A DNA stretch of 64,000 nucleotides from assembly GCA_963924565.1 (NCBI GenBank), contig OZ004612.1:14694001-14758000 (forward strand). The letters are read 5' to 3'. The stretch is from Ascidiella aspersa (taxonomy: Eukaryota). The position numbers and the translations under genes were made by a program. Below the pieces are notes generated by a model, which was not told the origin of the DNA, did no database searches, and saw nothing but the letters and a program-made list of their open reading frames with translations. This document shows, piece by piece, positions 1-64,000 of the stretch (positions are counted from its first letter, which is position 1; each line of letters begins with the position of its first letter).

Positions 1-1594
1 TTCAGTTATCAATTTGGCTAATTATTTGAACTTAGTATAATGACAACATTTGGAATCGGATCGGATCACGAAAATTTTGGCTTAAATATCGTGTTTCGAT
101 ATAATAATGAAAGATCAAGTATCAGGCAGACCAAGTTTCAAGCATTTTATTAAATGAACTATAGGAAAGCTTAAAAAATAATAAATGCTATTAAAAAAAG
201 TCTATTAATAGTCAAAATAAAGTGGAAAAACGTTCGCGCGAAACAAATGCGATTTTTGGATCTAAATGCCAATAGAAGGAGTCGTGGCGCATTGGGCTTA
301 AATAAGATGAGCACATTTTTCCTTGATTCTCTTTTTTTCTATTTTTACTATGTTTTTACTACTGTTAAATCTGACAATATACGTTGTTATTACGTGCAAA
401 ATGGAAATCCCTTATGTGTGTTTAAGGTCTCGTCTTCTAAATAAAAGTTTTGCTCATTTCAACCAAATAAACGATTAGGTTAGATTTAAGCTGCATTTAG
501 CGCACTTCGCTCGAGAAACCCAATCGTTTTAGGATGTTTTGTTTTATTATGTCACTGTATGAAGGAACTTTGTGAGATCATTTAAAAAAATTGTTTGGCC
601 CCATAAACAAAAATCCCTGGTCCGCCCCTCGTCGTCACAGATTAACGTGCTATTTTTTTGGTCTTGGCATATGGATGGTGATAATTGCATTCAATTAGAT
701 CAAGGGTAGGCAATTATTTTGGTCATAGGATCGCATGTGAAAAAAAAGTGCCTGGTCAAAAGTGATATCGAAAATATACATAATACAAAGTGTAATTTTT
801 CGATCAACATTTGGATCCTTTTTTGTGCCATATGTTCGAAATCCTTTTTTGTGCCATATCGCAATTAAACGGGATTTTAGCTTCATATTTGCGCACGAGT
901 TCGCTTGATAACAACAGGGGTTTCTAAGAACAATTGTTTCATGACATATCTTTGTGACGTCATTCTTATGCCTCCAACTCAAAACAAATATCCTAAATCC
1001 GCCCCTGTTTTCGTAGTGTTTTACGTTGTGGGCCTTCAATAGCTCTGGAAAGAGGAGCCTAATACCTTGGCCGGCGACTAATAAAATGTGCCTACCACTG
1101 GTCTAGCGGAAGCTTGGAAGAAACACAGAATATGGATACTGTAAGTTCGTGAACACTTGGAAAAGTGTATAGTTTCTATACCTTTACTTTCAAAGTTGAT
1201 GGAGAGATATAGTGAATAATACTGTCACAATTATCGAAAGCGTAAACTGCAAACAGGTGTAATTCCATAACCCATGTCATTAACAGTGTAATTGCATATA
1301 TATATATATATATTTTTTAAATAAATATTCGCCCTTCTCCTAAAGTGAATTCTTGGATCCATGAGAAACCAGACAAGCTAAAGAGATTCTGTAATTAAAA
1401 CCTATTTATACCCTGTAAGGGGAGCTATGGTTTAAAACATAAGTATTTACATTTTACAAGATGCGTTTTTTCCAGACGGTTATTCCAAAACTTGACTTCG
1501 TTTTCTATGCCGTTTTATTTATTTCGTATCTAAAGCTTACTCAAGCGTGTCTACACTACGCGGCACACAACAGCTTGATATAACCCTTACCGGT

Positions 1595-1682
1595 GTATTG
1601 GTGACGTCAATTTAGGCGAACACGTTGAATGTGGGTGAGTACACTTGCAAAAACATCGTTCATAGCAATTTCCAGTGAGTCA
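1595..1682 (+). promoter_or_regulatory. Candidate DDOST promoter / short non-coding first exon
   Basis: ATTGG (reverse CCAAT) abutting a perfect CRE TGACGTCA (1602-1609); consensus donors GTGAGT at 1635 and 1675; pyrimidine-rich acceptors at ~3117 and 3127 just upstream of the ATG. Confidence 0.4.
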
Positions 1683-3154
1683 CGCAGCGTTAAATAAGAT
1701 ATGCATTTATTAAAATATCTTGTCATGTTTTATTATTTGTTAGTTGTTGCCCTACAACACGGGTTAGTATAAATTTATTGCTTAACTTGAAAAAATTGTA
1801 AAAAATAACATCTTAATTCTGTTCGAAAATTGTTAAAGGAAAGGTTATGTCTGTTTTACTTTAAAGCAGATTGAAAGATGTTTGGTATTTTGACGCTGGT
1901 CTAGAATCCTTTGGGCTGTGGTCGGCCAGGTGTTGTCATATTTATTATTTGATAATAATCCTTAACCCACCCAAACACTAGCCCCTACCCTAACCCAAAT
2001 AATGTAATGTGTGTTGTGGGAGGATTCTATAAGACCGTTGCCGGTACTTCTTCTTTTGAATCAGGCATTGCATATGCAGCCGTTCCGCATTTGTAACAAC
2101 CTGTTACACTCAAAGACTTTTTTAGCAATTTGTGACTTGTGTGAACAAATAAATTCTGGAAATTTACAACGCCTGATGTATATGTAACTTTTGAATTGCT
2201 ATCAACCGATCTGTAAATTACAACACGGAAACTTTCAAGTTCGCTTCATAGATTTGCTAGTATCGAACTTTAGTTTTTAAAGTACTTTTCTAGGCCAAAA
2301 AGCAATCAGTATTTTGCAGAACCAGAGTAATACACCAATATTTGGCATTTTTCATGCTTACCTGACAAACATCTTGGTCACAATATCTTTTAGGCATAGG
2401 CCCTTAAACTAGATGGAGAAAAATCAAACATATTATGTTTAATTACCCTAAATCGGCGAGTTGGCCTGCAGTTGCCCACTCACCCACAGTTGCAGATCCG
2501 CCTTTTAAGAAATATTTCACTAAAATTGTTCACTCAAACTTTAGTCGAGCAAAACTGCTAAATTTCAGTCGTGCCTACAGTTTAAGTAATTTATTAGGAT
2601 TAACAACTTTGTTTATTGTGCAGAGTAGGTAGTTGACAAGCAAAATTATGCAGCTGTAAATGAATTTTTACAGAAAGCGAACAAGCACAAATTTAATGTT
2701 TTCACGTTTGCTGACTCAAGTTTGTGCCACTATATCAACTTTGTTGCATTTCATTTACAAAACAGTGTACCAAAAAAAAAAATTGCCTGTACAGGCCTAG
2801 CTTTTCTATCTAAAAGCTGCACAAATTTCAATGTTAAATTGTTCAAAGTCTTCAGTATAGCTGTTACTTCAGACAAAGTATTTAACTATATACCATTACA
2901 CAATATTTTCCCAAGCATTTCTTTGAGTGAGATTTCAAATTTATAGTAATCCATTCCCCATATATTTTTAACAAGAGTGAGAAAATCTTTAAAAATATAT
3001 TTACAAAACTTTATCTATTTAGTTTTTTTTCTGAACAGTACAATCAGTTCTTTATATACAAATTTCCTATCTTTTTGTGATTTTTTGGTTACTTAATAGT
3101 CATGCTTTTTATTTTAGGTTTTCACAGTTAAATTTTTAACCTGGACTAGATAAA

Positions 3155-3290
3155 ATGAGGATTTCAATAATCTTATTCTTATGTCTCAACATTTATGTAT
3201 CCTATGCAAAAGGAGGGAAGAAGACTTTAGTGCTTTATGACAACTCCGACATCAAAACAACCCATTCTATTTTTTTCAAGCTATTGTCAG
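3155..3290 (+). CDS. DDOST: DDOST coding exon 1 (signal peptide)
   Basis: [45 protein letters not shown]; donor gttata at 3291. Confidence 0.92.
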
Positions 3291-6200
3291 GTTATATTTG
3301 ATTGCACAACATTAGTTTAAGAACAAAGACTACGTTTGCATATTAAATATAATAAAAATAATTTACTACTCTTAAATTATTAAGTAAATTTAACATCTAT
3401 AGTTTTTGAAATTTAAAACTGTCTTATTAAAAGAGAGGCTCTACTTCTATTTGTAGGTCACTTATCAAAAGTAAAATACTTTTTTTTTACATTTAAAAAA
3501 AAAAGTACTTTACTTATTTTTTTAAATGCTTTGCTTTTCTTTTTAGTTGCAATAATTTTGCCTTTGTATTAAGATCGTGGATATGACTTAACATTTAAGT
3601 CAGCTGATGATCCAAGCCTCGAACTGATCAAATATGGAGTTCATGTCTATGACAACTTGGTAATATTCTCTCCATCTGTTGAAGGTACTTTTATCTTAGT
3701 ACACAAATGCATAATTACTTTATTTATTATATCTTATTTTATACAATTGTAAATTCAAGGATGAAAAAATAAACTAAGGTGCCTGTTTCTTAAAGTGCTG
3801 ACCGGTGGCTGCCCAAGTCTTCTACATATTTCTTGTATACATCTGACATAGCAGGCCATAAATACACCTGACCTTACTGAACTTTTTAAACTCTTGAAAG
3901 GGCCACTTCACTGTGTTAATATTGTTAGGTATAGTAGCGGTTAACTCCCAGTGCACACAACATCATAAACAGTGAATCGTGCAGCTAGAGTAGAATAAAA
4001 AGCTATGTAATTGCCAACTCTTGTCATTGGTTGCACCTCCGTGGACCCCGGTCATGTGCATTAGGTCATCATACTAGACAGTGTATAAATAGTAAATGAA
4101 GCTAATTCTAAAATTTTATATACAAGTGTATTTTATATATCTAAATTAGGCATAAATATTTTTCAGATTTCGGAGGCAGTGTCAAAGTGTCCACCATTAC
4201 TGAATTCATTGATGGTGGTGGCAATCTTCTTGTTGCTGCTGATTCAAGCATTGGGGATCCCATCAGAGAACTTGGCTCAGAATGTGGAATTGAGTTTGAC
4301 GAGGTGCGTTTTTTGGCAACATGTTTAGATAGTTGTAATCTCAAAACAGTAGTTGTCCTCTTCAATATGAAGTTGTTCTAACCAGATGCAACGAGCAATG
4401 GTGTTATTGTTTCCTGACTCGCTACCCTCTTAGCCTGTGTAAGTTGGTTGGTAGAGCGATTGTCACATTATGACTGGAGGTAACGACTAACGAGTTTGAA
4501 CCTCACCGCAGGCTAATCGTTTTTCTAGTCTGCCTTTCTTGTAATTTTACTATTAATCAAATGATTTGGTTAGTCTGCCTAAGCTTCCTGAAAACAGTAG
4601 TTTAATACGATTGGTAATGTACTTTATCGGCCTTTACCATTTGTGAATTGTGACCAAAATTTTGCATATACTGCTTACTTTTTTTTGGTTAATATTTATC
4701 ATAAACTTAATGGCATGCAATATCTTGGATTTTTGAATTGACATACCCAGAACATAAATATGTCCCTCGTTAGTTTTATCAACGGCTATATAAAAACAGA
4801 GAAAAGGTAACACCAATCTGTTAATCTTTAGCATGAAACATTGCTGTTTTCAAACCATTGTTTTATCAAATCATGTGCAGTGTAATGTAAAAAAAATAAA
4901 GTAAAATTCAATGTGTGTCACTCGAATAACGCTGTTTTCCACTCTGTAGGAAAAGACTGCTGTAATTGACCACCACAACTTTGACGTTAGCGATCGTGGC
5001 TCCCACACAAAACTTGTTATTGAACCGGCAAACCTTCTGAAATCCGACAACATTGTTGGTCAGCCGAAATCACCAGTCCTTTTCAAGGGTGTAGGGTTAG
5101 TTCATAAATGATATCTTTTTCGCTTCTCCTTAGTGTAACAATATTGAAAAAGGGGGCTTTTGTAATTATATTTGTCATTGAACGTTTCGGCAATCCATGT
5201 AAGTAGCCTTTTTTGGGGTAAATGATACCAAACTATGTCTTATATTTGTACTTTGGACACCAATTGGATATTCAACTGATTTTTTAGCTTGACTACAGCG
5301 TTTAATTATGTTTAATTGGGAGGTTGGTTTGCAATAGAAAAATCCGGCAATGTCTGCCAAAAATTACAAATGTTAAAATAATAAAAGGTCGAATCCTTTG
5401 TGCAGAATGGTCCTTGAGCAAGAAAATCCTCTTGTACTCCCCTTAATGAAAGGCTCACCAACTTGCTACTCTTATTTTCCTGATGACAAAGTTGAACAAT
5501 ATCCACTTGGTGTTGGTAGCAGTACAGTGCTTGTTGCAGGACTGCAGGTGAGAATACAACAATAGCTTTGTGTTACTTCTTAATTTACAGATATAGACTT
5601 GGTAATTCGGGACAAAATGGCAAGGGGGCAGAATTTAGTATGCTCTCTGACATTAAACTTTTTCACAAATTTGCAAAATCAACAGCAACAATAATTATTA
5701 TCAATTGTAATCAATAAAACATGTAGAATAAGATTAAACGGAAAGTAAATCACTGCTGTCTGGGATGCAATAGTTGGTTGTCAGGGGTTTTCCAATCATA
5801 TTAACGTTTCAGTTTTACTCTTTAACTAATTGAACAGTATTGTTGATTTAAATCTGGTGAACACGGTGGTACATTTGCCAGTTTGTTTTAATTTTCGCTT
5901 GATGATAAAATAGATACTCCCCTAATCATCAATTTTTTGTGTTAAAATGAAGTTGCCTGCATTACCAAGGTCTGGCTGTATATCTGTATATTGCTTAAAG
6001 TTGTTACCCAATTCCCTCTGATGTGGCAAGTTTTCTTAAAAATAGTATATTTTCTTATAATACTGTTTAATCTGTAGTTGTTTTGTAGGCACGGAACAAT
6101 GCTCGGATTATTTTCAGTGGCTCAGTACAACTTTTTAGTGACGAATACCTTACCTCTGGAGTAAAGAAAAGCGGTGCTGGATCAAAGGCGTAAGAGCTTA

Positions 6201-7792
6201 AGTTCGACATATTAAACATTGAAACATGTTTTTTGCATTTTCTAAAATTACTAACTGTTCATTGAAGGAGTAAACATTGTATTGACTAGTGCAATTTCTT
6301 CACACCTTTTTTACATTAAAACAGGTTCCCCAAATCTGGCAACCAGGAATTTGTCACAGCTATTACAAAGTGGGCTTTCCAAGAGGTCGGTGTACTTAGG
6401 GTGGGCAAGGTAGTCCATCATAAAGTGGGAGAGACTTCACCACCAGAGGCATATACCATCACTGATAAAGTGGTGAGTGTACTATTTTGCTGAAATAAAA
6501 TAAATATGGTATTTTTTAATGAGTATTTCCTTTGCATGTTACTTGCCCCATGGCTAATTTACCCTAGTCTGTGTTTTAAGTTTTGTTTATTTTTACTCGC
6601 AGTATAAATGAAACACTCTTGTTATAGACACAAAAATACTTTAAATTTATTCATTTTCGTGTAATGCTCATTCAATGTATTCAAACCCTATTTTTTGTCA
6701 AGCTGTGACTGCTAATCAGGAAACGTTGCCAAGCACTTTCGCATGCACAAAATTTATTTTCATGCTAGACTGGGCCATCAGTTGTTGGTTTTGTGCAATT
6801 TTGATCTAAGAGCTGTTCATTGCATTGCAGCACTATAGCGCCGTTATCGAAGAGCGACAGGAAAACGGAAAGTGGGCTCCGTACAAGGGGAAAGACGTCC
6901 AAATGGAATTTGTCAGAATCGACCCATTTGTTCGCACCCCGCTCAAGCTTAGCACCAAAACTGGCGCGTTCTACGTTGATTTCACTCTTCCTGATGTCTA
7001 CGGCGTTTTCCAGTTTAAGATTGACTACACTCGCCTCGGATACACCTTTCTCAAGAGCGCCACTCAGGTGAGGCTGCTCGACGTGTAAAATGACCACGAG
7101 ATGGCGCGGCTACGTTGGTGTTTTAACTGTTATATGAGTGGCTGTTTTTGTCAGTTGTCCAAAATTTAAGCAAGAAATAAATTATTTTGTAAAATTGCTA
7201 ATCGTAGTTGTAGAACACATTGACTCCTCTTGGCAGGTTAACATATCCTTTGTTAATTTTTAAGTAATTCTACCCCGTTATGATCTGAGTAACACAAAAT
7301 TCAGATGCAACCACGCCTACAATCATCATAATGACGATACCTACTGCTGCTGCAAGATTTGCTGTTAGTTTGGGGATGCCACCAATACCTAAATTGACGC
7401 CTTTAACTGTCTAACTACGATTTTAACTACTCAACATTACTTTTACTAGACAACCGTTCTATTTAGCCTAGTCTGCAAACTTCATACCTTATGAGTTACA
7501 ATTGATTTGAGAATTTTGTAAAAAAACAATACCAAATGGCTGCAACTTTGAAATTGGAATACATGGGGCATATACCGCAAATGCCCTTTACTATAAAATT
7601 GAGTAAATATTAACCTCGAATTATTTGTGTCGCCAGGTATCGGTGCGTCCCTTGCAGCACACCCAGTACGAGCGCTTTATCACGTCGGCCTACCCCTACT
7701 ACGCCAGCGCGTTCAGCATGATGTTCGGCGTCTTTGTCTTCTCCATTTTCTTCCTCTATCACAAAAGCGGCGGAAAGGCGAAGGCGGAGTAA
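3155..7792 (+). CDS. DDOST: Oligosaccharyltransferase 48 kDa subunit (OST48/WBP1), complete spliced CDS: join(3155-3290,3574-3684,4167-4303,4950-5095,5406-5547,6089-6189,6325-6472,6831-7067,7637-7792), 437 aa
   Basis: Nine exons separated by GT-AG introns total 1314 nt with consistent phases. Signal peptide [18 protein letters not shown]; family motifs [61 protein letters not shown]; C-terminal TM helix and KxKxx ER-retrieval tail (KAKAE-stop). Confidence 0.97.
3574..3684 (+). CDS. DDOST: DDOST coding exon 2
   Basis: (D)[36 protein letters not shown]; aag acceptor, gtactt donor. Confidence 0.95.
4167..4303 (+). CDS. DDOST: DDOST coding exon 3
   Basis: (D)[45 protein letters not shown]. Confidence 0.96.
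4431..4515 (+). pseudogene. tRNA-derived relic (tRNA-Met-like pseudogene or SINE head) in DDOST intron 3
   Basis: Terminal stem TAGCCTGTG...CGCAGGCTA, D-loop/A-box-like GGTTGGTAGAGC, B-box-like GAGTTTGAACCTCAC, CAT in the anticodon-loop position; an insertion and mismatches break the cloverleaf. Confidence 0.55.
4950..5095 (+). CDS. DDOST: DDOST coding exon 4
   Basis: [49 protein letters not shown]. Confidence 0.95.
5406..5547 (+). CDS. DDOST: DDOST coding exon 5
   Basis: [47 protein letters not shown]; donor gtgaga. Confidence 0.95.
6089..6189 (+). CDS. DDOST: DDOST coding exon 6
   Basis: [33 protein letters not shown]; donor gtaaga. Confidence 0.95.
6325..6472 (+). CDS. DDOST: DDOST coding exon 7
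   Basis: [49 protein letters not shown]; donor gtgagt. Confidence 0.95.
6831..7067 (+). CDS. DDOST: DDOST coding exon 8
   Basis: HYSAVIEE...[11 protein letters not shown]...[27 protein letters not shown]. Confidence 0.96.
7637..7792 (+). CDS. DDOST: DDOST last coding exon (TM helix and ER-retrieval tail)
   Basis: [54 protein letters not shown]. Confidence 0.96.
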
Positions 7793-8433
7793 ATTGCGTT
7801 CGACCGTGGAGTTTTTTTTTCACCGCGACGAGACTTTTTTCAGCACCGCCGCCTCTGAAATTTAGGAGCCGATCGTTTAAATTTTTAGTATCCCCCGAAA
7901 AATTCAGCCTACTTGTCGTCGATGGTTGTCTGCTTCCACGCTTGACCTCTTTAACTTTCCTCAATTTATTCTAGGGAAAGAAAATAGTGTACCGTTTATT
8001 TCTGGTGAAGTAATTTAACCGGCTTAAAAAGGCCAAACTATTTTTCCTTTCTATTTTTGCCGGAACATTTCAAATCGGAAGTTCAAACAACTAGTTGTTT
8101 GCCTTCCAGTGTCGACGTTTCGTTTTTTTCACGTTTTGAGCAAATTTTGGTGTCTGTTAACGTGCAATCGTGAAACCGAATCGAACAGCGTCATACCAGT
8201 AACTTCTAAAACCGTCTAACCAATTCCGATCTTGTGAACTGACGTTTACGTTGCCGCGTATAAATTTATTTAATTTTTCTACTTTGTCAAAAGAAGCGCA
8301 TTTTAAATATTTTGTTCTAGAAAGTTCTTCATCACGTCAGTAAATTATTCGTTCGGACACGAAAAAAATCTACGCGCAAAGTGGCGTTGTTGCTTGATAT
8401 AAAATGAGCGGTACCGCGACTTTTCGTGTTGGT

Positions 8434-8551
8434 AATAAAATGACGAAGCATTTATTTCTCCTAAAAATGGTGCACTTTTTTGCAAATTAACTGACTTTCT
8501 CGGGAAGCAAACCCCTTTTTGGCGTGTTTCAAACCTGTGAACCCAAATAAA
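8434..8551 (+). terminator. Candidate DDOST polyadenylation signals
   Basis: AATAAA at 8434-8439 and 8546-8551, downstream of the stop codon. Confidence 0.35.
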
Positions 8552-10149
8552 AACACCGGGCTTTATGATATTTATTTACTTGTGAAGATATGTGTTCGAA
8601 CCCTTTTAGGTTTGTTGGCCATGCGCAGTTGTTTAATATAATCTTTAAATGGCTGCTGTTGCAAAATAATCTTACCTATATCACCAGGCTGTCGGAGTCC
8701 CACAAATCGTGTATTTCAGAGCCATGCTAATGTGTGTCAAAATATCGCACTGATATTGACGCCTGCCAACAGAGCAGTAAAAAACGTGCTTTTCGAACAA
8801 AATATAGTAGTGCTTCAAAGCATTTGGGTAAGTGCAGCTTACCATTTGCTCATGGTCAAAAAAGCACGTAAAAATCAGGCCAAATAAATTAAAGCATACA
8901 GTACCCTTTTCTTTTACGGCTAAAGTTGGGGAGGTGTTTTTCGTGATACAAGAGCCATGTTGCAAAACATTGTGTATCGCAAAGCGCGAATTTAGTGCAT
9001 TCATGAGTAAAGTTTGACGAAAATGAATTTTGGAGTCTTCCGCGATTTCGCTAATGTTCGCCTAGAGAAGGTGAAGGCTAATCAAAAAAGTCTAATGCAT
9101 GTTTTGTTTATTTATTTTAAATTGACTAACTGTTTTTTTTAAAGGACCAAAAAATTGTATCAAGGATTTGGTTTTCAAAAGACTTAAAACAGTTGGACGA
9201 AGCAGTTTATGTAGAATTAGCTGGATAGCGTTTTATATTTCCGTTGTTGAGTAAAGTGATGTTTGATAAAGCTGCGTTGCACACAAACCTCCTAGACAAG
9301 CCATTTATAATTGACCAATAAGTTTTAAAAGTGCTTAATACTTGCTCAAATCTGTTGTTTGCAATCATTTTCATTGTTTCAATTCTATTATGTAGTTGTA
9401 AGGCGTTGCTGCATGATAGTCGTGCAATCGTACAGTCATTATGATGATTTTTAGAAGTTAGTGCGGCTAAGATTTAAAAAAAACTTAAATGTTATCCGTT
9501 GTGACTCGTGAAATCAAAACCCGACTATAAATTCCGTTATTTCGAGCAATTTTCGAATCTCTTTTTTTATCTCTTAAGCGAATTATAGCTTATAGGACTA
9601 CTTCACGTTTCCTTGTAATTGGTGTTATTCGAATTTAAAATAAATAAACCCATTTGTTTCGCTCTAGGCGTAATTAGACTGGAGCAAGTCGTCGCGGGCC
9701 AAACCAAAACTAAAAAAGGTCTCGTATTTCATCTGAATTTGTTGTTAAAACGTTCAGTTTTTAAGCATTTATTGAAACCATTCGCAATCACATTTAGACC
9801 TAGGTCATTTTTACCAATTCAAATGGTTCTACTTGCACGAAAATAATAGATAAAGTAAAAAGATTCGCATGCAGTAAGTTTAATACACCCCGACTGGATA
9901 CACTAACTATATCAAGTTATTTAGTGTGGGTTTTTTCTGAATATAGATAAAAATCTTTATCGAATTCACGAAATGAACTACCATGTTATATGTAATTAAG
10001 TTTGCGGTCACCTAAAACAATTTTAAACTAAAAATGTTGTTCTTTTTTATCGCAGTTGTTTTATGCATTTAATTTAAGCTATAGCTAAATCTTACAATGT
10101 AACTGCTATACAATGCACACCTCTTGCAATGTACCTAAATTCTGAACAT

Positions 10150-11604
10150 CAGTAGTTCTTAACACGGAGCGCGGGATTATTTTTGGGGGGCACGGGTAGG
10201 CTTTAACAGTATTTAACTTTTGCATAGTGATTTTAATGGTTCGATGCTATACGCTTGGTGTCATTTCTGTTTTTATGCTATTCTATGCTTTACATAAAAA
10301 ACTAAGATCGCGCAAAATTTTACGAAGTTTCTCTGCAGCTTGACAGCTGCAAATATGATTCCCTTATAATATGATTTACTTAATAAAGGGTGAAAAAACC
10401 CACCTTGATAAGATACAATGTATCAGGCACGAGCAATGCGCATTTTTCGTATGCCAGATGCGTCATGTTTCCTAAATGAAATTTTAGCCAATTTAAATGA
10501 AATAAAACGCATTTTTTATCGCGCTTTGCGCGATTAAGCATCGTTTAGTACACAAGTTCTCAACTGGGGAGGTTTACCCACTAAGGGGAAATTTAGAAGG
10601 TGCAAGGTGGAAATTTCTTTTTATGTGAGGAATCTGTATTTCTAATATGTAAATCGTTTGTCGTCTGTGTTTGTCTTAATGGTATACAAAAGATATTTTA
10701 ACTATCTTGTAAAATATTTTATTAGATTAAGAGCCATCCTTCACGTTTTTTTGTACGTGTCTTTTCGATTGACTATATATTAACCTTATTTTATATAAAA
10801 TACGCTTAAATCAGGGGTGGATCAATGGGAAAAGGCAGTGTGGTGGTCAAAACGGTCCCCTTGAAATACACCTTTTTGATGGTTAACCCAAATTATATAT
10901 TGAGCCTATAGGCTAATCTTTCTTGGGGCAATACGTCACGTAATCTCTTTAATTGGTTGACTGGCAAAACCGATATGCCGGGGAAATGCCACTATAAATA
11001 TATTTTTACTTGTGATTTCCAGAGGTAGTAGGGTTAAAATCTGAAACACCTAGACAAGGATTAGTATATCATATGCAATATTTTAGGGTTTCGTCGACAC
11101 CTTTCCAATCTTTCAACATATGTTTCAAAACAGATATAACAGAGCATTGTTTCTATTTCAAAAAAGTAAATTAAAACCAATAAAAAAGGTTAAATTTTTT
11201 TGCAAACATCGCAAGTGAATCTGCATACTTATGCAAGTTATGAGCATTGTCACAGAATCTAAATTCTAAACAATGCGCGTATTTTCGCACACAGGGCAAA
11301 ACTTATGTGTAGCCTACAGTTCCTTACTGTTTCGTTATAAGGCGCCGTGTTTGCTTTATGTTCTTTATTGGTACCAATACAATAGCTAAAAGCTTCTAAC
11401 CTTAAAAAGTTTATTCTCTATTTGTATAAACATAATTACAGGAGTTTATTTCCTTAGAGAGGGGTTGCGTTTTGAAAAGCGCTTAGAGGTGCCACGAAAT
11501 AAAACAGGTTGCGAATTCCATGATTCAGTGTTTTCGTGTTGTCTTGCTAATATATTATCGACAAACACTAAAGGGGTGCGCTAGAAAAATATTAAGAACC
11601 AGCG
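10150..11604. mobile_element. Nested, decayed hAT-like MITE remnants
   Basis: Left-end-like motifs at 10150 (CAGTAGTTCTTAAC) and ~10551 (GTTCTCAACTGGGG); right-end-like motifs at ~11500-11522 and ~11570-11604; TSDs not recognisable. Confidence 0.4.
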
Positions 11605-14005
11605 CAATATTTATTGTAAGCCTCTCGAAAATTTAGGTCGTTATTCAAGTGTAATCAGTAGCCTACTAATCACCATGTACGTTCTCAAACCTAAATTTGC
11701 GAATAATTACTCAACTTTTTTAATGTTTTCAGGTCAGGTGTGCAAGTCACGTCTCAACACATTGGCAAACTTTTGAAAGCTTTTAAAATCTGTTGGTCAG
11801 CACATTCTGACGCGAAAGAAAAATCGATATTTGCGAAATGACGAAAGCGGTGACCAACTGCGTATTTGCGTCACGGTATTTGCCCGCCTACTGCGCCAAT
11901 CCAAACCCAAGAACGACAAGACGTATAACACGACAAAATGAAGTAACTTTTCCATATAATTCGGAGGGCGTCAACTTAATACACGGGGCCCGAGACTGTG
12001 CCTGCTCAATGTTTGTTCATATATATTTGATTTTGTGTGCGGCGGTAATGCCCGTCTAGGCTGCGCCAGGAAAATGGTTTCCGTTAGGCTATATATTGCG
12101 TGGCATTAATAACGCCGACTTTATTAGGTGTAAGTTCGAGAGGCTGGCATAGCTTTTGTATAAAGGCAACGTACAATGTTGTATGAGTTCTGTTGCGGTG
12201 ATATTGGGCCATCACGTTAAGAACTATATAGTGGCGACATAAAGATCAGAGTAATTACGGCGTAACGTTATTTTAAAGCTGATGTAATATCCAGCAAAAG
12301 TCTATTGCGACAAATGCCCCAAATCAGCTCTTCGTTGAAAGTGTTTGTTCTGCAGCAAAATTAAGGTTAATAAATGTTCAGGTGCATCAACTCGAATGGG
12401 GCAAAGCGACCGGGTGCTTTTATCGACACACAGTTTAATTTTAGACAGTTCCTCTATGATAGAGTTAATTACTTAACTTGTATGTTGAGCCGAACCTTGT
12501 GCGCCTCGTGACCGTGAAAAATCCATTTTCGCAGTTCCTGACGACGACCTGTCCGGTTACGAGTTTGACATTTCTTGATCAAACATTGGTTGTCGCGTCT
12601 GCAGCGCTCTCTCTTTGCCTTTCCGTTATATCGTAAATTACCGTCGATTTTGAATTTAATTATTGTCGACGAAATGTGTTCACAGTTGTGAAATTCTCCC
12701 CTGGTTATGTGCCATTACCATTTAAGTTCAACAGTTAAGCTGTTATGCAAAGTTAATATTGAAAGAACGATTTCTCCTTTGTATCAACACCTTAGCGTGA
12801 AAGCAGGGATGTCCGACACTTGGGTAATTATTCTTAGTTTGGACCAAGCGATAACCGTTATAAACTATTTCGACCGACCCCAGAACTGGAAAATATACAT
12901 TAACTAAATACGCATTTTTTTTCTTTGGAGCATAATGGTTGGAGGTTGTAGTAAGACGTAATCTGTTGATGTTGAAAATGAATAAAGAGTTATTCGAAAC
13001 GTTCAAAATGATACCTACTCCTGTATGGGCTTTGATATTCTTATTGCATTTTTTTTCTGATATAACGAAACTTTTGGATTTTCACCTGATTAGCCTATTA
13101 TAATGAAAGGCCTCTATAAGCGCTTTATGTCGGCTGGGATCACCTGGCGTAATCAAGTAACGTAAAGCACCTACGATCCTACAGTGGCATTAAAAATACA
13201 TAAGCCTTAACCAGAACAGTATTTCCTTTATCACTAGGCTAAGAAGGATTTCTTTCGTGTTTAAGAGTCCCGTCTACCATGCCTGTAAACTACGATTCAC
13301 TTTAAAAGCGAAATTGTTGCGTTGAAATCAACTGAGCAAAACAGGTAAATTATTTTTTATATCGCAAGTTTTTGGCCGCCGTTTTATTTGAATAGTTTTC
13401 TGCACTTTTTTTAACAACTGAAAACCTACCATGAGTCCGACATAAGCTGGTTCAACTTGTCTAAGTTATATATTTTTAAGTGCAGTATTTACGCTATATT
13501 CTCCCGAGATTACAGGTATAATCGCTTGTTACGTGCTATAAAAAACATTAGTAGTGTTTGATTTGCATGTCAAAATCCTTAACTATTGGATTATTCTTTT
13601 AAGTGTTTAACGTTTAAATATATATTTGTTTTTTATAATACAAATATTATGACAGCTCTAGCCACACAAAGTTTTTCGGCATTATAGCGTATTATTTAAT
13701 TTATTCTTTCCACTATACATTTGCTTTTTACTATATCACATATCAAACGATAGGATGTAAAGTTAAGTTCCAAGTCGTACAGGTGTACCGCCATCCGGTT
13801 ACAACTGGAATTTATTAGTCAAATAGAAAAGGTGTGGAGTAGAGAGTTGGCATTGGTCAAAGTTGCATGTAAATTTAGTCGAAGGCTGCGTGTTTAAAAA
13901 AACCCAGTTTAATGTTTAATTAAGCGCTATGTGCAATTGCATCACCCACTAATGCAGACTAACGTCATTCCCGACTGCGTATGAAATTAAATCTATATCC
14001 TAGGG

Positions 14006-14319
14006 CAGTGGTTCTCAACCGGGGTGCAGCGGCACTCTAGGGTGCCATTTTTAACGCTGAAGGGTGCCGTGAGATATTTCAAATAATTTAGGATTCCAGT
14101 TTTTGCTCTATTAGTAATCTTATTGATACAAGTTTTGGTTTACGATAAAGTGCCAAAAATTAAAAGTTTTTTTCTGCCTTGTTGCACAGTTAACATGCTG
14201 TTTCAATGTAGTTTATTGCGACGTTACAGTTAACCACTGAGCAAAAATACGAGCAAGGGTGCCGCGAACTATGTATAATTTCTGTAGGGCCGCAAGCCAA
14301 AAAGGGTTGCGAGACTCTG
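14006..14319. mobile_element. Degenerate hAT MITE
   Basis: CAGTGGTTCTCAACC ... GGTTGCGAGACTCTG; internal AGGGTGCC repeats; TSD TCCTAGGG/TCTTAGCG (6/8). Confidence 0.75.
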
Positions 14320-14601
14320 TCTTAGCGTGTAGTCTTGTTTTTTTACTAGGGTTAGCTGTGTTCTTCGCTGCTTTTCTCTAAGCGCATTGGAACCAGGACA
14401 AGACTCTTGTTATCGCACTATGTGTGCCAATGCGCGGCAGCTTATAAAAACGTGACATCATGACGATGTGATCGCCTATGTGAATAATTTCAATCTGTTG
14501 ATGGCAGCATGTAAATATAACAAGGACTATACGTGGTGCTTATTTGTGTCTTAAATTTAATACCATGTATATTCAGAAATGCCTAACCGTTTACCTAATG
14601 T

Positions 14602-14678
14602 ACTGTGGGGAATATAAATCGTTAAGTTCGGGGAATACAAATCGTTAAAACAACTGTGGGGAATACAAATCGTTAAGT
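14602..14678. repeat. Three tandem copies of GGGGAATAYAAATCGTTAA
   Basis: Direct inspection. Confidence 0.9.
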
Positions 14679-16673
14679 CTATACGATCTTTACAGTTTGA
14701 ACTATGTGTCATTAAAGATCATTAATATCCTAGCTAAAAAACTAGTAGTATAATTTTGCCAAAAATCTGTCTCGTATATAAAACCTTAACGTTGTCAATC
14801 TAAAAAATATTTTACAGAATATGCTTTAATAAAAACACAACACAATACAATAACGTTTAAACATAACAATGCTGTTTTTACCACATCCCTGGGTAAACGC
14901 CGATTTTCTCGAATTGTGCGCGATGCTATGCGATCTCGTGTCACTTTCTTATGGCGCATGGTACAATTTTATACGAAGCACTTTATCTTGGCACTCTTGC
15001 CTTGAATTATTAATACGCGCGCAGCTCGGCACTCTTTTGTATACGCTTTCCAACATGGAAAAGAAGCCCGAATCATTTCCGCCCGATTTTGCGCACAGAA
15101 AAACAAACTTTTATCGGGGCCCGCATCTGGCCGTCAATCTTCGAATCGATATTTGCCAGGTTCTTGACTGTCGACGCTAAATGGCCGTTCGGCACTTTAT
15201 CGGTTGCTAAAATATTTATTTTCTTTATTTGTGAGCAGTAACGCTGTTGTTTTGGGCACTTCGCGTTGTCCTCCCGATAAACCGAGCGGTATTTCTGCGC
15301 CTTTCTACGTTAATGGTCGCACAATATATTATCCTAAGAATTTGGCGCCGAGGCCGGGACTTGTACACTTCACCATGCTTTGCTTTGTGAAGTCAGCAAT
15401 TACTACTGCGAAGTCGTTTCTATGTCCTGACTTAAATTCCCTATTTTGGGGCTTATTCATCCTTTTGTCATACGCTGCAGAAAGGAAATGAGTCACCTTG
15501 GAATTTTTTCGGTTTATTTAATTTGCGCACCGTGAGCATCACACTTTATGAATTATTTGTGTTGAAAAAAATAAAGAAAAGTAAGTAACACAAGGCAATG
15601 ATTTTTATTTTACCTGAATAAGAATATAAAGGAGAAGAGAGAAATTTTATGAGAGTGTACTACATACCTTTTAATAAGAATAAGCTGAGCAAATTTAACA
15701 CGTTGTTAAATAAAAAAGTTTGTAATCGCGAAGTAGTTCAGTGTAATTAATGTTAGATTTCATAGATATTGCAAATTAATAATTAAAGTAATTACATAGT
15801 TTTAGTTAAGTTATTTTCGTTAATTAAGAATAAATTATTGTTCTTTAAATGTGATCACTGTTAAGCCTACTATATGGGCGGCAATTCATGGTTTTGAATT
15901 ACATTTATTATTATAAACCACGTGGCGGCGTCTTCGTATTAAATTCATAGCTAAATGTCGTCCCCAGAGAATAGGCTTTGATGTCCCAAACCAATTTCGT
16001 GTTTTGGCCGGTCGCCATTGATCCTTCATGACGCCCTATTAGCCTTATATGTAGGCCTACGATACAAAGTATTGTTACGTTTTCCATCGTTTCTGGTCAA
16101 GAGCCAAATCGCGTGACAGATCCGTTTGAACTAACCGGTGACCTTAGTTATATTTCCTTGGGAACAGCTGGTTATAGTGGCCTTACAATAGCGTTTTTAC
16201 AGTGCATAAGCTTACTTCTGGCCTTGGTTTATTTATTGCTATTTGAAGGGAGGTCCTGGACCGGTAATTGCGTTTCGTCCAGACAGGTTTACAACCCAAT
16301 GTTCATGTATAATTGAATGTGATGCTTTCTTCCCAGAGCACCAGGCCCTTCGGTATAAGGCAGAGAAAGAAGTGAAAAATTATTTATTGACAAATCTTGG
16401 CAAAAGTTTTTACTTGCGAACTCCCGTCGTGGCATGTAAATTCTGTTTTGATTTTATGGGTATACCATTTTGGTTTCCTAACGAAGACCAGTAAAGGTTT
16501 AATTGTTAATTGCCTTTTTTAATAAGTTTTTGAAAAGAACCACAAATAGATATAGATCTGCTAAGATGGGAAAACTACTGTTATCGTTGATTGGAAGGTG
16601 ATTTTTGGACTGCTGTGTAATTTTTCTCTTTTCACAACCAAGTAATCTATCGTCAAAAATAGTTCTTCAATCC

Positions 16674-16964
16674 CAGGGGTTCTCAAACTGGGGTACGCGA
16701 GAGTATTGAATTTATTTCTTTTTTTATCAAAATAGATATTCAAAACTAAAACAGTCACACTCCTGTTCATAACCACACGTCACACCGAAAATGTTATCGG
16801 AATTTCTTGCGCTGTTTTTGTATTATGTAGTTACACTGTGTAGGCCTACTATTTTTATACACAAATACGTTATTATATATTAATAACAAAACCTATCTCT
16901 GAGTGCTTCGCAAATCATCAAAACTTTTACAATGGTATCGCGAGGAAAAGTGTTCGGACCAGTG
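16674..16964. mobile_element. Degenerate hAT MITE
   Basis: Left end CAGGGGTTCTCAAACTGGGGTACGCG; decayed right end GGTATCGCGAGGAAAAGTGTTCGGACCAGTG; no clear TSD. Confidence 0.55.
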
Positions 16965-17221
16965 CGTTATAAAATGTCGGCCATCTTTCGTATTTAAGTT
17001 GCCTACAGATTTATTTTCAAGCAACGCAAATAATCGTAGAATAACTGCTTGGTAAGATTTAGTTATACAAATGCTGTTGTAGTATTTTTGGTAACAAGTT
17101 GTTAATGTAGTTATGCAATACTGTATTTATGGCATTGGTGAAAGAAGAATAATTTTCTTAACGAAACAAATTTTTTTTAAACTTAACGTCACAATATTAC
17201 GTCACAACGGTACGTCTACAG

Positions 17222-17560
17222 CAGGGGTACTTAAACTGGGGTCCATGGACCCCCTGGAGGTCCGTGAACTAGTTTTAGGGAGTCCATGAAGGCCCAATTA
17301 AAAAACTATAGTAATTAATTTTTAAAAGAAAACACTTTAATTAAAAATTAAACGGTTTTGCACTGAATGTATAGTTAGACTCCATTTAACTTTCACATTT
17401 TTCGGACCGAAATAACAGAGTCATAAAGTCTATTTGTTTTGGGACGTCAATTTATGATGTCATTTTGAAGCATTTCTTGTCTAACTGAGTCCATGCAAAG
17501 CAAAAAAAAATTTTTTACAAAAATTAGGGGTCCGTGGTAAAAAAAGTGTAAGAACCCCTG
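17222..17560. mobile_element. hAT-superfamily MITE
   Basis: TIRs CAGGGGTACTTAAACT / AGTGTAAGAACCCCTG (14/16); perfect 8-bp TSD GTCTACAG at 17214-17221 and 17561-17568; subterminal GGGGTCCRTG repeats. Confidence 0.9.
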
Positions 17561-20500
17561 GTCTACAGCAAGTAATCTTAGGAAACCTGAGGTTATCGTT
17601 CGTTGACGTCCACGAATATGCAACATAATCTAGTTGAGATACATTCAAGGAGACCGCGGGGTGGCTTGGTAAAAGAAAAACCTTTTTTTTTAATATTTTT
17701 TTTTCGGTTACTTTTCACCACTGGTTCATAGATATTTGGCCTAACCATGACTATGAATAAAATCGTACTAAAGCAGTTGACATTTCAAACAGGTATAAAA
17801 GCATAAAATGATTGATTTCTACAAAAATATATATTTCGCAGTATGGAATACTCACTTAGGACTTGATTAATACACATTCAAATATTTATGTCAAAAGTAG
17901 AACATAATAATGATTACACTACAGTGCCATTAACATGTTTCAAGCGATGTCTATGTCTGACGTCACAAGAGATGTGTTTTTCCAATGGATTAACACGAAA
18001 AAAGCGAACGACCGACGTTCGGTTATTTGTCAGTCGAGCGTCTGGTTGAAGGTCGTTGTAGTTTTTAGCGTTGGAAAGTTTTTAGATGGTGCAGAAAAAC
18101 TTGTGCAGGTTTTCAAACAATACAATAGATATTTACTTTTACAGTTTACTTTACGTAATGCTCTACTACGAGGCCATAGTTTCCTGTTGACAATCTTTTT
18201 AATTAGATTTCCAAAGAAAAGAACGTGTGGGACATTTTATTTATCGCCTTTCTAACTGGTCAACTCAGGTACTGTGCTATAAAAAAGCTTACCGTGTTTA
18301 GGCCAGAAAACGTCTTCAGAGTTTATATATCAATATTCGTATTTCTCAGACATCCTGTCGTATTACTTTTTGTGTAGCTTGCACCTATTTAAAGATACTT
18401 TTAATGAAAGCCTAATACCGTTTAGTGATTAAAATCGTATTGAGTTTTCAAAAAATGTGTGTAACGAAACCATGATCGCTTAGAACTACTATCCGAATAA
18501 GTACTAATTAAAATGTACTGCAAGTGCAAGGGTTAAGCGATATTCTGGTTTTGCAAATATTACGGGCAGCAAGAAAATAACTTATTTTTAAAACGTATGG
18601 GACAATATATTAGGATTTCATGAATTGAGACTCAGTAAGCCAAATTGATATCCATGCTTATTTGAAAGCAACTGATCTTACTGATCTGCCACTTCAAGTC
18701 GTCAGGTTAAAAGCATGCAACTTTGTGCTCTGACCTTAAAGTTATCACGTTTCGGGAGGTTTTGCATTACACATTTTTAATGTGATCATAGCCGCGTGGA
18801 TTTAACACTCTTAAAACTGCTAATTCTGCCAAAATAACTTACAGTTAAAACAAATTCTGGCGCTTTGCGCAAACCTAGTAGGCTATGGCTATCGTACTCA
18901 CAGCTTTCCAACATAAAAGTTTCACAAGATAAACACACACCACGTTATTTTTGCGATCGGCGCAAATCTATTTGCGCCAGTCCATACAGCTGCAAGGTAA
19001 AATGTCCTTAACAAGTCTTCTCTAAATAAAATGTTTTGCAGTTTAAACCTAATAAACGCATATTTTGTTCGCATTTTGCACGAACGTCATGCCTCTAATG
19101 TGTTTTGACTCGATTTCATTTTCACATTTGTGCACGAATACGACGAAAAGCTGTAAGGTTGCTTTCATGACGTTAATAAATCCTGGAACCGCCCCTGTCG
19201 ACGCCTAAGCAAAATTACATTTTTTGCCTGTTTAATATGCGCGGGTAGAATAACATGACTGTGTTAAGCTTTATGCTGTCAACAATCAGTAGAACAGCAG
19301 CTGTCTAGAAAGCGCTAAAAAGGTTTTAAAAGTTCAACTTTTAGACAAAAAGGGGCGTTTGTTTCGTTTAAAGCGCGTGCTAAGTAACCTTAAGTTTACG
19401 AGGCAGCTAAACGTTCTGGCGTAAAACCGAAAAGTGTGTATTGTGATGGAATTGTGTATCTCAAAATCCCGTGGTAGTACTAGTAACACAGTCCGCAACG
19501 GGTTTTTAGGTTGGACTTTACCAATCAAGTAAGTTTAAGCAAAGTAGGATATCTTGAAATCAGGTAGTACGCAGTAAAAGCAAAAATACATTAAACATTA
19601 GTCGACCAGATAACACTTGGACAAAAATTAGTAAAACGGTCCAAAAAATAAGTTTCATCGGGCTTCTTCGACAATCCTAATTTCAGTCATAGATACATTT
19701 CATCGTTTTGAACAGCTACAGCTCAGTAAATGTGGTTCCATGTAGACTTTTGCTCGTAAAACCTGTTCCCAATTGTACTTCACTTCGATCGGTCGTTGCG
19801 ATCTGACGATGATTGGTCTACTTTTGCTAGGCAATTATCAGTAATTAAAACGTAACGGTAGATGGTTGCAATCCAAAGGGTTGCGCTATCGATTTTAATC
19901 GCAGTGTCAGGCGCCCTGCAGTCAAAATCAGCCATCGGCAGAATTAAAAGAGCTGTTGTCGCGAAGGCACGGGGCGTTTCAGCGGTAATTGCTTTTCCAG
20001 CGAGTTTGGTAACATTACACAAGCTAAGGCAATTAACAGATAGCTTCAAAAGGTACGTTGTCCTCGTCGCAATTCGTCCAAAGCGTTTTACTATCACGTT
20101 CAAAAATGTTGTGAAACACTTCTGCAGTCAGCCTGTAGTAGTTTAAATTTGCTTAGCAATTTTGTTAAGCCTACTTTGTTGAATATTTTTGGTCTTCAAT
20201 CAGAGGATTCAGTTCAAATAATTAGGAAATTATATATCGCAGTGTAGATTTGATAGGTTAGGAGATTTTTTTTGTAATTTTCTTAAATCTTTTAAAATAA
20301 CAACAGTTTCTTGAGCAGCATACTTTAAAAAGAAAATTTTGTTTGACTATAATTACATTTTTGTTGGTATTTTATTTTCCCCAATTTTATGGAGTGTGTG
20401 CTTTATGAGCCCAATGTTTGCATATCTTACGCCGGAAAGCTCTATGCTTTGATTAATCATCTTTTGGTGATGGAGTGTTTTTAGGTCTGATTATAGCGTT

Positions 20501-21299
20501 CGCATGCAGATTTCCTATTGTGCTTCGCGTTGTACAGTTATCGACGTACGGATTAGGAGACAGACAGGGAGCGTTTGTGAGATTAAAACGGGATCAGGGA
20601 ATGATTAAAATTCGCGATTAGCGAAATTAAATTCAGTTTCAACCTTTCCACTTAGGTGTAGTTGTATATCTACCGTTTGTTTAATTATATAGGAAAATAC
20701 CTTTACCTGTAAGTGTTCGGAAAACATGTTTTTACAAGATTTCGATATATTGAAAAATAAAATGAAATTTAGGATTTTAAATCTTTTTGTAAAATCATAC
20801 CGTTCTTACTTTAGGCCAGTCAATATTACCACTTACAATCAAGTCGCCTCTTTTACGGACTATTTTTGCACCATTAAGGCCAGACAGCTGTGCTATAAGC
20901 GACTATTGGGGAATGAAACAGGCAATGTAGTAAAAGAAGTCTAGCAAGTTCGGAAATATTTCAAGATCGAAAAATGATCCTACTTCTTGCTGGTACCCAA
21001 CTATTCCCAAGGTCTCCCTAAATGCAATTTCGATTCGAACTTAGAACAAAATCGACACTGGAAAACAGCGTGAACGTCAAGCTCTTGGTTTCCCTTTAAT
21101 ATTGCTCTCTACAGAGACGTGCAATCCACAATACAAAAAAGCGACGAAGGCGGAAAGAAACAGATAGAAGGGCGCGCCGGGAAACTCTATTAAGGTCCCG
21201 TCGAAGCGCCAATGAATAATGCATGCAAAAGTGGTGCGCCAATGCTCGCTGCCGGGAACAAAAACTATTAGCGCTTGTGGGCGACAAGGTGAGCTTGTT

Positions 21300-21430
21300 G
21301 CCGATGACCTGTTGCGCACTCCGTCGTCTTACTGCTGCTGCTTCCCCGGGCACTCTGGCAGAATTGATTTTCCTTGAGAACTTTGCCAGCCTTTCGAAGT
21401 TCGAACCCGAAAGTTACACACAGATGTGAG
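21300..21430 (+). promoter_or_regulatory. Candidate neurexin non-coding first exon within a GC-rich promoter island (start approximate)
   Basis: CpG-rich 21100-21430 ending in donor GAG|gtaaat at 21430/21431; matching acceptor cttttctgttcctcag ending 21978, with a ctaac branch-like motif upstream. Confidence 0.5.
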
Positions 21431-22132
21431 GTAAATGAATCCGATTGTTGTTGTTAGCCGCCTGTATACGCGACCACGGTGTGGTGTTTGTCTCGTTTCA
21501 AATCAGCAAGACAGAGTTTCCCTACTACGAAGCAAATATTTGGCTGTAAATAAGCAAACTTCAGGGTGGATGCACCCTTTACTGTTGTTTTTCACCACAG
21601 ATTATAAAAAGTTCAGAGCTGTTTTTAGTTGTATTTGTACGTTTGGAAAACAGGATTTTGTGTTACAAATATTAGTGTCGCTTGACATTGCTTGCATTTT
21701 TCTACAAAGGATGCTTATGCCGGTATAACACCTTTTCGGGTAATTAATTTAATATGCGTTTCGTTTTTGAGATATTCTCAGTTAACAGAATTTTTTTGGA
21801 CACGTTAAATGTAGTGGCATTTGATTGTACTATCTATGAATTGTTATTGCGGTCACTCTTTGATGCATCGCATTCTCGTGTAAATGTACTGTGTAAGACA
21901 AATTAAAATTTAAACCATCAAGTTTCTGCTATGAATAATGACTAACCCCCTATTTTCCATATCTTTTCTGTTCCTCAGATGCCAACGTACCTTATTCGTT
22001 TGTAGCGTTAACGATTAGGATTGCCGCGCAGTAGAAATTCGAATAAATAATCCAATATAAACTATATACTGACCATAGTTTGGCTACTACTAAGCCTTGG
22101 CGAAAGATTCTCGGTCGACGTCACAAAAAGCC

Positions 22133-22914
22133 ATGCGCGGTTGCCCCCTGTTGGCCTTGCTGCTCGCGCTCGTAGGCGTCATCAGCGCGCAGGCCACCTG
22201 GAATAGCGAATCGGAGTTGTCCATGTTCGCAACCAAGCAAAAGCAGAAGCCGCTGTACAATTCTCGCGCCTACGCTGTCGGGGAGGGCCTGGACGGCAGT
22301 GGCCCCTCCAACAGGTCTATGATGAGCGAGCTTGTGTCGCTTTCGTCCTACTTCTTTAACGGCATGGACGGGCAATTCGCTGAGTTTCCCGTTTGGGAAG
22401 CTGACCCGGTGGGTGGAGTTGGCAAGTCCCTCAGCCTATCCTTCCAGTTTCGCACTCAGCTCGAAAACGCATTTCTGCTCTACGTGGATGATGGCGGCGA
22501 CTTGAGCTTCCTTGCCGTCACGGTTACGAACCGCGCGGTGCGACTGCGCTTCAAGTTTGGCCTACCCAGAACCGTCGTCATCACTCTAGGCTCGAATCTC
22601 AACGACAACCGGTGGCACACTGTGCAGATCGAAAAGTCCTTTCCATCGGTGCGTCTCACCGTCGACGGGAGGTCGAATCAGCAGTCGGTTGCCTCTACCG
22701 GCGCCGCTCAAGACCTGTTGACGAGATCTTCCACCTATATTGGTGGTCTGCCCAGTAGCTATAAGATCGGCCAGCTAGCGCTGCCTTCCATCTACTTTGA
22801 GCGCAAGTTTGCCGGCTGGATGCGACAGATCGCTTTCAACGGACACTACGTTTCGCCCACCAGAAAGTTCGATGTGCTGGAACAGGTGGTCGACGAGTCC
22901 TGCAGTGAATTCAG
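22133..22914 (+). CDS. NRXN: Neurexin exon: signal peptide, N-terminal extension, LNS1
   Basis: gccATG Kozak context; [21 protein letters not shown]; [30 protein letters not shown]; donor AG|gttggt. Confidence 0.93.
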
Positions 22915-25900
22915 GTTGGTGAACGTTTTTTAGTGAATTATCGCAGTATAACTGCAACTATCGGTTTTCTGAAAGCGAGCACACCACCTTGTCACGTGAG
23001 GCAGTTATTAACTGTGATTTGCAGGAATCCGTGTCGCAACAACGGAGTGTGCTACAGACAGGGCCAGCAGACCGCTTGCGACTGTTCGGGGACATCTTTC
23101 TCCGGCCAATACTGCGACCAACGTGAGTGGACTATTGTGTGTGGCCGATACTGCCGGCTTGCTAGTTGATGTATATGCGCTTTGGACGTAGAAAAATTCT
23201 CGCTTTGACTGATTTGCAATTTGCGATTTAAATGCATGGCGGCCGGGGTGTATGGTGTGCACTCCGCAGACCGAGAATGTCCTGCGTTATTAGATTACTG
23301 CTGGTTATGTTATCATTCTTATTTTTGAATGAAACCTGAATTGTAATTGCTTGTTACAACCATTATGCAGATAGTTTTTGGTTGACGGAAAATTTTCAAC
23401 TAACCAGCCATTTTTAAAACATTTATTTAATCTGTATTTTATATGCAATGAGGCATACGCCACCGTATGCATGTAGCAGTAACCAGTAGTTCGTCAGTAA
23501 TAGCTTTGTTATTAACTACATTAAATGTCATTGTAAAATAGGTAGCCTAACCCATGTAACGTACAAAGTCATCACTTTTCATGTAGGCTGTATATGTCCA
23601 ATTTTAGCACTACCAATATGCGTATTTTCAAGTAGAAGATATAGGATTCAACAGCAGTAAAATCACGACTGAGCAAATTGCAACAGTAGTTCATCATTAA
23701 AACTTAACCGATGAAAACTGATTTTGTTAATTTATATCTTATAAAACATAACTGACATAATCAATTAACTCGGTTGTTTACGCGTTAGCGTACCAACTTT
23801 TCGATGCAATGATGAATGATGCCCCAGGTGAGAATAAATGTCCACATTGTGTACTAATCCCTTCAAAACGCTGACTCGTGGATTAATTATTATTTGGTTC
23901 CCGCAGGAACCTAACCACTTACTATAACTTAAAAATTACACTCTGGATACTGGTGATGCAGCATCCAGATTTGTGTACGCAAAAACAAACAAATACCCTT
24001 TTTCCATGATGCGTTTTTCCACAAGTCAGCGTATATATAATCCCTGTTTCGCTTATCACCTCATTTTACCATTCGTGATGTGGACCGTTCTTCCGTCATT
24101 CGCCCATATTGAATACAAAATATATACTTTTTTATGTGTATTTGTACAGTCCCACAAAAATGCCGATTGTCAAAAAATTGGTACGCCATTTAATCTTTTG
24201 AATACACTAACAGCGGTATTTTCCACCGATTTTAACCAACGTAGGTATAACTACAAAACTATTGCTAGCTTAAAAACTGGCCTTTAGTCAAAAGTAAGAA
24301 TATTTTGACAGAAACGAATGTATTTCTTTTTTCTGATGGATATGTGTTTGTACATTATACTGCAAGTAGGAAGGGGTCCGATAATATCGGATCGGAGTAC
24401 ATCCTTAATGGCAAGTGGTAGTATTGGTACTCGTCCAATAATGGAACGATATCGGTGCTGATCCGATACCATATTAACATAAGTGGTTCAGTCATAATTT
24501 GCTAATCCGACGCAGCAATTTCTACCAGAGGTTAACTAATAAAAAAAGCAAGTTATCAACTGAAACGCTAAAATGAATTTAGGCTTCATACGCGAAATAC
24601 ACAACTTTTACGTTTCAGTTTTATCTATTTTTCTCTTTGGGCATAGTAATGAGTTAATGGCATAGGTTTGGATCGGTTGGGATTACGATATTTTTGTCTC
24701 AAATATCGGGTATCTATGTATGAAAATAAGATGTCAATATCGGACAATGCTAATTTCAAGCATCAGTCTCCTAAAAGTCGTTCTGTATTTTCAGACGATA
24801 TATTGCAGTGTTTTTGCCTCTGTATCAAGGGAACGTCTACCACACTGTTTCTCTTTCCGCCGGGTTAAACAACAGATAAAGTAGATTTCGTTAAAAGGTT
24901 TGCCTCCCGGTTTAGATTGTGAAGCAGCACACGTACACCAGAGACTAGTACTCAGTGTGGCCGACAAGGTCAAGAGTTTGTTACAAGCCGATTGCTCCGC
25001 GATCGGTGATACTGATTTTTTGGTCAAATTCAATTTAATTCAATTACATGTATTTGTTTATATCGTAACAATCGAATTGTTAAAAAAAATCGTAACATGA
25101 CGATTTATTTAGATACTGTTCAGCATTTGCTTCAACATATTATCATCACTCCACAAATTTTAATAAAGTTTATAATAAGGTTGCGTAATACATTTTTTCC
25201 GTACAAAAATTTCATTTTTGATGTAGTCTCTAGCTTTTTTACATTTTGACAAATGAATGAACTTTGACTTAAGTCATTGACGCGAAATACGTGCCTTCAA
25301 GTGTTTTTAACATTTTTTGGTTAAATGAAGTACTCGCTGCTTGCTACAAAACATATCACTCATTATCTGACGAGTTCACCCGGTTTTAATAATTTAACAT
25401 TTTTGTTTAAATGTAAATTACTTGACTTCAACTAGACTTGTTAATTGTCAAAATGGTTTAACTTAAAATTAAGTTATTTTGCTAATTATCCGACTGGGAC
25501 TTGAGTAATATATAAAAGGACATGATAAGTACACGGCAAACAAACTATAATAGAAAAACATATGTTTCGTATTTATTTAACTCAAATGTATGTTAATTGT
25601 AGTGCTTTTTGCTTAGTCACACTTCTAGTAATTTTATTTTTCTGTTCGTCATGTCTGATTTGTCGTATTTATTTTGACATTTCTAAACCCGATGCTTTGC
25701 GCATTACAATACGCCAAATCGATATCAAATGACGTCATAATTACTTACCACGGTGTAATACTGTTGAACATACCCTTATATTATCTTCGTAATAATTAAC
25801 TGCTAACTTAATACCACTAATCACATGTTTATTGTTGTGTGTACATAATGCAACTTAAAAAAAAATATTTAAAGCCCAATGAGAAGTAATAAGCAACGCT

Positions 25901-28900
25901 TTCTATTGTAACACAATGCTTCCCGGAGCACAAATTGAAGTGCATTAAGACCCGGCGTAACAGTCCCAGAGAATCGATGGTCTCTCAAACAGTCCTTCTT
26001 GGCGTTCACGGAAAGCCGATATCGGAAAATTTTCGATAAGCGCGGCTTGATAACACTGGCTTGATTGGCAATCTGGCTGGTTCCATTAGTTCTCATAAAA
26101 GAAAAATAATAGGGCATCAATAGAAGTGAATGGTCAAAGGATACAATTGTTTCCAACCAACCGCTGTCAGCGCAGGTTTTTATCGATTTATTAATCCATG
26201 TAGGGTCAAGATGTAAACTCCAAAAAAACTTCAATAAATTAACCCGAAACACTCTTTGATGTGCGATCTTCCTGTTAACTTATAAACACAAAAAATACAA
26301 TTCTACCCGAGGGATTGTGCAAGTGTGCAAGGTTTCCGATTAGAGCAAAAGTGTATTTGGTCAAACCTTTTGTGAGTAAAATTTATATTTTCATTAATCT
26401 GAAAAGACTGTCGGTATCACGCAAAAAAAAGAATTACATGTAAATCCATAGTAAAAGCATATGGACTTTGTAGCTATGAACATATTATTAGGAAAGGTTT
26501 TATAGAAGGGTCGACCCACAATCGTAAGTTAAAGCGAGATAGGATTTTTGTCTTGCTATCTATCCTCGAAATACCAATATCGGAAATAAACTTGAGGAAT
26601 GACGTTTAAACGTCGCAATTACAGTGTGCAGCGCCCACCGCAATTACCCAATCGGCTGGGGAGCATTCAGCGAGTCCTCTTACAATAATCCCTCATGCAC
26701 GACCGCCGATGTAATTCCCACAGGAATACTGCCTACGAAATTCGAGATGCTATGACTTTGGGTCTGGCCCTGGCCTTGTAATTTCGTTCTATTTTGAGAA
26801 CCGCTCACGCTGTACGATGTTTGACAAATTTCCTTATTTGGTTAACATGTCGATTTCATTTCTTTTTGTAATCGGTTGTTTTCTTTAGATTTTTGTTTGA
26901 ATTTGTCCTGAATGCTTGTTTGTTCCTTCCATTGCATGTCTATTTTTGTCGTTTTGCTTATTTGTATGGTATTGCCAATCAAACGTTTTTCAAAATGTTG
27001 TCTCGCGGTACGCTGGGGTGACATTTCTAATGCCCATAAGAAATCTTTAGGAATCTTATTTATGCTCATTTGTAAGCCTCTTGATACAACCACTTGTGTA
27101 CTAATAGAGATAGTTGAATTAAATAAGTTGTTGAACGTGTGTTACGATCATAGTGGTGTTCCAACTATACGTTTATAGTAACATTGCAAAAAACACTCAA
27201 CAAGATTTCTAGTAGGGGGGCCTCAATTTTATTATTATTTTTTCTAAGGGCGCCATAATCCATAAAGTTTTTGTAGTTTAGTATGTTTCGAAATTTGTTT
27301 AGTATATTAAATAAGCGCTTTTTAATGTCATATATATATGTATTAAGATTTGGTTTGGAGCATGGTGGATTCTAATACAAGTTTAAAGGATTTATTGTCA
27401 CGAAATTTACGTAATTGCTGAAAATAATTTGAAACATTTTCCATGAAATCTAAAATGACTATATTATAAAATATGACAGCTTTCAATGAGGCCGTGGCCA
27501 TGTTCACCGGAGCGGAATGGCTCAAGTATGACGTGTCAAGCAATCCTGCCTCAAGTCTCAGTGACGTCATTTCCCTGTCGTTCAAGACCGCCCAACCAAA
27601 TGGACTGATCTTCCACACCGGTAAAATCACTTATCGTAAATTATAATTATTTGCTTTTAATTAAAAAAGTATTGACGGTCCCAAGTACCCTTAAACAACT
27701 GCTCGATATGTTCATTTTTGTGATATAATAATACTTATTTTTACATGGTATAAATCCGTGTCTTCTCAACCTAAAAAAACAGCAAAGTTTTTGGGACCAA
27801 GTGTTTTGTCAATGAACTTTTGTAAGGCTAATGTGAACAAAACACTAACAGATATACTATTAATAAGTTCGATGTATTAAATATAAGCCTGTCTTCTTAT
27901 TGATTTTGCAAATCTCTTGAATATATTTTTATCTGATTTATTTCTTTCAAAGTAGAGATTATGCTTAAAATGCAGATAACTATATGTACGCCACAGTAAG
28001 CATAAAGGTAGCAAGGAAAGGACAATTATAGGCTTTATATGGCTTAACAGCCATTTATAATTGCGGCTTCGGTAAAAGTAATATCGATTAATTTGCGATT
28101 CCTCTGTTTAGTTCATTGACTAAAAAGAGAAATGTCCCTCTGACCTCCGCTTTTACATTTTGTATTATTTTCGAACTAAAAGGCTTTTACTGCGTATGCG
28201 ATCGGGACCAAATCGCCAAAACTTGCTAAAATGCCGACAGGGATCGTCGGCTAAGCCTTGTGCCGAAGGGGCACCGTTGTTACGCGAAAAGCCAGCATGA
28301 AAATTACAATGGCAACAACAGCACCGCCTGTTGGGCGGTAAATGCACTTCTCATCAAACATGCATGCGCCTCCGAAAGAGCAACATAGCGCCTTGCATTA
28401 GCGTTGATAGAGCTGCAGTGCTCGCTTTAATTATTTTTATATTTTCTGTCGAGCGATGGGCCTCGTTCGATGTATAAGACCAATCCTCACCGTGTTACAT
28501 TTAAGTTATTCACGAAGTATTTAAACTATAGATTAACGTAAAGAATATACGTCTGTTATATTACTTGTTGTGTTTATAAGAACGTCAGATTTAGGGCGCG
28601 ATTTTAGTTTATTTCGTTTAACAAAACTAGCGGGAATCATATTTTAAAACAAATCTGTTTCGTGCAAAATGCTCAGTAAAAGCAAGTTACTAATATTATG
28701 GATTTATTTATAGAAAAATCAAAATACTAAAGATACGGAAGAACAATTTTTGTAATAAAATGTCAATCTATCTATATATTATTAGCGAAATAATAACATG
28801 TTAATTCTATTTATCAATGTAGCAAATGTCTTCTAATAAATTTGGTACGTAAATTTAAGTTAAACATATTTTTGTCGTGTGGTCTATTGTTAAAGTCCTA

Positions 28901-31900
28901 GCCTACACACCAAAGAATCTAGCGTGTGATTGTCAGACGGTCACTGTTTTGAAAAGCAACATTAAGTTTGCGCGCGCGCATTTCGACTTTAAAAACTTAA
29001 AAAGCATCGTACAAAAAGCATTCACTCCACAATCGATTTTCATTTGCTTGGCGCTCTTGCGCTTCCCCACTCCTGACCGTCCTATTCCAGCCTGCTCCTT
29101 CTACTCTCACTCTTCTGCTCCCACTCTTTGCTCCAACTCCTCATCGGGAGAAGCGACAATTGCTCGTCACCGTCTGACGCCGCGACGGAGGCACGGGCGC
29201 GTCAGGCCGACGAATATATTTGGCGGGTGTCGACTCGCGAAGGACCGGCGAAAGTTCGCCGCAAACACAACGCCATGAATTATTAAAGCCACCCTACCCC
29301 TCCCCCGGCTATCTCCCCCATTCCACATCCCGACCTCGCTGCTTTGCGGCAGACCTCCGGCGGTACGCAACCGACCATAGTCACGCCTGGACAGAAACAA
29401 CCGGCTGGATGAGCTGTGCAAGCTGGATTTTCTAAGACAAGTTAGCGGACATTGAATGAAATCTTGATTTATTCCAACCGAAAGCCTCGTTTGACCGCTA
29501 TTTGCGTTCTGACTCAAGACTGTTTGTTTCAACAATGCGAAGTCCATTATTTTAAACCTGTTGTTGCCATACATTAACGTTTGCGTTATAGCCTGCGAAT
29601 GCGCAAAAATCCAAGCAAGCTAACCTTTCCATCCGCAAGACTTCTTATGGTCTAGAATCATTTAACTGCGGTTTTCTAACAAGCTTCGTGCGACCACCAG
29701 GAGTGATTTCCAACTGTTCAAAAGTCCGATTTGTGGGTTGTGCGTTTATTCTCTTTCACGTTCGACCTGCGTGATTCTTTTTTAAAAGACTAAGACTGAT
29801 TGTTGTTCTTGGCTACCGAGGTTCTTATCCATTCAAATGGGAGTTGTGATGTAGGGCTTATCGATAACCGATTACAGAAAAGTTTCGCAATGTTCTTACA
29901 TTGGCCTTTCGCTTCTAGTAATTTTGACGCATTAACTTAACGATGTTACAAATTTCATAACAATTCATTAAAGCATTAAGGGTCGGTCTGTAAAAGGATC
30001 TTTGCTTCATAAAGAGCACTCTTTGCTTCATAAAGACATTTATAGATTTACAAATACGGTGCTTTTTATGTTGATTTTTATCACATGATTAGTATACTGA
30101 ATAACCTTAGTTGATTAAAATTTGTTATACATATATTTACTTCATCTATTCAAAATTAATCACAAACCGCGTTTTATGGTTATTTCAATTGATACATTAC
30201 AACCAGCACGAAATTTCGCTGAAAACGTGATTATTGCCGGCAGTATTTATTGAAAAGGGTATTTAAATAATTCATTATCTGGCCGGCCCAAAAGGATGAG
30301 CTGGTGCTCGCGACTGAACCTTTCGGACAAGCCTAGCAATACGCAGGTTTTCCTCAATACAAAAAGTACAAAGCGGGGTTGGGAAGTCCTTGTGGTTTCT
30401 TAGATGAGTCATGGCCGTGGCACAGTTTGAACTAATGGGATAGTTGTAAAAACGACAAACATGGTTGGAAACGCATAACTATATATTTAAATGCCAACTA
30501 TCCCTTTTATAACAATACATACGTTTGTTGATTTTGTTGGTTTTCTCACCATCTCGTTTAAAACCCTAACATTCTATTTGAATAAGATACTGATAATGCT
30601 TTTAGTAGCGAAATATATTGATCATATTACATCCAAACAAACTGATTTTCGGTTTACCAAGTTTTGTTCTTTCGGATTCAGGCAGATTCTGTTAATCGTA
30701 AGAAAAATTCTTATTTAAAACCCATTTAATAAACTTTAAAATGGGCATGTTATAAAAATGACAGCTTTCAACGAAGCTGTGGCCACGTTTACCTGAAAGA
30801 ACTGCCACAAGTATAACGTGCCAAGCATTTCCACTTGGTAATTTTTAGTATTAATAAGTGCCATGCGTAAAAAAACATATGAACATATGATATTACCAAA
30901 AAGGCTTGAACGTTCGTTTGAACCGAGTACGAGGTTTACTGAAGTGAATAATGTAGACATGTTGCGTAGTTTGGGATATTTCCAACCATTAGTAAACCGT
31001 AATCTCAACAAACGTGACAAAAATGGGAATCTTACTTTATTACCTTTATCAGTTACAAATGTCTTCCATTTAAGTTAAAAATCCGAATTGAAGTTACTAA
31101 CTAAAAGTTTACGATCAATAAAAAATCCTTAAATATTATTCCAGGCAAATCGGCGGACTTTGTAAGTCTCTCGCTTATGGAAGGCGGCGTCCAGCTTGTG
31201 GTCAACTTGGGGTCCGGGGCTTACAAGATCGACGTCCAGCCAAAAACCGGGAGACTTTTCAACGACGACAAGTGGCACCGTGTACAGATCAACAGGACCC
31301 TGCGAAAGGTAAATATCTCGAGTTTAACGTTTTTTAAACTTTCCAATCGTTAATTATTCTAATAAAATATAAGAAAATAATGTCTTATCGACTCCCAGCC
31401 GGTTTTATTAATCAGCCTCAAAGAAAAACCAAGTGTTCTGCTGTAGAATCGGTCCCCTCATCCAATAACGCACAAAAACACCTATACAATAATCACCTTG
31501 CATTTTTTTAATTTACGTCGTTTAGCACAACAGCTTAAGTTACCTATACTACACTCTAAATTTACCATTGTGACAAGTTGACATGCCAAGAGTTGTGTGA
31601 AACACTTGAAGATAAATACTCCAACCTTCACTAGTTAAAAATTTTTTTTTTTACTGTTAAAAAACATACGTAAAATAGGTTCGTCGAACAACAGTGCAAA
31701 TGTTCAATAAACCTATTTTACGTGTGTTTGTTTGTTGTCTTGCAGTTTAATTCGCCCAGCCTAAAAAAGCAGAGAACATCGTGACCCTACAACCAATTTA
31801 AAGTGATATATAGACATGCATAATAATAAATGACGTTGTCACTGCCTTGATTGCGTGAATCCCTACATTTTTCCCAGAACGAAACACATATGTATTTTAA

Positions 31901-34900
31901 CTTGAAATGTACAATGTCTGTTATATATTGATTTGACTGCTTATTTTGCCTAAACCATCTGATTAAAACCAAACAACCATGTAAAAACGATGTTTTATTT
32001 TTCCTCCTTAGAGAAGTGTTTGCATTTATATTTATTATCATAATTTATGTCTACGTAGATCTGTTCAATTTACGGTGACTGTGTTGCTTATATAAAGCAT
32101 TTAGTTTTAGATTTGCAGTTGTTTAATTGAAGTAGTTACGTCATTATTAGTGTCGTACATGTGCGTTTCAGTTTACATTCCTTTCCAGGCAAACAACAAC
32201 CATAAATATTCCCACTTTACTTGTCCTCCTTAACCTTAGGTAAGAAAGATTATATGCCACTTTTCAGTGAAGACCCATTCATTACGTTATATATAGATAC
32301 ATTACAATTCACTGCTTTAATCCATACAGGATACACGGCTTTAGTTTAATACCATACGAACCGGCAGTTAACCTCGAAGTGTCAATACTTTATTGTCACC
32401 CAAACAGGGCGATAATTGTTTAGCAGGACAACCAATCGCGTATGTTACTTCATATCTACGAGTTTAAACACTATAGTACTGTAACAATGAGGCTTTTCTT
32501 CTATCAACATAGAAGTGCAGTGGGTTATTTTTCACAGTTATCAATGGCACTTGTTCAATTTTAAAACAACAAAGGCTTCTTCAAACAGAATTGCTTTTTC
32601 GTGTAGAGTTAATTTATTCCCTAATTAGCATTGAAATTGACTTGCTTGCTTTCTTTGCTGGGGCTTGATGCAGACCAGAGACGACCCAACTCCGGCCATG
32701 GTAAAGCCCTACTTATCGCAGCGACCCCTACAGCTATCCACTATGTTGTTATCGGTATTCATCCTTCATCGTTATTCGTCCTTCACGGCGTCGCTACAGG
32801 GCGTCTACGGCGCGGTTTTATTTGGTTGCGTAGGGCGCTGACGCACGGAAATGGGGAATTATGAAAATATGTCTTTGTTTCTTAATGTAATGTGCCCTGG
32901 TACGCAAATAACCCACATGTCTTTTTCTTAATGTAATGTGCCCTGGTACACAAATAACCCTTAAATGATTGAAGCAGTTACCATGATAACAAACAATAAA
33001 CAAATGTACCCAACAGTTACACGAATTAATGGTGTAATGGATTCACAGCCCTGCTTAAAAATACGTTTGTATTTTCAAACAAAAAAAGTATATTTGCTCA
33101 TAAATTCCAGCGTTTCCGTGTTTCAGCGTCCACCCGCGCTGTCCGTAACATTGTCTTGCAACAATTTGTCTGAATTGGCCTGCAACAATGTTGTCCACGA
33201 TCCATGGTTGATATCGTTACGAGAGGAAAAAAAAGCCTGTCCTCGTTAGTGTTCTACGTTTGCAAACTTCCAAGCTTGGGTCGTCAATTCGATGTTCTGT
33301 TGTCATTGACGGTTGCTTCGTCCATAGACATCGTTACGCCTGCAAAACAATATACGTTGTTTGCGGTTCTGAAAGATGAAGCCGTAAAGCAGTTGTTATA
33401 CTTCAAAACTAAAAAAAACTAATTCCAAAATGCTAAATTCTCTGCCTGTATTCTCCCATAACAAGAATGGTAATAATGTAATAACTTTTTATTGATTTAT
33501 AGTGGAAAGGAGACAGACAGTCAGACGGACAGGCAGACGGACGGCCCGTTATCATAACGATTTTTCTCATGGCAAACTGCAATTCTCTCTAGATTTAATT
33601 GATTTATTTTAAAAGTGATTTTGTCCAGGGTATTTTTTGTTGGTTATTGGTTTTCGTTTAGCCAGCTTAAATCTGCTGCCAAATAAGAGCCTAAACAGCA
33701 ATGCCATAAAATACAGAAATGGTTTAAAAATAATATCAACAACGCTGTGTGCTTTGTGTAAAGTCGGCTTGTCATGCGAAGAACTCGTTATTTGTGGCTT
33801 TATAAACGCCCTAACGTCTGAAACGCTAACTGAGTTTAACGCTTGCTTTACGCGCTTGTTATCGGTGGTCGGGCTCAGCCATGTTCGGTTATCGCAAGCC
33901 GTCGAGGTGTATGTTTTCCCACAAGCTAACCCTCCCTTGATAAAGCCTCATTATTATTACCTTCAAAACTACGTTGCTCTGTAATCCCATGGAATGTAAT
34001 ATTTAAAGCCCAGAAAGCCATTTGCGTGACACTGCCATTCCGTTGGTTGAGTAACACAATATTTCTTTTTCCCACTCCCCCAGGCATCTATAATTCATTA
34101 ACAATTCAAAGGCTGCGCGTGCTTACATCAGAATACGTTTTAAGGGTATAGAGAACTAACGTTTTTTCTGAGCAATGGCGTAACTCGTCGTTTTATCACA
34201 ACTGCAGTTTAACAATTAAAAATGCTAATTTTATTTTTATTTAGAACAAACGAGGGTTACTTTATTACTGTGTTTAATAAATTTATTTTTACCGTCTCCG
34301 ATAACATTAAGTACAGCAACATAATTTGAAACTCGATAATAGTGATGAACAAATATATAAGATATTAAAAAAATAATTGCAGTAACAAAACTTAGCGATT
34401 TATGCCGATATAGTGAATTTAAACTTTACTATACAGTTAAACCATATTTAGCTTTGTGACATTATTGTGCTTACTCTGGCCATATAGCGCCCCCTACAAA
34501 AATATTAGAAATGAATAAGCATATACCGTTTGGGCTTCTGATATTGCGTTTAAGGAACATGAATGGCGGCAATCATGACTATCTTTGTACATTGACGCGT
34601 TTGTGACCACTCACCAGAGACAGGGCATATGCTGCATAAGAATCAATATAGATAAACTTTACCCGCATTCTACGTTGCGCTCAATAATCTCCTAAATGTC
34701 GACATTTCAATCTATATTTAATCGAAATTTTACTGCGTAAAGCACTTGTCGTGTTTTTTTTTAATCTCACCTATCTTTCAAGAAGCACCCAAAAAAGAAA
34801 AAGGGCATTAGTCTATAGGCGTCTGAAAAAAGGCGTTTCTGATGGGGACAACATTTGTGTGTGGTTGTGGCAACCAGGTCACCAAACATTGCACAACCTG

Positions 34901-37900
34901 GCCTTTTAATTAGAGCACCTCTATTTTTTGTATTTTGTGGTTTTAAAAAGTTGACCGAAATGTCACTTTTCTTCAGCAGTTTAAAATGTTTACCTCCTCG
35001 ACAAGCAGAAAAGTGTTTGTGTCGAAGCCTTAACGTTGTCAAACATAACATATTTAAATGTATTTTTTACTGTGCTTCATTGTACATTTGTACATTTCGG
35101 ATTTTAATCTAAGAGTCTAATTTTTTGGTACTACTCAAAGATACCAATATTTATCAACTTAAATTTTAAACTAAAAATAGACCTTTTTTGTGACGGTTTC
35201 CACTGAACCGAGAACACCATTTTTTATTTATCTCCACCTTAGGTTGACGTTTTCGTGGACCAGGCCAAACTGAGCAGCGGCCAGATCCAGGAAAGCTTTC
35301 GCGAACTGACTCTGGACGACGCCATATACGTCGGGGGAAGTCCCGCCACGGCCGACCTGCCTGGCGCCGGCTCAGGCGTTCAGACCAACTTCGTCGGCTG
35401 TCTTAAAGAGGTTTGTCACCACCTTGTGGATCGATTGATTGCTTTCTTGTCCTGTAGTTTCTGCAACAATGGCAGTGTTTTCCTGTACAAAACACTGATT
35501 TTAATATTTCAACCAGGAACCCAAACGGGATCGAAATCTTAAACAAGGAAAATTACCTTAATTAACTATTTGTCAAACTTAATGTATCCTAACCACTACA
35601 CAAATTAACAAAATATGCTTCTCCGAGTAGTTACCTTTCTCCATCAGATCAACTACCAAATACCAAAACAGATTTACAATAGACAAAATCGGTATCACCG
35701 ATTTCTGATACGCGAAATAATAACCTAGAACTTGACAAAAGTTTACACTACACCGAACACATAAAATTATTAAATATCACAGTCACGATTATTTTCAAAA
35801 GATGAAAACGCTGGTTTTTTTAACCACGCAAGAAGCCTTGACTAGGTCAGATGTATAATATTTTAAAACAAACTTTGTTAGTATCTACAAAAACGATACG
35901 ATGGTGTGAATATGCTTAACCCGATTTATATCGCACACCCTTTAGATATACAGACAGACGTCCTGACTTATATCTGTTAAGACCATACTCCGTACCTTGT
36001 CACAGGTTTCTGAATATCGCATTTTTACGATAACGATAAGACCGATTCGAATAACACATGCTTAAAATGTTATATAGCGTGATACGCGATGCCGGTTCTT
36101 CCTACAGTGTTAAGAATATTTGGTCCAAGCGCCTTTTTCCAAAGTAGCTTAAGCCGTGAAGGCAATTTATCCGTTCTATAAAATTGGGTTCAATTATAAT
36201 CCACAACAAAGCGTCAAAGATTAAATGAACCCAAAGCGACTGCAGTAACCATTCTGTTTAGTGTGCACTTCCTAACGCTTCATTTTAACAATTAACGCTT
36301 CCGAAATTTCTCCAGGTTACCTACGTGAACGACGCAAACCTCCGACTGCCGCTTTCGAGGATGGCCAAGGCGCAAGAGCCGGGCATCACGGTGAACGGAA
36401 ACGTCCAGTTCGCCTGCGCCAAAGCCAGCCTGAGCCTGCCCGTGTCCTTTATCACCCCTGAGTCGAGGGTGAACGTCCCGTCATGGGGCGGCGTTCAACA
36501 GGGTTCGATCCAGTTCAGCTTCCGCACTACCGAAAAGGTGAGTTGCCGAAAACGAGCGAAATTCACCTGTCAAATCGAGAGTATCTGTATTTTATATGAC
36601 AAAAAATTGGTTCTGAGAGAATCTGCAAGCCATACATACTACACTGTTCAAAATTCATAAATTAGAATTGACAGGTTTCTATGTAAAACCTCCTATACAT
36701 TATATGCTGGTTGTCATTCTAACGTGAATGTTAAACAGTTTGCTTATCATTATTTCAAAAATAATTATTTGTATGTCGTTAATGGCCATCAAGTTTGGTA
36801 ATTGATCGAAAGAACTATCTGTTTCTCATATTGAGGGTTTAAATCTGTTTGAAAGTTGTGTAATCAAAATCGTTGTAGTCAAGTGTAGCGTTCCTTCCCA
36901 ATTATAGTTTTCGGTTAAACAAAAACTTCCCTCAATGTGTGTTTACCTGTTTGTCCATATATATTTTTTAGAATGGACTGCTGATCTACGGCGAGGGAAG
37001 TGCGAGCGATTTGTTTGCCATCGAAATGTACGACGGGAAGCTTTGTCTGGTGATCGATCTCGGATCGCAAACTTCAAGAGTAAGCCGAGACTTCAATACG
37101 AGGCGCCTCTGTGGCGCATTAAAAATTAAAGTGTTCTTTTCCCCGTAGTCTCATGTAGCGTAAGCTACAAGTCAGTTTTTGTCATATAATGACGTGCATT
37201 TGTCAAGAAAGAGCAAACCTATTCGAATTATTAATAGCTTCGCGTTAATTGTTGACACATTAAGTATGATGCGCTTTATAACCTGTATTTCGCATTTATT
37301 AGTCAGTTAACAAATGTTAAAATTGGCGTGATGATTTTTCTGTTGTCATAACTTTGATTGCACTCACTTGGTGTTAACCTTTGATATCATGTGTACTTCT
37401 TTGCGCCTTGTCCAACCTGCCTGTTTTTCAAATCGGCTTTAAAAGCATTTTTTGATGACTTTCTGTCGATTTTACAAATTGTTATGGAAAATATGTATCC
37501 TACGGCTGTGTCCGTCGCCACTATAGGTTGACTCAAGTGTTCATATCTTTGTATCACAAGTGTTAAATTTGTGTTTTCTAGTGACAACCTTTTTGACCAT
37601 ATAGATATACACTCCCTTACAGATATATTGTTCTAATTTGTGTGTATTTACTATTTATATAAAGGGCAATACAGTAAATCACATATTGCTGGAGCAAACA
37701 TTGAGGTTGGGTTAACCTTTTTGCTTTGTGTAGCACAACAAGAATTATGTGGTTTTTCAGTTTTTATACAACCCACGAACCTCGACTTTGTACGACGGAA
37801 TGTGGCATTCTGTGAAGGTGTCAAGGTACGGCAGGAAGGTAGTGTTCGTAGTTGACGGGAACGCAAACAACCTTGAAGTTCTGGTGAGTGTACTGTACAT

Positions 37901-40900
37901 GCCTTTGCGATTTTGCAAATGCTCAACTCTATTAGCATATTATATATATAAACTGGTTATGTTTGTCCTCTGCTCTATTTTTAATTCTTCGTGTGCTGTA
38001 CCAGGCTAAACCTTGTAAGCTCACCGCATATATTAACACGTTCGACGTTTTCGAAGACCGAAGTCAAACCCTGTAACGGGCCAAATCGTTAAATCACGAG
38101 CTCAGCAAAGCAGATATGAAAACAATAAATGTTTAATTTCAGGGAACCAATAGCAAGTTAGATCTGCTCGGCACCCTAAGCGTTGGCGGAGCCGACTTTG
38201 GCAACGGCTTTAGTCAACTGCGTGGACTTTGGACTGCTCCGAAACGCCAGGGCTTCGTCGGTTGCCTCACCTCCTTGCGGATTGATGACGAGCTGGTCAA
38301 TCTTCGGGTGAGGGCGCTGTTGAGTTAAATTTCGTGAAATAGAGAAAACGCTTAATTTTATTGATTTAAAAAAGTCAATATCATATTTCTACAATTGTAC
38401 AACTATGCGGTTTATTAATATTTATAGATACTTGGATGCCTCAAAAACAACAATAATGTAATATTGAATCAACGATAAGTAGCTATAGTGGTAGGTTTGT
38501 TTAAATACTAAACATTAGGTTTTATGAATATCTTGGCAATTTTTTAATAATTTAGCTGTTAGTGTACTGAACACTGCGTTTTGCATGGTCTTATAAATGA
38601 ATCATTATCTTACAAATGACAGAGAAAGCCAATTTACACCACATACATTTATTGCTTTGAAACCTGCGACGTAAATTCCCATTTGTCATAGGATATCGAA
38701 CACACATCGCACATAGCCTTTTAACGTGATTCATGCTTCGAACTTTGCGCTGACGAAAAGATTATTTTTGAAAGAAATGATACATGCTTTACGGTGTAGG
38801 ATAGCGTAATCGATTGGGGTTTGATGAAATAAGGAAACCATTATAAAACTCGGCCAAATGTATTTCGTTAAACTTTTTTGTTTGGAGGAATGACTGGATA
38901 AGAAAGCATTTTTATTAGCTTTATCCAAAAAAGCTAACTAAAATGCTATTTCGGATAATAATATATAGGCCTATATAATAATACGCGTGAATTTAGATTG
39001 CCAAAAAGTTGGAAAAGGCTTTTTAAACAAAACGTATCTAAAATTAATGCATGACAGACGAAAATTACCTACGTTTGCCTTTTAAGCGTGTCATTCAGAC
39101 AACGGAGAACAATTTTTTGACAACAGTTTGCGTGAAAGTTGTGCTTCGCTTGTTACAATCTTTATCCAGGCGAACCTCTAAAAATTTCTCGTTAAGCAAG
39201 GTTATGACCAAATCGCTGCATCAAACAAAACTTTCAAGAGGTTGGGTGCGCTCTCGAAATCAGACATGGACAACTAGACGTATTTTGTATTTCTAAAGTT
39301 AGATTAGAACTAAATGAGGTAATTTCATTTTGTTTAAATAAATTAAACTTATAATTAAACTATATTTATAATTAGAATTAGGTTTGGCCAATTCACAATT
39401 AAATTAGCTCTAATTGCAATTTATGAAAACCCCCATAAAAAATGTTTTCTTTTTTTGCAGCATATAGTCCATGTTTTTTAGACTATTAAAAAAGTCAAAG
39501 ATTATGAATTCAAATTGTATGACTGAGAGACTAAAAATGCGGTACACACAAGACATTCACAAATTAGTTTCGAATTGGAATTAGCGGCATTTTGCTCTAA
39601 CTCTATGAATCAGCTAACTAGACTTATCTGGTTGTCTATAGTCAGCTTAAAATTTCTACGAAGCGTCGCCGGGGACGCGTAATTCATAAGGCGCTTGTCC
39701 TGCAACTCTTAATTACTTTAGCTTGGGATCCAACGACAGTCGTTGAATCTCGGAGGAACCCCTAACATGCCGCGTATATCGACTGGTCAGCGTGGCTAAA
39801 AACACGAGTTGCCGCATCTGTATCGCGTCTGCCATGGGACTTTATCAATTTTTTATAGGCGAGCCGTTGCGGCGGCCTGTCGGCCAATCGGAATCAAGTC
39901 CCGTTACGAAATTGATTCTGTCTCTTGGCCATCGCGCCGGACGAACCATTATCCCCTTCCACAGGGATCGATGGATTGGAGGGCTGAGGCGACACTCGTT
40001 AGAATCTTACGAATTTTTTTTTGCGAGTCTAACCACAAAATAAATATGCTGTTGCTACCAGGCATTGGTATATTTGTGGTAAACCAACGTTTCGGCTTAC
40101 TATTCGGAAAGCCTTCATCTGGGAATGACACACGTGTGTGGTTTAACAAATATATACCAGGAGAACTTATTTTTAATAACCACGAAATATGCGGCGAAAA
40201 GATCGTCTATAGAGTATCACGATATAGGCATTGCCGCCACCATATGTTTTAAACCTTATGTATTTTTTAATTTTGCTAGTCTCCCGCTGAAACACGAGCT
40301 CCGTCAAGTGTTATGTCCTGTACTCCGCAAACATTTTTCTAGATATCAACTTTTTAGAACTCACCCCTCCAGAAACGTTCAACTAACCGTAATTCGAATC
40401 ACGTATAAAGTAAAAACTTAATAAATAGTAAACAGCTTTAAAATCTATATATTTCTTAATTCGATCGTGTTATAGAAGAAAATATGAGGTTTTGACCGAA
40501 AACAGCTCAAATAAACATCTAACAAAAGCTAAGGAAATATTACTTTCTGCTTTAAAAAGACAAAAAAACGTTAAATAACATATATTTACGGTGTAAGAGA
40601 TAATATAGGTGTGCAAGGTACATTAAAGTTTGTATAGCTATTTCGAAAACAGTGAAATATGTGATACGACATAAACTTTGTTCACATAAGATCATTTCGG
40701 AACTGATTCATTTCATGACTAATCTCCAATTTAAAACGATTTTATTCCAAATGGTAAATTTGGAGCAAAGCATTTTTCTTCCTACATTTTGCTAGCTCGT
40801 GATAATTGTCTGGTTGGTCGTGGGCAAATTTAATCCAAGCCGGAAGAAAAAATGAAAGAAAACGAGTCGCCTTTTTTTCCGCCCGTCGTTTCCTCTCGCG

Positions 40901-43900
40901 GGCGCGCATGAACAAAAAAGTAGATCTGGAAGCTTAAGTGAATTGGCAGAGCAAATAACCAGAAGGCACGCGTTTTAGGATTGAGTTGCCAGGCCAGGTA
41001 ATGCACTTAATGTCGGTTTGATTTACCCTAATTGTCCCCGCAAAGCCCCTGGCGGGTCGCGATTACAAGCCAGTTGCGTGTTTAATTGATCCCGCAGGGA
41101 CTCAGGATTAAGAAAAGCAATTTTCAGTTAGTGACTCCTGGAGGCATTTCACATGATTTCTTTTGGGTGCAGGTCTTTTGGGTGCATTATGGAGTGTTTT
41201 TTTTTCTTTTCAAGGTATATATAAGTTTATTCTGACGTACCGTTAGTATGGTTGTTCCTTCGGTGGGTAATGATTGCCTTGATACAAGCCTATAGGCAGG
41301 TGTAGCTTTTTTGATGCAATATTTTCAGTGTTAACTTACAACGCAGCATTGGAATATTATTCTGTTTTTAGGTCGCCACTGTTATGTTTCTTTGAATTTT
41401 GTATCGGCGATGCAGGAATGGTACGAGTAATTCAATAAAAATTAGCATAAACAAAACTAAATTTGAAATAATTGCTGAGCTTTTGCACAACAATACTAGT
41501 TGTCAACCGAGAGAAAAGATTTGATAAGGTTTTTGCTTGTATGATTATATAGGCAACTTATAAAATCACTCTGTGTTTGTATGGCGGCAATGAATTGTTT
41601 TGGGTGTTTGCGGATTAGAGGTATCTTTTGTATGTTTGCGGATTAAAAGTACCTACCTCTTACCCGAGCAAGGTTGAACGTTGAAATAGTGTCAATTAAC
41701 TTCTATTCTGCCGCTTTGGTGGTATGTATCGATCGGGGACTGTCGGGTAAAAATCGTTTGCCTACCAACCTTGCCTTAATTGGAATTGGCTGGCGAAAAA
41801 TCTGTCACCCAAACGCGGTTTAATAGTTTAACAAACTCCACCAAATCTTACTAAAACAAGTCACGTACAGATATGATGCTCAATACCTCTGTTATCAAAT
41901 ATATCGTTTGTTAAATCCATTTACTAAATTATTCCGGACATAAGTTCGTTTAAAATATGGTATTTATTGTATTTTGCTTTGAATAAAAAGTAGTAGGTTT
42001 TGGATTAGGTTGAAAATTTTGTTTTAATTTTTCATGTAAATAATTACACAAACAGTTAAAATAAATCTACAAGTTAGGCTAAATTGCAAATTTGATCCAG
42101 ATATAATTTAGATTCTCTTAGATTTATTATACTTAACAAAGAAAAACAAATGGAGACATTACAAACACAATCCAAATGTTTTTTTACGTTCACGAAAAAT
42201 TGATTTATCGATAGACCAAGGCGCTCTTCTAATAGACAACCGTGACTCAACGTTATTTCGGCGTTCGTATGATTGGATGTAAAATATTATTTCGCAAGCC
42301 TCGTTTCTCACCAGTCGTCGAACCAGCTAAAAAGACCAACTGCACAGAAAATCGATAGAGAATCGCAAAATTAGCCGCAGGTAAACCACACGAATGAACA
42401 TGTATTTGGCAAACAACTAGGTCGCTTTTCTAGAGGCTTTTTTATAAAAATGGAAAATATTTTCTGCTAAGAGAGTTTATCGAGCAATTGTGAGAGAAAT
42501 GTTTGATCTATTTTTAATTGATGTTTGTAGGATTTAAAGATCTCGGCAATGTGCCGTAGATGGAGAAATTTGGTTTAGTTTGGCGACTGAATTTGTTTTG
42601 AGGAATATATTTTCTTGTAGAATTAGTGTGAATCTAGTAGCAGGTATAACTCTTACTTGTAAAACGTTGTAATAAATATACCACCGCTGTACGGATTAAC
42701 TCAAATATCGCTCACTGTTCGGTTTTCACAAGAGAGTCTTCAACAGAGGCGACGCCTACGAGATTCGAAAAGACGCTGCTCGTTAATTCGACGTGGAATA
42801 GATTTAACTGCTTTAAAATGGATTTAGCGGAACCCACAGGTCACGGAATGGTGACCGCGGCAACCGTTAACATGGCAACCCTGCTGTGCCTGCAGTGCAT
42901 GCACCTGCACGGCCCACCTCTTAACATGTGCACATCCTACTTTAAGGTACACCAAAGGAACATGTGGTTGCGAGATTGTGACTATCCTTAATTTAGTTGA
43001 AGTTTGGAGATTATCTATACAGTATGTACACTTCATTCATGCCAACAAAAGACAAATTAGAATCTAAGTTGTAGCAAAATCATGATATATCGTCACAATA
43101 TCAAGGTTATTTTGTGAATTACAACACGCTCATATCATTCGGGCTTGTGGTTTATGGCCACCTGTGTACTAGGGTTTGTCATTGGGCCGGCGCAACACCT
43201 TTGAAATCAATTAACGTTAAATTATATTTATCCGGAGCACCCTAGTGTTATCATATACATTTTGACCTCTTGTGTTGACAAAGTTTTATTTTCAGTACTT
43301 GTTCAGAGTTCGAGTACTAAGCCTATCAAAACCGCGATTGTTTAAAATTTGAAAAACAAATTATGCGATTTTACAAATCATTTTTAAAATGCAAAAGGTT
43401 TCGCCAATTAAAAGATAGTTGGCGATCCACTCCTATACGCAGCGAATTGTGTTCTAGTAACCTCGATACAGCAACATTGATCTCGTAACCATGTATTTCA
43501 TTTCTTCTCATGTTTTATTAATAATTTCGATTTTGTATGCATGTTGATCTCTGACAGTTTGCTTAGTGACGCAGTCATAATATAGAGTCTACTCTAGACT
43601 CAAGAAGACCATCGGCGATCGTACACATTGCGCGGTCGTATGGAATTATCTTCAGGCGAGATCAATTGATTATTTGTCTCTACGTGATTCCGATTCGTTA
43701 AAGAACGCAAATTGGACGTATAAATAAGCCACTAACGCTGCGTTATGGGCCCCGGTGCAAATTGGAACAGTCGCTTTCCCTTGTACAGTAGGTCGATAGG
43801 GTTTATCGAAATCTGTGTAAAGCATGTATAAACTATAAATTACGTTTAGCTCTTGTAGGAACTTTACGCCGTACATAAAAACGCCTTTTGATGAATTTCT

Positions 43901-46900
43901 TTATAATTTTATAAATATAAGATAACGTGCATAAACAAATTGATAAATGTCCTTCGCCATTTTTTCGATTAAATTGATTTTTGTTCTAAAGCGAATTTGA
44001 TCTTCCGGCCACATTTACTCAAAATATGAATATGATGTTCGTGTTGACATGTGTACAGATTGTCAAGCGACCTGATGTGTAAACGAGCAGCTCAAACATT
44101 TATTGTTAAAAAATAACAGTGCAATAGATAGAAAACAAGGATGTCGATCAACTTTATTTGTTTAACATGCTTTCAACATCACTAGGTTTCATGGAAACCT
44201 TTTGCATATTGACGTGTAGGGTTGTACGTGTTTATCCTTCCTTTTTGCTAAGATTAGGGCGCACTCGATTTTAATTGACGTCATTACTGTGATAAGCTAG
44301 CAAAATTATTAAGTGTAAAAGAGCGTATTTAACGTTTTTCGAATATTAAGCCAAAATTTACTTTAGTTTAGTAAAATACTTTTTAGTAATACTTTCTACT
44401 TGTTAATACATAATTGCCCTTTCTCATTGCCTTCTCAGGGTAGAAAACGGTTCACTGGATGGCAGAATACACCTGTTAATTGGTTTTGGTCCCACAATAT
44501 TGATCGTGTCTTGACTGACATCGCATGTATCAGCTCCGATCCAATATTCAAAATGGTTAAATACTGAAACTCGATAGACACATTCCCCAATATAGACACA
44601 TTCCCCAACGCTGCCTACAGCAGAGCTATTAAATAGCCTTGTGCTTCAATGACATATGTTACATTCGCACGTATAGTATTTTAAAGTGGTACAGCATTAC
44701 CTAGAACTAAAAAATGTCTAAATTTTATGTGCACTTTTGCTAATAGTAGTTGAGCATTTCTAGTTTTTTGGGTAAATTGGCAATAAAATAAGTTAATAGA
44801 GCAGAACAGGGGACATTGCCTCGTGGAAATTGAATTTAGTTTTACCGACTTATGTCGTCCAGGAAGTTATTATTTGACCGTAAAGCCGTTCCTAATCGTT
44901 CCAGTCTACTTTCACCACTACGTATACACGCCTAATTCCATATTCACTGCTTTTTTAAACGCATATATTTATGTGCAGTCCCTTGCGCGGTCCTCCGGCA
45001 CCAACATGGGTCCGTCGCCGCTGGGAAGCGGTACCGACATCACTGCTTTCTGTGGCGGTCTGGAGGGCAGCCAGTGCAGATCGGGCCCCTGCCAAAACGG
45101 CGCCAGGTGCAAGGAGGGCATGAACCGCTTCATCTGTGACTGCGCCGACACGTCCTTCAAAGGAAAGACATGCGGCGAAGCGGTGATGTCAGCCAGCTTC
45201 GACGGCACCCAGCATATGACTTTCCCGATGGCCAAGAGCGTGCAAACCGTGGGCGAGGACATCTCCCTTCGTTTCAGGACGCCCCTCAGTTCGGGTAAGT
45301 TTTGTGGCAGCTCGTTAGTTTTGGCAGTCGCCAAAACCGCCATCCAAGTTCACTAGAAAGGGTTTCGGTGCTAGTTATATTGTTTGCTTGCATATTAACA
45401 AAACGAATTCAGATGAAACACATTAATTCTACTCCAATTTAAAGAAATATTTAGCCAAACCAAAAAATAATTAGTGTTATTTTTTGCGGTCAGTGGAACT
45501 AATATGCTATGGCTTAGCATATTTTAGTATTTTTTTGTGATTTAAAAAGAGAAAATAAATATATATACATGTACATTATAGCTGATCTATTCAAGGGTCC
45601 AACCTTTTCACTACAAAATTATAACATTTTGTTCATGCCTAATAATTTATTGTATAACACACGCAAGTATGTTTTCGAAATGTTTAGATGAGTTCAGATA
45701 TGCATGCTTCTTATTTTAGGTATTTAAAAAATATTTTGAGTTCGTTTAACCTATTCAGAGACACCCGTAACGACTTGTCCATCTATTTTCTCATTTGTAT
45801 CGAAAATCTGCCATTCCTAATTGAAGTACACCAACATTTGATGTATACTGAGTTCTGTGTGTATTGTAGGGACATTGTTTGGTACGGTTTCAAGTCGCAG
45901 CAGGGATTTGGTGCGACTTGAAATGGTGGAAGGCGGAAGGGTCAAACTGACGATCGATTTGGGTACGTATATTGAGCACTTATAGTTTTCTACTTGTGTT
46001 TTACGTCGTGGTGATTGATTTTTTTATTTTTTGTTTATCATATTTATAGAAAAGTGTCATTTTGTTGGTTTTCTGTTAAGTTGTGTGGCAAAAGGGGAAA
46101 AATATTAAAAATGTAGGCCTTATATTATATAAAAAAAATCAAGATTAGATTATTTTTATTTTTCCCTTTTGCTACGAACCCAATGCTATATAACGTTTTC
46201 GCCATTTTATATTTTTATTGTACAGACTGCTCCCAACCCAACTGCACTGCACCTCGTAAGTCTCATCTTTGCACTTCATTATTCCGCACAATAAGTTGCA
46301 TGTTTATCATAATTGATGTCGGCTTGTTGCGCCTAAATTTACAATTTTTTGTTTTATGTCGTTCTTACATACAGGAAAGATGCAGACTGTGAAAAAGTTT
46401 TTCGTTTTGTAGGAAAAGCGGTGCGCAAACGTATATCGATTCACGGATTATTTTACTTACAAAAACTGGAATCCGTAAACCGTTTTTGTTTGTTTGTTGC
46501 ACTTTTCTAAACTCTTTCACAAAAACATGTTTTTATCTAGTAACATTCGAATAGCTCAAGAAAAAAACATGGGAACTTGTTTTCTTGTTCTAATCAATTC
46601 ATTTTTAGACTCAAAACGAATAAAAAGAAATGTCCAAAACTTTTCACCAGGAATACATCCTATTATTTTGGTTTAAAAAGGAGGTAACCTGTGATAGTCA
46701 GCAAATTTTTGCCGTCACCCATTAACGAAAAGGAGGAATACTAAGTTATACTTTAATTGCTAACGACTATTAGGTCATCAACTGTCGCGATTGCACAATT
46801 TTAAACTTCAATTTGGCTAAACCGCTCGACCGTTTAACTTTATAGTCCAGGTGTCGCGTAAGGTTCAATAAACGCAGCTGGCGAAACTTACCTTTAATTA

Positions 46901-49900
46901 CCTTTACTCTGAATGGGGATTAATTTAATCGAGTTAGTATGTCAAAATAGCTTTCATGTTTAACGACTTGACATAGCAAGAACTACGTTTTTGGGCACAT
47001 CGGCCAAAAGTAGGATTTTATTCGATGCGAATGACCTCGATAAAGTACGTGTCACGCGCCATTTTCTGTCAAACGCTGCAGTTCCGAGTCCCAGCCAATC
47101 GAAACCGCGCCCGTTCTCTCTTTATATGGCACTTGGACCCAACCAGATCCGCCCTGGGCGCGAGCTAAAGCCAACGGGACGTGCGACGAATAAATCCGGC
47201 CGTGGAACGAAACCGCAAACATGTGCGCCAGCCCAAGTGAAGTGTTTGTTTCCGTGGGCCGATTCGGCATCAGGAGCGCTGCAGCGACGGCGGCGACGGC
47301 CTCGACAGTCGACGAAGGCAAATTGCCCCTCGAGCCTGCCAATTTTAACTTTGCGATCTGGTCCCGCCTCGTGAATTATTGATGGCGTGGGCTCCCGGCA
47401 TGTCGCGCTGCCAGGAGTTCGGTCCTTCCAGCGATTTGCTGCGATCCTCCTTGCCTTGTTGCGCTCGTTGCTCGTTCCAGGAAACGCTGTAGCGGCAGTT
47501 CATCGCGCGGACGATAGATGCGATAAGACCCCACACCGTTGGTTATCACGGTCGGCACCTGAACCATACCGCTGAGTCGTCGCAGTCGCCCTCGTTCTCT
47601 TTCGTGTTCCTGGAAACATGTTAAATTTTAATGCGCTTTTCTAAGATAACTTTGGGGTTTGCTGTTCAAAGACGTTGCGAAATCGAAAATCGTCTTCAAA
47701 ACTTCTAAGTTATCTTTATATAATATAAGCCATTTTCTTAAAACGACGTTAAATACTTATTTCGGAAAGGCACCTTACAAATGAACACGCACGTATATAT
47801 AGGCATTGGCTTTAGGCTGACACATCAGACTAGGGTGGTGGACTAAAATAAAAACACCCTTTTTATCCTCATTATTATTTACTTTTTTTATACCTGGGTC
47901 TAGAATGTTGAATTTTACGCGTGTATTCAGTGTTATGAATTAATACAACACTTGCCCTATTGTACCACAACAACCTTTTTTATATTGGTGTATCAACTTA
48001 AATTTATTCCCGTTGTGCCGGTGCAAATGCAGGCAGCGGGCCTGACTACATGTACAGCGACGGCGGTATGAACGACGGCCGTTGGCACAGCGTGAAAGTG
48101 ACAAGAAGAGGACAACGGATCACCTTCGGCGTTGACGGAAAGCTAACAGGAAGTAAGTTTTGCCTCTGGTTGCTAAGTTCATTCCTTTATTTATTCGTTT
48201 TGCGCCGCCCATGTTTTCAGTGTTCGCCGATTTAAACTGCGATACAACATTCACAAATTCAGCCATATTACTGCGTTACCCTTCCAAGACTCTCGGGACT
48301 ATTAGGTCGTACTGTTAGGTCGGTTGGTTTATGCCTTTAGGAATAAAATTAATTTATGGGCCAATGTCCTAAAAGCTAAACCTCCATAAAAGCGTGTCAG
48401 CGAATTTAAACTGGTAAGTTAAAAAGATATTATGAATTTCACATGAATTGCGGTTTGTCATTTTTTGTTAAACTTCAACAAAAAACGACACCGACGTAAC
48501 GGTGGTACCTTTTTTTAAAGAACTATTTTAACGACTAAATTTTGTTGTATCTCTTAATGTATTTACAAAACAAACACAGAAAGGCCACTTTCATATTGTT
48601 ATGAACTTAGCTGTAGCACTGTTTTCTATGTCTTATTGTGTTAATCTCATGGTCGTTTATTTTGTTTTTAATGGCAAGAGCCACTACCTTCTTATACCTC
48701 GAAAGCGGAGCCTGAAAATCCGTTTTAAGTCATCCTGTCTGTCTGCGGCCGTTTGTTTATTTGCGGTTGTGCGGAAGTCATGTTTATACCCGCTCTGTTT
48801 AGAACATTGTCGGGCGATCACTGGAACCATGACAGTTTCTTGACAAACTTCGCCCGTTTGTTGAATCCTGTGTAACACCTTTATTACGTTGGTATCTTGA
48901 GAGTATTTTTAGTTATCTAAAAAAACAAAAAATATTTATTTTTAACATTTTGTAAATACAACTTATGCGACTAATTTAGAAAAATCGTTATTTGTACACT
49001 TTGTACTGGTCCTTTCTAAAATGTGCATTTGTTTACAATAACAAAATGATGTCCGACACACTATTGTAACACCCAAGGAATGATCACAAAACAAATGGTA
49101 CTACACGTTTTTTGTATGAAGGATGCCGTGGTTTATACTTGATTTTTAATCAAACTGCGTCGTCAGTCATCTGTCGTAATTCGCAACGTTCTATCGACCA
49201 CAGTGTAATGGGCAAAATTTGGCTTCTTCAAACTCATTAGTACTCACAATCTGACAGTTGGCTCATCCACCTTGATGTAACCTTTTTATTTTTTTATATC
49301 ATTCCGTTTAACTTATAGTTTCAATATCGGTTAGTGCTCTTTAACCTTTTCCAACTCAGTAGTCACTTTGTGTATCTCTTACCAGTAGCATGTACAAGAA
49401 GTAAATCAATATTTTGTGGTAGTTCGTCATATATGCATCTTATTTTCGGCCACATGTAAATAGAGGGATTTCACATAGCACAATATACATTTTTTTCACA
49501 ATTGTGACATGCACAAATAGAGACCTCCTTAGTAAATATTTTTGTTAGCTCTAATTTGTTAACGAATTCTTTCTTCCGAAATCCTGTAAGTTCTCAGCTC
49601 ATAGCTTTATTATAATATGCTTCGAATTTGGCCTGCATTATTCATGTTGGTGCGACAGCTCGTGTTTCATTCTGATGAGGCAGATTTGTCACGCTCATCC
49701 AATCCTCGTGGCCTGCGTAGGTGTATCAACAAATTACATGCTTGCCTCAGTAAAGCTGATATGTGCGCGTGTAAAAGGTGACTTTATGTAAAAACACAGG
49801 TAAATGGCATTTAAAACAGGCAATTGCGATTTTTTCATCTCAAACTTTACAACTCCTGTATAGTGCCATAATTTATGAGCCCATATACAAGTACGTGATT

Positions 49901-52900
49901 ACATAGTCGAAATGAATATGTCAGCTTAGTTAGACCTCAGTACCATATAACTCTTAAACCACAACTGATGCTTTACACTATAGGGAAACAATTGCGTTAA
50001 AAACAATACCAAAAGCACCGCGAGTGTGTAACAAGGCGAAGTAATCTTGACACCACTTATAAAAATGGTGGTACTATGCCTACAGGTTTCGGGATTAAGA
50101 AAATGCCCCTCAAATATTCCTACGTCATTGACCCTCCATTGGTCGGCCGTGCGTCATTCTCGTTTCAGTCGATCGATCGCACATTGTTGCCTGCTGTAAT
50201 TTACTGAAAGAAATGTACTTGAACATCTCAAATTGTAGGAAGAAAATTGTAATGATTTTGAAAATCATTTCGTTTAAGATTTCGTACGCTGGAACGCTTT
50301 TAGACCAGCATGGTGACAAGAAGTTACTACAGTTTTATTTGCTATCAACCAAATGATAAATATGAATTTCTTAATATGCCATATTATATAATGGTCACAT
50401 GCTAAACATTTTCTTTTTTTCATGCTGGAATAATGCACAACAACCTGTTTTACGAACTGGAAGTACAGAATTTTTAACCCCTGAGTATTAAAGCTCGTCT
50501 ATTCCCACCCGTTAATACCTCTCTTGATTCACTAGATCAGTGGTTCCCAACCTTTTTGTTGTCACGGACCCCTTTGGACAAATTATTAATTCTGCGGACC
50601 CCTACCTAAATTTTGCCTGAAACTCAATTAACATACTATTTACTATTGTAATAATGATGCTACTCAACTACTGTAGTGTGTCAAATTGTTGTTGTTGAAG
50701 AAAGAAAGAACTAACAAAAAAAGAACAACAAAAAGAACAATCGAAAGAACAAAAGTTGTTGAATACACCATTGGCATAAAAGTTGAATAAACAATAAACA
50801 TAAGTTTTAACAATCTTTCGCTGCCACGTGATGCTTGTCTACGAGCGTAAACCCATTAGTGCAGTGGTTCTTAACCTTTTTTCAGCCGCGCCCCCCTTCG
50901 GTAATTTTCCTACGCCTTGCGACCCCTACGAAAAGCAATTCGGCATTTTCAATAAAATATTACTGAGACAACTTAAAAATAACGAGGTCTGTTGGAGGTC
51001 GCGCGAAGCGCGAAAAACATTGAACTGTAATTTAAGGAGGCTTATCGCATTGGGCACACAACAAATTGCTCGTGCTAAACACATTGATTTTTATCGATAT
51101 GATATTGACACACGTGTTGTGAGGGCAAATACTCCACAGTTGTAAGGCCGTGAATTTGAGCGCAAATAAAAATGTTAAGCGCAAAAATTATTCATTGCGT
51201 TATCGTGTTTCAAAGATGTGACGACACACAATACAACGGCAATTTTGCAAAAACATTATAGATTCGCGTAACAAAGTTCGACTCCCCTGTTATGAAAAAA
51301 TGTCAAGAAAAGTGTAACAGAAGATTTGCGCGGAGCGCGAAATTTTTTTGCAGTTTGCAGTTTCAATGTTAAAGTTGGCAAAAAAACAAAGTTTTTACAG
51401 CTGTAGGAGTGGTACTCAACCCAAACGAATAAAATCACTGCAACCCCCTAACTTCCCCCTGCACAATCGGCCGTACAAGTACCGGTATAGGCATATTTGC
51501 TACCTAAAACTTCACCATTAATCATGACTAAACATTATTCCTCTGCCTTATTCCTCATGTATTTAACTACATCCTGGCGTTTTCATTCAAATATTGACTA
51601 TGACTATATGCATACCACTGACCTATATGCATACCGGTACATATATCCTGGCCTACCAGTACAGCGTAGTCTCCAACTGCAAGCAGTGGTGTCGTTCCCG
51701 CTACTATGAGGAAACTTTGGTTGCACCGCATGTTTTCTATTAGCCAATCCGGATTTGACTGTGATCGACATGCGTTGTGCCAGATGTAGTATTGTAATGT
51801 AAGGTCAATTTACACACTGTAGGCAGCAGCATATATTTATTTCAACATATACCGGTTCAGTTTATTCTCGCGGGCTTGAGCTTGTTGATACATTTGCATT
51901 TAAAGAGAGAAATAAAAATAAAAATATCACTTTTCGTTTTTTCCCCCGAAATTCATCAAGGTAATCATGGACCCCCAAATGCTTTTTCACGGACCCCAGC
52001 TTGGGAACTACTGCACTAGATTATCCCCGGACGTATTTAGGGAATAGGAGTATAACGCGGATGACACTGTGTAACAATGTTGAGACATTCAAAGATCACG
52101 TCACATATGCATTTGACGTTTGCTAGCTTTCACTTTTGATTAGTGAACAGAAGGCTCGTTAACTTTTTAAGGAAGTTTAGAAAACCCTTGTTGGGAAAAT
52201 TGCAAAAATGAATTTAGCGTGTATTAAAATTAAAGTAATGGTGTGTAATTACTTTTTTTGTTACTTCAAGTTAAAGTTGCGCATATTGATTGTTTAAGCA
52301 AAACGTTTTTAGCACATAATCGCAACAAATAGTATTCTATTTTAATAGAAAAAAACTTCACGGTGCTGGTTGTAAGATTAAGTTTTTGTTTGGGTGTTAC
52401 GGCACTATCGACTGCCTTATTAATGACTTATTGACCGGTATCTATGAGCAAGAACGCTGGCTTTATTTAGAACGAAAATTAATTATTTAACACTAAAGTT
52501 TATTTTATTGGCAGGCCTTTGAACTTATCTATGGCATGAATCAAGATTTATTGATCTTGGTTTGGTTACTTTTGTGACAGTGTAGTCTGATTCACTCGTT
52601 GTTAACTATAGTCGTATAATTCTCTGCACTCCGACATATACTTTGCGGCCGAATGCGTTGCTTCGTAGTTGTTTTTAATAAAATACCGAAATTATAGGTT
52701 TATTTTTGCACTTGTAGTTTGTATTATGATACCTAATAAGTAGGTTTAAATCAATTGTGTCTCTATCAACTTGTTTTTATAAGTTATGATTTATATAGCC
52801 TCTCGTTGTATGGGGGTTTCCCTGTCAGACCCTTGCAACGGGAATAGTGACATCAACGGAACAAGTAAGATCCAATGCACTGCATTGCTTCGAATGCGAC

Positions 52901-55900
52901 TGTATTTCCTCCCTCCCTTTATTCTTTATAGATCTTCTATAATCTTTGCTTGTGTAAGGTGGTACACTGATTACGGAGTAAGGATTACCTACACCGACGA
53001 CTGACGTAGAGTGTTCTATTTCTATACATTGATCAAATATGTTTTTGAAAAAAATTACATATTTTCAAGGATGCTTTGATTTGTCCTATTGTGGTTGTTC
53101 ATTTTCTTGTTTATAAACACCGAAAAAATATGTAAATAGTCATATTCGCTATAATATGTTATTTCGCAAAAAAATTATCAAGGTTTACGCAAGTTCACCT
53201 TTATTTAAATCAGTGTATAGTTTCGTAATATTAGCTTTTACTTAAGCCTCGTAATATTAGCTTTTACTTAAGTTAGCCTATAGCCCTATACGGACCCGTC
53301 TGCCGTATTGAATTAGGTAGGGTGAACGTTTAGATATGGTGTTTGGCTGATTTTTGCTATATGTGGCAATTGTTTTTTTTTGTATATGGCTGGTTTTGCT
53401 GCTTTTATGAATTTGTCAAAAAGCATTAATCTGGCTTTGCTAGCAATTGCATGAAACTGCATAAAAGAATTACATACTTTTTTCTCGATTGGAACAAACG
53501 ATTTGCTTAAACCGGTTGATTCACGATTGTTCGGAAATAAAATGTGTATGAAAACCTTAAAACCTGTGAAAATTTGTATGTTTAAACAAACCCTAAAAAT
53601 TTTGTGATTAATGCAAAAAAATTATTTTTTTGCAAAAGGGAATGTTTTAGAAACTAGTTCTTTTAGCTGAATCATAAAGTAAATGACGATTGTTTTGTGA
53701 AACGACCATTGACACTGGCCTCTTGTGTAGTGCAACACATTGATGGATACTTGCTGTAAAGCTCAATAAAAATATAACCTTACCCATCATCCCACTGCTG
53801 TCCCGGTGATTTGGCCGCCTTACCACGTACAATTGAGGCGATTTTGTTTTCGCCAAGGCCAACTTTCTACCTTGTTTTCTGTACGACTTAGACTTCACCC
53901 ACAAACGCGGTCATAAATATTTCACTGGGATGAATTGGAAGTGGTGATTTATTTGCCGCACGTCTCTTGCATTATTAAGAACAGCATAAGGGGGAGTTGC
54001 GGCTAAACGCTACACGTGTATCTTCGCTTAGCACATCCGTCAAAATGCGGTCCAGTCATGCCGGGCATTTTTCGCCTTGAAAAAACAGGTTTTATTATCT
54101 CGACTGTCATGAATATTTTAACCGCCGTAAAAGCCCAGGGTAAGTTTTTCGACCTTCGCGGTCAAAAAAGGCGATTCGCAGATATTGCGCAGTGCAGCCA
54201 CATGTTGACGTTATAAAAGTGCCTTTCTGTTGGTCCACATCGCAGTTAATAATTCAAGGCACGTCGATTAAAACGGGTTTAATAGTCTAATGCGACAGTT
54301 CGGCTATCGGTGACAGTTTTATTGGGCCCTTCAAGTGTCGCGTAGGGCGCCTCGTGACAGCGCAGATGTAAAACTTTATCCAACCGCCATTGCAATAAAA
54401 AGTAAATTCAGAGCAGCCTCCGTCAATCTTAAAAAACGTATTTAGACGCTCTATAATAAGACATTTTTGCGAATATTTATACTTAATAGTCTGTAGTTGG
54501 GAAGTCCTTTCTGGCACTTTTTTCCTTAGTCGACCGAGTTGCAATTTAAGTGTTATTTTTTATCAATAAAACTAGGACAAATTCTGCTCGAAAAGTAAAC
54601 ATTATAACGGTTCATAACAAAATATATATAAGAACAAAGTGTAAATCTATAGTGTTTGGTTTAAAGTTTCGACGGAAAACACGTTTGAAGTTAATCTATT
54701 TTATTACAAACTTTACTGTCCTGGTCTACGTCTGTCTGTCGCTCACAACACCATTTTTACGAGATCCGTTATGTTTACCAACCACGTATTTACGAAAGCG
54801 CGTTTTTAGTTAGTTGAGTATAGGCCAAGCATAATACTCTTCTATGATAACTTGTATCCGAATGTTTTTTTTAAGAACCGTTGACCGGGCGATTCACCAA
54901 ATTGGAATTCGACTCTATCTATCTTGCCAAGTTTGTTCCGACCTTAGCAGGACGAAACCAGTCACAAGCGACACGGTCATTTGCAGGAGTCCTTCAGAAT
55001 GTTGTTTTCAATTCAAATTACCTCATTGACAGGTAAACTTACAAAAATGTATGTCTTACAGTGAGATATCCGATATAGGGCATTTTTTGCAATGTCGATA
55101 TTCCGATAAAATTTACGGTTTAACTTATTACAAAGTTTTACAAATTAGGTTCAAAATTCGTTACATTGAGATGCGCAAATTCCATGTCAGCATGATTGTT
55201 TGCTATAGTTTACTTAAGCGTATATAAAGTATTTTTCATTTATTTGTAAACTATATTATTGACGAAAATGAATCCAAAGTAAAAAACGCTACTATAAATG
55301 ACAAACCGTACTTTAAATTTGGTAACAGATCTGGACACTAATCAAGGAGGAGTGTCGATACTACAACTGGTATCGGGTATAGACTCGATAGTATTGGGCA
55401 TTCCTAAACAATTCACAAGGGTTGGGTAATTCGTTTAACCAAATTAAATTTCGTTTTTACAATCTCGCAATTGAAATGATCACCCCGACATGCCTCTCGA
55501 AAAATAAGTGTCAATGTTTAAATAACTTGTAAAGACCAGCTGCTTACTTATAACACCGTTCCCCTAATATGCGATTCCTTTTGTCAGAATTCAGGTATTG
55601 TTTTCCAAACTGAAGGCAAACTTTAATTACATGTTAATCTTGTTATGTATTTAGCTGCTGGGATCGGACTTTAAACTGCATACAGAACACAACCTGGGGT
55701 GACACATTTACAGTTGCCAATCCGGTTACATTCAAGGGAGCACAAAGCTACATTGCAATGCCAACGCTCAATGCATACACGTGAGATAATTGTATTTAAT
55801 CAGCTTGTCGAAATATCTAACTTTAACGAGGTGGCAACATAAATAATTAATTTGAATATTTGCCCGAGCCGTGCTGCTTTACTCGCTTAAAAGGCTTATT

Positions 55901-58900
55901 ATTTGTAACAGTATGTATAGTCCACGCTAGTTCAATGTTCTTACAAAAAGGTGTTGTTTAATATTCCCGAATACTTTTCTTTGATTAATTTATTTCATTT
56001 ATAATGTGACCATGCCTTATGGTTTACTCCTGTGAATAGCGGATTTCGGTTTATTCGCTTAGCATGATTGTTTTGCAATGTGACAGGTCGATGTCGCTGT
56101 TTATGAGCATCAAGACTATTGTTATGGACGGGTTGATTCTCTACAACGGTGGCCCTAGCGGCGATTTTATTGCCGTCGAACTTTCGGGAGGCCAAGTCTT
56201 TTACATCTACAACTTAGGGAACGGTCCTCAAGTAAGCAAAATATTTATACATATGCACATGTGACGTATCAGTCCCGCGGTCATTTTTAAAATAGATGTT
56301 TAGAAGACAAACTGAATAGTTCATACTGAACTTTGTTTGGTTTGCACGGTCTATCATTGTCATTTACCACTGTGCGTTTTACTGCTTGCACAGCCTCAAT
56401 TTTTGGTACATATTCGGCACATTACTGTCAATCTAACACAGTGATTTACAAACTTTTTCTTGTCGCGTCGACCTATTAGCTTTTTACAGTTGCTGAGCAC
56501 TGCTACTGTTTTTGTTCGGCTAAAGTTAAGTTCAGTTAATTCAATTTATTTGATCCATAAACTAGTGTGACGATCCGAACACTGCTCGTTTACCACCAGG
56601 AAAGCCCACATGTACCACTAGAGGTGCGTGAATCACAGCTTGAGAATCCTTGCTCTAACATAATAACAACGATTTTAAATCGTATACTATATACGGCAGC
56701 ACAACAAGCACAATTTTTTGGACAGCTTCGCTTATACCGGTGACACTTCGTTCAAAAAGCAAGCGCTGCCAAAATAAAGGCAATCATTTGTAGTTTTACT
56801 AAAAAACTTGCAATTAGGATGCTTCTTTTTACCACAAATGTGCATGTTAGGTTTTGACTGTGCCGGAGAGTGCTGCCGTGAACGACAACAAGTGGCACGA
56901 TATTCGCGTGACCAGATCGAGCCGGAACGTTCATACGCTTACTGTTGATGGAAAGGCGATCAAACAGACAGGACTCGAACAAAGAAGACACTTGGACCTA
57001 AATGGTAGCGTTTAATTGAAACGACGTGATGCCATCACAATTGCTAACAACCGCGTCATTTCGTCTGATTAGAGAATTATAAGTAGATTTAGCCCAAGAC
57101 TGACTTGGGCCAAGTAAAAACATTTACAGCCAAATACTACATGTCGATTCGTTTTGAATATGAATTTATAGTAAAACGCATATAAACTGTGAGCATTGCT
57201 ATTTAAAAATATAAATCATCAGCTGTCAATAAGTTGCGCTTCTGCCTAGTTTGACCAACTAAAAAACATTTTTGGACACATGTTGTTATGAATTAGTGTT
57301 AGGTAGTTTTGCTTATGTACTACTACTTTGTAGGTTACTTCTACGTTGGCGGTGTCAGTCAAATCATGTACTTAAACGACCTACCGGACATTGTTGCGTC
57401 ACGAACTGGATTCCAAGGTTGCCTGGGGTCACTGGAGGTCAATGGCAATCTGCAGGACTTGCGAAACCAGCAGGGAAAGATCACAATCGGAAAAGTGGCA
57501 GCCGGTTGCCTAGGTAAGAAAAAATAAATGCCGTTTAAGATAATTAATTTATTGTGTAAACGAAAAGCGTTAAATGCCGAAGAACGTACAGAGTATTATT
57601 GTATAAGTTTACGGGGTTTGGTGCATTTTGCATTATATTTGGTGTAACAATTTTTTAATGGCTTATTCCCTGTAGGCCTACCGATTGTTTTTTTTTAATT
57701 AAAAATGTCGAAGCTTCTTCTTTAAAATCAGTAAAAAAATTGTACAAGCATCAGAGACATAGTGGAGTTTGCTTCATGTCAGCTGTTTTTTTCTTGAGTA
57801 AAATACTTTTCGTTTAAGTTGTTTGCAATACCAATAGCAAAGTAGGTTATCAATCTAAAAGTTCAAATATTTTACAACGTAAAACCAATTCACCTTATAA
57901 ATATTTGCTTAGCCAATAATTTGGAAGAAACGGCTCACGTTTTAATATATTTTTAGTCTGCCTATAGCAAAAATTTACTTGGTCGGTGTTCCTTTCACAC
58001 CCTTCCATTATAGCCCATTATAGCAAAGTGTTTTTAATAAGCTTGTACAATCTTGCGGCCGCTTGATAGACAGAAAATGTTTTTTGGAACTATATCCCGC
58101 AGCATATTAGTTATATGTAAGTCTTTAACACTGGATCATGAATGCGGTAAAATATGTACAGATGTGTCCGCTTAACATTTATGGTTTTATGCCATTTCTA
58201 CGTTATATGCTTGAAAGCTAAAACAGTTTAGGTAGCAAGGAATCTCCCGCAGACAATAAAATGTAAAAGAAAGATTCTTGTTTTCGTATCAGATAATCTT
58301 AAACTGTTTATAAAAACAGATAAAACATAAAATCATTCCTTAAATTTTAACAGAAATATATATTTCGCCTATAAGGCATTATCAGTTTCTTAATTCGAAT
58401 TAATCTTCATTCGAATTGATTAATATGCTTGAATGCATTTTTTTTTCTTTTTGTTATAATTTTTAAACGTTACCCTTCACCAATAGCCCCTTCTCCACCT
58501 TGCACACCCACTACGTGCAGCAACGGCGGTGTGTGTCTGCAACAGTGGGACGGATTCAAGTGCGATTGCAGTCTCACCGCATACGTAGGAAAGCTCTGCC
58601 AACAACGTGAGTTTGGACACCGTTTAACTGACATGCAAATAATTAATTATTTGAATTGTCCGTGTTTGATTCCATTTTAACCGTATTGTGAGCTCGGATT
58701 AATGTTTGGAACTATATGGTTATAGGTAAAATATTATTCCTTTTCAGAAACTGATAATAATGTTAATCTGTTTAAAATGTAAAGAGGGTGCATTTTATTT
58801 ACCAAATCAACACCCTTGCTAATATTTCCAACAGTTTTTCTTGTCAACGTTTAAGCAATCGCCTATCACGGAAATCACAGCTGCTAAATTTGTAACTTGA

Positions 58901-61900
58901 AATCGATATTTAATTAAAACACCATTCAGATTGGTTGATGATAAATAAGTAACGCAAGTTTGTGTTAAATTTTTATTGATTTTGCTCATTAGACGAATAA
59001 TTTGGTGAAACGTGTGATGTACTCGATGTATGACTTTGCCATGACATACCATTATATAAATGTATGATGGTTTTTCAAAATACGAATGCGCATGAATTAT
59101 AATACGAAACCTTTATCAATATATTACTTTGATGTTTAATTTTTTTTTTATCTTAAAAAAATCTGCCTGCACGTTGTATTATATAAAAGGTGTACATCTC
59201 ATATTCTTTAAATTATAACGAGGTATTAGAGCAAGCCAATTTTAGACGTTAGTTCATCCAAGAACAAAACTCTCAGAAGGAAAATAACTTAAACGAATAA
59301 ATTATATTTTATTGTTTCTTTCCATTTAGACGTCAGTAAACTGCCCGGTAAGCAAGAGTGCTGTTTTGCTCCCAAAGTAACCATAATGTAGTTTCCAAGC
59401 TGAGTGCTGTGAGATACTGCTCTGAGCGCAGCGCTCGGACGACGGACTAAAAGCATGCAAAATTCACTACAACGTTAATTTTAAACAAGCATATTTTTAT
59501 ATATTATAGTTACATAAAGCCTTCTCGTTGACTTTCGCACAACTCGAGATGCGAAGCACGTAGTTTTATATATTTTGTGCTATGCACCGCGAATGTTTCA
59601 CCACGCTCGCAGTCTCTAACAAATGAAAAAGTTTTTTTTTTCGTTTAGCATTTGCTTTACAGCGAATGCGAAGTTATCCAAAAATTGTTTTCTGAACGTT
59701 AGTTTTATTCACTGCTTTCAATTCTTCCCAGGCAACATTGAATATATGTTGTTTGGCGTACTATTTTGATTTGCACAATGTGTACTGTAGTGTTTGTTTT
59801 ATTTCTGAAAGGTATTACTGAAAAAGGGATAAAATGTAGAGAAATGCAAAAAATGTTAATTGTATTACGATTGTATCATCAAAATTCCTCAGCCAAACCA
59901 CACAAACAGATGTTAACAAAACATTTTTTTTAATTAAAAAACAGGTTTACACCCTGTTGTTTTAGTGAGCTGCAAAAGTTTCTGTATAATACATTTATCG
60001 ATAGGTTTACGCAAACTGAATGCATGGTGTATTATGTCCGCATGATTTGCATGATGACCTATATGAGGATTTTACATTTTTTATTTTCAGAAATATTATT
60101 AAAAATCGTGTGTGGAAAATTTGGAAAACTAAATGGCCTAGCTAGTATGACTGTTCAATAAGCTATAACTTGCTGCCACTATCCAAACCACTGTTAACGC
60201 ATGCTACCATAGTTGTTTACTAAGTTTAAAATTGACTCCTTTTATCTTACTTAGATAACAAAAATAAAATTCTAGTGTTTTCATTCAAATGTAATTCGTG
60301 AGCCGAATGTTGACTACAATTTTGGTTCGGGTTGACAAGGCTGTAAAACCTTAGAAAAATCATTTAAAATATCCATCCTTATATGTCACCCACTGCACAC
60401 TAATGCCGTTCTGACCGAGTCCCTTACCACTGTTGAATTTACAGGAGGTAATAGCTACAAGTTTGGGCCTGGCGCCGGCCTTATGCTTTACAAATGGCCC
60501 AATACGTACCCGAGCACGCGCTCGGACCGCTTGGCCCTCGGCTTTTCGACGTCACTACGAGATTGCGTCATCCTGAAAGTGACCGGGTACACCGAGGCCC
60601 CCGCACAGGACTTTCTGCTCTTGGCCATCGTGAGTCCGCTTAAAAGTCAAGCGCGCGATTCATAGCTCTCAGCTGTTAGTAGGTTGACGTGAGCAAATAC
60701 CCTCACTTTACACACCGTGGTAACCATTCGAAACGAACTGCCCAGGCGTGCATTTCATGCGTTTTTAAAAACTGCTTCGAAATTTGAGCAGGCGTTTTTG
60801 TTCCGCCAACTAAACAGCATCCCCAGAACTACGAATCGCGCCCGACGAATTTCAACCTTTACTTACCACATCCTATTTATATTTTATTTTCATAATTTGC
60901 TCGCAAACCGCGGCCGCCAACCGTCAGAACTCTCCTCAAAGACTACCTACCGCTTCGACCGCGGAGTTATGGTGTTTCGATTTCCATCGCCGTTGCGCAG
61001 CGTTCGCTCAGACGTGCTGACTCTTGGTTTTGCCACCAGGGCTCGGAACTCTCTGCTGGTTGAGGTCGAGTCGGCTATGCGCCGGCCAAAGGACTTCCTT
61101 CGACTTGCCATAGTGAGAGGCGCGCCCTGGCGTGTTGGCTTGCTTCTGCTGCGGCGTGGCTGTGTGTGTTCTGGCTGTCGTCACCAGTTGTGCAAGCGTC
61201 ACAATGCCGAGTGCATGGGTTTTACTTCTCTAACTCGAACCGTTATGGATTACATCTTGTCGTTTCCCCCGTGTGTGTCGGTACTTGCCTATGGTTTTCA
61301 TTTTGAACGTGTTGCCTTAAAGTTCGACTGAAATGTTAACATCCTTCATTTGAATATCCATAACTCAAGCAAGTTTTTGTACATCTGGAGATAACCTCAG
61401 TTTGTGCCTGCATTTTTTCCTTTTGTTAACAAAAGAATGTCGATTGGTTTTTTGATGGCCATGTAAATCATTGTACGTTCGTTCAAACTAACATGACCAG
61501 CTCTTCTGGCAGTGTGGGATTTTCGACCTGTCTTTTTGTCGAAGCTTGATTGTTGAAAGAGTTTTGTTTTTCGGTCCCTAATCGTTTTAAAACGTTCTAC
61601 GGCGGCCTCGGTTTGCGATTATATCGTAAAATCATTGTAATGCCTAAGCATTGAATATTTATCATAGTTTTTTTACAATATTTTACTTTAATTTTAATAT
61701 CATGTAAAACATGCTTAGAATTCGGAGATATTTTCTAAAATGTCTGCAAAATATAATAAAACCCATTTTTGAGGCCTTTTTCGCGTCAAGTTTTTAACAT
61801 ATTGTTATAAGTTGCTTGAAACCGATAAAAATAAGCGGATGCATAAAACAGTTTTATTTTTAACACTCGATTGATTAGTTGGATTCGTAGAAACACTGCA

Positions 61901-63318
61901 GCAACTGACGTGAGACAATTGGCCTTTCACTTGCTAATGGGTTTTAATGGCTTCGGGATGTTAGTGGAATCGCTTTGTCTTAAACGTTTGGCAGAAACCC
62001 GAAGTCAATATGCTCCCTTCTACTAGCTGTGAACCTTGTTGCACTGACAAACCTTTTTTTGTTCCTTTCACAAGGAAAACGGCAAGCTCATTCTTCGTTT
62101 TAACGTTGGTGGAGCGAGCGACGTGGTGCTGAGAGAAGGAATGTCCGTTTCGGACGGAAGCTACCACACTGTGCAGGTGCGCCGCCAGTGGCTGAACGCC
62201 ACCATGCGTGTCGACAATTGGCCGGTCAGAAGCGTCGCCCCGCCCGGTAAGTTGGTCACGTGATGTTGATGATACAAATAGTTACGTTTGTGTAACGTCG
62301 AGTATTTAAATAAACAGAAAAAGTAAAATCGACGGTTTGATTTTTTTGAAGATTTGAAATATACGTGTTTTTCTATTGTTGTAAAACTAATTTACTAGAA
62401 AACAAATGGTTGTTGACGATTTTTAAAATCCAAGTTTTTGGAAATATTATAATTAACAACGTTAGTGTGCTACAATTTGGTAAAAAGTTATTATTGGTTT
62501 CTATTTTCACCTTTGATTATACTGCCTAAAAAGAATATGAATAAAAACCTTGCATTCTGACCGATAGTTGTACAATTTGCATGTGCATTTTACTTAACGT
62601 TCATCGTTTTCAATAGCAGCAGTAACATAACCATCATTTTAGCTGTTTATCCCGTTAACCTTAACCAACAACCATCACCGCTCTGTAAAACGATGTGTGG
62701 CCTGTTTCTCTCGATGCACGTGAATACTAACGATTTCATCCTAACCGAATGGCATAGCAGGAACGCAGTAACATAAACGTCGTAACAACCGGTCTTGGTG
62801 TGCTGGCGGGAAGGTGGCCAAAATAATTCCACAATAGAAAAGACTCACCGGACAAATTTGGTTAAATTGTTTACCGTTTAAAACACGAAATGTAGAGCGG
62901 CACATGATCATTTTTTTTAATCATATCATGATCCTACGTTTGCAATACAAAAGCCCCGCCAATTATGTTAACGCTTTATTAACAACTTAAAACACCCGAA
63001 ATCCATTGTCAACCACAAGTCTCAGGTCCCCTGATAAACGCGAACAGTCATTAATAATGTTAAGTCTAATTAGTGAACAATTATATTTTCCAAATTAAAA
63101 AAATGACTCAGACGACATAAACTCTTGTGTAAATTCAATTTCATCTTGCTCCTATGGAGCTTGTCTCCAAAACCCAATAACAAATTTGCTCTCCCCACGG
63201 TTCCTTCTTTTATATACGTTTCTTGTTGTAGGGGATGCACGTTCCCGCTTTGCTCGCGTGATACCCTCGATAGCTTCCCCTGCCCGTCCCACCATTGATA
63301 AGTGGTTGCAACGCAAAG
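22133..63318 (+). CDS. NRXN: alpha-Neurexin, 5' part (signal peptide, LNS1-EGF1-LNS2-LNS3-EGF2-LNS4-LNS5-EGF3-LNS6 partial); continues beyond the window
   Basis: 20 phase-consistent backbone exons (3739 nt to 62246, using LNS6 exon A) with neurexin-specific motifs [89 protein letters not shown]. Confidence 0.96.
23025..23122 (+). CDS. NRXN: Neurexin EGF1 exon
   Basis: [32 protein letters not shown]; donor gtgagt. Confidence 0.95.
23789..23827 (+). CDS. NRXN: Neurexin SS1-like 39-nt cassette exon (predicted)
   Basis: cgcgttag|...|gtgaga, phase 1-1, no stop, [13 protein letters not shown]; resembles vertebrate SS1 GLAHLMMGDQ. Confidence 0.65.
27480..27620 (+). CDS. NRXN: Neurexin LNS2 exon a
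   Basis: [46 protein letters not shown]. Confidence 0.95.
30735..30837 (+). pseudogene. Degenerate partial duplicate of LNS2 exon a with its upstream intron flank (pseudo-exon or poison exon; exon part 30765-30837)
   Basis: 51/67 nt identical to 27480-27546 without indels; acceptor tgacag retained; GGA changed to in-frame TGA at 30794-30796. Confidence 0.85.
31145..31308 (+). CDS. NRXN: Neurexin LNS2 exon b
   Basis: [55 protein letters not shown]. Confidence 0.96.
32674..32700 (+). CDS. NRXN: Neurexin SS2 27-nt microexon (possible longer form to 32754)
   Basis: Phase 0-0 TRDDPTPAM|gtaaag at the SS2 position; UGC-rich upstream intron; second in-frame GT at 32755. Confidence 0.75.
32869..32960. 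repeat. ~45-bp tandem duplication downstream of the SS2 microexon
   Basis: ATGTCTTT(G)TTTCTTAATGTAATGTGCCCTGGTACRCAAATAACCC present twice. Confidence 0.9.
35243..35410 (+). CDS. NRXN: Neurexin LNS2 exon c
   Basis: [56 protein letters not shown]. Confidence 0.96.
36316..36537 (+). CDS. NRXN: Neurexin LNS2/LNS3 junction exon
   Basis: [18 protein letters not shown]...VQFACAK...PVSFITPES...[11 protein letters not shown]. Confidence 0.95.
36972..37079 (+). CDS. NRXN: Neurexin LNS3 exon
   Basis: [36 protein letters not shown]. Confidence 0.94.
37761..37883 (+). CDS. NRXN: Neurexin LNS3 exon
   Basis: [41 protein letters not shown]. Confidence 0.93.
38143..38307 (+). CDS. NRXN: Neurexin LNS3 exon
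   Basis: [55 protein letters not shown]. Confidence 0.94.
44979..45294 (+). CDS. NRXN: Neurexin EGF2 and start of LNS4
   Basis: [33 protein letters not shown]...SFDGTQHM...EDISLRFRT. Confidence 0.96.
45870..45962 (+). CDS. NRXN: Neurexin LNS4 exon preceding SS3
   Basis: [31 protein letters not shown]. Confidence 0.94.
46226..46255 (+). CDS. NRXN: Neurexin SS3 30-nt microexon
   Basis: tacag|...|gtaagt, phase 1-1, [10 protein letters not shown] versus vertebrate SS3 DCIRINCNSS. Confidence 0.9.
48033..48152 (+). CDS. NRXN: Neurexin LNS4 exon following SS3
   Basis: [39 protein letters not shown]. Confidence 0.95.
50538..52013. mobile_element. Non-autonomous hAT element (~1.48 kb) with a second hAT-like left end nested at 50862
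   Basis: TIRs CAGTGGTTCCCAACC / GCTTGGGAACTACTG; perfect 8-bp TSD CACTAGAT at 50530-50537 and 52014-52021; GGACCCC subterminal repeats; no transposase ORF. Confidence 0.9.
53223..53272. repeat. 24-bp tandem duplication
   Basis: TCGTAATATTAGCTTTTACTTAAG present twice. Confidence 0.85.
54876..55032 (+). CDS. NRXN: Neurexin LNS4 exon
   Basis: [52 protein letters not shown]; phase 1-2. Confidence 0.92.
55655..55780 (+). CDS. NRXN: Neurexin LNS4/LNS5 junction exon
   Basis: [41 protein letters not shown]; phase 2-2. Confidence 0.92.
56087..56231 (+). CDS. NRXN: Neurexin LNS5 exon
   Basis: [48 protein letters not shown]. Confidence 0.95.
56439..56652. mobile_element. Degenerate hAT MITE in a neurexin intron
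   Basis: CAGTGATTTACAAACT ... GCTTGAGAATCCTTG; TSD ATCTAACA/CTCTAACA (7/8). Confidence 0.65.
56851..57004 (+). CDS. NRXN: Neurexin LNS5 exon
   Basis: [51 protein letters not shown]. Confidence 0.95.
57334..57513 (+). CDS. NRXN: Neurexin LNS5 exon
   Basis: [42 protein letters not shown]...VAAGCL. Confidence 0.95.
58487..58606 (+). CDS. NRXN: Neurexin EGF3 exon
   Basis: [39 protein letters not shown]. Confidence 0.96.
59330..59347 (+). CDS. NRXN: Predicted 18-nt microexon between EGF3 and LNS6
   Basis: attgtttctttccatttag|ACGTCAGTAAACTGCCCG|gtaagc; phase 1-1; encodes HVSKLP. Confidence 0.65.
60445..60629 (+). CDS. NRXN: Neurexin LNS6 first exon, variant A (canonical-like; mutually exclusive with B)
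   Basis: 185 nt, phase 1-0; [35 protein letters not shown]...QDFLLLAI|gtgagt. Confidence 0.95.
60646..60866 (+). promoter_or_regulatory. Predicted intronic pre-mRNA stem with adjacent putative branch point between LNS6 exons A and B
   Basis: 60653-60669 pairs with 60825-60841 (15/17 Watson-Crick); 60672-60680 pairs with 60809-60818; TACTTAC at 60860-60866. Confidence 0.65.
60928..61112 (+). CDS. NRXN: Neurexin LNS6 first exon, variant B (divergent tandem duplicate; mutually exclusive with A)
   Basis: 185 nt, phase 1-0, open frame; [36 protein letters not shown]...KDFLRLAI|gtgaga. Confidence 0.88.
62075..62246 (+). CDS. NRXN: Neurexin LNS6 second exon (precedes SS4)
   Basis: [57 protein letters not shown]. 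Confidence 0.96.
63232..63318 (+). CDS. NRXN: Neurexin SS4 cassette exon (87 nt)
   Basis: Long pyrimidine tract then tag|; phase 1-1; [29 protein letters not shown](G) versus vertebrate SS4 ...RVVDEWLLDKG. Confidence 0.88.
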
Positions 63319-64000
63319 GTACTAACAAAACTCGGTGTCGTGTACATTCTTAATATGCTTCCTAACATGTTAAACACTATACTTTGTATATACGGTCGTG
63401 CTGTCTGTCTATGTTTCTGTATTTAAATGCTACTAACCCTGTTTATTTACATTAACGTATTACGCTTTGTGCATGAACCCTAGTTTTTGTTTGGTCAAGA
63501 CAACAATTGCTGCTTTGTACAGCGAATATTTCCTCCGTAAACCATCTGAATTGCGTGATTACACACGTCTGTGTTCGAAAGCAGCTCGTTTTCAACCTTG
63601 CCAAAACTACATTGCCTTTCTGAAAAAATAAACAAACATATCGTATTGTTAAGTACTGCAAAATTACGATTGAACCCATGCTTGATAATCCTAATATTCA
63701 AGTAAAATCCTGTGTATGATTAACCTAATCCATAAATTGTTGTAAATTCTCTAAAACAGTAAAACCAAGTCGGATTAAAGCTTTCATAACTCTTCACTAA
63801 AATTAATAAAAATCGGTGTGGACGTATTTTATGTACGATTTTCACAAGTTTATAAAGATTTATGAAAAGTATGATTTACCGATCACCTGAGTGCTTTTTC
63901 TGCAGTCTACTGATACAGTTAGAGAAACCCTGAATTAAACCGCTGTCGATTTAACAGTATTCGAACGTTGCGCACCGCCAAGAGACTAACTTATTCTTTG

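Follow-up and report, generated by a model that had tools for sequence, protein, structure and literature searches.

In vertebrates, splicing of the neurexins at the sites SS1 to SS4, and above all at SS4, decides the postsynaptic partners of these proteins. The inserts at the four sites alter which partners bind neurexin, neuroligin-type partners are bound by the LNS6 domain, and in mouse SS4 is controlled by the KHDRBS family. A sea-squirt SS4 exon (called AS4) was published in 2014 (Uvarov et al., PLoS One, PMC3933685). In that report, the exon is homologous to AS4 of mouse Nrxn1, sea squirt and lamprey have AS4 while fly and sea urchin are without it, no Ciona EST is found without the exon, and it is suggested that the exon is not skipped there. 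SS1 to SS3 fall outside that study, and our literature search found no paper on SS1-SS3, on a microexon in the EGF3-LNS6 hinge or on alternative LNS6 exons in tunicates.

We analyzed a stretch of 64,000 nucleotides from the ascidian Ascidiella aspersa (hereafter the window; GenBank assembly GCA_963924565.1, contig OZ004612.1, 14,694,001 to 14,758,000) and found that its forward (+) strand, from position 22133 to the end, holds the alpha-neurexin gene of this species. All positions given below are window positions on that strand unless a contig is named. We consider it likely, at roughly 80%, that this is a single ascidian alpha-neurexin gene with cassettes at the positions of SS1 to SS4, together with an ascidian hinge microexon and a pair of alternative LNS6 exons, termed A and B. 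Its product would comprise six LNS and three EGF domains encoded by about 27 exons. Homology searches were run exon by exon rather than on a spliced model. The top match of the first coding exon in a phmmer search of 1.84 billion proteins was the "neurexin-3-like" protein of Phallusia mammillata (E = 2e-95), and the Laminin_G_2 and EGF Pfam matches on single exons follow the domain order of an alpha-neurexin. The exons of the window are collinear, and in the same order, with residues 24 to 1289 of the Phallusia neurexin, and the best solved structures for the gene are those of neurexin-1-alpha. A transmembrane segment and a short conserved cytoplasmic tail lie beyond the window (contig C6, 14761296-14762027), in a single open frame with 54% identity to Phallusia residues 1416 to 1654.

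With the Phallusia protein as the query, we found one neurexin locus in the 308.6-Mb genome. Of the 25 matches, 21 fell within one stretch of contig C6, where the gene, measured between its outermost matches, covers about 46 kb, and the other four were weak (E = 1.8e-5 to 3.2e-4). Over the aligned exons, identity reached 62.8% with Phallusia (732/1166) and 52.0% with Ciona (566/1089), compared with 408/942 for Clavelina and 39.6% for coelacanth NRXN1a (348/879). These identities, the ascidian top matches and the single locus refute a divergent vertebrate paralogue as the source of the sequence, a reading in favor of which we see nothing but membership of the neurexin family; the hinge microexon and the A/B pair, seen solely in ascidian sequences, also speak against it, and we regard its probability as negligible. 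A preliminary description, made from the letters of the window, had placed the gene outside the vertebrate NRXNs and proposed counting its paralogues: the nearest relatives are indeed ascidian neurexins, and the count is one. It had also let the gene extend from 23789 to 63318, and although the features do lie at or near the places given, the gene starts earlier, with an ATG at 22133 and an EGF1 exon upstream of 23789.

The first coding exon (22133-22914) comprises this start codon, a signal-peptide-like N terminus and LNS1 (Laminin_G_2, E = 2.1e-22; 51% identity to Phallusia residues 24 to 249), with a GT donor after 22914; a start at 22097, taken from an open reading frame in the bacterial code, was dropped in favor of the ATG. 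The EGF1 exon (23025-23122) ends in phase 1 and is 73% identical to Phallusia residues 249 to 281, with AG/GT flanks. LNS2 is encoded by exons at 27480-27620 (61% identity to Phallusia; AG/GT flanks), 31145-31308 (67%; Laminin_G_2, E = 1.4e-10), which ends in phase 0 directly before the SS2 position, and 35243-35410 (63%; AG/GT flanks), and LNS3 by four exons at 36316-36537, 36972-37079, 37761-37883 and 38143-38307 (Laminin_G_2; 48 to 78% to Phallusia by tblastn; AG/GT flanks). EGF2 and the start of LNS4 share an exon (44979-45294; 73% to Phallusia; EGF domain); the second LNS4 exon (45870-45962; 68%; AG/GT flanks) ends in phase 1 directly before the SS3 position, and the third lies at 48033-48152 (69%). 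The end of LNS4 and the whole of LNS5 occupy 54876-55032, 55655-55780, 56087-56231, 56851-57004 and 57334-57513, which match Phallusia by tblastn and have AG/GT flanks and consistent phases. As the main LNS5 acceptor we dropped 56063, since 56087 fits Phallusia without eight extra residues; being in phase, 56063 may serve as an alternative site. The EGF3 exon (58487-58606; 79%), which ends in phase 1, has some reads of RNA run X8 on it, and the second LNS6 exon (62075-62246; 79%; Laminin_G_2) ends in phase 1 directly before the SS4 position, with a donor that is used in an RNA contig of run X3.

Between these exons lie five cassettes, all with lengths that are multiples of 3 (SS1, 39 nt; SS2, 27 nt; SS3, 30 nt; hinge, 18 nt; SS4, 87 nt) and all, like exons A and B, flanked by AG and GT. 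As a control, we ranked every open AG..GT candidate with a multiple-of-3 length in each intron (137 for SS1, 144 for SS2, 51 for SS3, 41 for the hinge and 27 for SS4) by similarity to the Phallusia and Ciona inserts; the SS1, SS3, hinge and SS4 cassettes came first against both species. The similarity of a peptide to a reference insert was expressed as the number of 1,000 shuffles that reached the observed score. The SS1 to SS4 exons keep the frame whether included or skipped, and each would thus add or remove a short loop, located in the EGF1-LNS2 linker for SS1 and inside LNS2, LNS4 and LNS6 for SS2, SS3 and SS4, respectively.

In the protein alignment, the places at which the RefSeq isoforms differ within Ciona and within Clavelina share columns with the vertebrate SS1 to SS4. 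The 11 X-numbered RefSeq isoforms of Ciona that we compared vary at SS1 (X2, X4, X7, X9 and X10), SS2 (X5), SS3 (X8), the hinge (X6) and SS4 (X11), and two use A and nine use B; the nine compared for Clavelina vary at SS3 (X4 and X7), A/B (X3) and SS4 (X6). These isoforms are unchecked automatic models, and the SS1-SS4, hinge and A/B events are already implicit in them. From the models of these two other ascidians, we infer that the sites other than SS4 may be used alternatively in A. aspersa. The sites may also be regulated and may affect ligands. Counts of UWAA, YCAY and GCATG motifs beside the cassettes showed no enrichment worth reporting. The figure of 96 isoforms given in the preliminary description is arithmetic for the window alone and would hold only if the sites were independent. 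Its claim of frame-preserving cassettes at the four vertebrate positions, with a microexon between EGF3 and LNS6 and an A/B switch in LNS6, is borne out by the positions, the AG/GT flanks and the lengths.

The SS4 cassette (63232-63318), in phase 1 at both ends, has 19 residues identical to the Phallusia insert. Its columns in the alignment are those of the 30-residue insert of vertebrates, and in this it has the character of a vertebrate-type SS4 exon, with 87 nt compared with 90 nt in vertebrates. None of the 1,000 shuffles reached its score against gar NRXN3, and 60 did so against coelacanth NRXN1. The orthologous segment is lacking in Ciona isoform X11 and Clavelina isoform X6. We aligned RNA reads of A. 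aspersa to 6 kb around EGF3-SS4, a region away from SS1, SS2 and SS3. One spliced contig of run X3 (depth, 4.6) skips SS4: it joins the second LNS6 exon, at 62246, to the exon that follows SS4, at a point 11 bases beyond the window's end, with GT..AG at the predicted sites. Run X3 holds spliced RNA, because another of its contigs continues into the next downstream exon. Neither the form including SS4 nor a junction of exon A or B was seen in the A. aspersa RNA examined, in which coverage was very low; run X8, for instance, of which about 6% was read, placed 18 reads on the 6 kb, with no joints listed. Run X4 resembled DNA sequenced at low coverage, and run X12 yielded nothing. A word search with the second LNS6 exon for proteins crossing the A/B or SS4 junctions returned no candidate; given the word index and the limits on length, this blank is uninformative.

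Our alignment agrees with Uvarov et al. (2014) on the distribution of AS4. The difference from their suggestion for Ciona lies in the A. aspersa RNA contig that skips the exon and in the two RefSeq models without it. UWAA motifs, which are of the KHDRBS type, are not enriched beside SS4 (79th and 67th percentiles of the 200-nt windows of the gene). The A. aspersa genome has a KHDRBS-like gene (contig C4, about 27.46 Mb), a possible SS4 regulator; the family has been reported missing from Ciona.

The hinge microexon (59330-59347), in phase 1 at both ends and with AG/GT flanks, encodes six residues that are found in Phallusia, Ciona and Clavelina, are missing from Ciona isoform X6 and are absent from all non-ascidian sequences aligned. 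The first exon of LNS6 is present in two versions of 185 nt each, A (60445-60629; 64% identity to Phallusia) and B (60928-61112). Exon A is the orthologue of the A-type exon of Ciona, against which it scores 183 compared with 67 for B. Exon B is the orthologue of the Ciona B-type exon (115, compared with 88 for A) and of the alternative exon of Clavelina isoform X3 (100 versus 59). A second AG is present 3 nt downstream of the start of exon A, at 60448. A check of the reading frame showed that the use of both exons, or of neither, leads to an early stop; exactly one of the two must therefore be used, and the Ciona and Clavelina models indeed use one or the other of the orthologues. The pair, conserved in Ciona, Clavelina and A. 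aspersa, would swap the first third of LNS6. It brings to mind insect Dscam1, whose equally long tandem duplicates, chosen one at a time, likewise swap part of a binding domain, but A. aspersa has only two copies, and the reading frame is at least one reason for their exclusivity.

The small exons might be real but constitutive, or relics that are never used, in which case the exon structure would be conserved and there would be no splice code. This view is in keeping with the Phallusia protein, which carries the SS1, SS2, SS3, hinge and SS4 inserts together, with the RNA reads, in which no site is seen in both forms, and with the Ciona ESTs, which according to Uvarov et al. (2014; PMC3933685) always contain the SS4 exon. 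It does not fit the A. aspersa contig that skips SS4 or the RefSeq models of Ciona and Clavelina, which both include and skip orthologous segments; relics, moreover, would not be expected to keep open frames and peptides conserved across ascidians, and A and B cannot both be constitutive. We consider it quite improbable, and retain alternatively used cassettes as the better reading.

The SS3 cassette (46226-46255; phase 1 at both ends) encodes two cysteines, and all nine of its full codons agree with Phallusia. In the alignment it shares its columns with the SS3 insert of vertebrates, which is one residue shorter, and the junction is predicted to read Gly when the exon is skipped and Asp when it is included, as in a vertebrate-type SS3. 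The peptide similarity to coelacanth is marginal (44/1,000 shuffles). The orthologous segment is missing from Ciona isoform X8 and from Clavelina isoforms X4 and X7, all of which read Gly where the flanking exons meet. A search of the 6.7-kb LNS4 intron for a cassette of the Clavelina or ambulacrarian type found nothing convincing.

The SS1 cassette (23789-23827; phase 1 at both ends; AG/GT flanks) is located between EGF1 and LNS2, in the columns of the vertebrate SS1, and preserves the frame. Its peptide is similar to the Phallusia insert (3/1,000 shuffles) and marginally so to those of vertebrates (75 to 123/1,000), and the cassettes of A. aspersa and Phallusia have a two-methionine motif in common with vertebrate SS1. 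If SS1 were skipped, the joined exons would encode Pro where they meet, which is what Ciona isoform X10 shows. SS1 is probably homologous to the vertebrate SS1 exon. We searched for a second SS1 cassette like that of Ciona and found nothing convincing.

SS2 is the least certain part of the gene model. The candidate (32674-32700; phase 0 at both ends; AG/GT flanks) sits in the right intron and in the columns of the vertebrate and Ciona inserts, and has the same length as the nine-residue insert of Ciona, which is missing from isoform X5. In the rank control, it came first of 144 against Ciona but fifth against Phallusia, which makes it the weakest site, and its peptide had no significant similarity to any reference insert (115 to 117/1,000 shuffles for vertebrates). 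A rival at 33503-33547 scored best against the Phallusia insert and was judged less likely on account of its GACA/GACG-type low complexity and weak donor. A distal in-frame donor, with GT after 32754, could extend SS2 by 54 nt of open frame (32701-32754). The insert of P0291, a newer Ciona model, is likewise extended here, by 17 residues, but the similarity between the two extensions is not above chance (432/1,000 shuffles). Position and phase, and these only, would make the SS2 exon a homologue of the vertebrate one. The loop that holds SS2 also bears an insert in locust and barnacle proteins, so the site may be of greater age or may have arisen more than once.

The agreement with vertebrate sites could be partly convergent, at SS2 and perhaps at SS1, if cassettes arose repeatedly in pre-existing introns at loops and linkers that tolerate inserts. 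The SS2 peptide, without significant similarity to the vertebrate, Ciona or Phallusia inserts, would fit such an origin, as would the unrelated-looking insert in the SS2 loop of locust and barnacle, the unrelated sequences by which isoforms of Ptychodera and Asterias differ at the SS1 position, and the single amphioxus model, in which all four inserts are missing. Other features speak against it: SS3 resembles its vertebrate counterpart in its two cysteines, in a length that is nearly equal and in its phase-1 Gly/Asp junction, SS4 has the same phase, nearly the same length and the match to gar NRXN3 that no shuffle equaled, and the two-methionine motif of SS1 is common to A. aspersa, Phallusia and vertebrates. 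We regard partial convergence as unlikely.

The SS3 and SS4 exons are homologues of their vertebrate counterparts. The motifs and phase-1 junctions that they have in common with vertebrates point to an origin before the tunicate-vertebrate split and hence before the vertebrate duplications. Accordingly, the earlier proposal that the entire SS1-SS4 code predates these duplications is supported by motifs and phase at SS3 and SS4, but at SS2 it has position only on its side; the residual peptide similarity to vertebrates that went with it is clear for SS4, marginal for SS3 and SS1, and absent for SS2. The hinge microexon and the A/B pair were found only in the ascidian sequences of the alignment and are thus lineage-specific additions, in agreement with the suggestion of an independent elaboration in this lineage.

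Compared with vertebrate NRXN1-3, the A. aspersa gene has the same domain order and has cassettes in the SS1-SS4 columns, and its SS2 candidate lies in phase 0 and may have a second donor, as in vertebrates; there is, however, one gene instead of three. The insert of fish isoforms at the LNS5-EGF3 border, which we take to be vertebrate SS6, has no counterpart in A. aspersa and, conversely, the hinge microexon and the A/B pair occur in no vertebrate sequence aligned. The Ciona and Clavelina genes and the Phallusia protein are orthologues that have their variable segments in common with it, among them the hinge microexon, A/B and SS4. They differ from A. aspersa in that Ciona has the second SS1 cassette, whereas Clavelina has a 19-residue LNS4 cassette without a match in A. 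aspersa and, in its models, no SS1 or SS2 insert.

We propose, with even odds, that one gene carries a two-layer code: an inherited SS1-SS4 layer, in which SS4 is truly skipped, and an ascidian-only layer of hinge and A/B, of which the A/B pair would provide two alternative ligand-binding domains, a device not known from any neurexin. The A/B pair would vary the main ligand-binding domain in a novel manner, and SS4 skipping in ascidians would correct the 2014 inference. With a cassette at each of the four positions in a single-copy gene of an ascidian, and with clear homology at two of them, the origin of SS3 and SS4, at the least, can be dated to before tunicates and vertebrates parted, and the diversification of neurexin splicing thus seems older than the vertebrates. 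Ascidians are simple chordates whose nervous system is small, and they offer a setting in which the function of these sites could be tested.

The window has a G+C content of about 37% and contains no N. Exons encoding the N-terminal and middle domains of OST48/DDOST lie near 4187 to 7088 on the plus strand, 5' of the neurexin gene and on the same strand, which bears out the mention of DDOST in the preliminary description. The neurexin gene has multiple exons from position 22133 on, and its exon 1, which carries a laminin G domain, matches solved structures of neurexin-1-alpha. Exon 1 was searched, without a profile, against a set of 1.84 billion representative proteins; 897 reached E ≤ 0.001, headed by a neurexin-3-like protein of 1,654 residues from Phallusia mammillata (E 2e-95). 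Judging by exon-wise identities, which were highest with Phallusia (732/1166 aligned residues, against 566/1089 for Ciona, 408/942 for Clavelina, 290/688 for amphioxus, 348/879 for coelacanth NRXN1a, and 305/816 for Ptychodera), the gene is ascidian, with Phallusia nearest among the references. A six-frame search of the 308.6-Mb assembly, whose match counts are lower bounds, placed at least 25 matches of the Phallusia protein, 21 of them collinear within 14716151 to 14762027 of contig C6, on which the window occupies 14694001 to 14758000, and the remaining 4 weak (E 1.8e-5 to 3.2e-4) and on other contigs. The number of neurexin paralogues, which the preliminary description had left to be counted, is therefore read as one.

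We then looked into the candidate cassettes at the positions of the canonical vertebrate splice sites SS1 to SS4. Exon ends were set from the tblastn match frame and the nearest AG or GT; in a joint check of all exons, AG and GT flanked every one and the running phase was consistent from the ATG to SS4. On the plus strand, the candidates are SS1 at 23789 to 23827 (39 nt, phase 1-1), SS2 at 32674 to 32700 (27 nt, phase 0-0), SS3 at 46226 to 46255 (30 nt, phase 1-1), SS4 at 63232 to 63318 (87 nt, phase 1-1), and a hinge microexon between EGF3 and LNS6 at 59330 to 59347 (18 nt, phase 1-1). Frame preservation by itself means little, because these introns abound in short open AG..GT segments (137, 144, 51, 41, and 27 candidates for SS1, SS2, SS3, hinge, and SS4, respectively). 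When candidates were ranked by similarity to the Phallusia and Ciona inserts, the SS1, SS3, hinge, and SS4 cassettes came first against both. The SS2 cassette came first against the Ciona insert and fifth of 144 against that of Phallusia, where it was outscored by a rival candidate at 33503 to 33547, which is yet of low complexity and has a poor donor; for this reason SS2 is the least secure of the set, though plausible. The frame-preserving cassettes, the microexon, and the A/B pair originally proposed from the sequence are confirmed. We also noted that one LNS5 exon has two in-phase AG acceptors at its start, 24 nt apart (56063 and 56087); the latter fits the Phallusia protein and the former would add eight residues.

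The first exon of LNS6 exists in two 185-nt versions on the plus strand, A (60445 to 60629) and B (60928 to 61112). Joining A to B leads to a stop at the 31st codon of exon B, and using neither leads to a stop at the 9th codon of the following exon, so the predicted reading frame implies that exactly one of the two must be used. Exon A has two AG acceptors 3 nt apart, 60445 and 60448, the choice of which would add or drop one residue. Exon B is orthologous to the Ciona B exon and to a Clavelina alternative exon, and exon A to the A exon of Ciona and Phallusia; the duplication is therefore older than the split of these ascidians.

The same sites vary in the automatic isoform models of other ascidians. 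From the 90% protein cluster of Ciona intestinalis (16 sequences, 15 listed), 14 were aligned and a 249-residue fragment was left out. The 11 RefSeq X-isoforms show five variants at SS1, and individual models are without 9 residues at SS2 (X5), the SS3 insert, with Gly at the junction (X8), 6 hinge residues (X6), or 29 residues at SS4 (X11); two carry A and nine B. In a more recent Ciona model the SS2 insert is long (9 + 17 residues), as if a distal donor were used; an in-frame GT lies 54 nt downstream of SS2 in the window, but the extension it would give is not significantly similar to the 17 Ciona residues. The nine Clavelina X-isoforms vary at SS3 (X4, X7), the LNS6 exon (X3), and SS4 (X6), and further differ by an extra LNS4 cassette (X5, X7), loss of EGF3 (X8), and the C-terminus (X9). 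This LNS4 cassette of 19 residues lies at the border of the third and fourth LNS4 exons, where 7 residues vary in Ptychodera and Asterias; this variable site is additional to the vertebrate sites that the alignment shows, and no match to it was found in the 6.7-kb window intron 48153 to 54875. Ciona X13 and Clavelina X9 have a short alternative C-terminus without stalk, membrane segment, and tail, in a region beyond the window's end.

Correspondence with the vertebrate sites was evaluated in alignments of 46 and then 36 full-length neurexins, covering ascidians, fishes, lizard, bird, platypus, coelacanth, amphioxus, hemichordates, starfish, and protostomes. At SS2 and SS3, the indel columns of the Ciona isoforms coincide with those of loach or gar NRXN3 isoforms, and at SS1 and SS4, the ascidian inserts occupy the same columns as vertebrate inserts that lizard and chicken NRXN3 isoforms are without. 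SS3 shares with vertebrates a two-cysteine pattern and a junction residue that is Gly upon skipping and Asp upon inclusion. SS4 shares scattered residues and an end motif, its similarity score being reached by 0/1000 shuffles against gar NRXN3 and 60/1000 against coelacanth NRXN1. The two-methionine motif common to SS1 and vertebrates does not amount to significant similarity (75 to 123/1000 shuffles). SS3 and SS4 inserts were absent from all aligned non-chordates and from the single amphioxus model; an SS2-loop insert is present in locust and barnacle, and the SS1 position varies among Ptychodera and Asterias isoforms. The hinge insert was confined to the four ascidians of the alignment, whereas an insert in two fish isoforms lies elsewhere, at the LNS5-EGF3 border. 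The proposal that the SS1 to SS4 code predates the vertebrate genome duplications is largely right, though demonstrated only in part: the shared columns and the SS3 and SS4 features support it, whereas the SS2 insert has no significant similarity to vertebrate ones (115 to 117/1000 shuffles reach its score).

Twelve sequencing runs are listed, one of which is recorded as RNA (run X8, raw reads). Runs X8, X4, X3, and X12 were mapped on a 6,000-base locus (L002) from EGF3 through the exon after SS4, the latter lying just beyond the window's end on the plus strand (L002 5611 to 5796). About 6% of run X8 gave 18 reads on the 6,000 bases, every first mate mapping to the minus strand; no splice joint exceeded the listing threshold. 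Run X3, whose kind is not on record, contains spliced contigs: one, at depth 4.6, joins L002 3845/3846 (the donor of the second LNS6 exon, window 62246) to 5610/5611 (the acceptor of the post-SS4 exon) with GT..AG, and another reaches the end of the post-SS4 exon and continues for 242 letters beginning with the next downstream exon. Because the first contig joins the flanking exons directly, the SS4-skipped form exists in this species. No X3 contig falls on the SS4 exon, and the included form was not seen on the mapped bases, where coverage is very low; run X4 covers the SS4 exon and both intron flanks in a DNA-like manner. The few intronic X8 reads, at L002 1801 to 2000 (window 60201 to 60400, just 5' of exon A), 4001 to 4400, and 5001 to 5400, may stem from unspliced RNA or mark an exon or start that is not annotated. 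Run X4, labelled as another organism (B), contains near-identical pieces of the neurexin locus and of its introns, which makes either the label or the species boundary worth re-examining.

As the cassettes are multiples of three and phase-symmetric, each would alter a loop or linker and leave the fold undisturbed. The vertebrate SS2, SS3, and SS4 loops lie along the edge of the ligand-binding face of the respective LNS domains, and SS4 acts as a partner switch; by homology, the ascidian SS2 to SS4 loops likely have the same partner-related role. Exons A and B exchange the first 61 residues of LNS6, and the conservation of both versions among ascidians suggests two binding specificities.

According to Uvarov et al. 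(2014, PMC3933685), sea squirt and lamprey have an exon homologous to mouse AS4 (SS4), whereas fly and sea urchin do not; these authors found every Ciona EST to contain the exon and suggested that skipping evolved in early vertebrates. We found no paper on tunicate SS1 to SS3, hinge microexon, or A/B exons: the SS4 part is already published, and the rest can be read from public isoform models and is apparently undiscussed in print. A KHDRBS-like (Sam68/T-STAR family) gene lies at 27462079 to 27465150 of contig C4 (L003), with a Qua1 domain at 27463579 to 27463650 (45.6 bits, above the Pfam cut-off) and an RG-rich stretch downstream. For its Qua1 and KH exons, the top-scoring structures are those of KHDRBS1 and KHDRBS3 (E 2.3e-14 and 8.7e-9), with SF1, Quaking, and GLD-1 behind them. 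UWAA motifs, reported as the elements through which KHDRBS proteins act in mouse, are not enriched beside SS4, and a link of this gene to SS4 splicing is a possibility only. Ehrmann et al. (2013, PMC3636136) report that no KHDRBS homologue was found in Ciona intestinalis; the KHDRBS-like gene of Ascidiella aspersa goes against that report of the family's absence.

Follow-up and report, generated by a model that had tools for sequence, protein, structure and literature searches.

A tandem pair of homologous first LNS6 exons in the neurexin gene of a sea squirt, predicted to be spliced as alternatives

Postsynaptic partners of neurexin dock mainly on its LNS6 domain. In the window analyzed here, a stretch of 64,000 nucleotides of Ascidiella aspersa DNA, two neighboring exons, A and B, each appear to encode the start of this domain, and the locus raises the question of whether a single gene uses them to produce two versions of the LNS6 binding face. 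The features of the region are collected in Table 1. The acceptor of exon A reads tttacag/GAGG and its end CATC/GTGAGT, the corresponding borders of exon B are cgtcag/AACT and CATA/GTGAGA, and each exon consists of two leading bases followed by 61 open codons. The phase of the flanking exons matches A and B on both sides (the EGF3 exon and the rest of LNS6), and the junction codon shared with the EGF3 exon is completed as c/ga (Arg) for A and as c/aa (Gln) for B. If A and B are joined, the frame meets a TGA inside B; if both are skipped, it meets a TAA ten codons into the downstream constitutive exon. Because each exon is 3n+2 nucleotides long, so that inclusion of both or of neither leads to early stops, we infer that the choice between A and B is exclusive. 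The original prediction had given the coordinates, the 185-nt lengths, the GTGAG donors and the open frames, all of which were confirmed in the sequence, and the two stops bear out its further claim that including both exons or neither shifts the frame.

Table 1. Positions of the exon pair and of neighboring features in the window
Feature	Position	Strand	Remarks
Upstream constitutive exon, end of EGF3	58487-58606	+	Ends in phase 1 (one base of split codon)
Two TGCATG motifs (Rbfox-type)	60021-60053	+	424 and 397 nt upstream of A
Exon A, canonical version of first LNS6 exon	60445-60629	+	185 nt; phase 1 to 0; donor GTGAGT
A-B intron	60630-60927	+	298 nt; 185-437 nt in other species; without (U)GCAUG
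Exon B, diverged, more basic version of first LNS6 exon	60928-61112	+	185 nt; phase 1 to 0; donor GTGAGA
TGCATG motif	61212-61217	+	100 nt downstream of B donor, in G/U-rich stretch
Downstream constitutive LNS6 exon	62075-62246	+	Common to A and B forms; X3 RNA contig matches exact span
SS4-like exon	63195-63326		Homologue of SS4 exon, 2 kb downstream of pair; skipped in X3 contig

The GC content of exon B (56%) is like that of proven exons, the long flanking introns having 33-39% and the A-B intron 46%. The frame of exon B is open from 60693 to 61331 on the plus strand, a run of 212 codons that begins ~78 codons ahead of the exon and ends ~73 codons beyond it. The peptide flanking B is not LNS-like, and the read-through frames are not conserved in the other species described below. 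Past the B donor, positions 61113-61230 are rich in G and U and contain runs of UGUGUGUGU and UGCUGC, and the long open frame around B is probably an effect of composition together with splicing-factor sites.

The peptides encoded by A and B are clearly related to each other. Their local BLOSUM62 alignment scores 97, ~19 standard deviations above 5000 shuffles (mean 21, S.D. 4, maximum 45). Identity is 41-42% over 56-58 residues in a search of the species' own genome and 38% in a 12-sequence alignment, close to the ~37% previously estimated by hand, the computed value of 38-42% depending on the alignment used. The alignment takes three small gaps, and the equal length of the two exons is therefore not due to a history free of insertions and deletions. 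Among proteins of known structure in the PDB, A matches only the start of neurexin LNS6 (E=1.6e-11, 47 bits) and so does B (E=7e-4, 23 bits), the top 19 matches of B all being neurexins. These matches and the shuffle test agree with the tandem duplication of homologous exons that had been proposed. A and B are the sole matches to either peptide in the 308.6-Mb assembly and match each other reciprocally. Long contigs from two DNA runs cross the A-B region, showing that the pair is not an assembly duplication. Pfam gave no score for A- and B-type peptides of 61-65 residues, and word-indexed protein searches with A, B and a profile of B, whose length limits exclude full-length neurexins, returned only three short frames that were already known. 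A look-up in the ESM Atlas returned merely "laminin-G fragment, chordate." Elsewhere in the same assembly, a stretch the size of an exon (G000:C5:19613851-19614090) matches glycoside hydrolase family 6 with 28.1 bits, above the Pfam cut-off, and we take it to fit the tunicate cellulose synthase.

The same arrangement is found in five other species. A phmmer search of 1.84 billion cluster-representative proteins with the B peptide as the sole query gave six matches, of which one (P0001) is a repetitive bacterial protein and was rejected as false. The five true matches are short frames of 83-192 residues on genomic contigs; they are 44-56% identical to B, end with the B-type motif and then continue beyond the GT. 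The contigs of the five species are L005, L006, L007, L008/L009 and L010-L013, the members of the last group being 99.7% alike and hence assigned to one species. As these loci came via a protein library, the search could reach only species whose B frame is open. In all five, as far as the contigs reach, the EGF3 exon is followed by an A-type exon, and this by an intron of 185-437 nt, a B-type exon and the next LNS6 exon, designated ENGKL; each B-type exon has an A-type exon upstream and the ENGKL exon downstream, and the orthologous EGF3 exon lies upstream of the pair in L005, L007 and L010. Every A-type exon has A as its best match and every B-type exon has B. An AG acceptor and a GT donor are present in 12 of 12 exons, whose lengths (176, 185, 191 or 197 nt) are all 3n+2. 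The donors are GTGAGT or GTAAGT for A and GTGAGA or GTGAGC for B in each of the six species, the B donors having a slightly weaker match to U1 than the A donors. No third copy of the exon was found at the locus of any of the six. In a maximum-likelihood tree the A-types and B-types form separate clades (support 95/91), with L008 as the outlying species of each, indicating that the duplication is older than the six species. At the level of sequence these comparisons show A and B to be the products of one old duplication of the first LNS6 exon in a single alpha-neurexin gene.

Amino-acid identity ranges from 39 to 54% among the B-types, from 38 to 59% among the A-types and from 25 to 42% between types. 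Identities at the first, second and third codon positions are 0.55, 0.65 and 0.34 for B and 0.60, 0.67 and 0.32 for A; pN is 0.39 for B versus 0.36 for A, and the pS values of 0.79-0.85 come from synonymous sites that are saturated. When the DNA of the window is aligned with the other loci, the exons align and the introns do not, B aligning in three loci. Judged by these values, B evolves about as slowly as A at the protein level. The intact frame and the protein-level constraint, in a region where introns do not align, argue that B is a selected coding exon and not a relic. Selection on B had been part of the original prediction, with a check of the exon in relatives: in the five species found via their open frames it is neither frameshifted nor neutral, and it retains the frame, the AG and GT borders, the 3n+2 length and a protein constraint like that of A. 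As a separate observation within the species, zero single nucleotide polymorphisms are listed from three runs over 60315-61713, a block of 1.4 kb that takes in both exons, the intron between them and 600 nt downstream of B, and the introns flanking this block have about one difference per 100-200 nt. The block could reflect constraint or a shared haplotype block and, with few individuals, is only suggestive.

The part of the domain that differs between A and B includes much of the rim contacted by neuroligin. Residues of neurexin-1 beta that are buried by neuroligin, together with the calcium ligands, are listed in PMC2570956. When the N of the P-P-N-D sequence is numbered 103, the vertebrate sequence in the alignments with A and B fits this list exactly (P106, S107, T108, R109, S132, L135, and D137). 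With N103, the exon thus has eight neuroligin-contact residues, carried on a loop from N103 to R109 and a loop from S132 to D137; V154 falls in the downstream exon common to both forms. The D-F-L motif that closes the exon supplies D137, which is aligned with the D of G-D-Y-L-E and is not the Asp of R-S-D. This numbering and the alignments fit the earlier assignment of much of the contact rim, with the calcium Asp D137, to this exon, and alignments to vertebrate LNS6 show the Asp in both variants, as had been expected. Among the contact residues, A retains the N, P-S-T-R and the D; B retains S107, R109 and D137 and is altered at N103, P106, T108, S132 and L135. Across species, the positions of R109 and D137 are invariant in all six B-types, and D137 is D or N in the A-types. 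B has a conserved S-x-M and a basic run ahead of the Asp. In the Y-x-W segment Trp is fixed in the A-types and Phe in the B-types, and in L-G-F the Gly is fixed in the A-types and free in the B-types. Net charge is +3 to +7 in the B-types and -1 to +5 in the A-types, B being the more basic member in 6 of 6 species; the count of 12 Lys and Arg residues in B versus 7 in A, given before, is correct when the junction codon is included. From the alignment with the vertebrate contacts, the rim in B would be rebuilt and more basic on the same LNS core and calcium site, and B probably shifts partner preference. The candidate partners are neuroligins and other LNS6 ligands. The original prediction also named LRRTMs, which is overstated, since tunicate and lancelet genomes yielded no lrrtm gene (PMC3933685).

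The RNA that covers the locus is sparse. Run X4, one raw-read RNA run, contributes 14 reads, all in an orientation that fits a plus-strand gene and none with a junction. Run X3, from the same study as the genome runs, contains spliced RNA. One of its contigs corresponds to 60336-60630 plus three further letters; it covers A and stops at the A donor, and the additional g that matches agrees with the base at which the downstream constitutive exon begins and not with the initial a of B. The preferred reading of this contig is a direct junction from A to the downstream exon that skips B. Another X3 contig spans the downstream exon and continues for 23 letters at position 64011, which lies past the window end and behind an AG (G000:C6:14758011). 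Because position 62246 is thereby joined to 64011, at least the form lacking the SS4-like exon is expressed. Depth in X3 is zero over 60644-61017, which includes the first half of B, and is 2-4 on proven exons, no higher than on introns, so that a minority isoform could not have shown up. Junctions of B are found neither among the 14 X4 reads nor in the X3 contigs, at a depth far too low to decide on its use.

The distribution of Rbfox-type motifs around the pair is conserved in position. A TGCATG cluster lies upstream of A in all five species with enough flank; 11 TGCATG occur in 3445 nt upstream of A-type exons versus 1.4 in simulations, and none is on the opposite strand. A GCATG lies within 300 nt past B in 6 of 6 species (P ~0.001 by simulation, the motif windows having been picked after looking at the data), and the A-B introns of the six species together contain no TGCATG and one GCATG. 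Rbfox proteins follow a position rule in which an upstream site represses and a downstream site activates an exon. The layout of (U)GCAUG therefore suggests Rbfox control, with a change from A to B where Rbfox is active. The upstream cluster may instead act on an 18-nt microexon, because it also lies downstream of this conserved element. The candidate microexon, at 59330-59347 on the plus strand between EGF3 and exon A, reads ttag/ACGTCAGTAAACTGCCCG/gtaagc and runs from phase 1 to phase 1; an almost identical element, bordered by AG and GTAAG, is present in L010 (8663-8680), and the microexon is one of only three weak intronic DNA matches of the window to any other locus (E=0.005). With the microexon included, the junction codon becomes Gly before A and Glu before B.

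Steric exclusion of the two exons would require a shorter A-B intron than the one present, and the introns are both of the GT-AG type. The simplest guarantee of exclusivity is therefore the frame rule together with decay of off-frame mRNA. Pairing of the kind known from Dscam was sought between the last 100 nt in front of B and the intron that follows it; in the six species the best duplexes gave z values of -0.6 to +1.0, in a crude test that leaves weak pairing possible. The fold of the A-B intron (z = -1.6) is not beyond that of shuffles, and a stem in this intron (60653-60669 with 60825-60841) was for this reason discarded as a means of control by structure. An inverted repeat, 60888-60918 with 61601-61631, brackets exon B; its arms of 31 nt are 77% complementary with a GC-rich core of 15/16. 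Looping-out of B by this repeat was likewise rejected, because the duplex energies are like chance and no clear counterpart was found in the other species.

Other readings of exon B were weighed against that of an alternative coding exon. A decaying relic, that is a pseudo-exon, or an artefact of the assembly would agree with the fact that no B transcript was seen in the low-depth RNA of X3 and X4 and with the greater distance of B than of A from vertebrate LNS6 (23 versus 47 bits), but six deeply diverged species have kept the B frame, its splice sites, the 3n+2 length and 39-54% of the amino acids while synonymous sites became saturated and introns unalignable, and both exons are spanned by the long contigs of two DNA runs; we regard this reading as extremely improbable. 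It is also very improbable that B is a poison exon, added after A to shift the frame and cut neurexin output via nonsense-mediated decay. The stop that A+B creates inside B and the conserved splicing motifs near B are what such an exon would have. However, a poison exon requires neither an open frame nor homology to A, and the conservation of B is in the LNS6 frame: its third codon positions are near random (0.34) with the first and second kept (0.55 and 0.65), and, at a low DNA identity, the B-types do not vary in the LNS core residues or the calcium Asp.

A further possibility is that B is a conserved coding exon that takes no part in a simple choice between A and B in the full-length mRNA, belonging for example to a truncated isoform or to transcripts started at an internal, beta-like promoter. 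The RNA runs, with 14 reads in X4 and the low depth of X3, show no B junctions, as this would predict, and the open frame extends ~73 codons beyond the B donor in the window, compared with 28-63 codons in the five other species. Yet the read-through past B is neither conserved nor LNS-like, long frames were favored by the search route, and a GTGAG donor directly follows the last conserved codon in 6 of 6 species, with the phase of B fitting the flanking exons. The open frame of B has no in-frame ATG upstream of the exon, the A-B intron is without a usable start exon, and a start exon of the beta-neurexin type reading into A or B was rejected for want of an in-frame ATG. Use of B outside an A/B choice is thus unlikely. 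We consider it likely that the tandem exons are a conserved alternative coding pair and that either A or B is present in an mRNA whose frame is intact. On the genomic sequence of the pair, a single gene probably yields two forms of the LNS6 binding face. From the same material we infer the use of B in mRNA, exclusivity in vivo, control by Rbfox and altered binding.

The mechanism proposed for this alternative pair is as follows. The first LNS6 exon was duplicated in tandem long ago, and the single alpha-neurexin gene would have kept the copies as a choice between two exons. An mRNA with an intact frame would carry A or B, never both or neither, and double inclusion or double skipping would give early stops and lead to nonsense-mediated decay. 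The product of A would have the canonical LNS6, and that of B an LNS6 in which the core and calcium site are retained and the rim, in two neuroligin-contact loops, is rebuilt and more basic. B, which has the weaker donor (GTGAGA/GTGAGC versus GTRAGT), would probably be a regulated minority choice, and an Rbfox-type factor would switch it on through the GCAUG that follows B and the UGCAUG that precedes A.

Tandem-duplicated exclusive exon pairs are well known, FGFR IIIb/IIIc being the closest to this one; such a pair on the neurexin LNS6 rim would be new. In FGFR1-3, mutually exclusive exons IIIb and IIIc encode the second half of Ig domain III and change ligand choice, and tissue-specific factors make the choice through intronic motifs that include UGCAUG. 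The neurexin pair is similar in that adjacent homologous exons encode part of a ligand-binding domain and have non-3n lengths that break the frame. It differs in fold, the first third of an LNS/laminin-G domain being swapped in place of part of an Ig domain, and use of the second exon and a ligand switch are here predicted from genome sequence. Vertebrate neurexins reshape the LNS rim around the calcium site by splicing at SS4 in LNS6 and at SS2 and SS3 in LNS2 and LNS4, which sets their partners; SS4, however, is a cassette insert in one loop, whereas A and B represent substitution of a whole exon and affect two other rim loops. The exon 4, 6 and 9 clusters of insect Dscam1 also consist of tandem-duplicated exclusive exons for the binding domain of a neuronal adhesion protein. 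The pair had been called Dscam-like in the original prediction, which is an overstatement: there are exactly two variants in each of six species, no docking or selector pairing was found beyond shuffles, and the frame rule can suffice. According to PMC12772994, exons 5a and 5b of SCN alpha-subunits are an ancient duplicated pair with unannotated distant copies and conserved intronic elements; they resemble A and B in having been kept over long evolutionary spans and differ in belonging to another gene, the intronic conservation here being one of motif position only and not of alignable sequence. In the literature on exclusive exons and exon duplication in neurexins and on ascidians and Ciona, judged mostly by titles, abstracts and term counts, no such pair is described. 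A study of honeybee neurexin concerns other splice sites and does not contain the words "mutually exclusive."

Vertebrates adjust LNS6 specificity with the SS4 insert and through their three neurexin paralogues. The swap of a whole exon, with two rim loops rebuilt and the calcium site kept, would constitute a third, undescribed way of tuning LNS6, in the closest invertebrate relatives of vertebrates. For annotation, gene models with A alone, or with both exons, would be wrong. With A and B, binding and structural studies have two naturally occurring LNS6 variants to compare. Larvae of the Ciona type have few neurons, and they would be a tractable system for asking whether the choice of neurexin isoform specifies synaptic partners. 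It is possible, as a tentative and somewhat less than even proposition, that sea squirts, with one neurexin gene, use an ancient Rbfox-switched pair to place two LNS6 specificities in different neurons, and that this may be the state of the chordate ancestor. If true, the pair would represent a splicing route to the diversity that vertebrates get from three paralogues plus SS4.

Follow-up and report, generated by a model that had tools for sequence, protein, structure and literature searches.

The 298-nt intron between two alternative exons (A and B) of a neurexin gene of the ascidian Ascidiella aspersa contains a hairpin that is real, stable and single-copy. The best explanation, to which a probability of roughly 45% can be given, is that this hairpin is a passenger palindrome and that the exclusive use of exon A or exon B stems from other sources. 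The palindrome would have arisen locally as an inverted duplication, without upkeep by selection on the sense RNA, and because such an insert folds on itself, the effective length of the intron would be unchanged and the insert would be tolerated. Exclusive use would then be secured by the reading frame, which is shifted by the inclusion of both exons or of neither and which would expose transcripts with both exons (A+B) to nonsense-mediated decay (NMD), and in addition by a weak acceptor of exon B, the pyrimidine tract of which is distal, and by ordinary protein splicing regulators. The hairpin may be a harmless passenger, and a control of A/B splicing by it is neither shown nor refuted.

The alpha-neurexin gene lies on the + strand of the 64-kb window, that is, of the whole stretch of 64,000 nt that was analysed, and a tblastn search with the neurexin product P0001 of Phallusia mammillata placed about 22 exons over positions 22178-63317 (Table 1 lists the features around the A/B pair). 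In protein searches with single exons as queries, the top match to exon A was this same product of a P. mammillata 'neurexin-3-like' mRNA (64% identity over 61 residues). The microexon directly upstream of the pair has its counterpart in the Phallusia protein (HVSTLPE), and in the Phallusia mRNA an A-type exon is joined straight to the counterpart of the exon at 62075. Exon B is a diverged duplicate of exon A: the two are equal in length and phase, the encoded sequences share 38% identity (E 2e-13), and they are the sole such exons in the 308-Mb genome. Searches for homologues of exon B with the surrounding open frame and with exon B alone gave no match within the limited length range that they covered, which does not imply that homologues are absent. 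Pfam searches of the genome (Forkhead, PDEase, A2M bait region, receptor L domain) yielded no clear tandem exon duplicates. An RNA run provided 20 reads, all in the orientation of the + strand gene, with none over 60592-61164 and no junctions.

Table 1. Features of the region around exons A and B (positions in the window)
Feature	Positions	Strand	Basis or remark
18-nt microexon, (H)VSKLP(G)	59331..59348	+	Directly upstream of the A/B pair; ends in phase 1; AG before, GTAAGC after
Exon A, 185 nt, canonical LNS6 start	60445..60629	+	64% identity to P0001 residues 1143-1203; acceptor AG 60443-44; donor GTGAGT 60630-35
A-B intron, 298 nt	60630..60927	+	Read from sequence
Imperfect palindrome of ~201 nt, rod-like hairpin, single-copy	60646..60846	+	Arms align at 49/72 columns
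Outer stem, 5' arm, 15/17 paired	60653..60669	+	Pair probabilities 0.91-1.00
5' arm, inner extension, pairs with 60794-60818	60672..60700	+	Two helices of 11 bp
3' arm, inner extension	60794..60818	+	Pairs with 60672-60700
Outer stem, 3' arm	60825..60841	+	Pair probabilities 0.91-1.00
AG-free zone, 99 nt	60827..60925	+	Sequence scan
TACTTAC, candidate distal branch site, A at 60865, 61 nt upstream of acceptor	60860..60866	+	Predicted unpaired 0.85
Pyrimidine/U-rich tract	60867..60905	+	Read from sequence
UUCAU, alternative branch-like motif, A at 60892, 34 nt from acceptor	60889..60893	+	Read from sequence
Exon B, 185 nt, diverged duplicate of A	60928..61112	+	Acceptor AG 60926-27; donor GTGAGA at 61113
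Predicted stem over the B donor, 61036-61069 with 61100-61130	61036..61130	+	Helices of 9, 5 and 11 bp, probability 0.54-0.72; donor unpaired only 0.31
Next constitutive LNS6 exon	62075..62248	+	79% identity to P0001 residues 1204-1261; acceptor AG 62073-74

The exon length bears on the preferred explanation. As 185 nt is not divisible by three, transcripts that contain both exons, or neither of them, are shifted in frame, and the reading of A into B runs into a stop codon 30 codons into exon B; the frame shift together with this stop makes NMD of A+B transcripts the expected outcome. As far as the exon sequences tell, A and B are already mutually exclusive through the reading frame. This speaks for a passenger hairpin.

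The elements of the intron that had been named in the preliminary description were all recovered from the sequence: the complementarity of 60653-60669 and 60825-60841 at 15 of 17 positions, the inward continuation of the stem by 60672-60680 on 60809-60818 with one bulged base, the outward pairing of GTC (60646-48) with GAC (60844-46), the motif TACTTAC at 60860-60866 with its A at 60865, and the absence of AG throughout 60827-60925. One coordinate was corrected, in that the GT of the A donor occupies 60630-31, hence the last position of exon A is 60629 and the intron comprises 60630-60927. The outer stem is present in the minimum-energy fold, and all 15 pairs had predicted probabilities of 0.91-1.00 in contexts that ranged from 298 nt to 2.2 kb. 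It is extended by two inner helices of 11 bp each (60672-60683 with 60806-60818, mean probability 0.72, and 60688-60700 with 60794-60805, mean 0.57), and the outer stem and the two inner helices together form a rod of about 37 bp. On these predictions, the hairpin should fold in the pre-mRNA and loop out about 190 of the 298 nt of the intron.

Comparison with shuffled sequences bore out the proposed fold for the element and less so for the intron as a whole, with a z score of -3.0 for the 205-nt element on the + strand (minimum free energy, MFE, -58.5 kcal/mol) and of only -1.5 for the entire intron. The - strand of the same element folds far better, with an MFE of -80.3 kcal/mol and a z score of -5.3, a value that was reached by 0 of 200 shuffles. 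This difference arises because A.C mismatches of the sense strand, to which both mismatches of the outer stem belong, are read as G.U pairs on the antisense strand. On the sense strand, the rod contains five A.C mismatches versus three G.U pairs, whereas selection on the sense RNA would predict the reverse. The mismatches and the better antisense fold give no indication that the sense RNA is under selection and favour the passenger explanation, an argument that is tempered by the fact that the asymmetry of five to three is statistically not significant.

The strength of the antisense fold could also mean that the minus strand encodes a hairpin RNA within the neurexin intron, for example, a precursor of small RNAs. 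In addition to its energy, a continuous outer stem, in which G.U pairs replace the sense mismatches, would agree with such a product. Nevertheless, this origin is highly improbable, because a branched rod of 205 nt is unlike the shape of a pre-miRNA, the 20 RNA reads include none at this place and share the orientation of the + strand gene, and the strand asymmetry comes down to five versus three positions. Moreover, the element has no match to an Rfam family, which is also what would be expected of a passenger.

The arms themselves point in the same direction. They are near-perfect over the outer 24 nt alone and decay inward (49 of 72 aligned columns are identical), and by this decay the element looks like a fairly young inverted duplication; neither arm has a second partner that stands out. 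In three further DNA runs of the species, contigs revealed three SNPs in the intron, at 60642, 60756 and 60774, and none of them is located in the arms. Freedom of the arms from polymorphism would count against a passenger, albeit weakly, since with just three intron SNPs about 42% of random outcomes would likewise spare the arms.

Whether a hairpin of this strength demands a function depends on how frequent such hairpins are in the genome. Among dinucleotide shuffles of the intron, 0.33% contained an ungapped inverted repeat with at least 15 of 17 complementary positions, versus 3% of real 298-nt windows of the locus. A background sample of 200 kb, drawn from 20 arbitrary places of the genome, contained 55 inverted repeats of at least 15/17 and 24 separate loci with hairpins of z <= -3, which corresponds to about one per 8 kb, and the 64-kb window contains four; hairpins are common, as the passenger explanation would have it. 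Further copies of 17 of the 24 sampled hairpins were present even within the 264 kb compared, which identifies these 17 as repeat families, and the other seven look unique. The element in the A-B intron is single-copy: in the 308-Mb genome, a 211-nt query matched itself alone at E <= 10, and the arm motif was found at the two arms alone, apart from one chance-level match. A search for related loci among metagenome contigs, aimed at orthologous introns, revealed no relative.

The single-copy state of the element, the arms of which do not belong to any repeat family as terminal repeats, is a point against a passenger, and so is its position. Unique hairpins of comparable strength occur about once per 16-29 kb, and from this density the chance that one of them would lie wholly within the A-B intron is about 0.3-1.2%, before allowing for post-hoc selection. 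Furthermore, all four unique hairpins of the window are located in neurexin introns beside alternative segments. The placement of the hairpin is notable, but it is not overwhelming, as the hairpin was picked after the fact.

The single-copy state of the element and its co-location with this intron, an event of about 1%, also speak for a steric block. The hairpin would hold the donor of exon A at 35-47 nt from a branch point at 60865, so that U1 on A and U2 on B could not assemble together and A-to-B splicing would be precluded. On the modelled structure, such a block appears doubtful, in spite of a stem that keeps a probability of at least 0.9 whatever the context folded and of the z score of -3.0 of the hairpin. 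The linear distance from the donor (60630) to the candidate branch A (60865) is 235 nt, and the claim that folding shortens it was borne out in its structural half: the path is reduced to 47 nt (23 + 24 nt) by the robust stem alone and to 35 nt (16 + 19 nt) if the weak GTC/GAC pairs are counted. With regard to a limit of about 50 nt, however, 47 nt are borderline, all the more if the width of the helix end is added.

A limit near 50 nt has been proposed for vertebrates (PMC7969005), and for OGDH the same article documents a steric threshold at about 50 nt as well as introns of restricted size between exons that are mutually exclusive. In Ascidiella aspersa, the short introns that were measured have lengths of 70, 70, 76, 80 and 85 nt, and in the two 70-nt introns, which are actin introns with the motif TACTAAC, the donor-to-branch distance is 51 nt; these shortest introns make a limit of about 50 nt plausible for this species. 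A literature search gave no usable figure for intron length in Ciona.

The position of the branch point is the second element on which a steric block would depend. TACTTAC matches the TACTAAC of the two actin introns of the same genome at six of seven positions and is followed by the U-rich tract, which makes it a reasonable candidate branch site, and its distance of 61 nt from the AG would fit a distal branch. Branch candidates nearer to the acceptor exist, however, and if the A at 60892 were used instead, the folded path would be about 62 nt. The AG-free zone, which had been read as a sign of a distal branch point, is present with its 99 nt, but the constitutive EGF3 exon (acceptor 58485) is preceded by an equal zone, and among 20 acceptors of the gene the zone has a median of 40.5 nt and reaches at least 70 nt in six. 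Such a zone is ordinary for this gene and, as evidence that the branch is distal, it is weak. A steric block is further opposed by the A.C mismatches and the better antisense fold, which argue against selection on the sense RNA, and by an exclusivity that is already enforced by the reading frame and NMD.

The fit of the palindrome into the intron deserves separate consideration. The stretch from the donor region to the branch motif is occupied almost exactly by the palindrome (60646-60846), and the robust stem leaves 23 nt on the donor side and 24 nt on the branch side, a fit to a good branch motif that counts against a passenger. Without the palindrome, the intron would measure about 97 nt, with about 35 nt between its donor and TACTTAC and 61 nt between the branch and the acceptor, a layout like that of the classical, size-constrained steric-exclusion introns of alpha-tropomyosin and OGDH (PMC7969005). 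One might picture the A-B intron as a classical steric-exclusion core of about 97 nt that has absorbed a 201-nt palindrome and in which the predicted fold still keeps the donor and TACTTAC too close for A-to-B splicing; a history of this kind is conceivable, yet rather unlikely. An insertion that folds on itself is of a kind that a steric-exclusion intron could tolerate, and the good fit agrees with a passenger as well as with a steric block.

The shortened path could also have a productive effect. In yeast introns, splicing is promoted by structures that bring the donor and the branch closer together, and the hairpin might aid A-to-B splicing by setting a workable distance, so that a frame-shifted A+B transcript would be produced and degraded and the output of neurexin would be lowered. 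The 47-nt path is near the 51 nt of the efficiently spliced actin introns, and the A+B product has its premature stop in exon B, both of which would agree with this role. Nevertheless, it is the least probable of the explanations considered here: the RNA run of 20 reads has no supporting reads, and a literature search turned up no precedent in neurexins.

The hairpin might alter the choice of exons in still other ways. Its 3' arm (60825-60846) could occupy the region just upstream of the branch in which U2 is anchored and so tune the use of exon B, or its 5' arm could be a hub that pairs alternatively with a segment downstream of B (61132-61175), looping out B, or upstream of A (59391-59440), looping out A. 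Collinear pairings of the 5' arm at -38 kcal/mol are predicted with both segments, the pairing with 61132-61175 is rich in G.U pairs and for this reason specific to the sense strand, and the donor of exon B is itself part of a predicted stem (Table 1). Competing structures have also been proposed to arise by tandem exon duplication (PMC6071210). However, unrelated GC-rich windows across the 64 kb give similar duplex energies, and consequently duplex folding of 55 x 60 nt windows is not discriminating; in a full partition function with 2.2 kb of context, the local hairpin keeps a probability of about 0.99, which would render the alternative pairings negligible at equilibrium. A role of this kind is unlikely.

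The consequences would differ considerably between these explanations. If the hairpin is a passenger, the case calls for caution, because in a genome with about one strong hairpin per 8 kb, a stem near splice signals, however stable, is, taken alone, weak evidence. If, by contrast, the hairpin enforces the A/B choice, it would show that even introns of restricted size between mutually exclusive exons can grow, as long as the insert folds on itself. Structure-assisted steric exclusion would then be extended from one insect gene to a synaptic adhesion gene of a chordate, and no steric switch assisted by structure would have been described in a chordate before this intron, which would act on the ligand-binding LNS6 domain of neurexin. 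It would also provide a switch that is compact, with about 300 nt, and testable, for an alternative LNS6 face of neurexin.

Several known systems resemble the A-B intron in one or another respect. Known structured RNA families, including miRNA precursors, were considered and rejected, as Rfam gave no match at gathering score in the window and only a chance-level value (E = 0.8) for 60300-61300. With MITEs and other foldback repeats, the element shares its palindromic form, about 200 bp in length, and its near-perfect outer arms, and the genome is full of such elements, to judge from the 17 of 24 sampled hairpins that are multi-copy. Origin from a MITE or foldback transposon was nevertheless rejected, because the element is single-copy, the sequence of its arms is unique, and no flanking target-site duplication is visible. 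The docking/selector systems of Dscam exon 6, 14-3-3 xi and ATE1 (origin model in PMC6071210) likewise involve intronic complementarity in a cluster of tandemly duplicated exons, but here both arms are located in one intron and no second selector stands out. A competing docking/selector arrangement was rejected, because the pairings with 61132-61175 and 59391-59440 do not surpass those with unrelated GC-rich windows and the local hairpin has a probability of about 0.99 in 2.2 kb of context.

Further parallels are provided by systems with steric constraints. Exons 2/3 of alpha-tropomyosin and exons 4a/4b of OGDH (PMC7969005) resemble the pair described here in the adjacency of the alternative exons, the short intron, the candidate distal branch, the long U-rich tract and the long AG-free zone. 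In these two genes, the branch is 25-46 nt from the upstream donor in linear distance (PMC7969005), whereas in Ascidiella aspersa the branch is a candidate motif that is brought close to the donor by the predicted hairpin alone. Measured by the classical definition of steric hindrance (a branch less than about 50 nt, linear, from the donor), the intron with its 235 nt falls outside, and a branch upstream of 60827 would have no AG-free path to the acceptor. For a steric block, the nearest precedent is Dscam exon 17, for which a combination of steric hindrance with RNA secondary structure has been reported (Yue et al. 2013, RNA Biol 10:1822; cited in PMC13762713 and PMC7969005). The Dscam case concerns an insect gene and is reported to be backed by conservation and mutagenesis, whereas the case of Ascidiella aspersa is a thermodynamic prediction for one ascidian genome. 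What the two appear to have in common is the idea of an intronic structure that acts, or in Ascidiella aspersa would act, in concert with the steric constraints that exist between two alternative exons.

The A. aspersa genome is rich in palindromic repeats, as revealed by random 10-kb samples (L014-L033). The 200 kb of samples contained 24 strong hairpin loci, some with z values (folding energy compared with shuffled controls) below -30, and 17 of these 24 have further copies inside just 264 kb of sequence. The unique hairpins of the window (four of four) are all located in neurexin introns adjoining alternative segments. They number four in 42 kb, versus seven in the random 200 kb (Poisson p ~0.06).

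Coordinates, sizes and folding z values of features in the window
Feature	Position	Size	z
Second gene (+ strand)	3573-7085
Single-copy hairpin, intron following EGF1 exon	23858-24042	185 nt	~ -7 (both strands)
Single-copy hairpin, intron 5' of SS2 region	31654-31737	84 nt	~ -7 (both strands)
Single-copy hairpin 5' of SS3 microexon	46077-46183		-3.9 (+), -2.3 (-)
3' arm of the preceding hairpin	46159-46175
SS3 microexon acceptor AG	46224
Stretch of higher difference	58679-60314
Microexon before exons A and B	59331-59348	18 nt
Stretch of low difference	60315-61713	1.4 kb
Palindrome 5' arm, predicted alternative pairing	60646-60700
Partner of the 5' arm, predicted	61132-61175
Predicted exon B donor stem	61036-61130	~25 bp
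Exon B donor GT	61113

Further pairings are predicted around exon B. The exon B donor is predicted to form a stem with the 3' part of the exon (probability 0.54-0.72), leaving the donor unpaired with a probability of just 0.31. In addition, the 5' arm of the palindrome in the A-B intron could also pair collinearly with a GU-rich stretch 20-60 nt 3' of the exon B donor (39 bp with many G.U pairs, -38 kcal/mol), which would loop out exon B; in this analysis the pairing was indistinguishable from chance.

DNA contigs from two runs of the species (X1 and X2) differ from the window by ~1.7% upstream of exon A, and by only three SNPs and one indel in the following stretch, which takes in both exons as well as the first 600 nt of the intron downstream of them. 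This low difference could be due to constraint or to a shared haplotype block. Homology confirmed the microexon preceding the two exons, (H)VSKLP(G): at this junction, the product of the neurexin mRNA from Phallusia mammillata reads HVSTLPE. Upstream of the neurexin gene lies the second gene, the open frames of which, on inspection, resemble the 48-kDa oligosaccharyltransferase subunit (DDOST).

The actin genes (clusters L008 on C4 and L010 on C1) contain introns of 70-85 nt; in two of these introns, a branch box lying 18 nt from the acceptor matches the yeast-like TACTAAC perfectly.

The 3' arm of the SS3 hairpin is the pyrimidine tract immediately 5' of the microexon acceptor, and the predicted structure could mask this acceptor. 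The near-perfect hairpin ~900 nt 5' of the SS2 region is comparable in size to small-RNA precursors, and it had no match in Rfam. The hairpin in the intron following the EGF1 exon resides at the place of SS1 in vertebrate neurexins.
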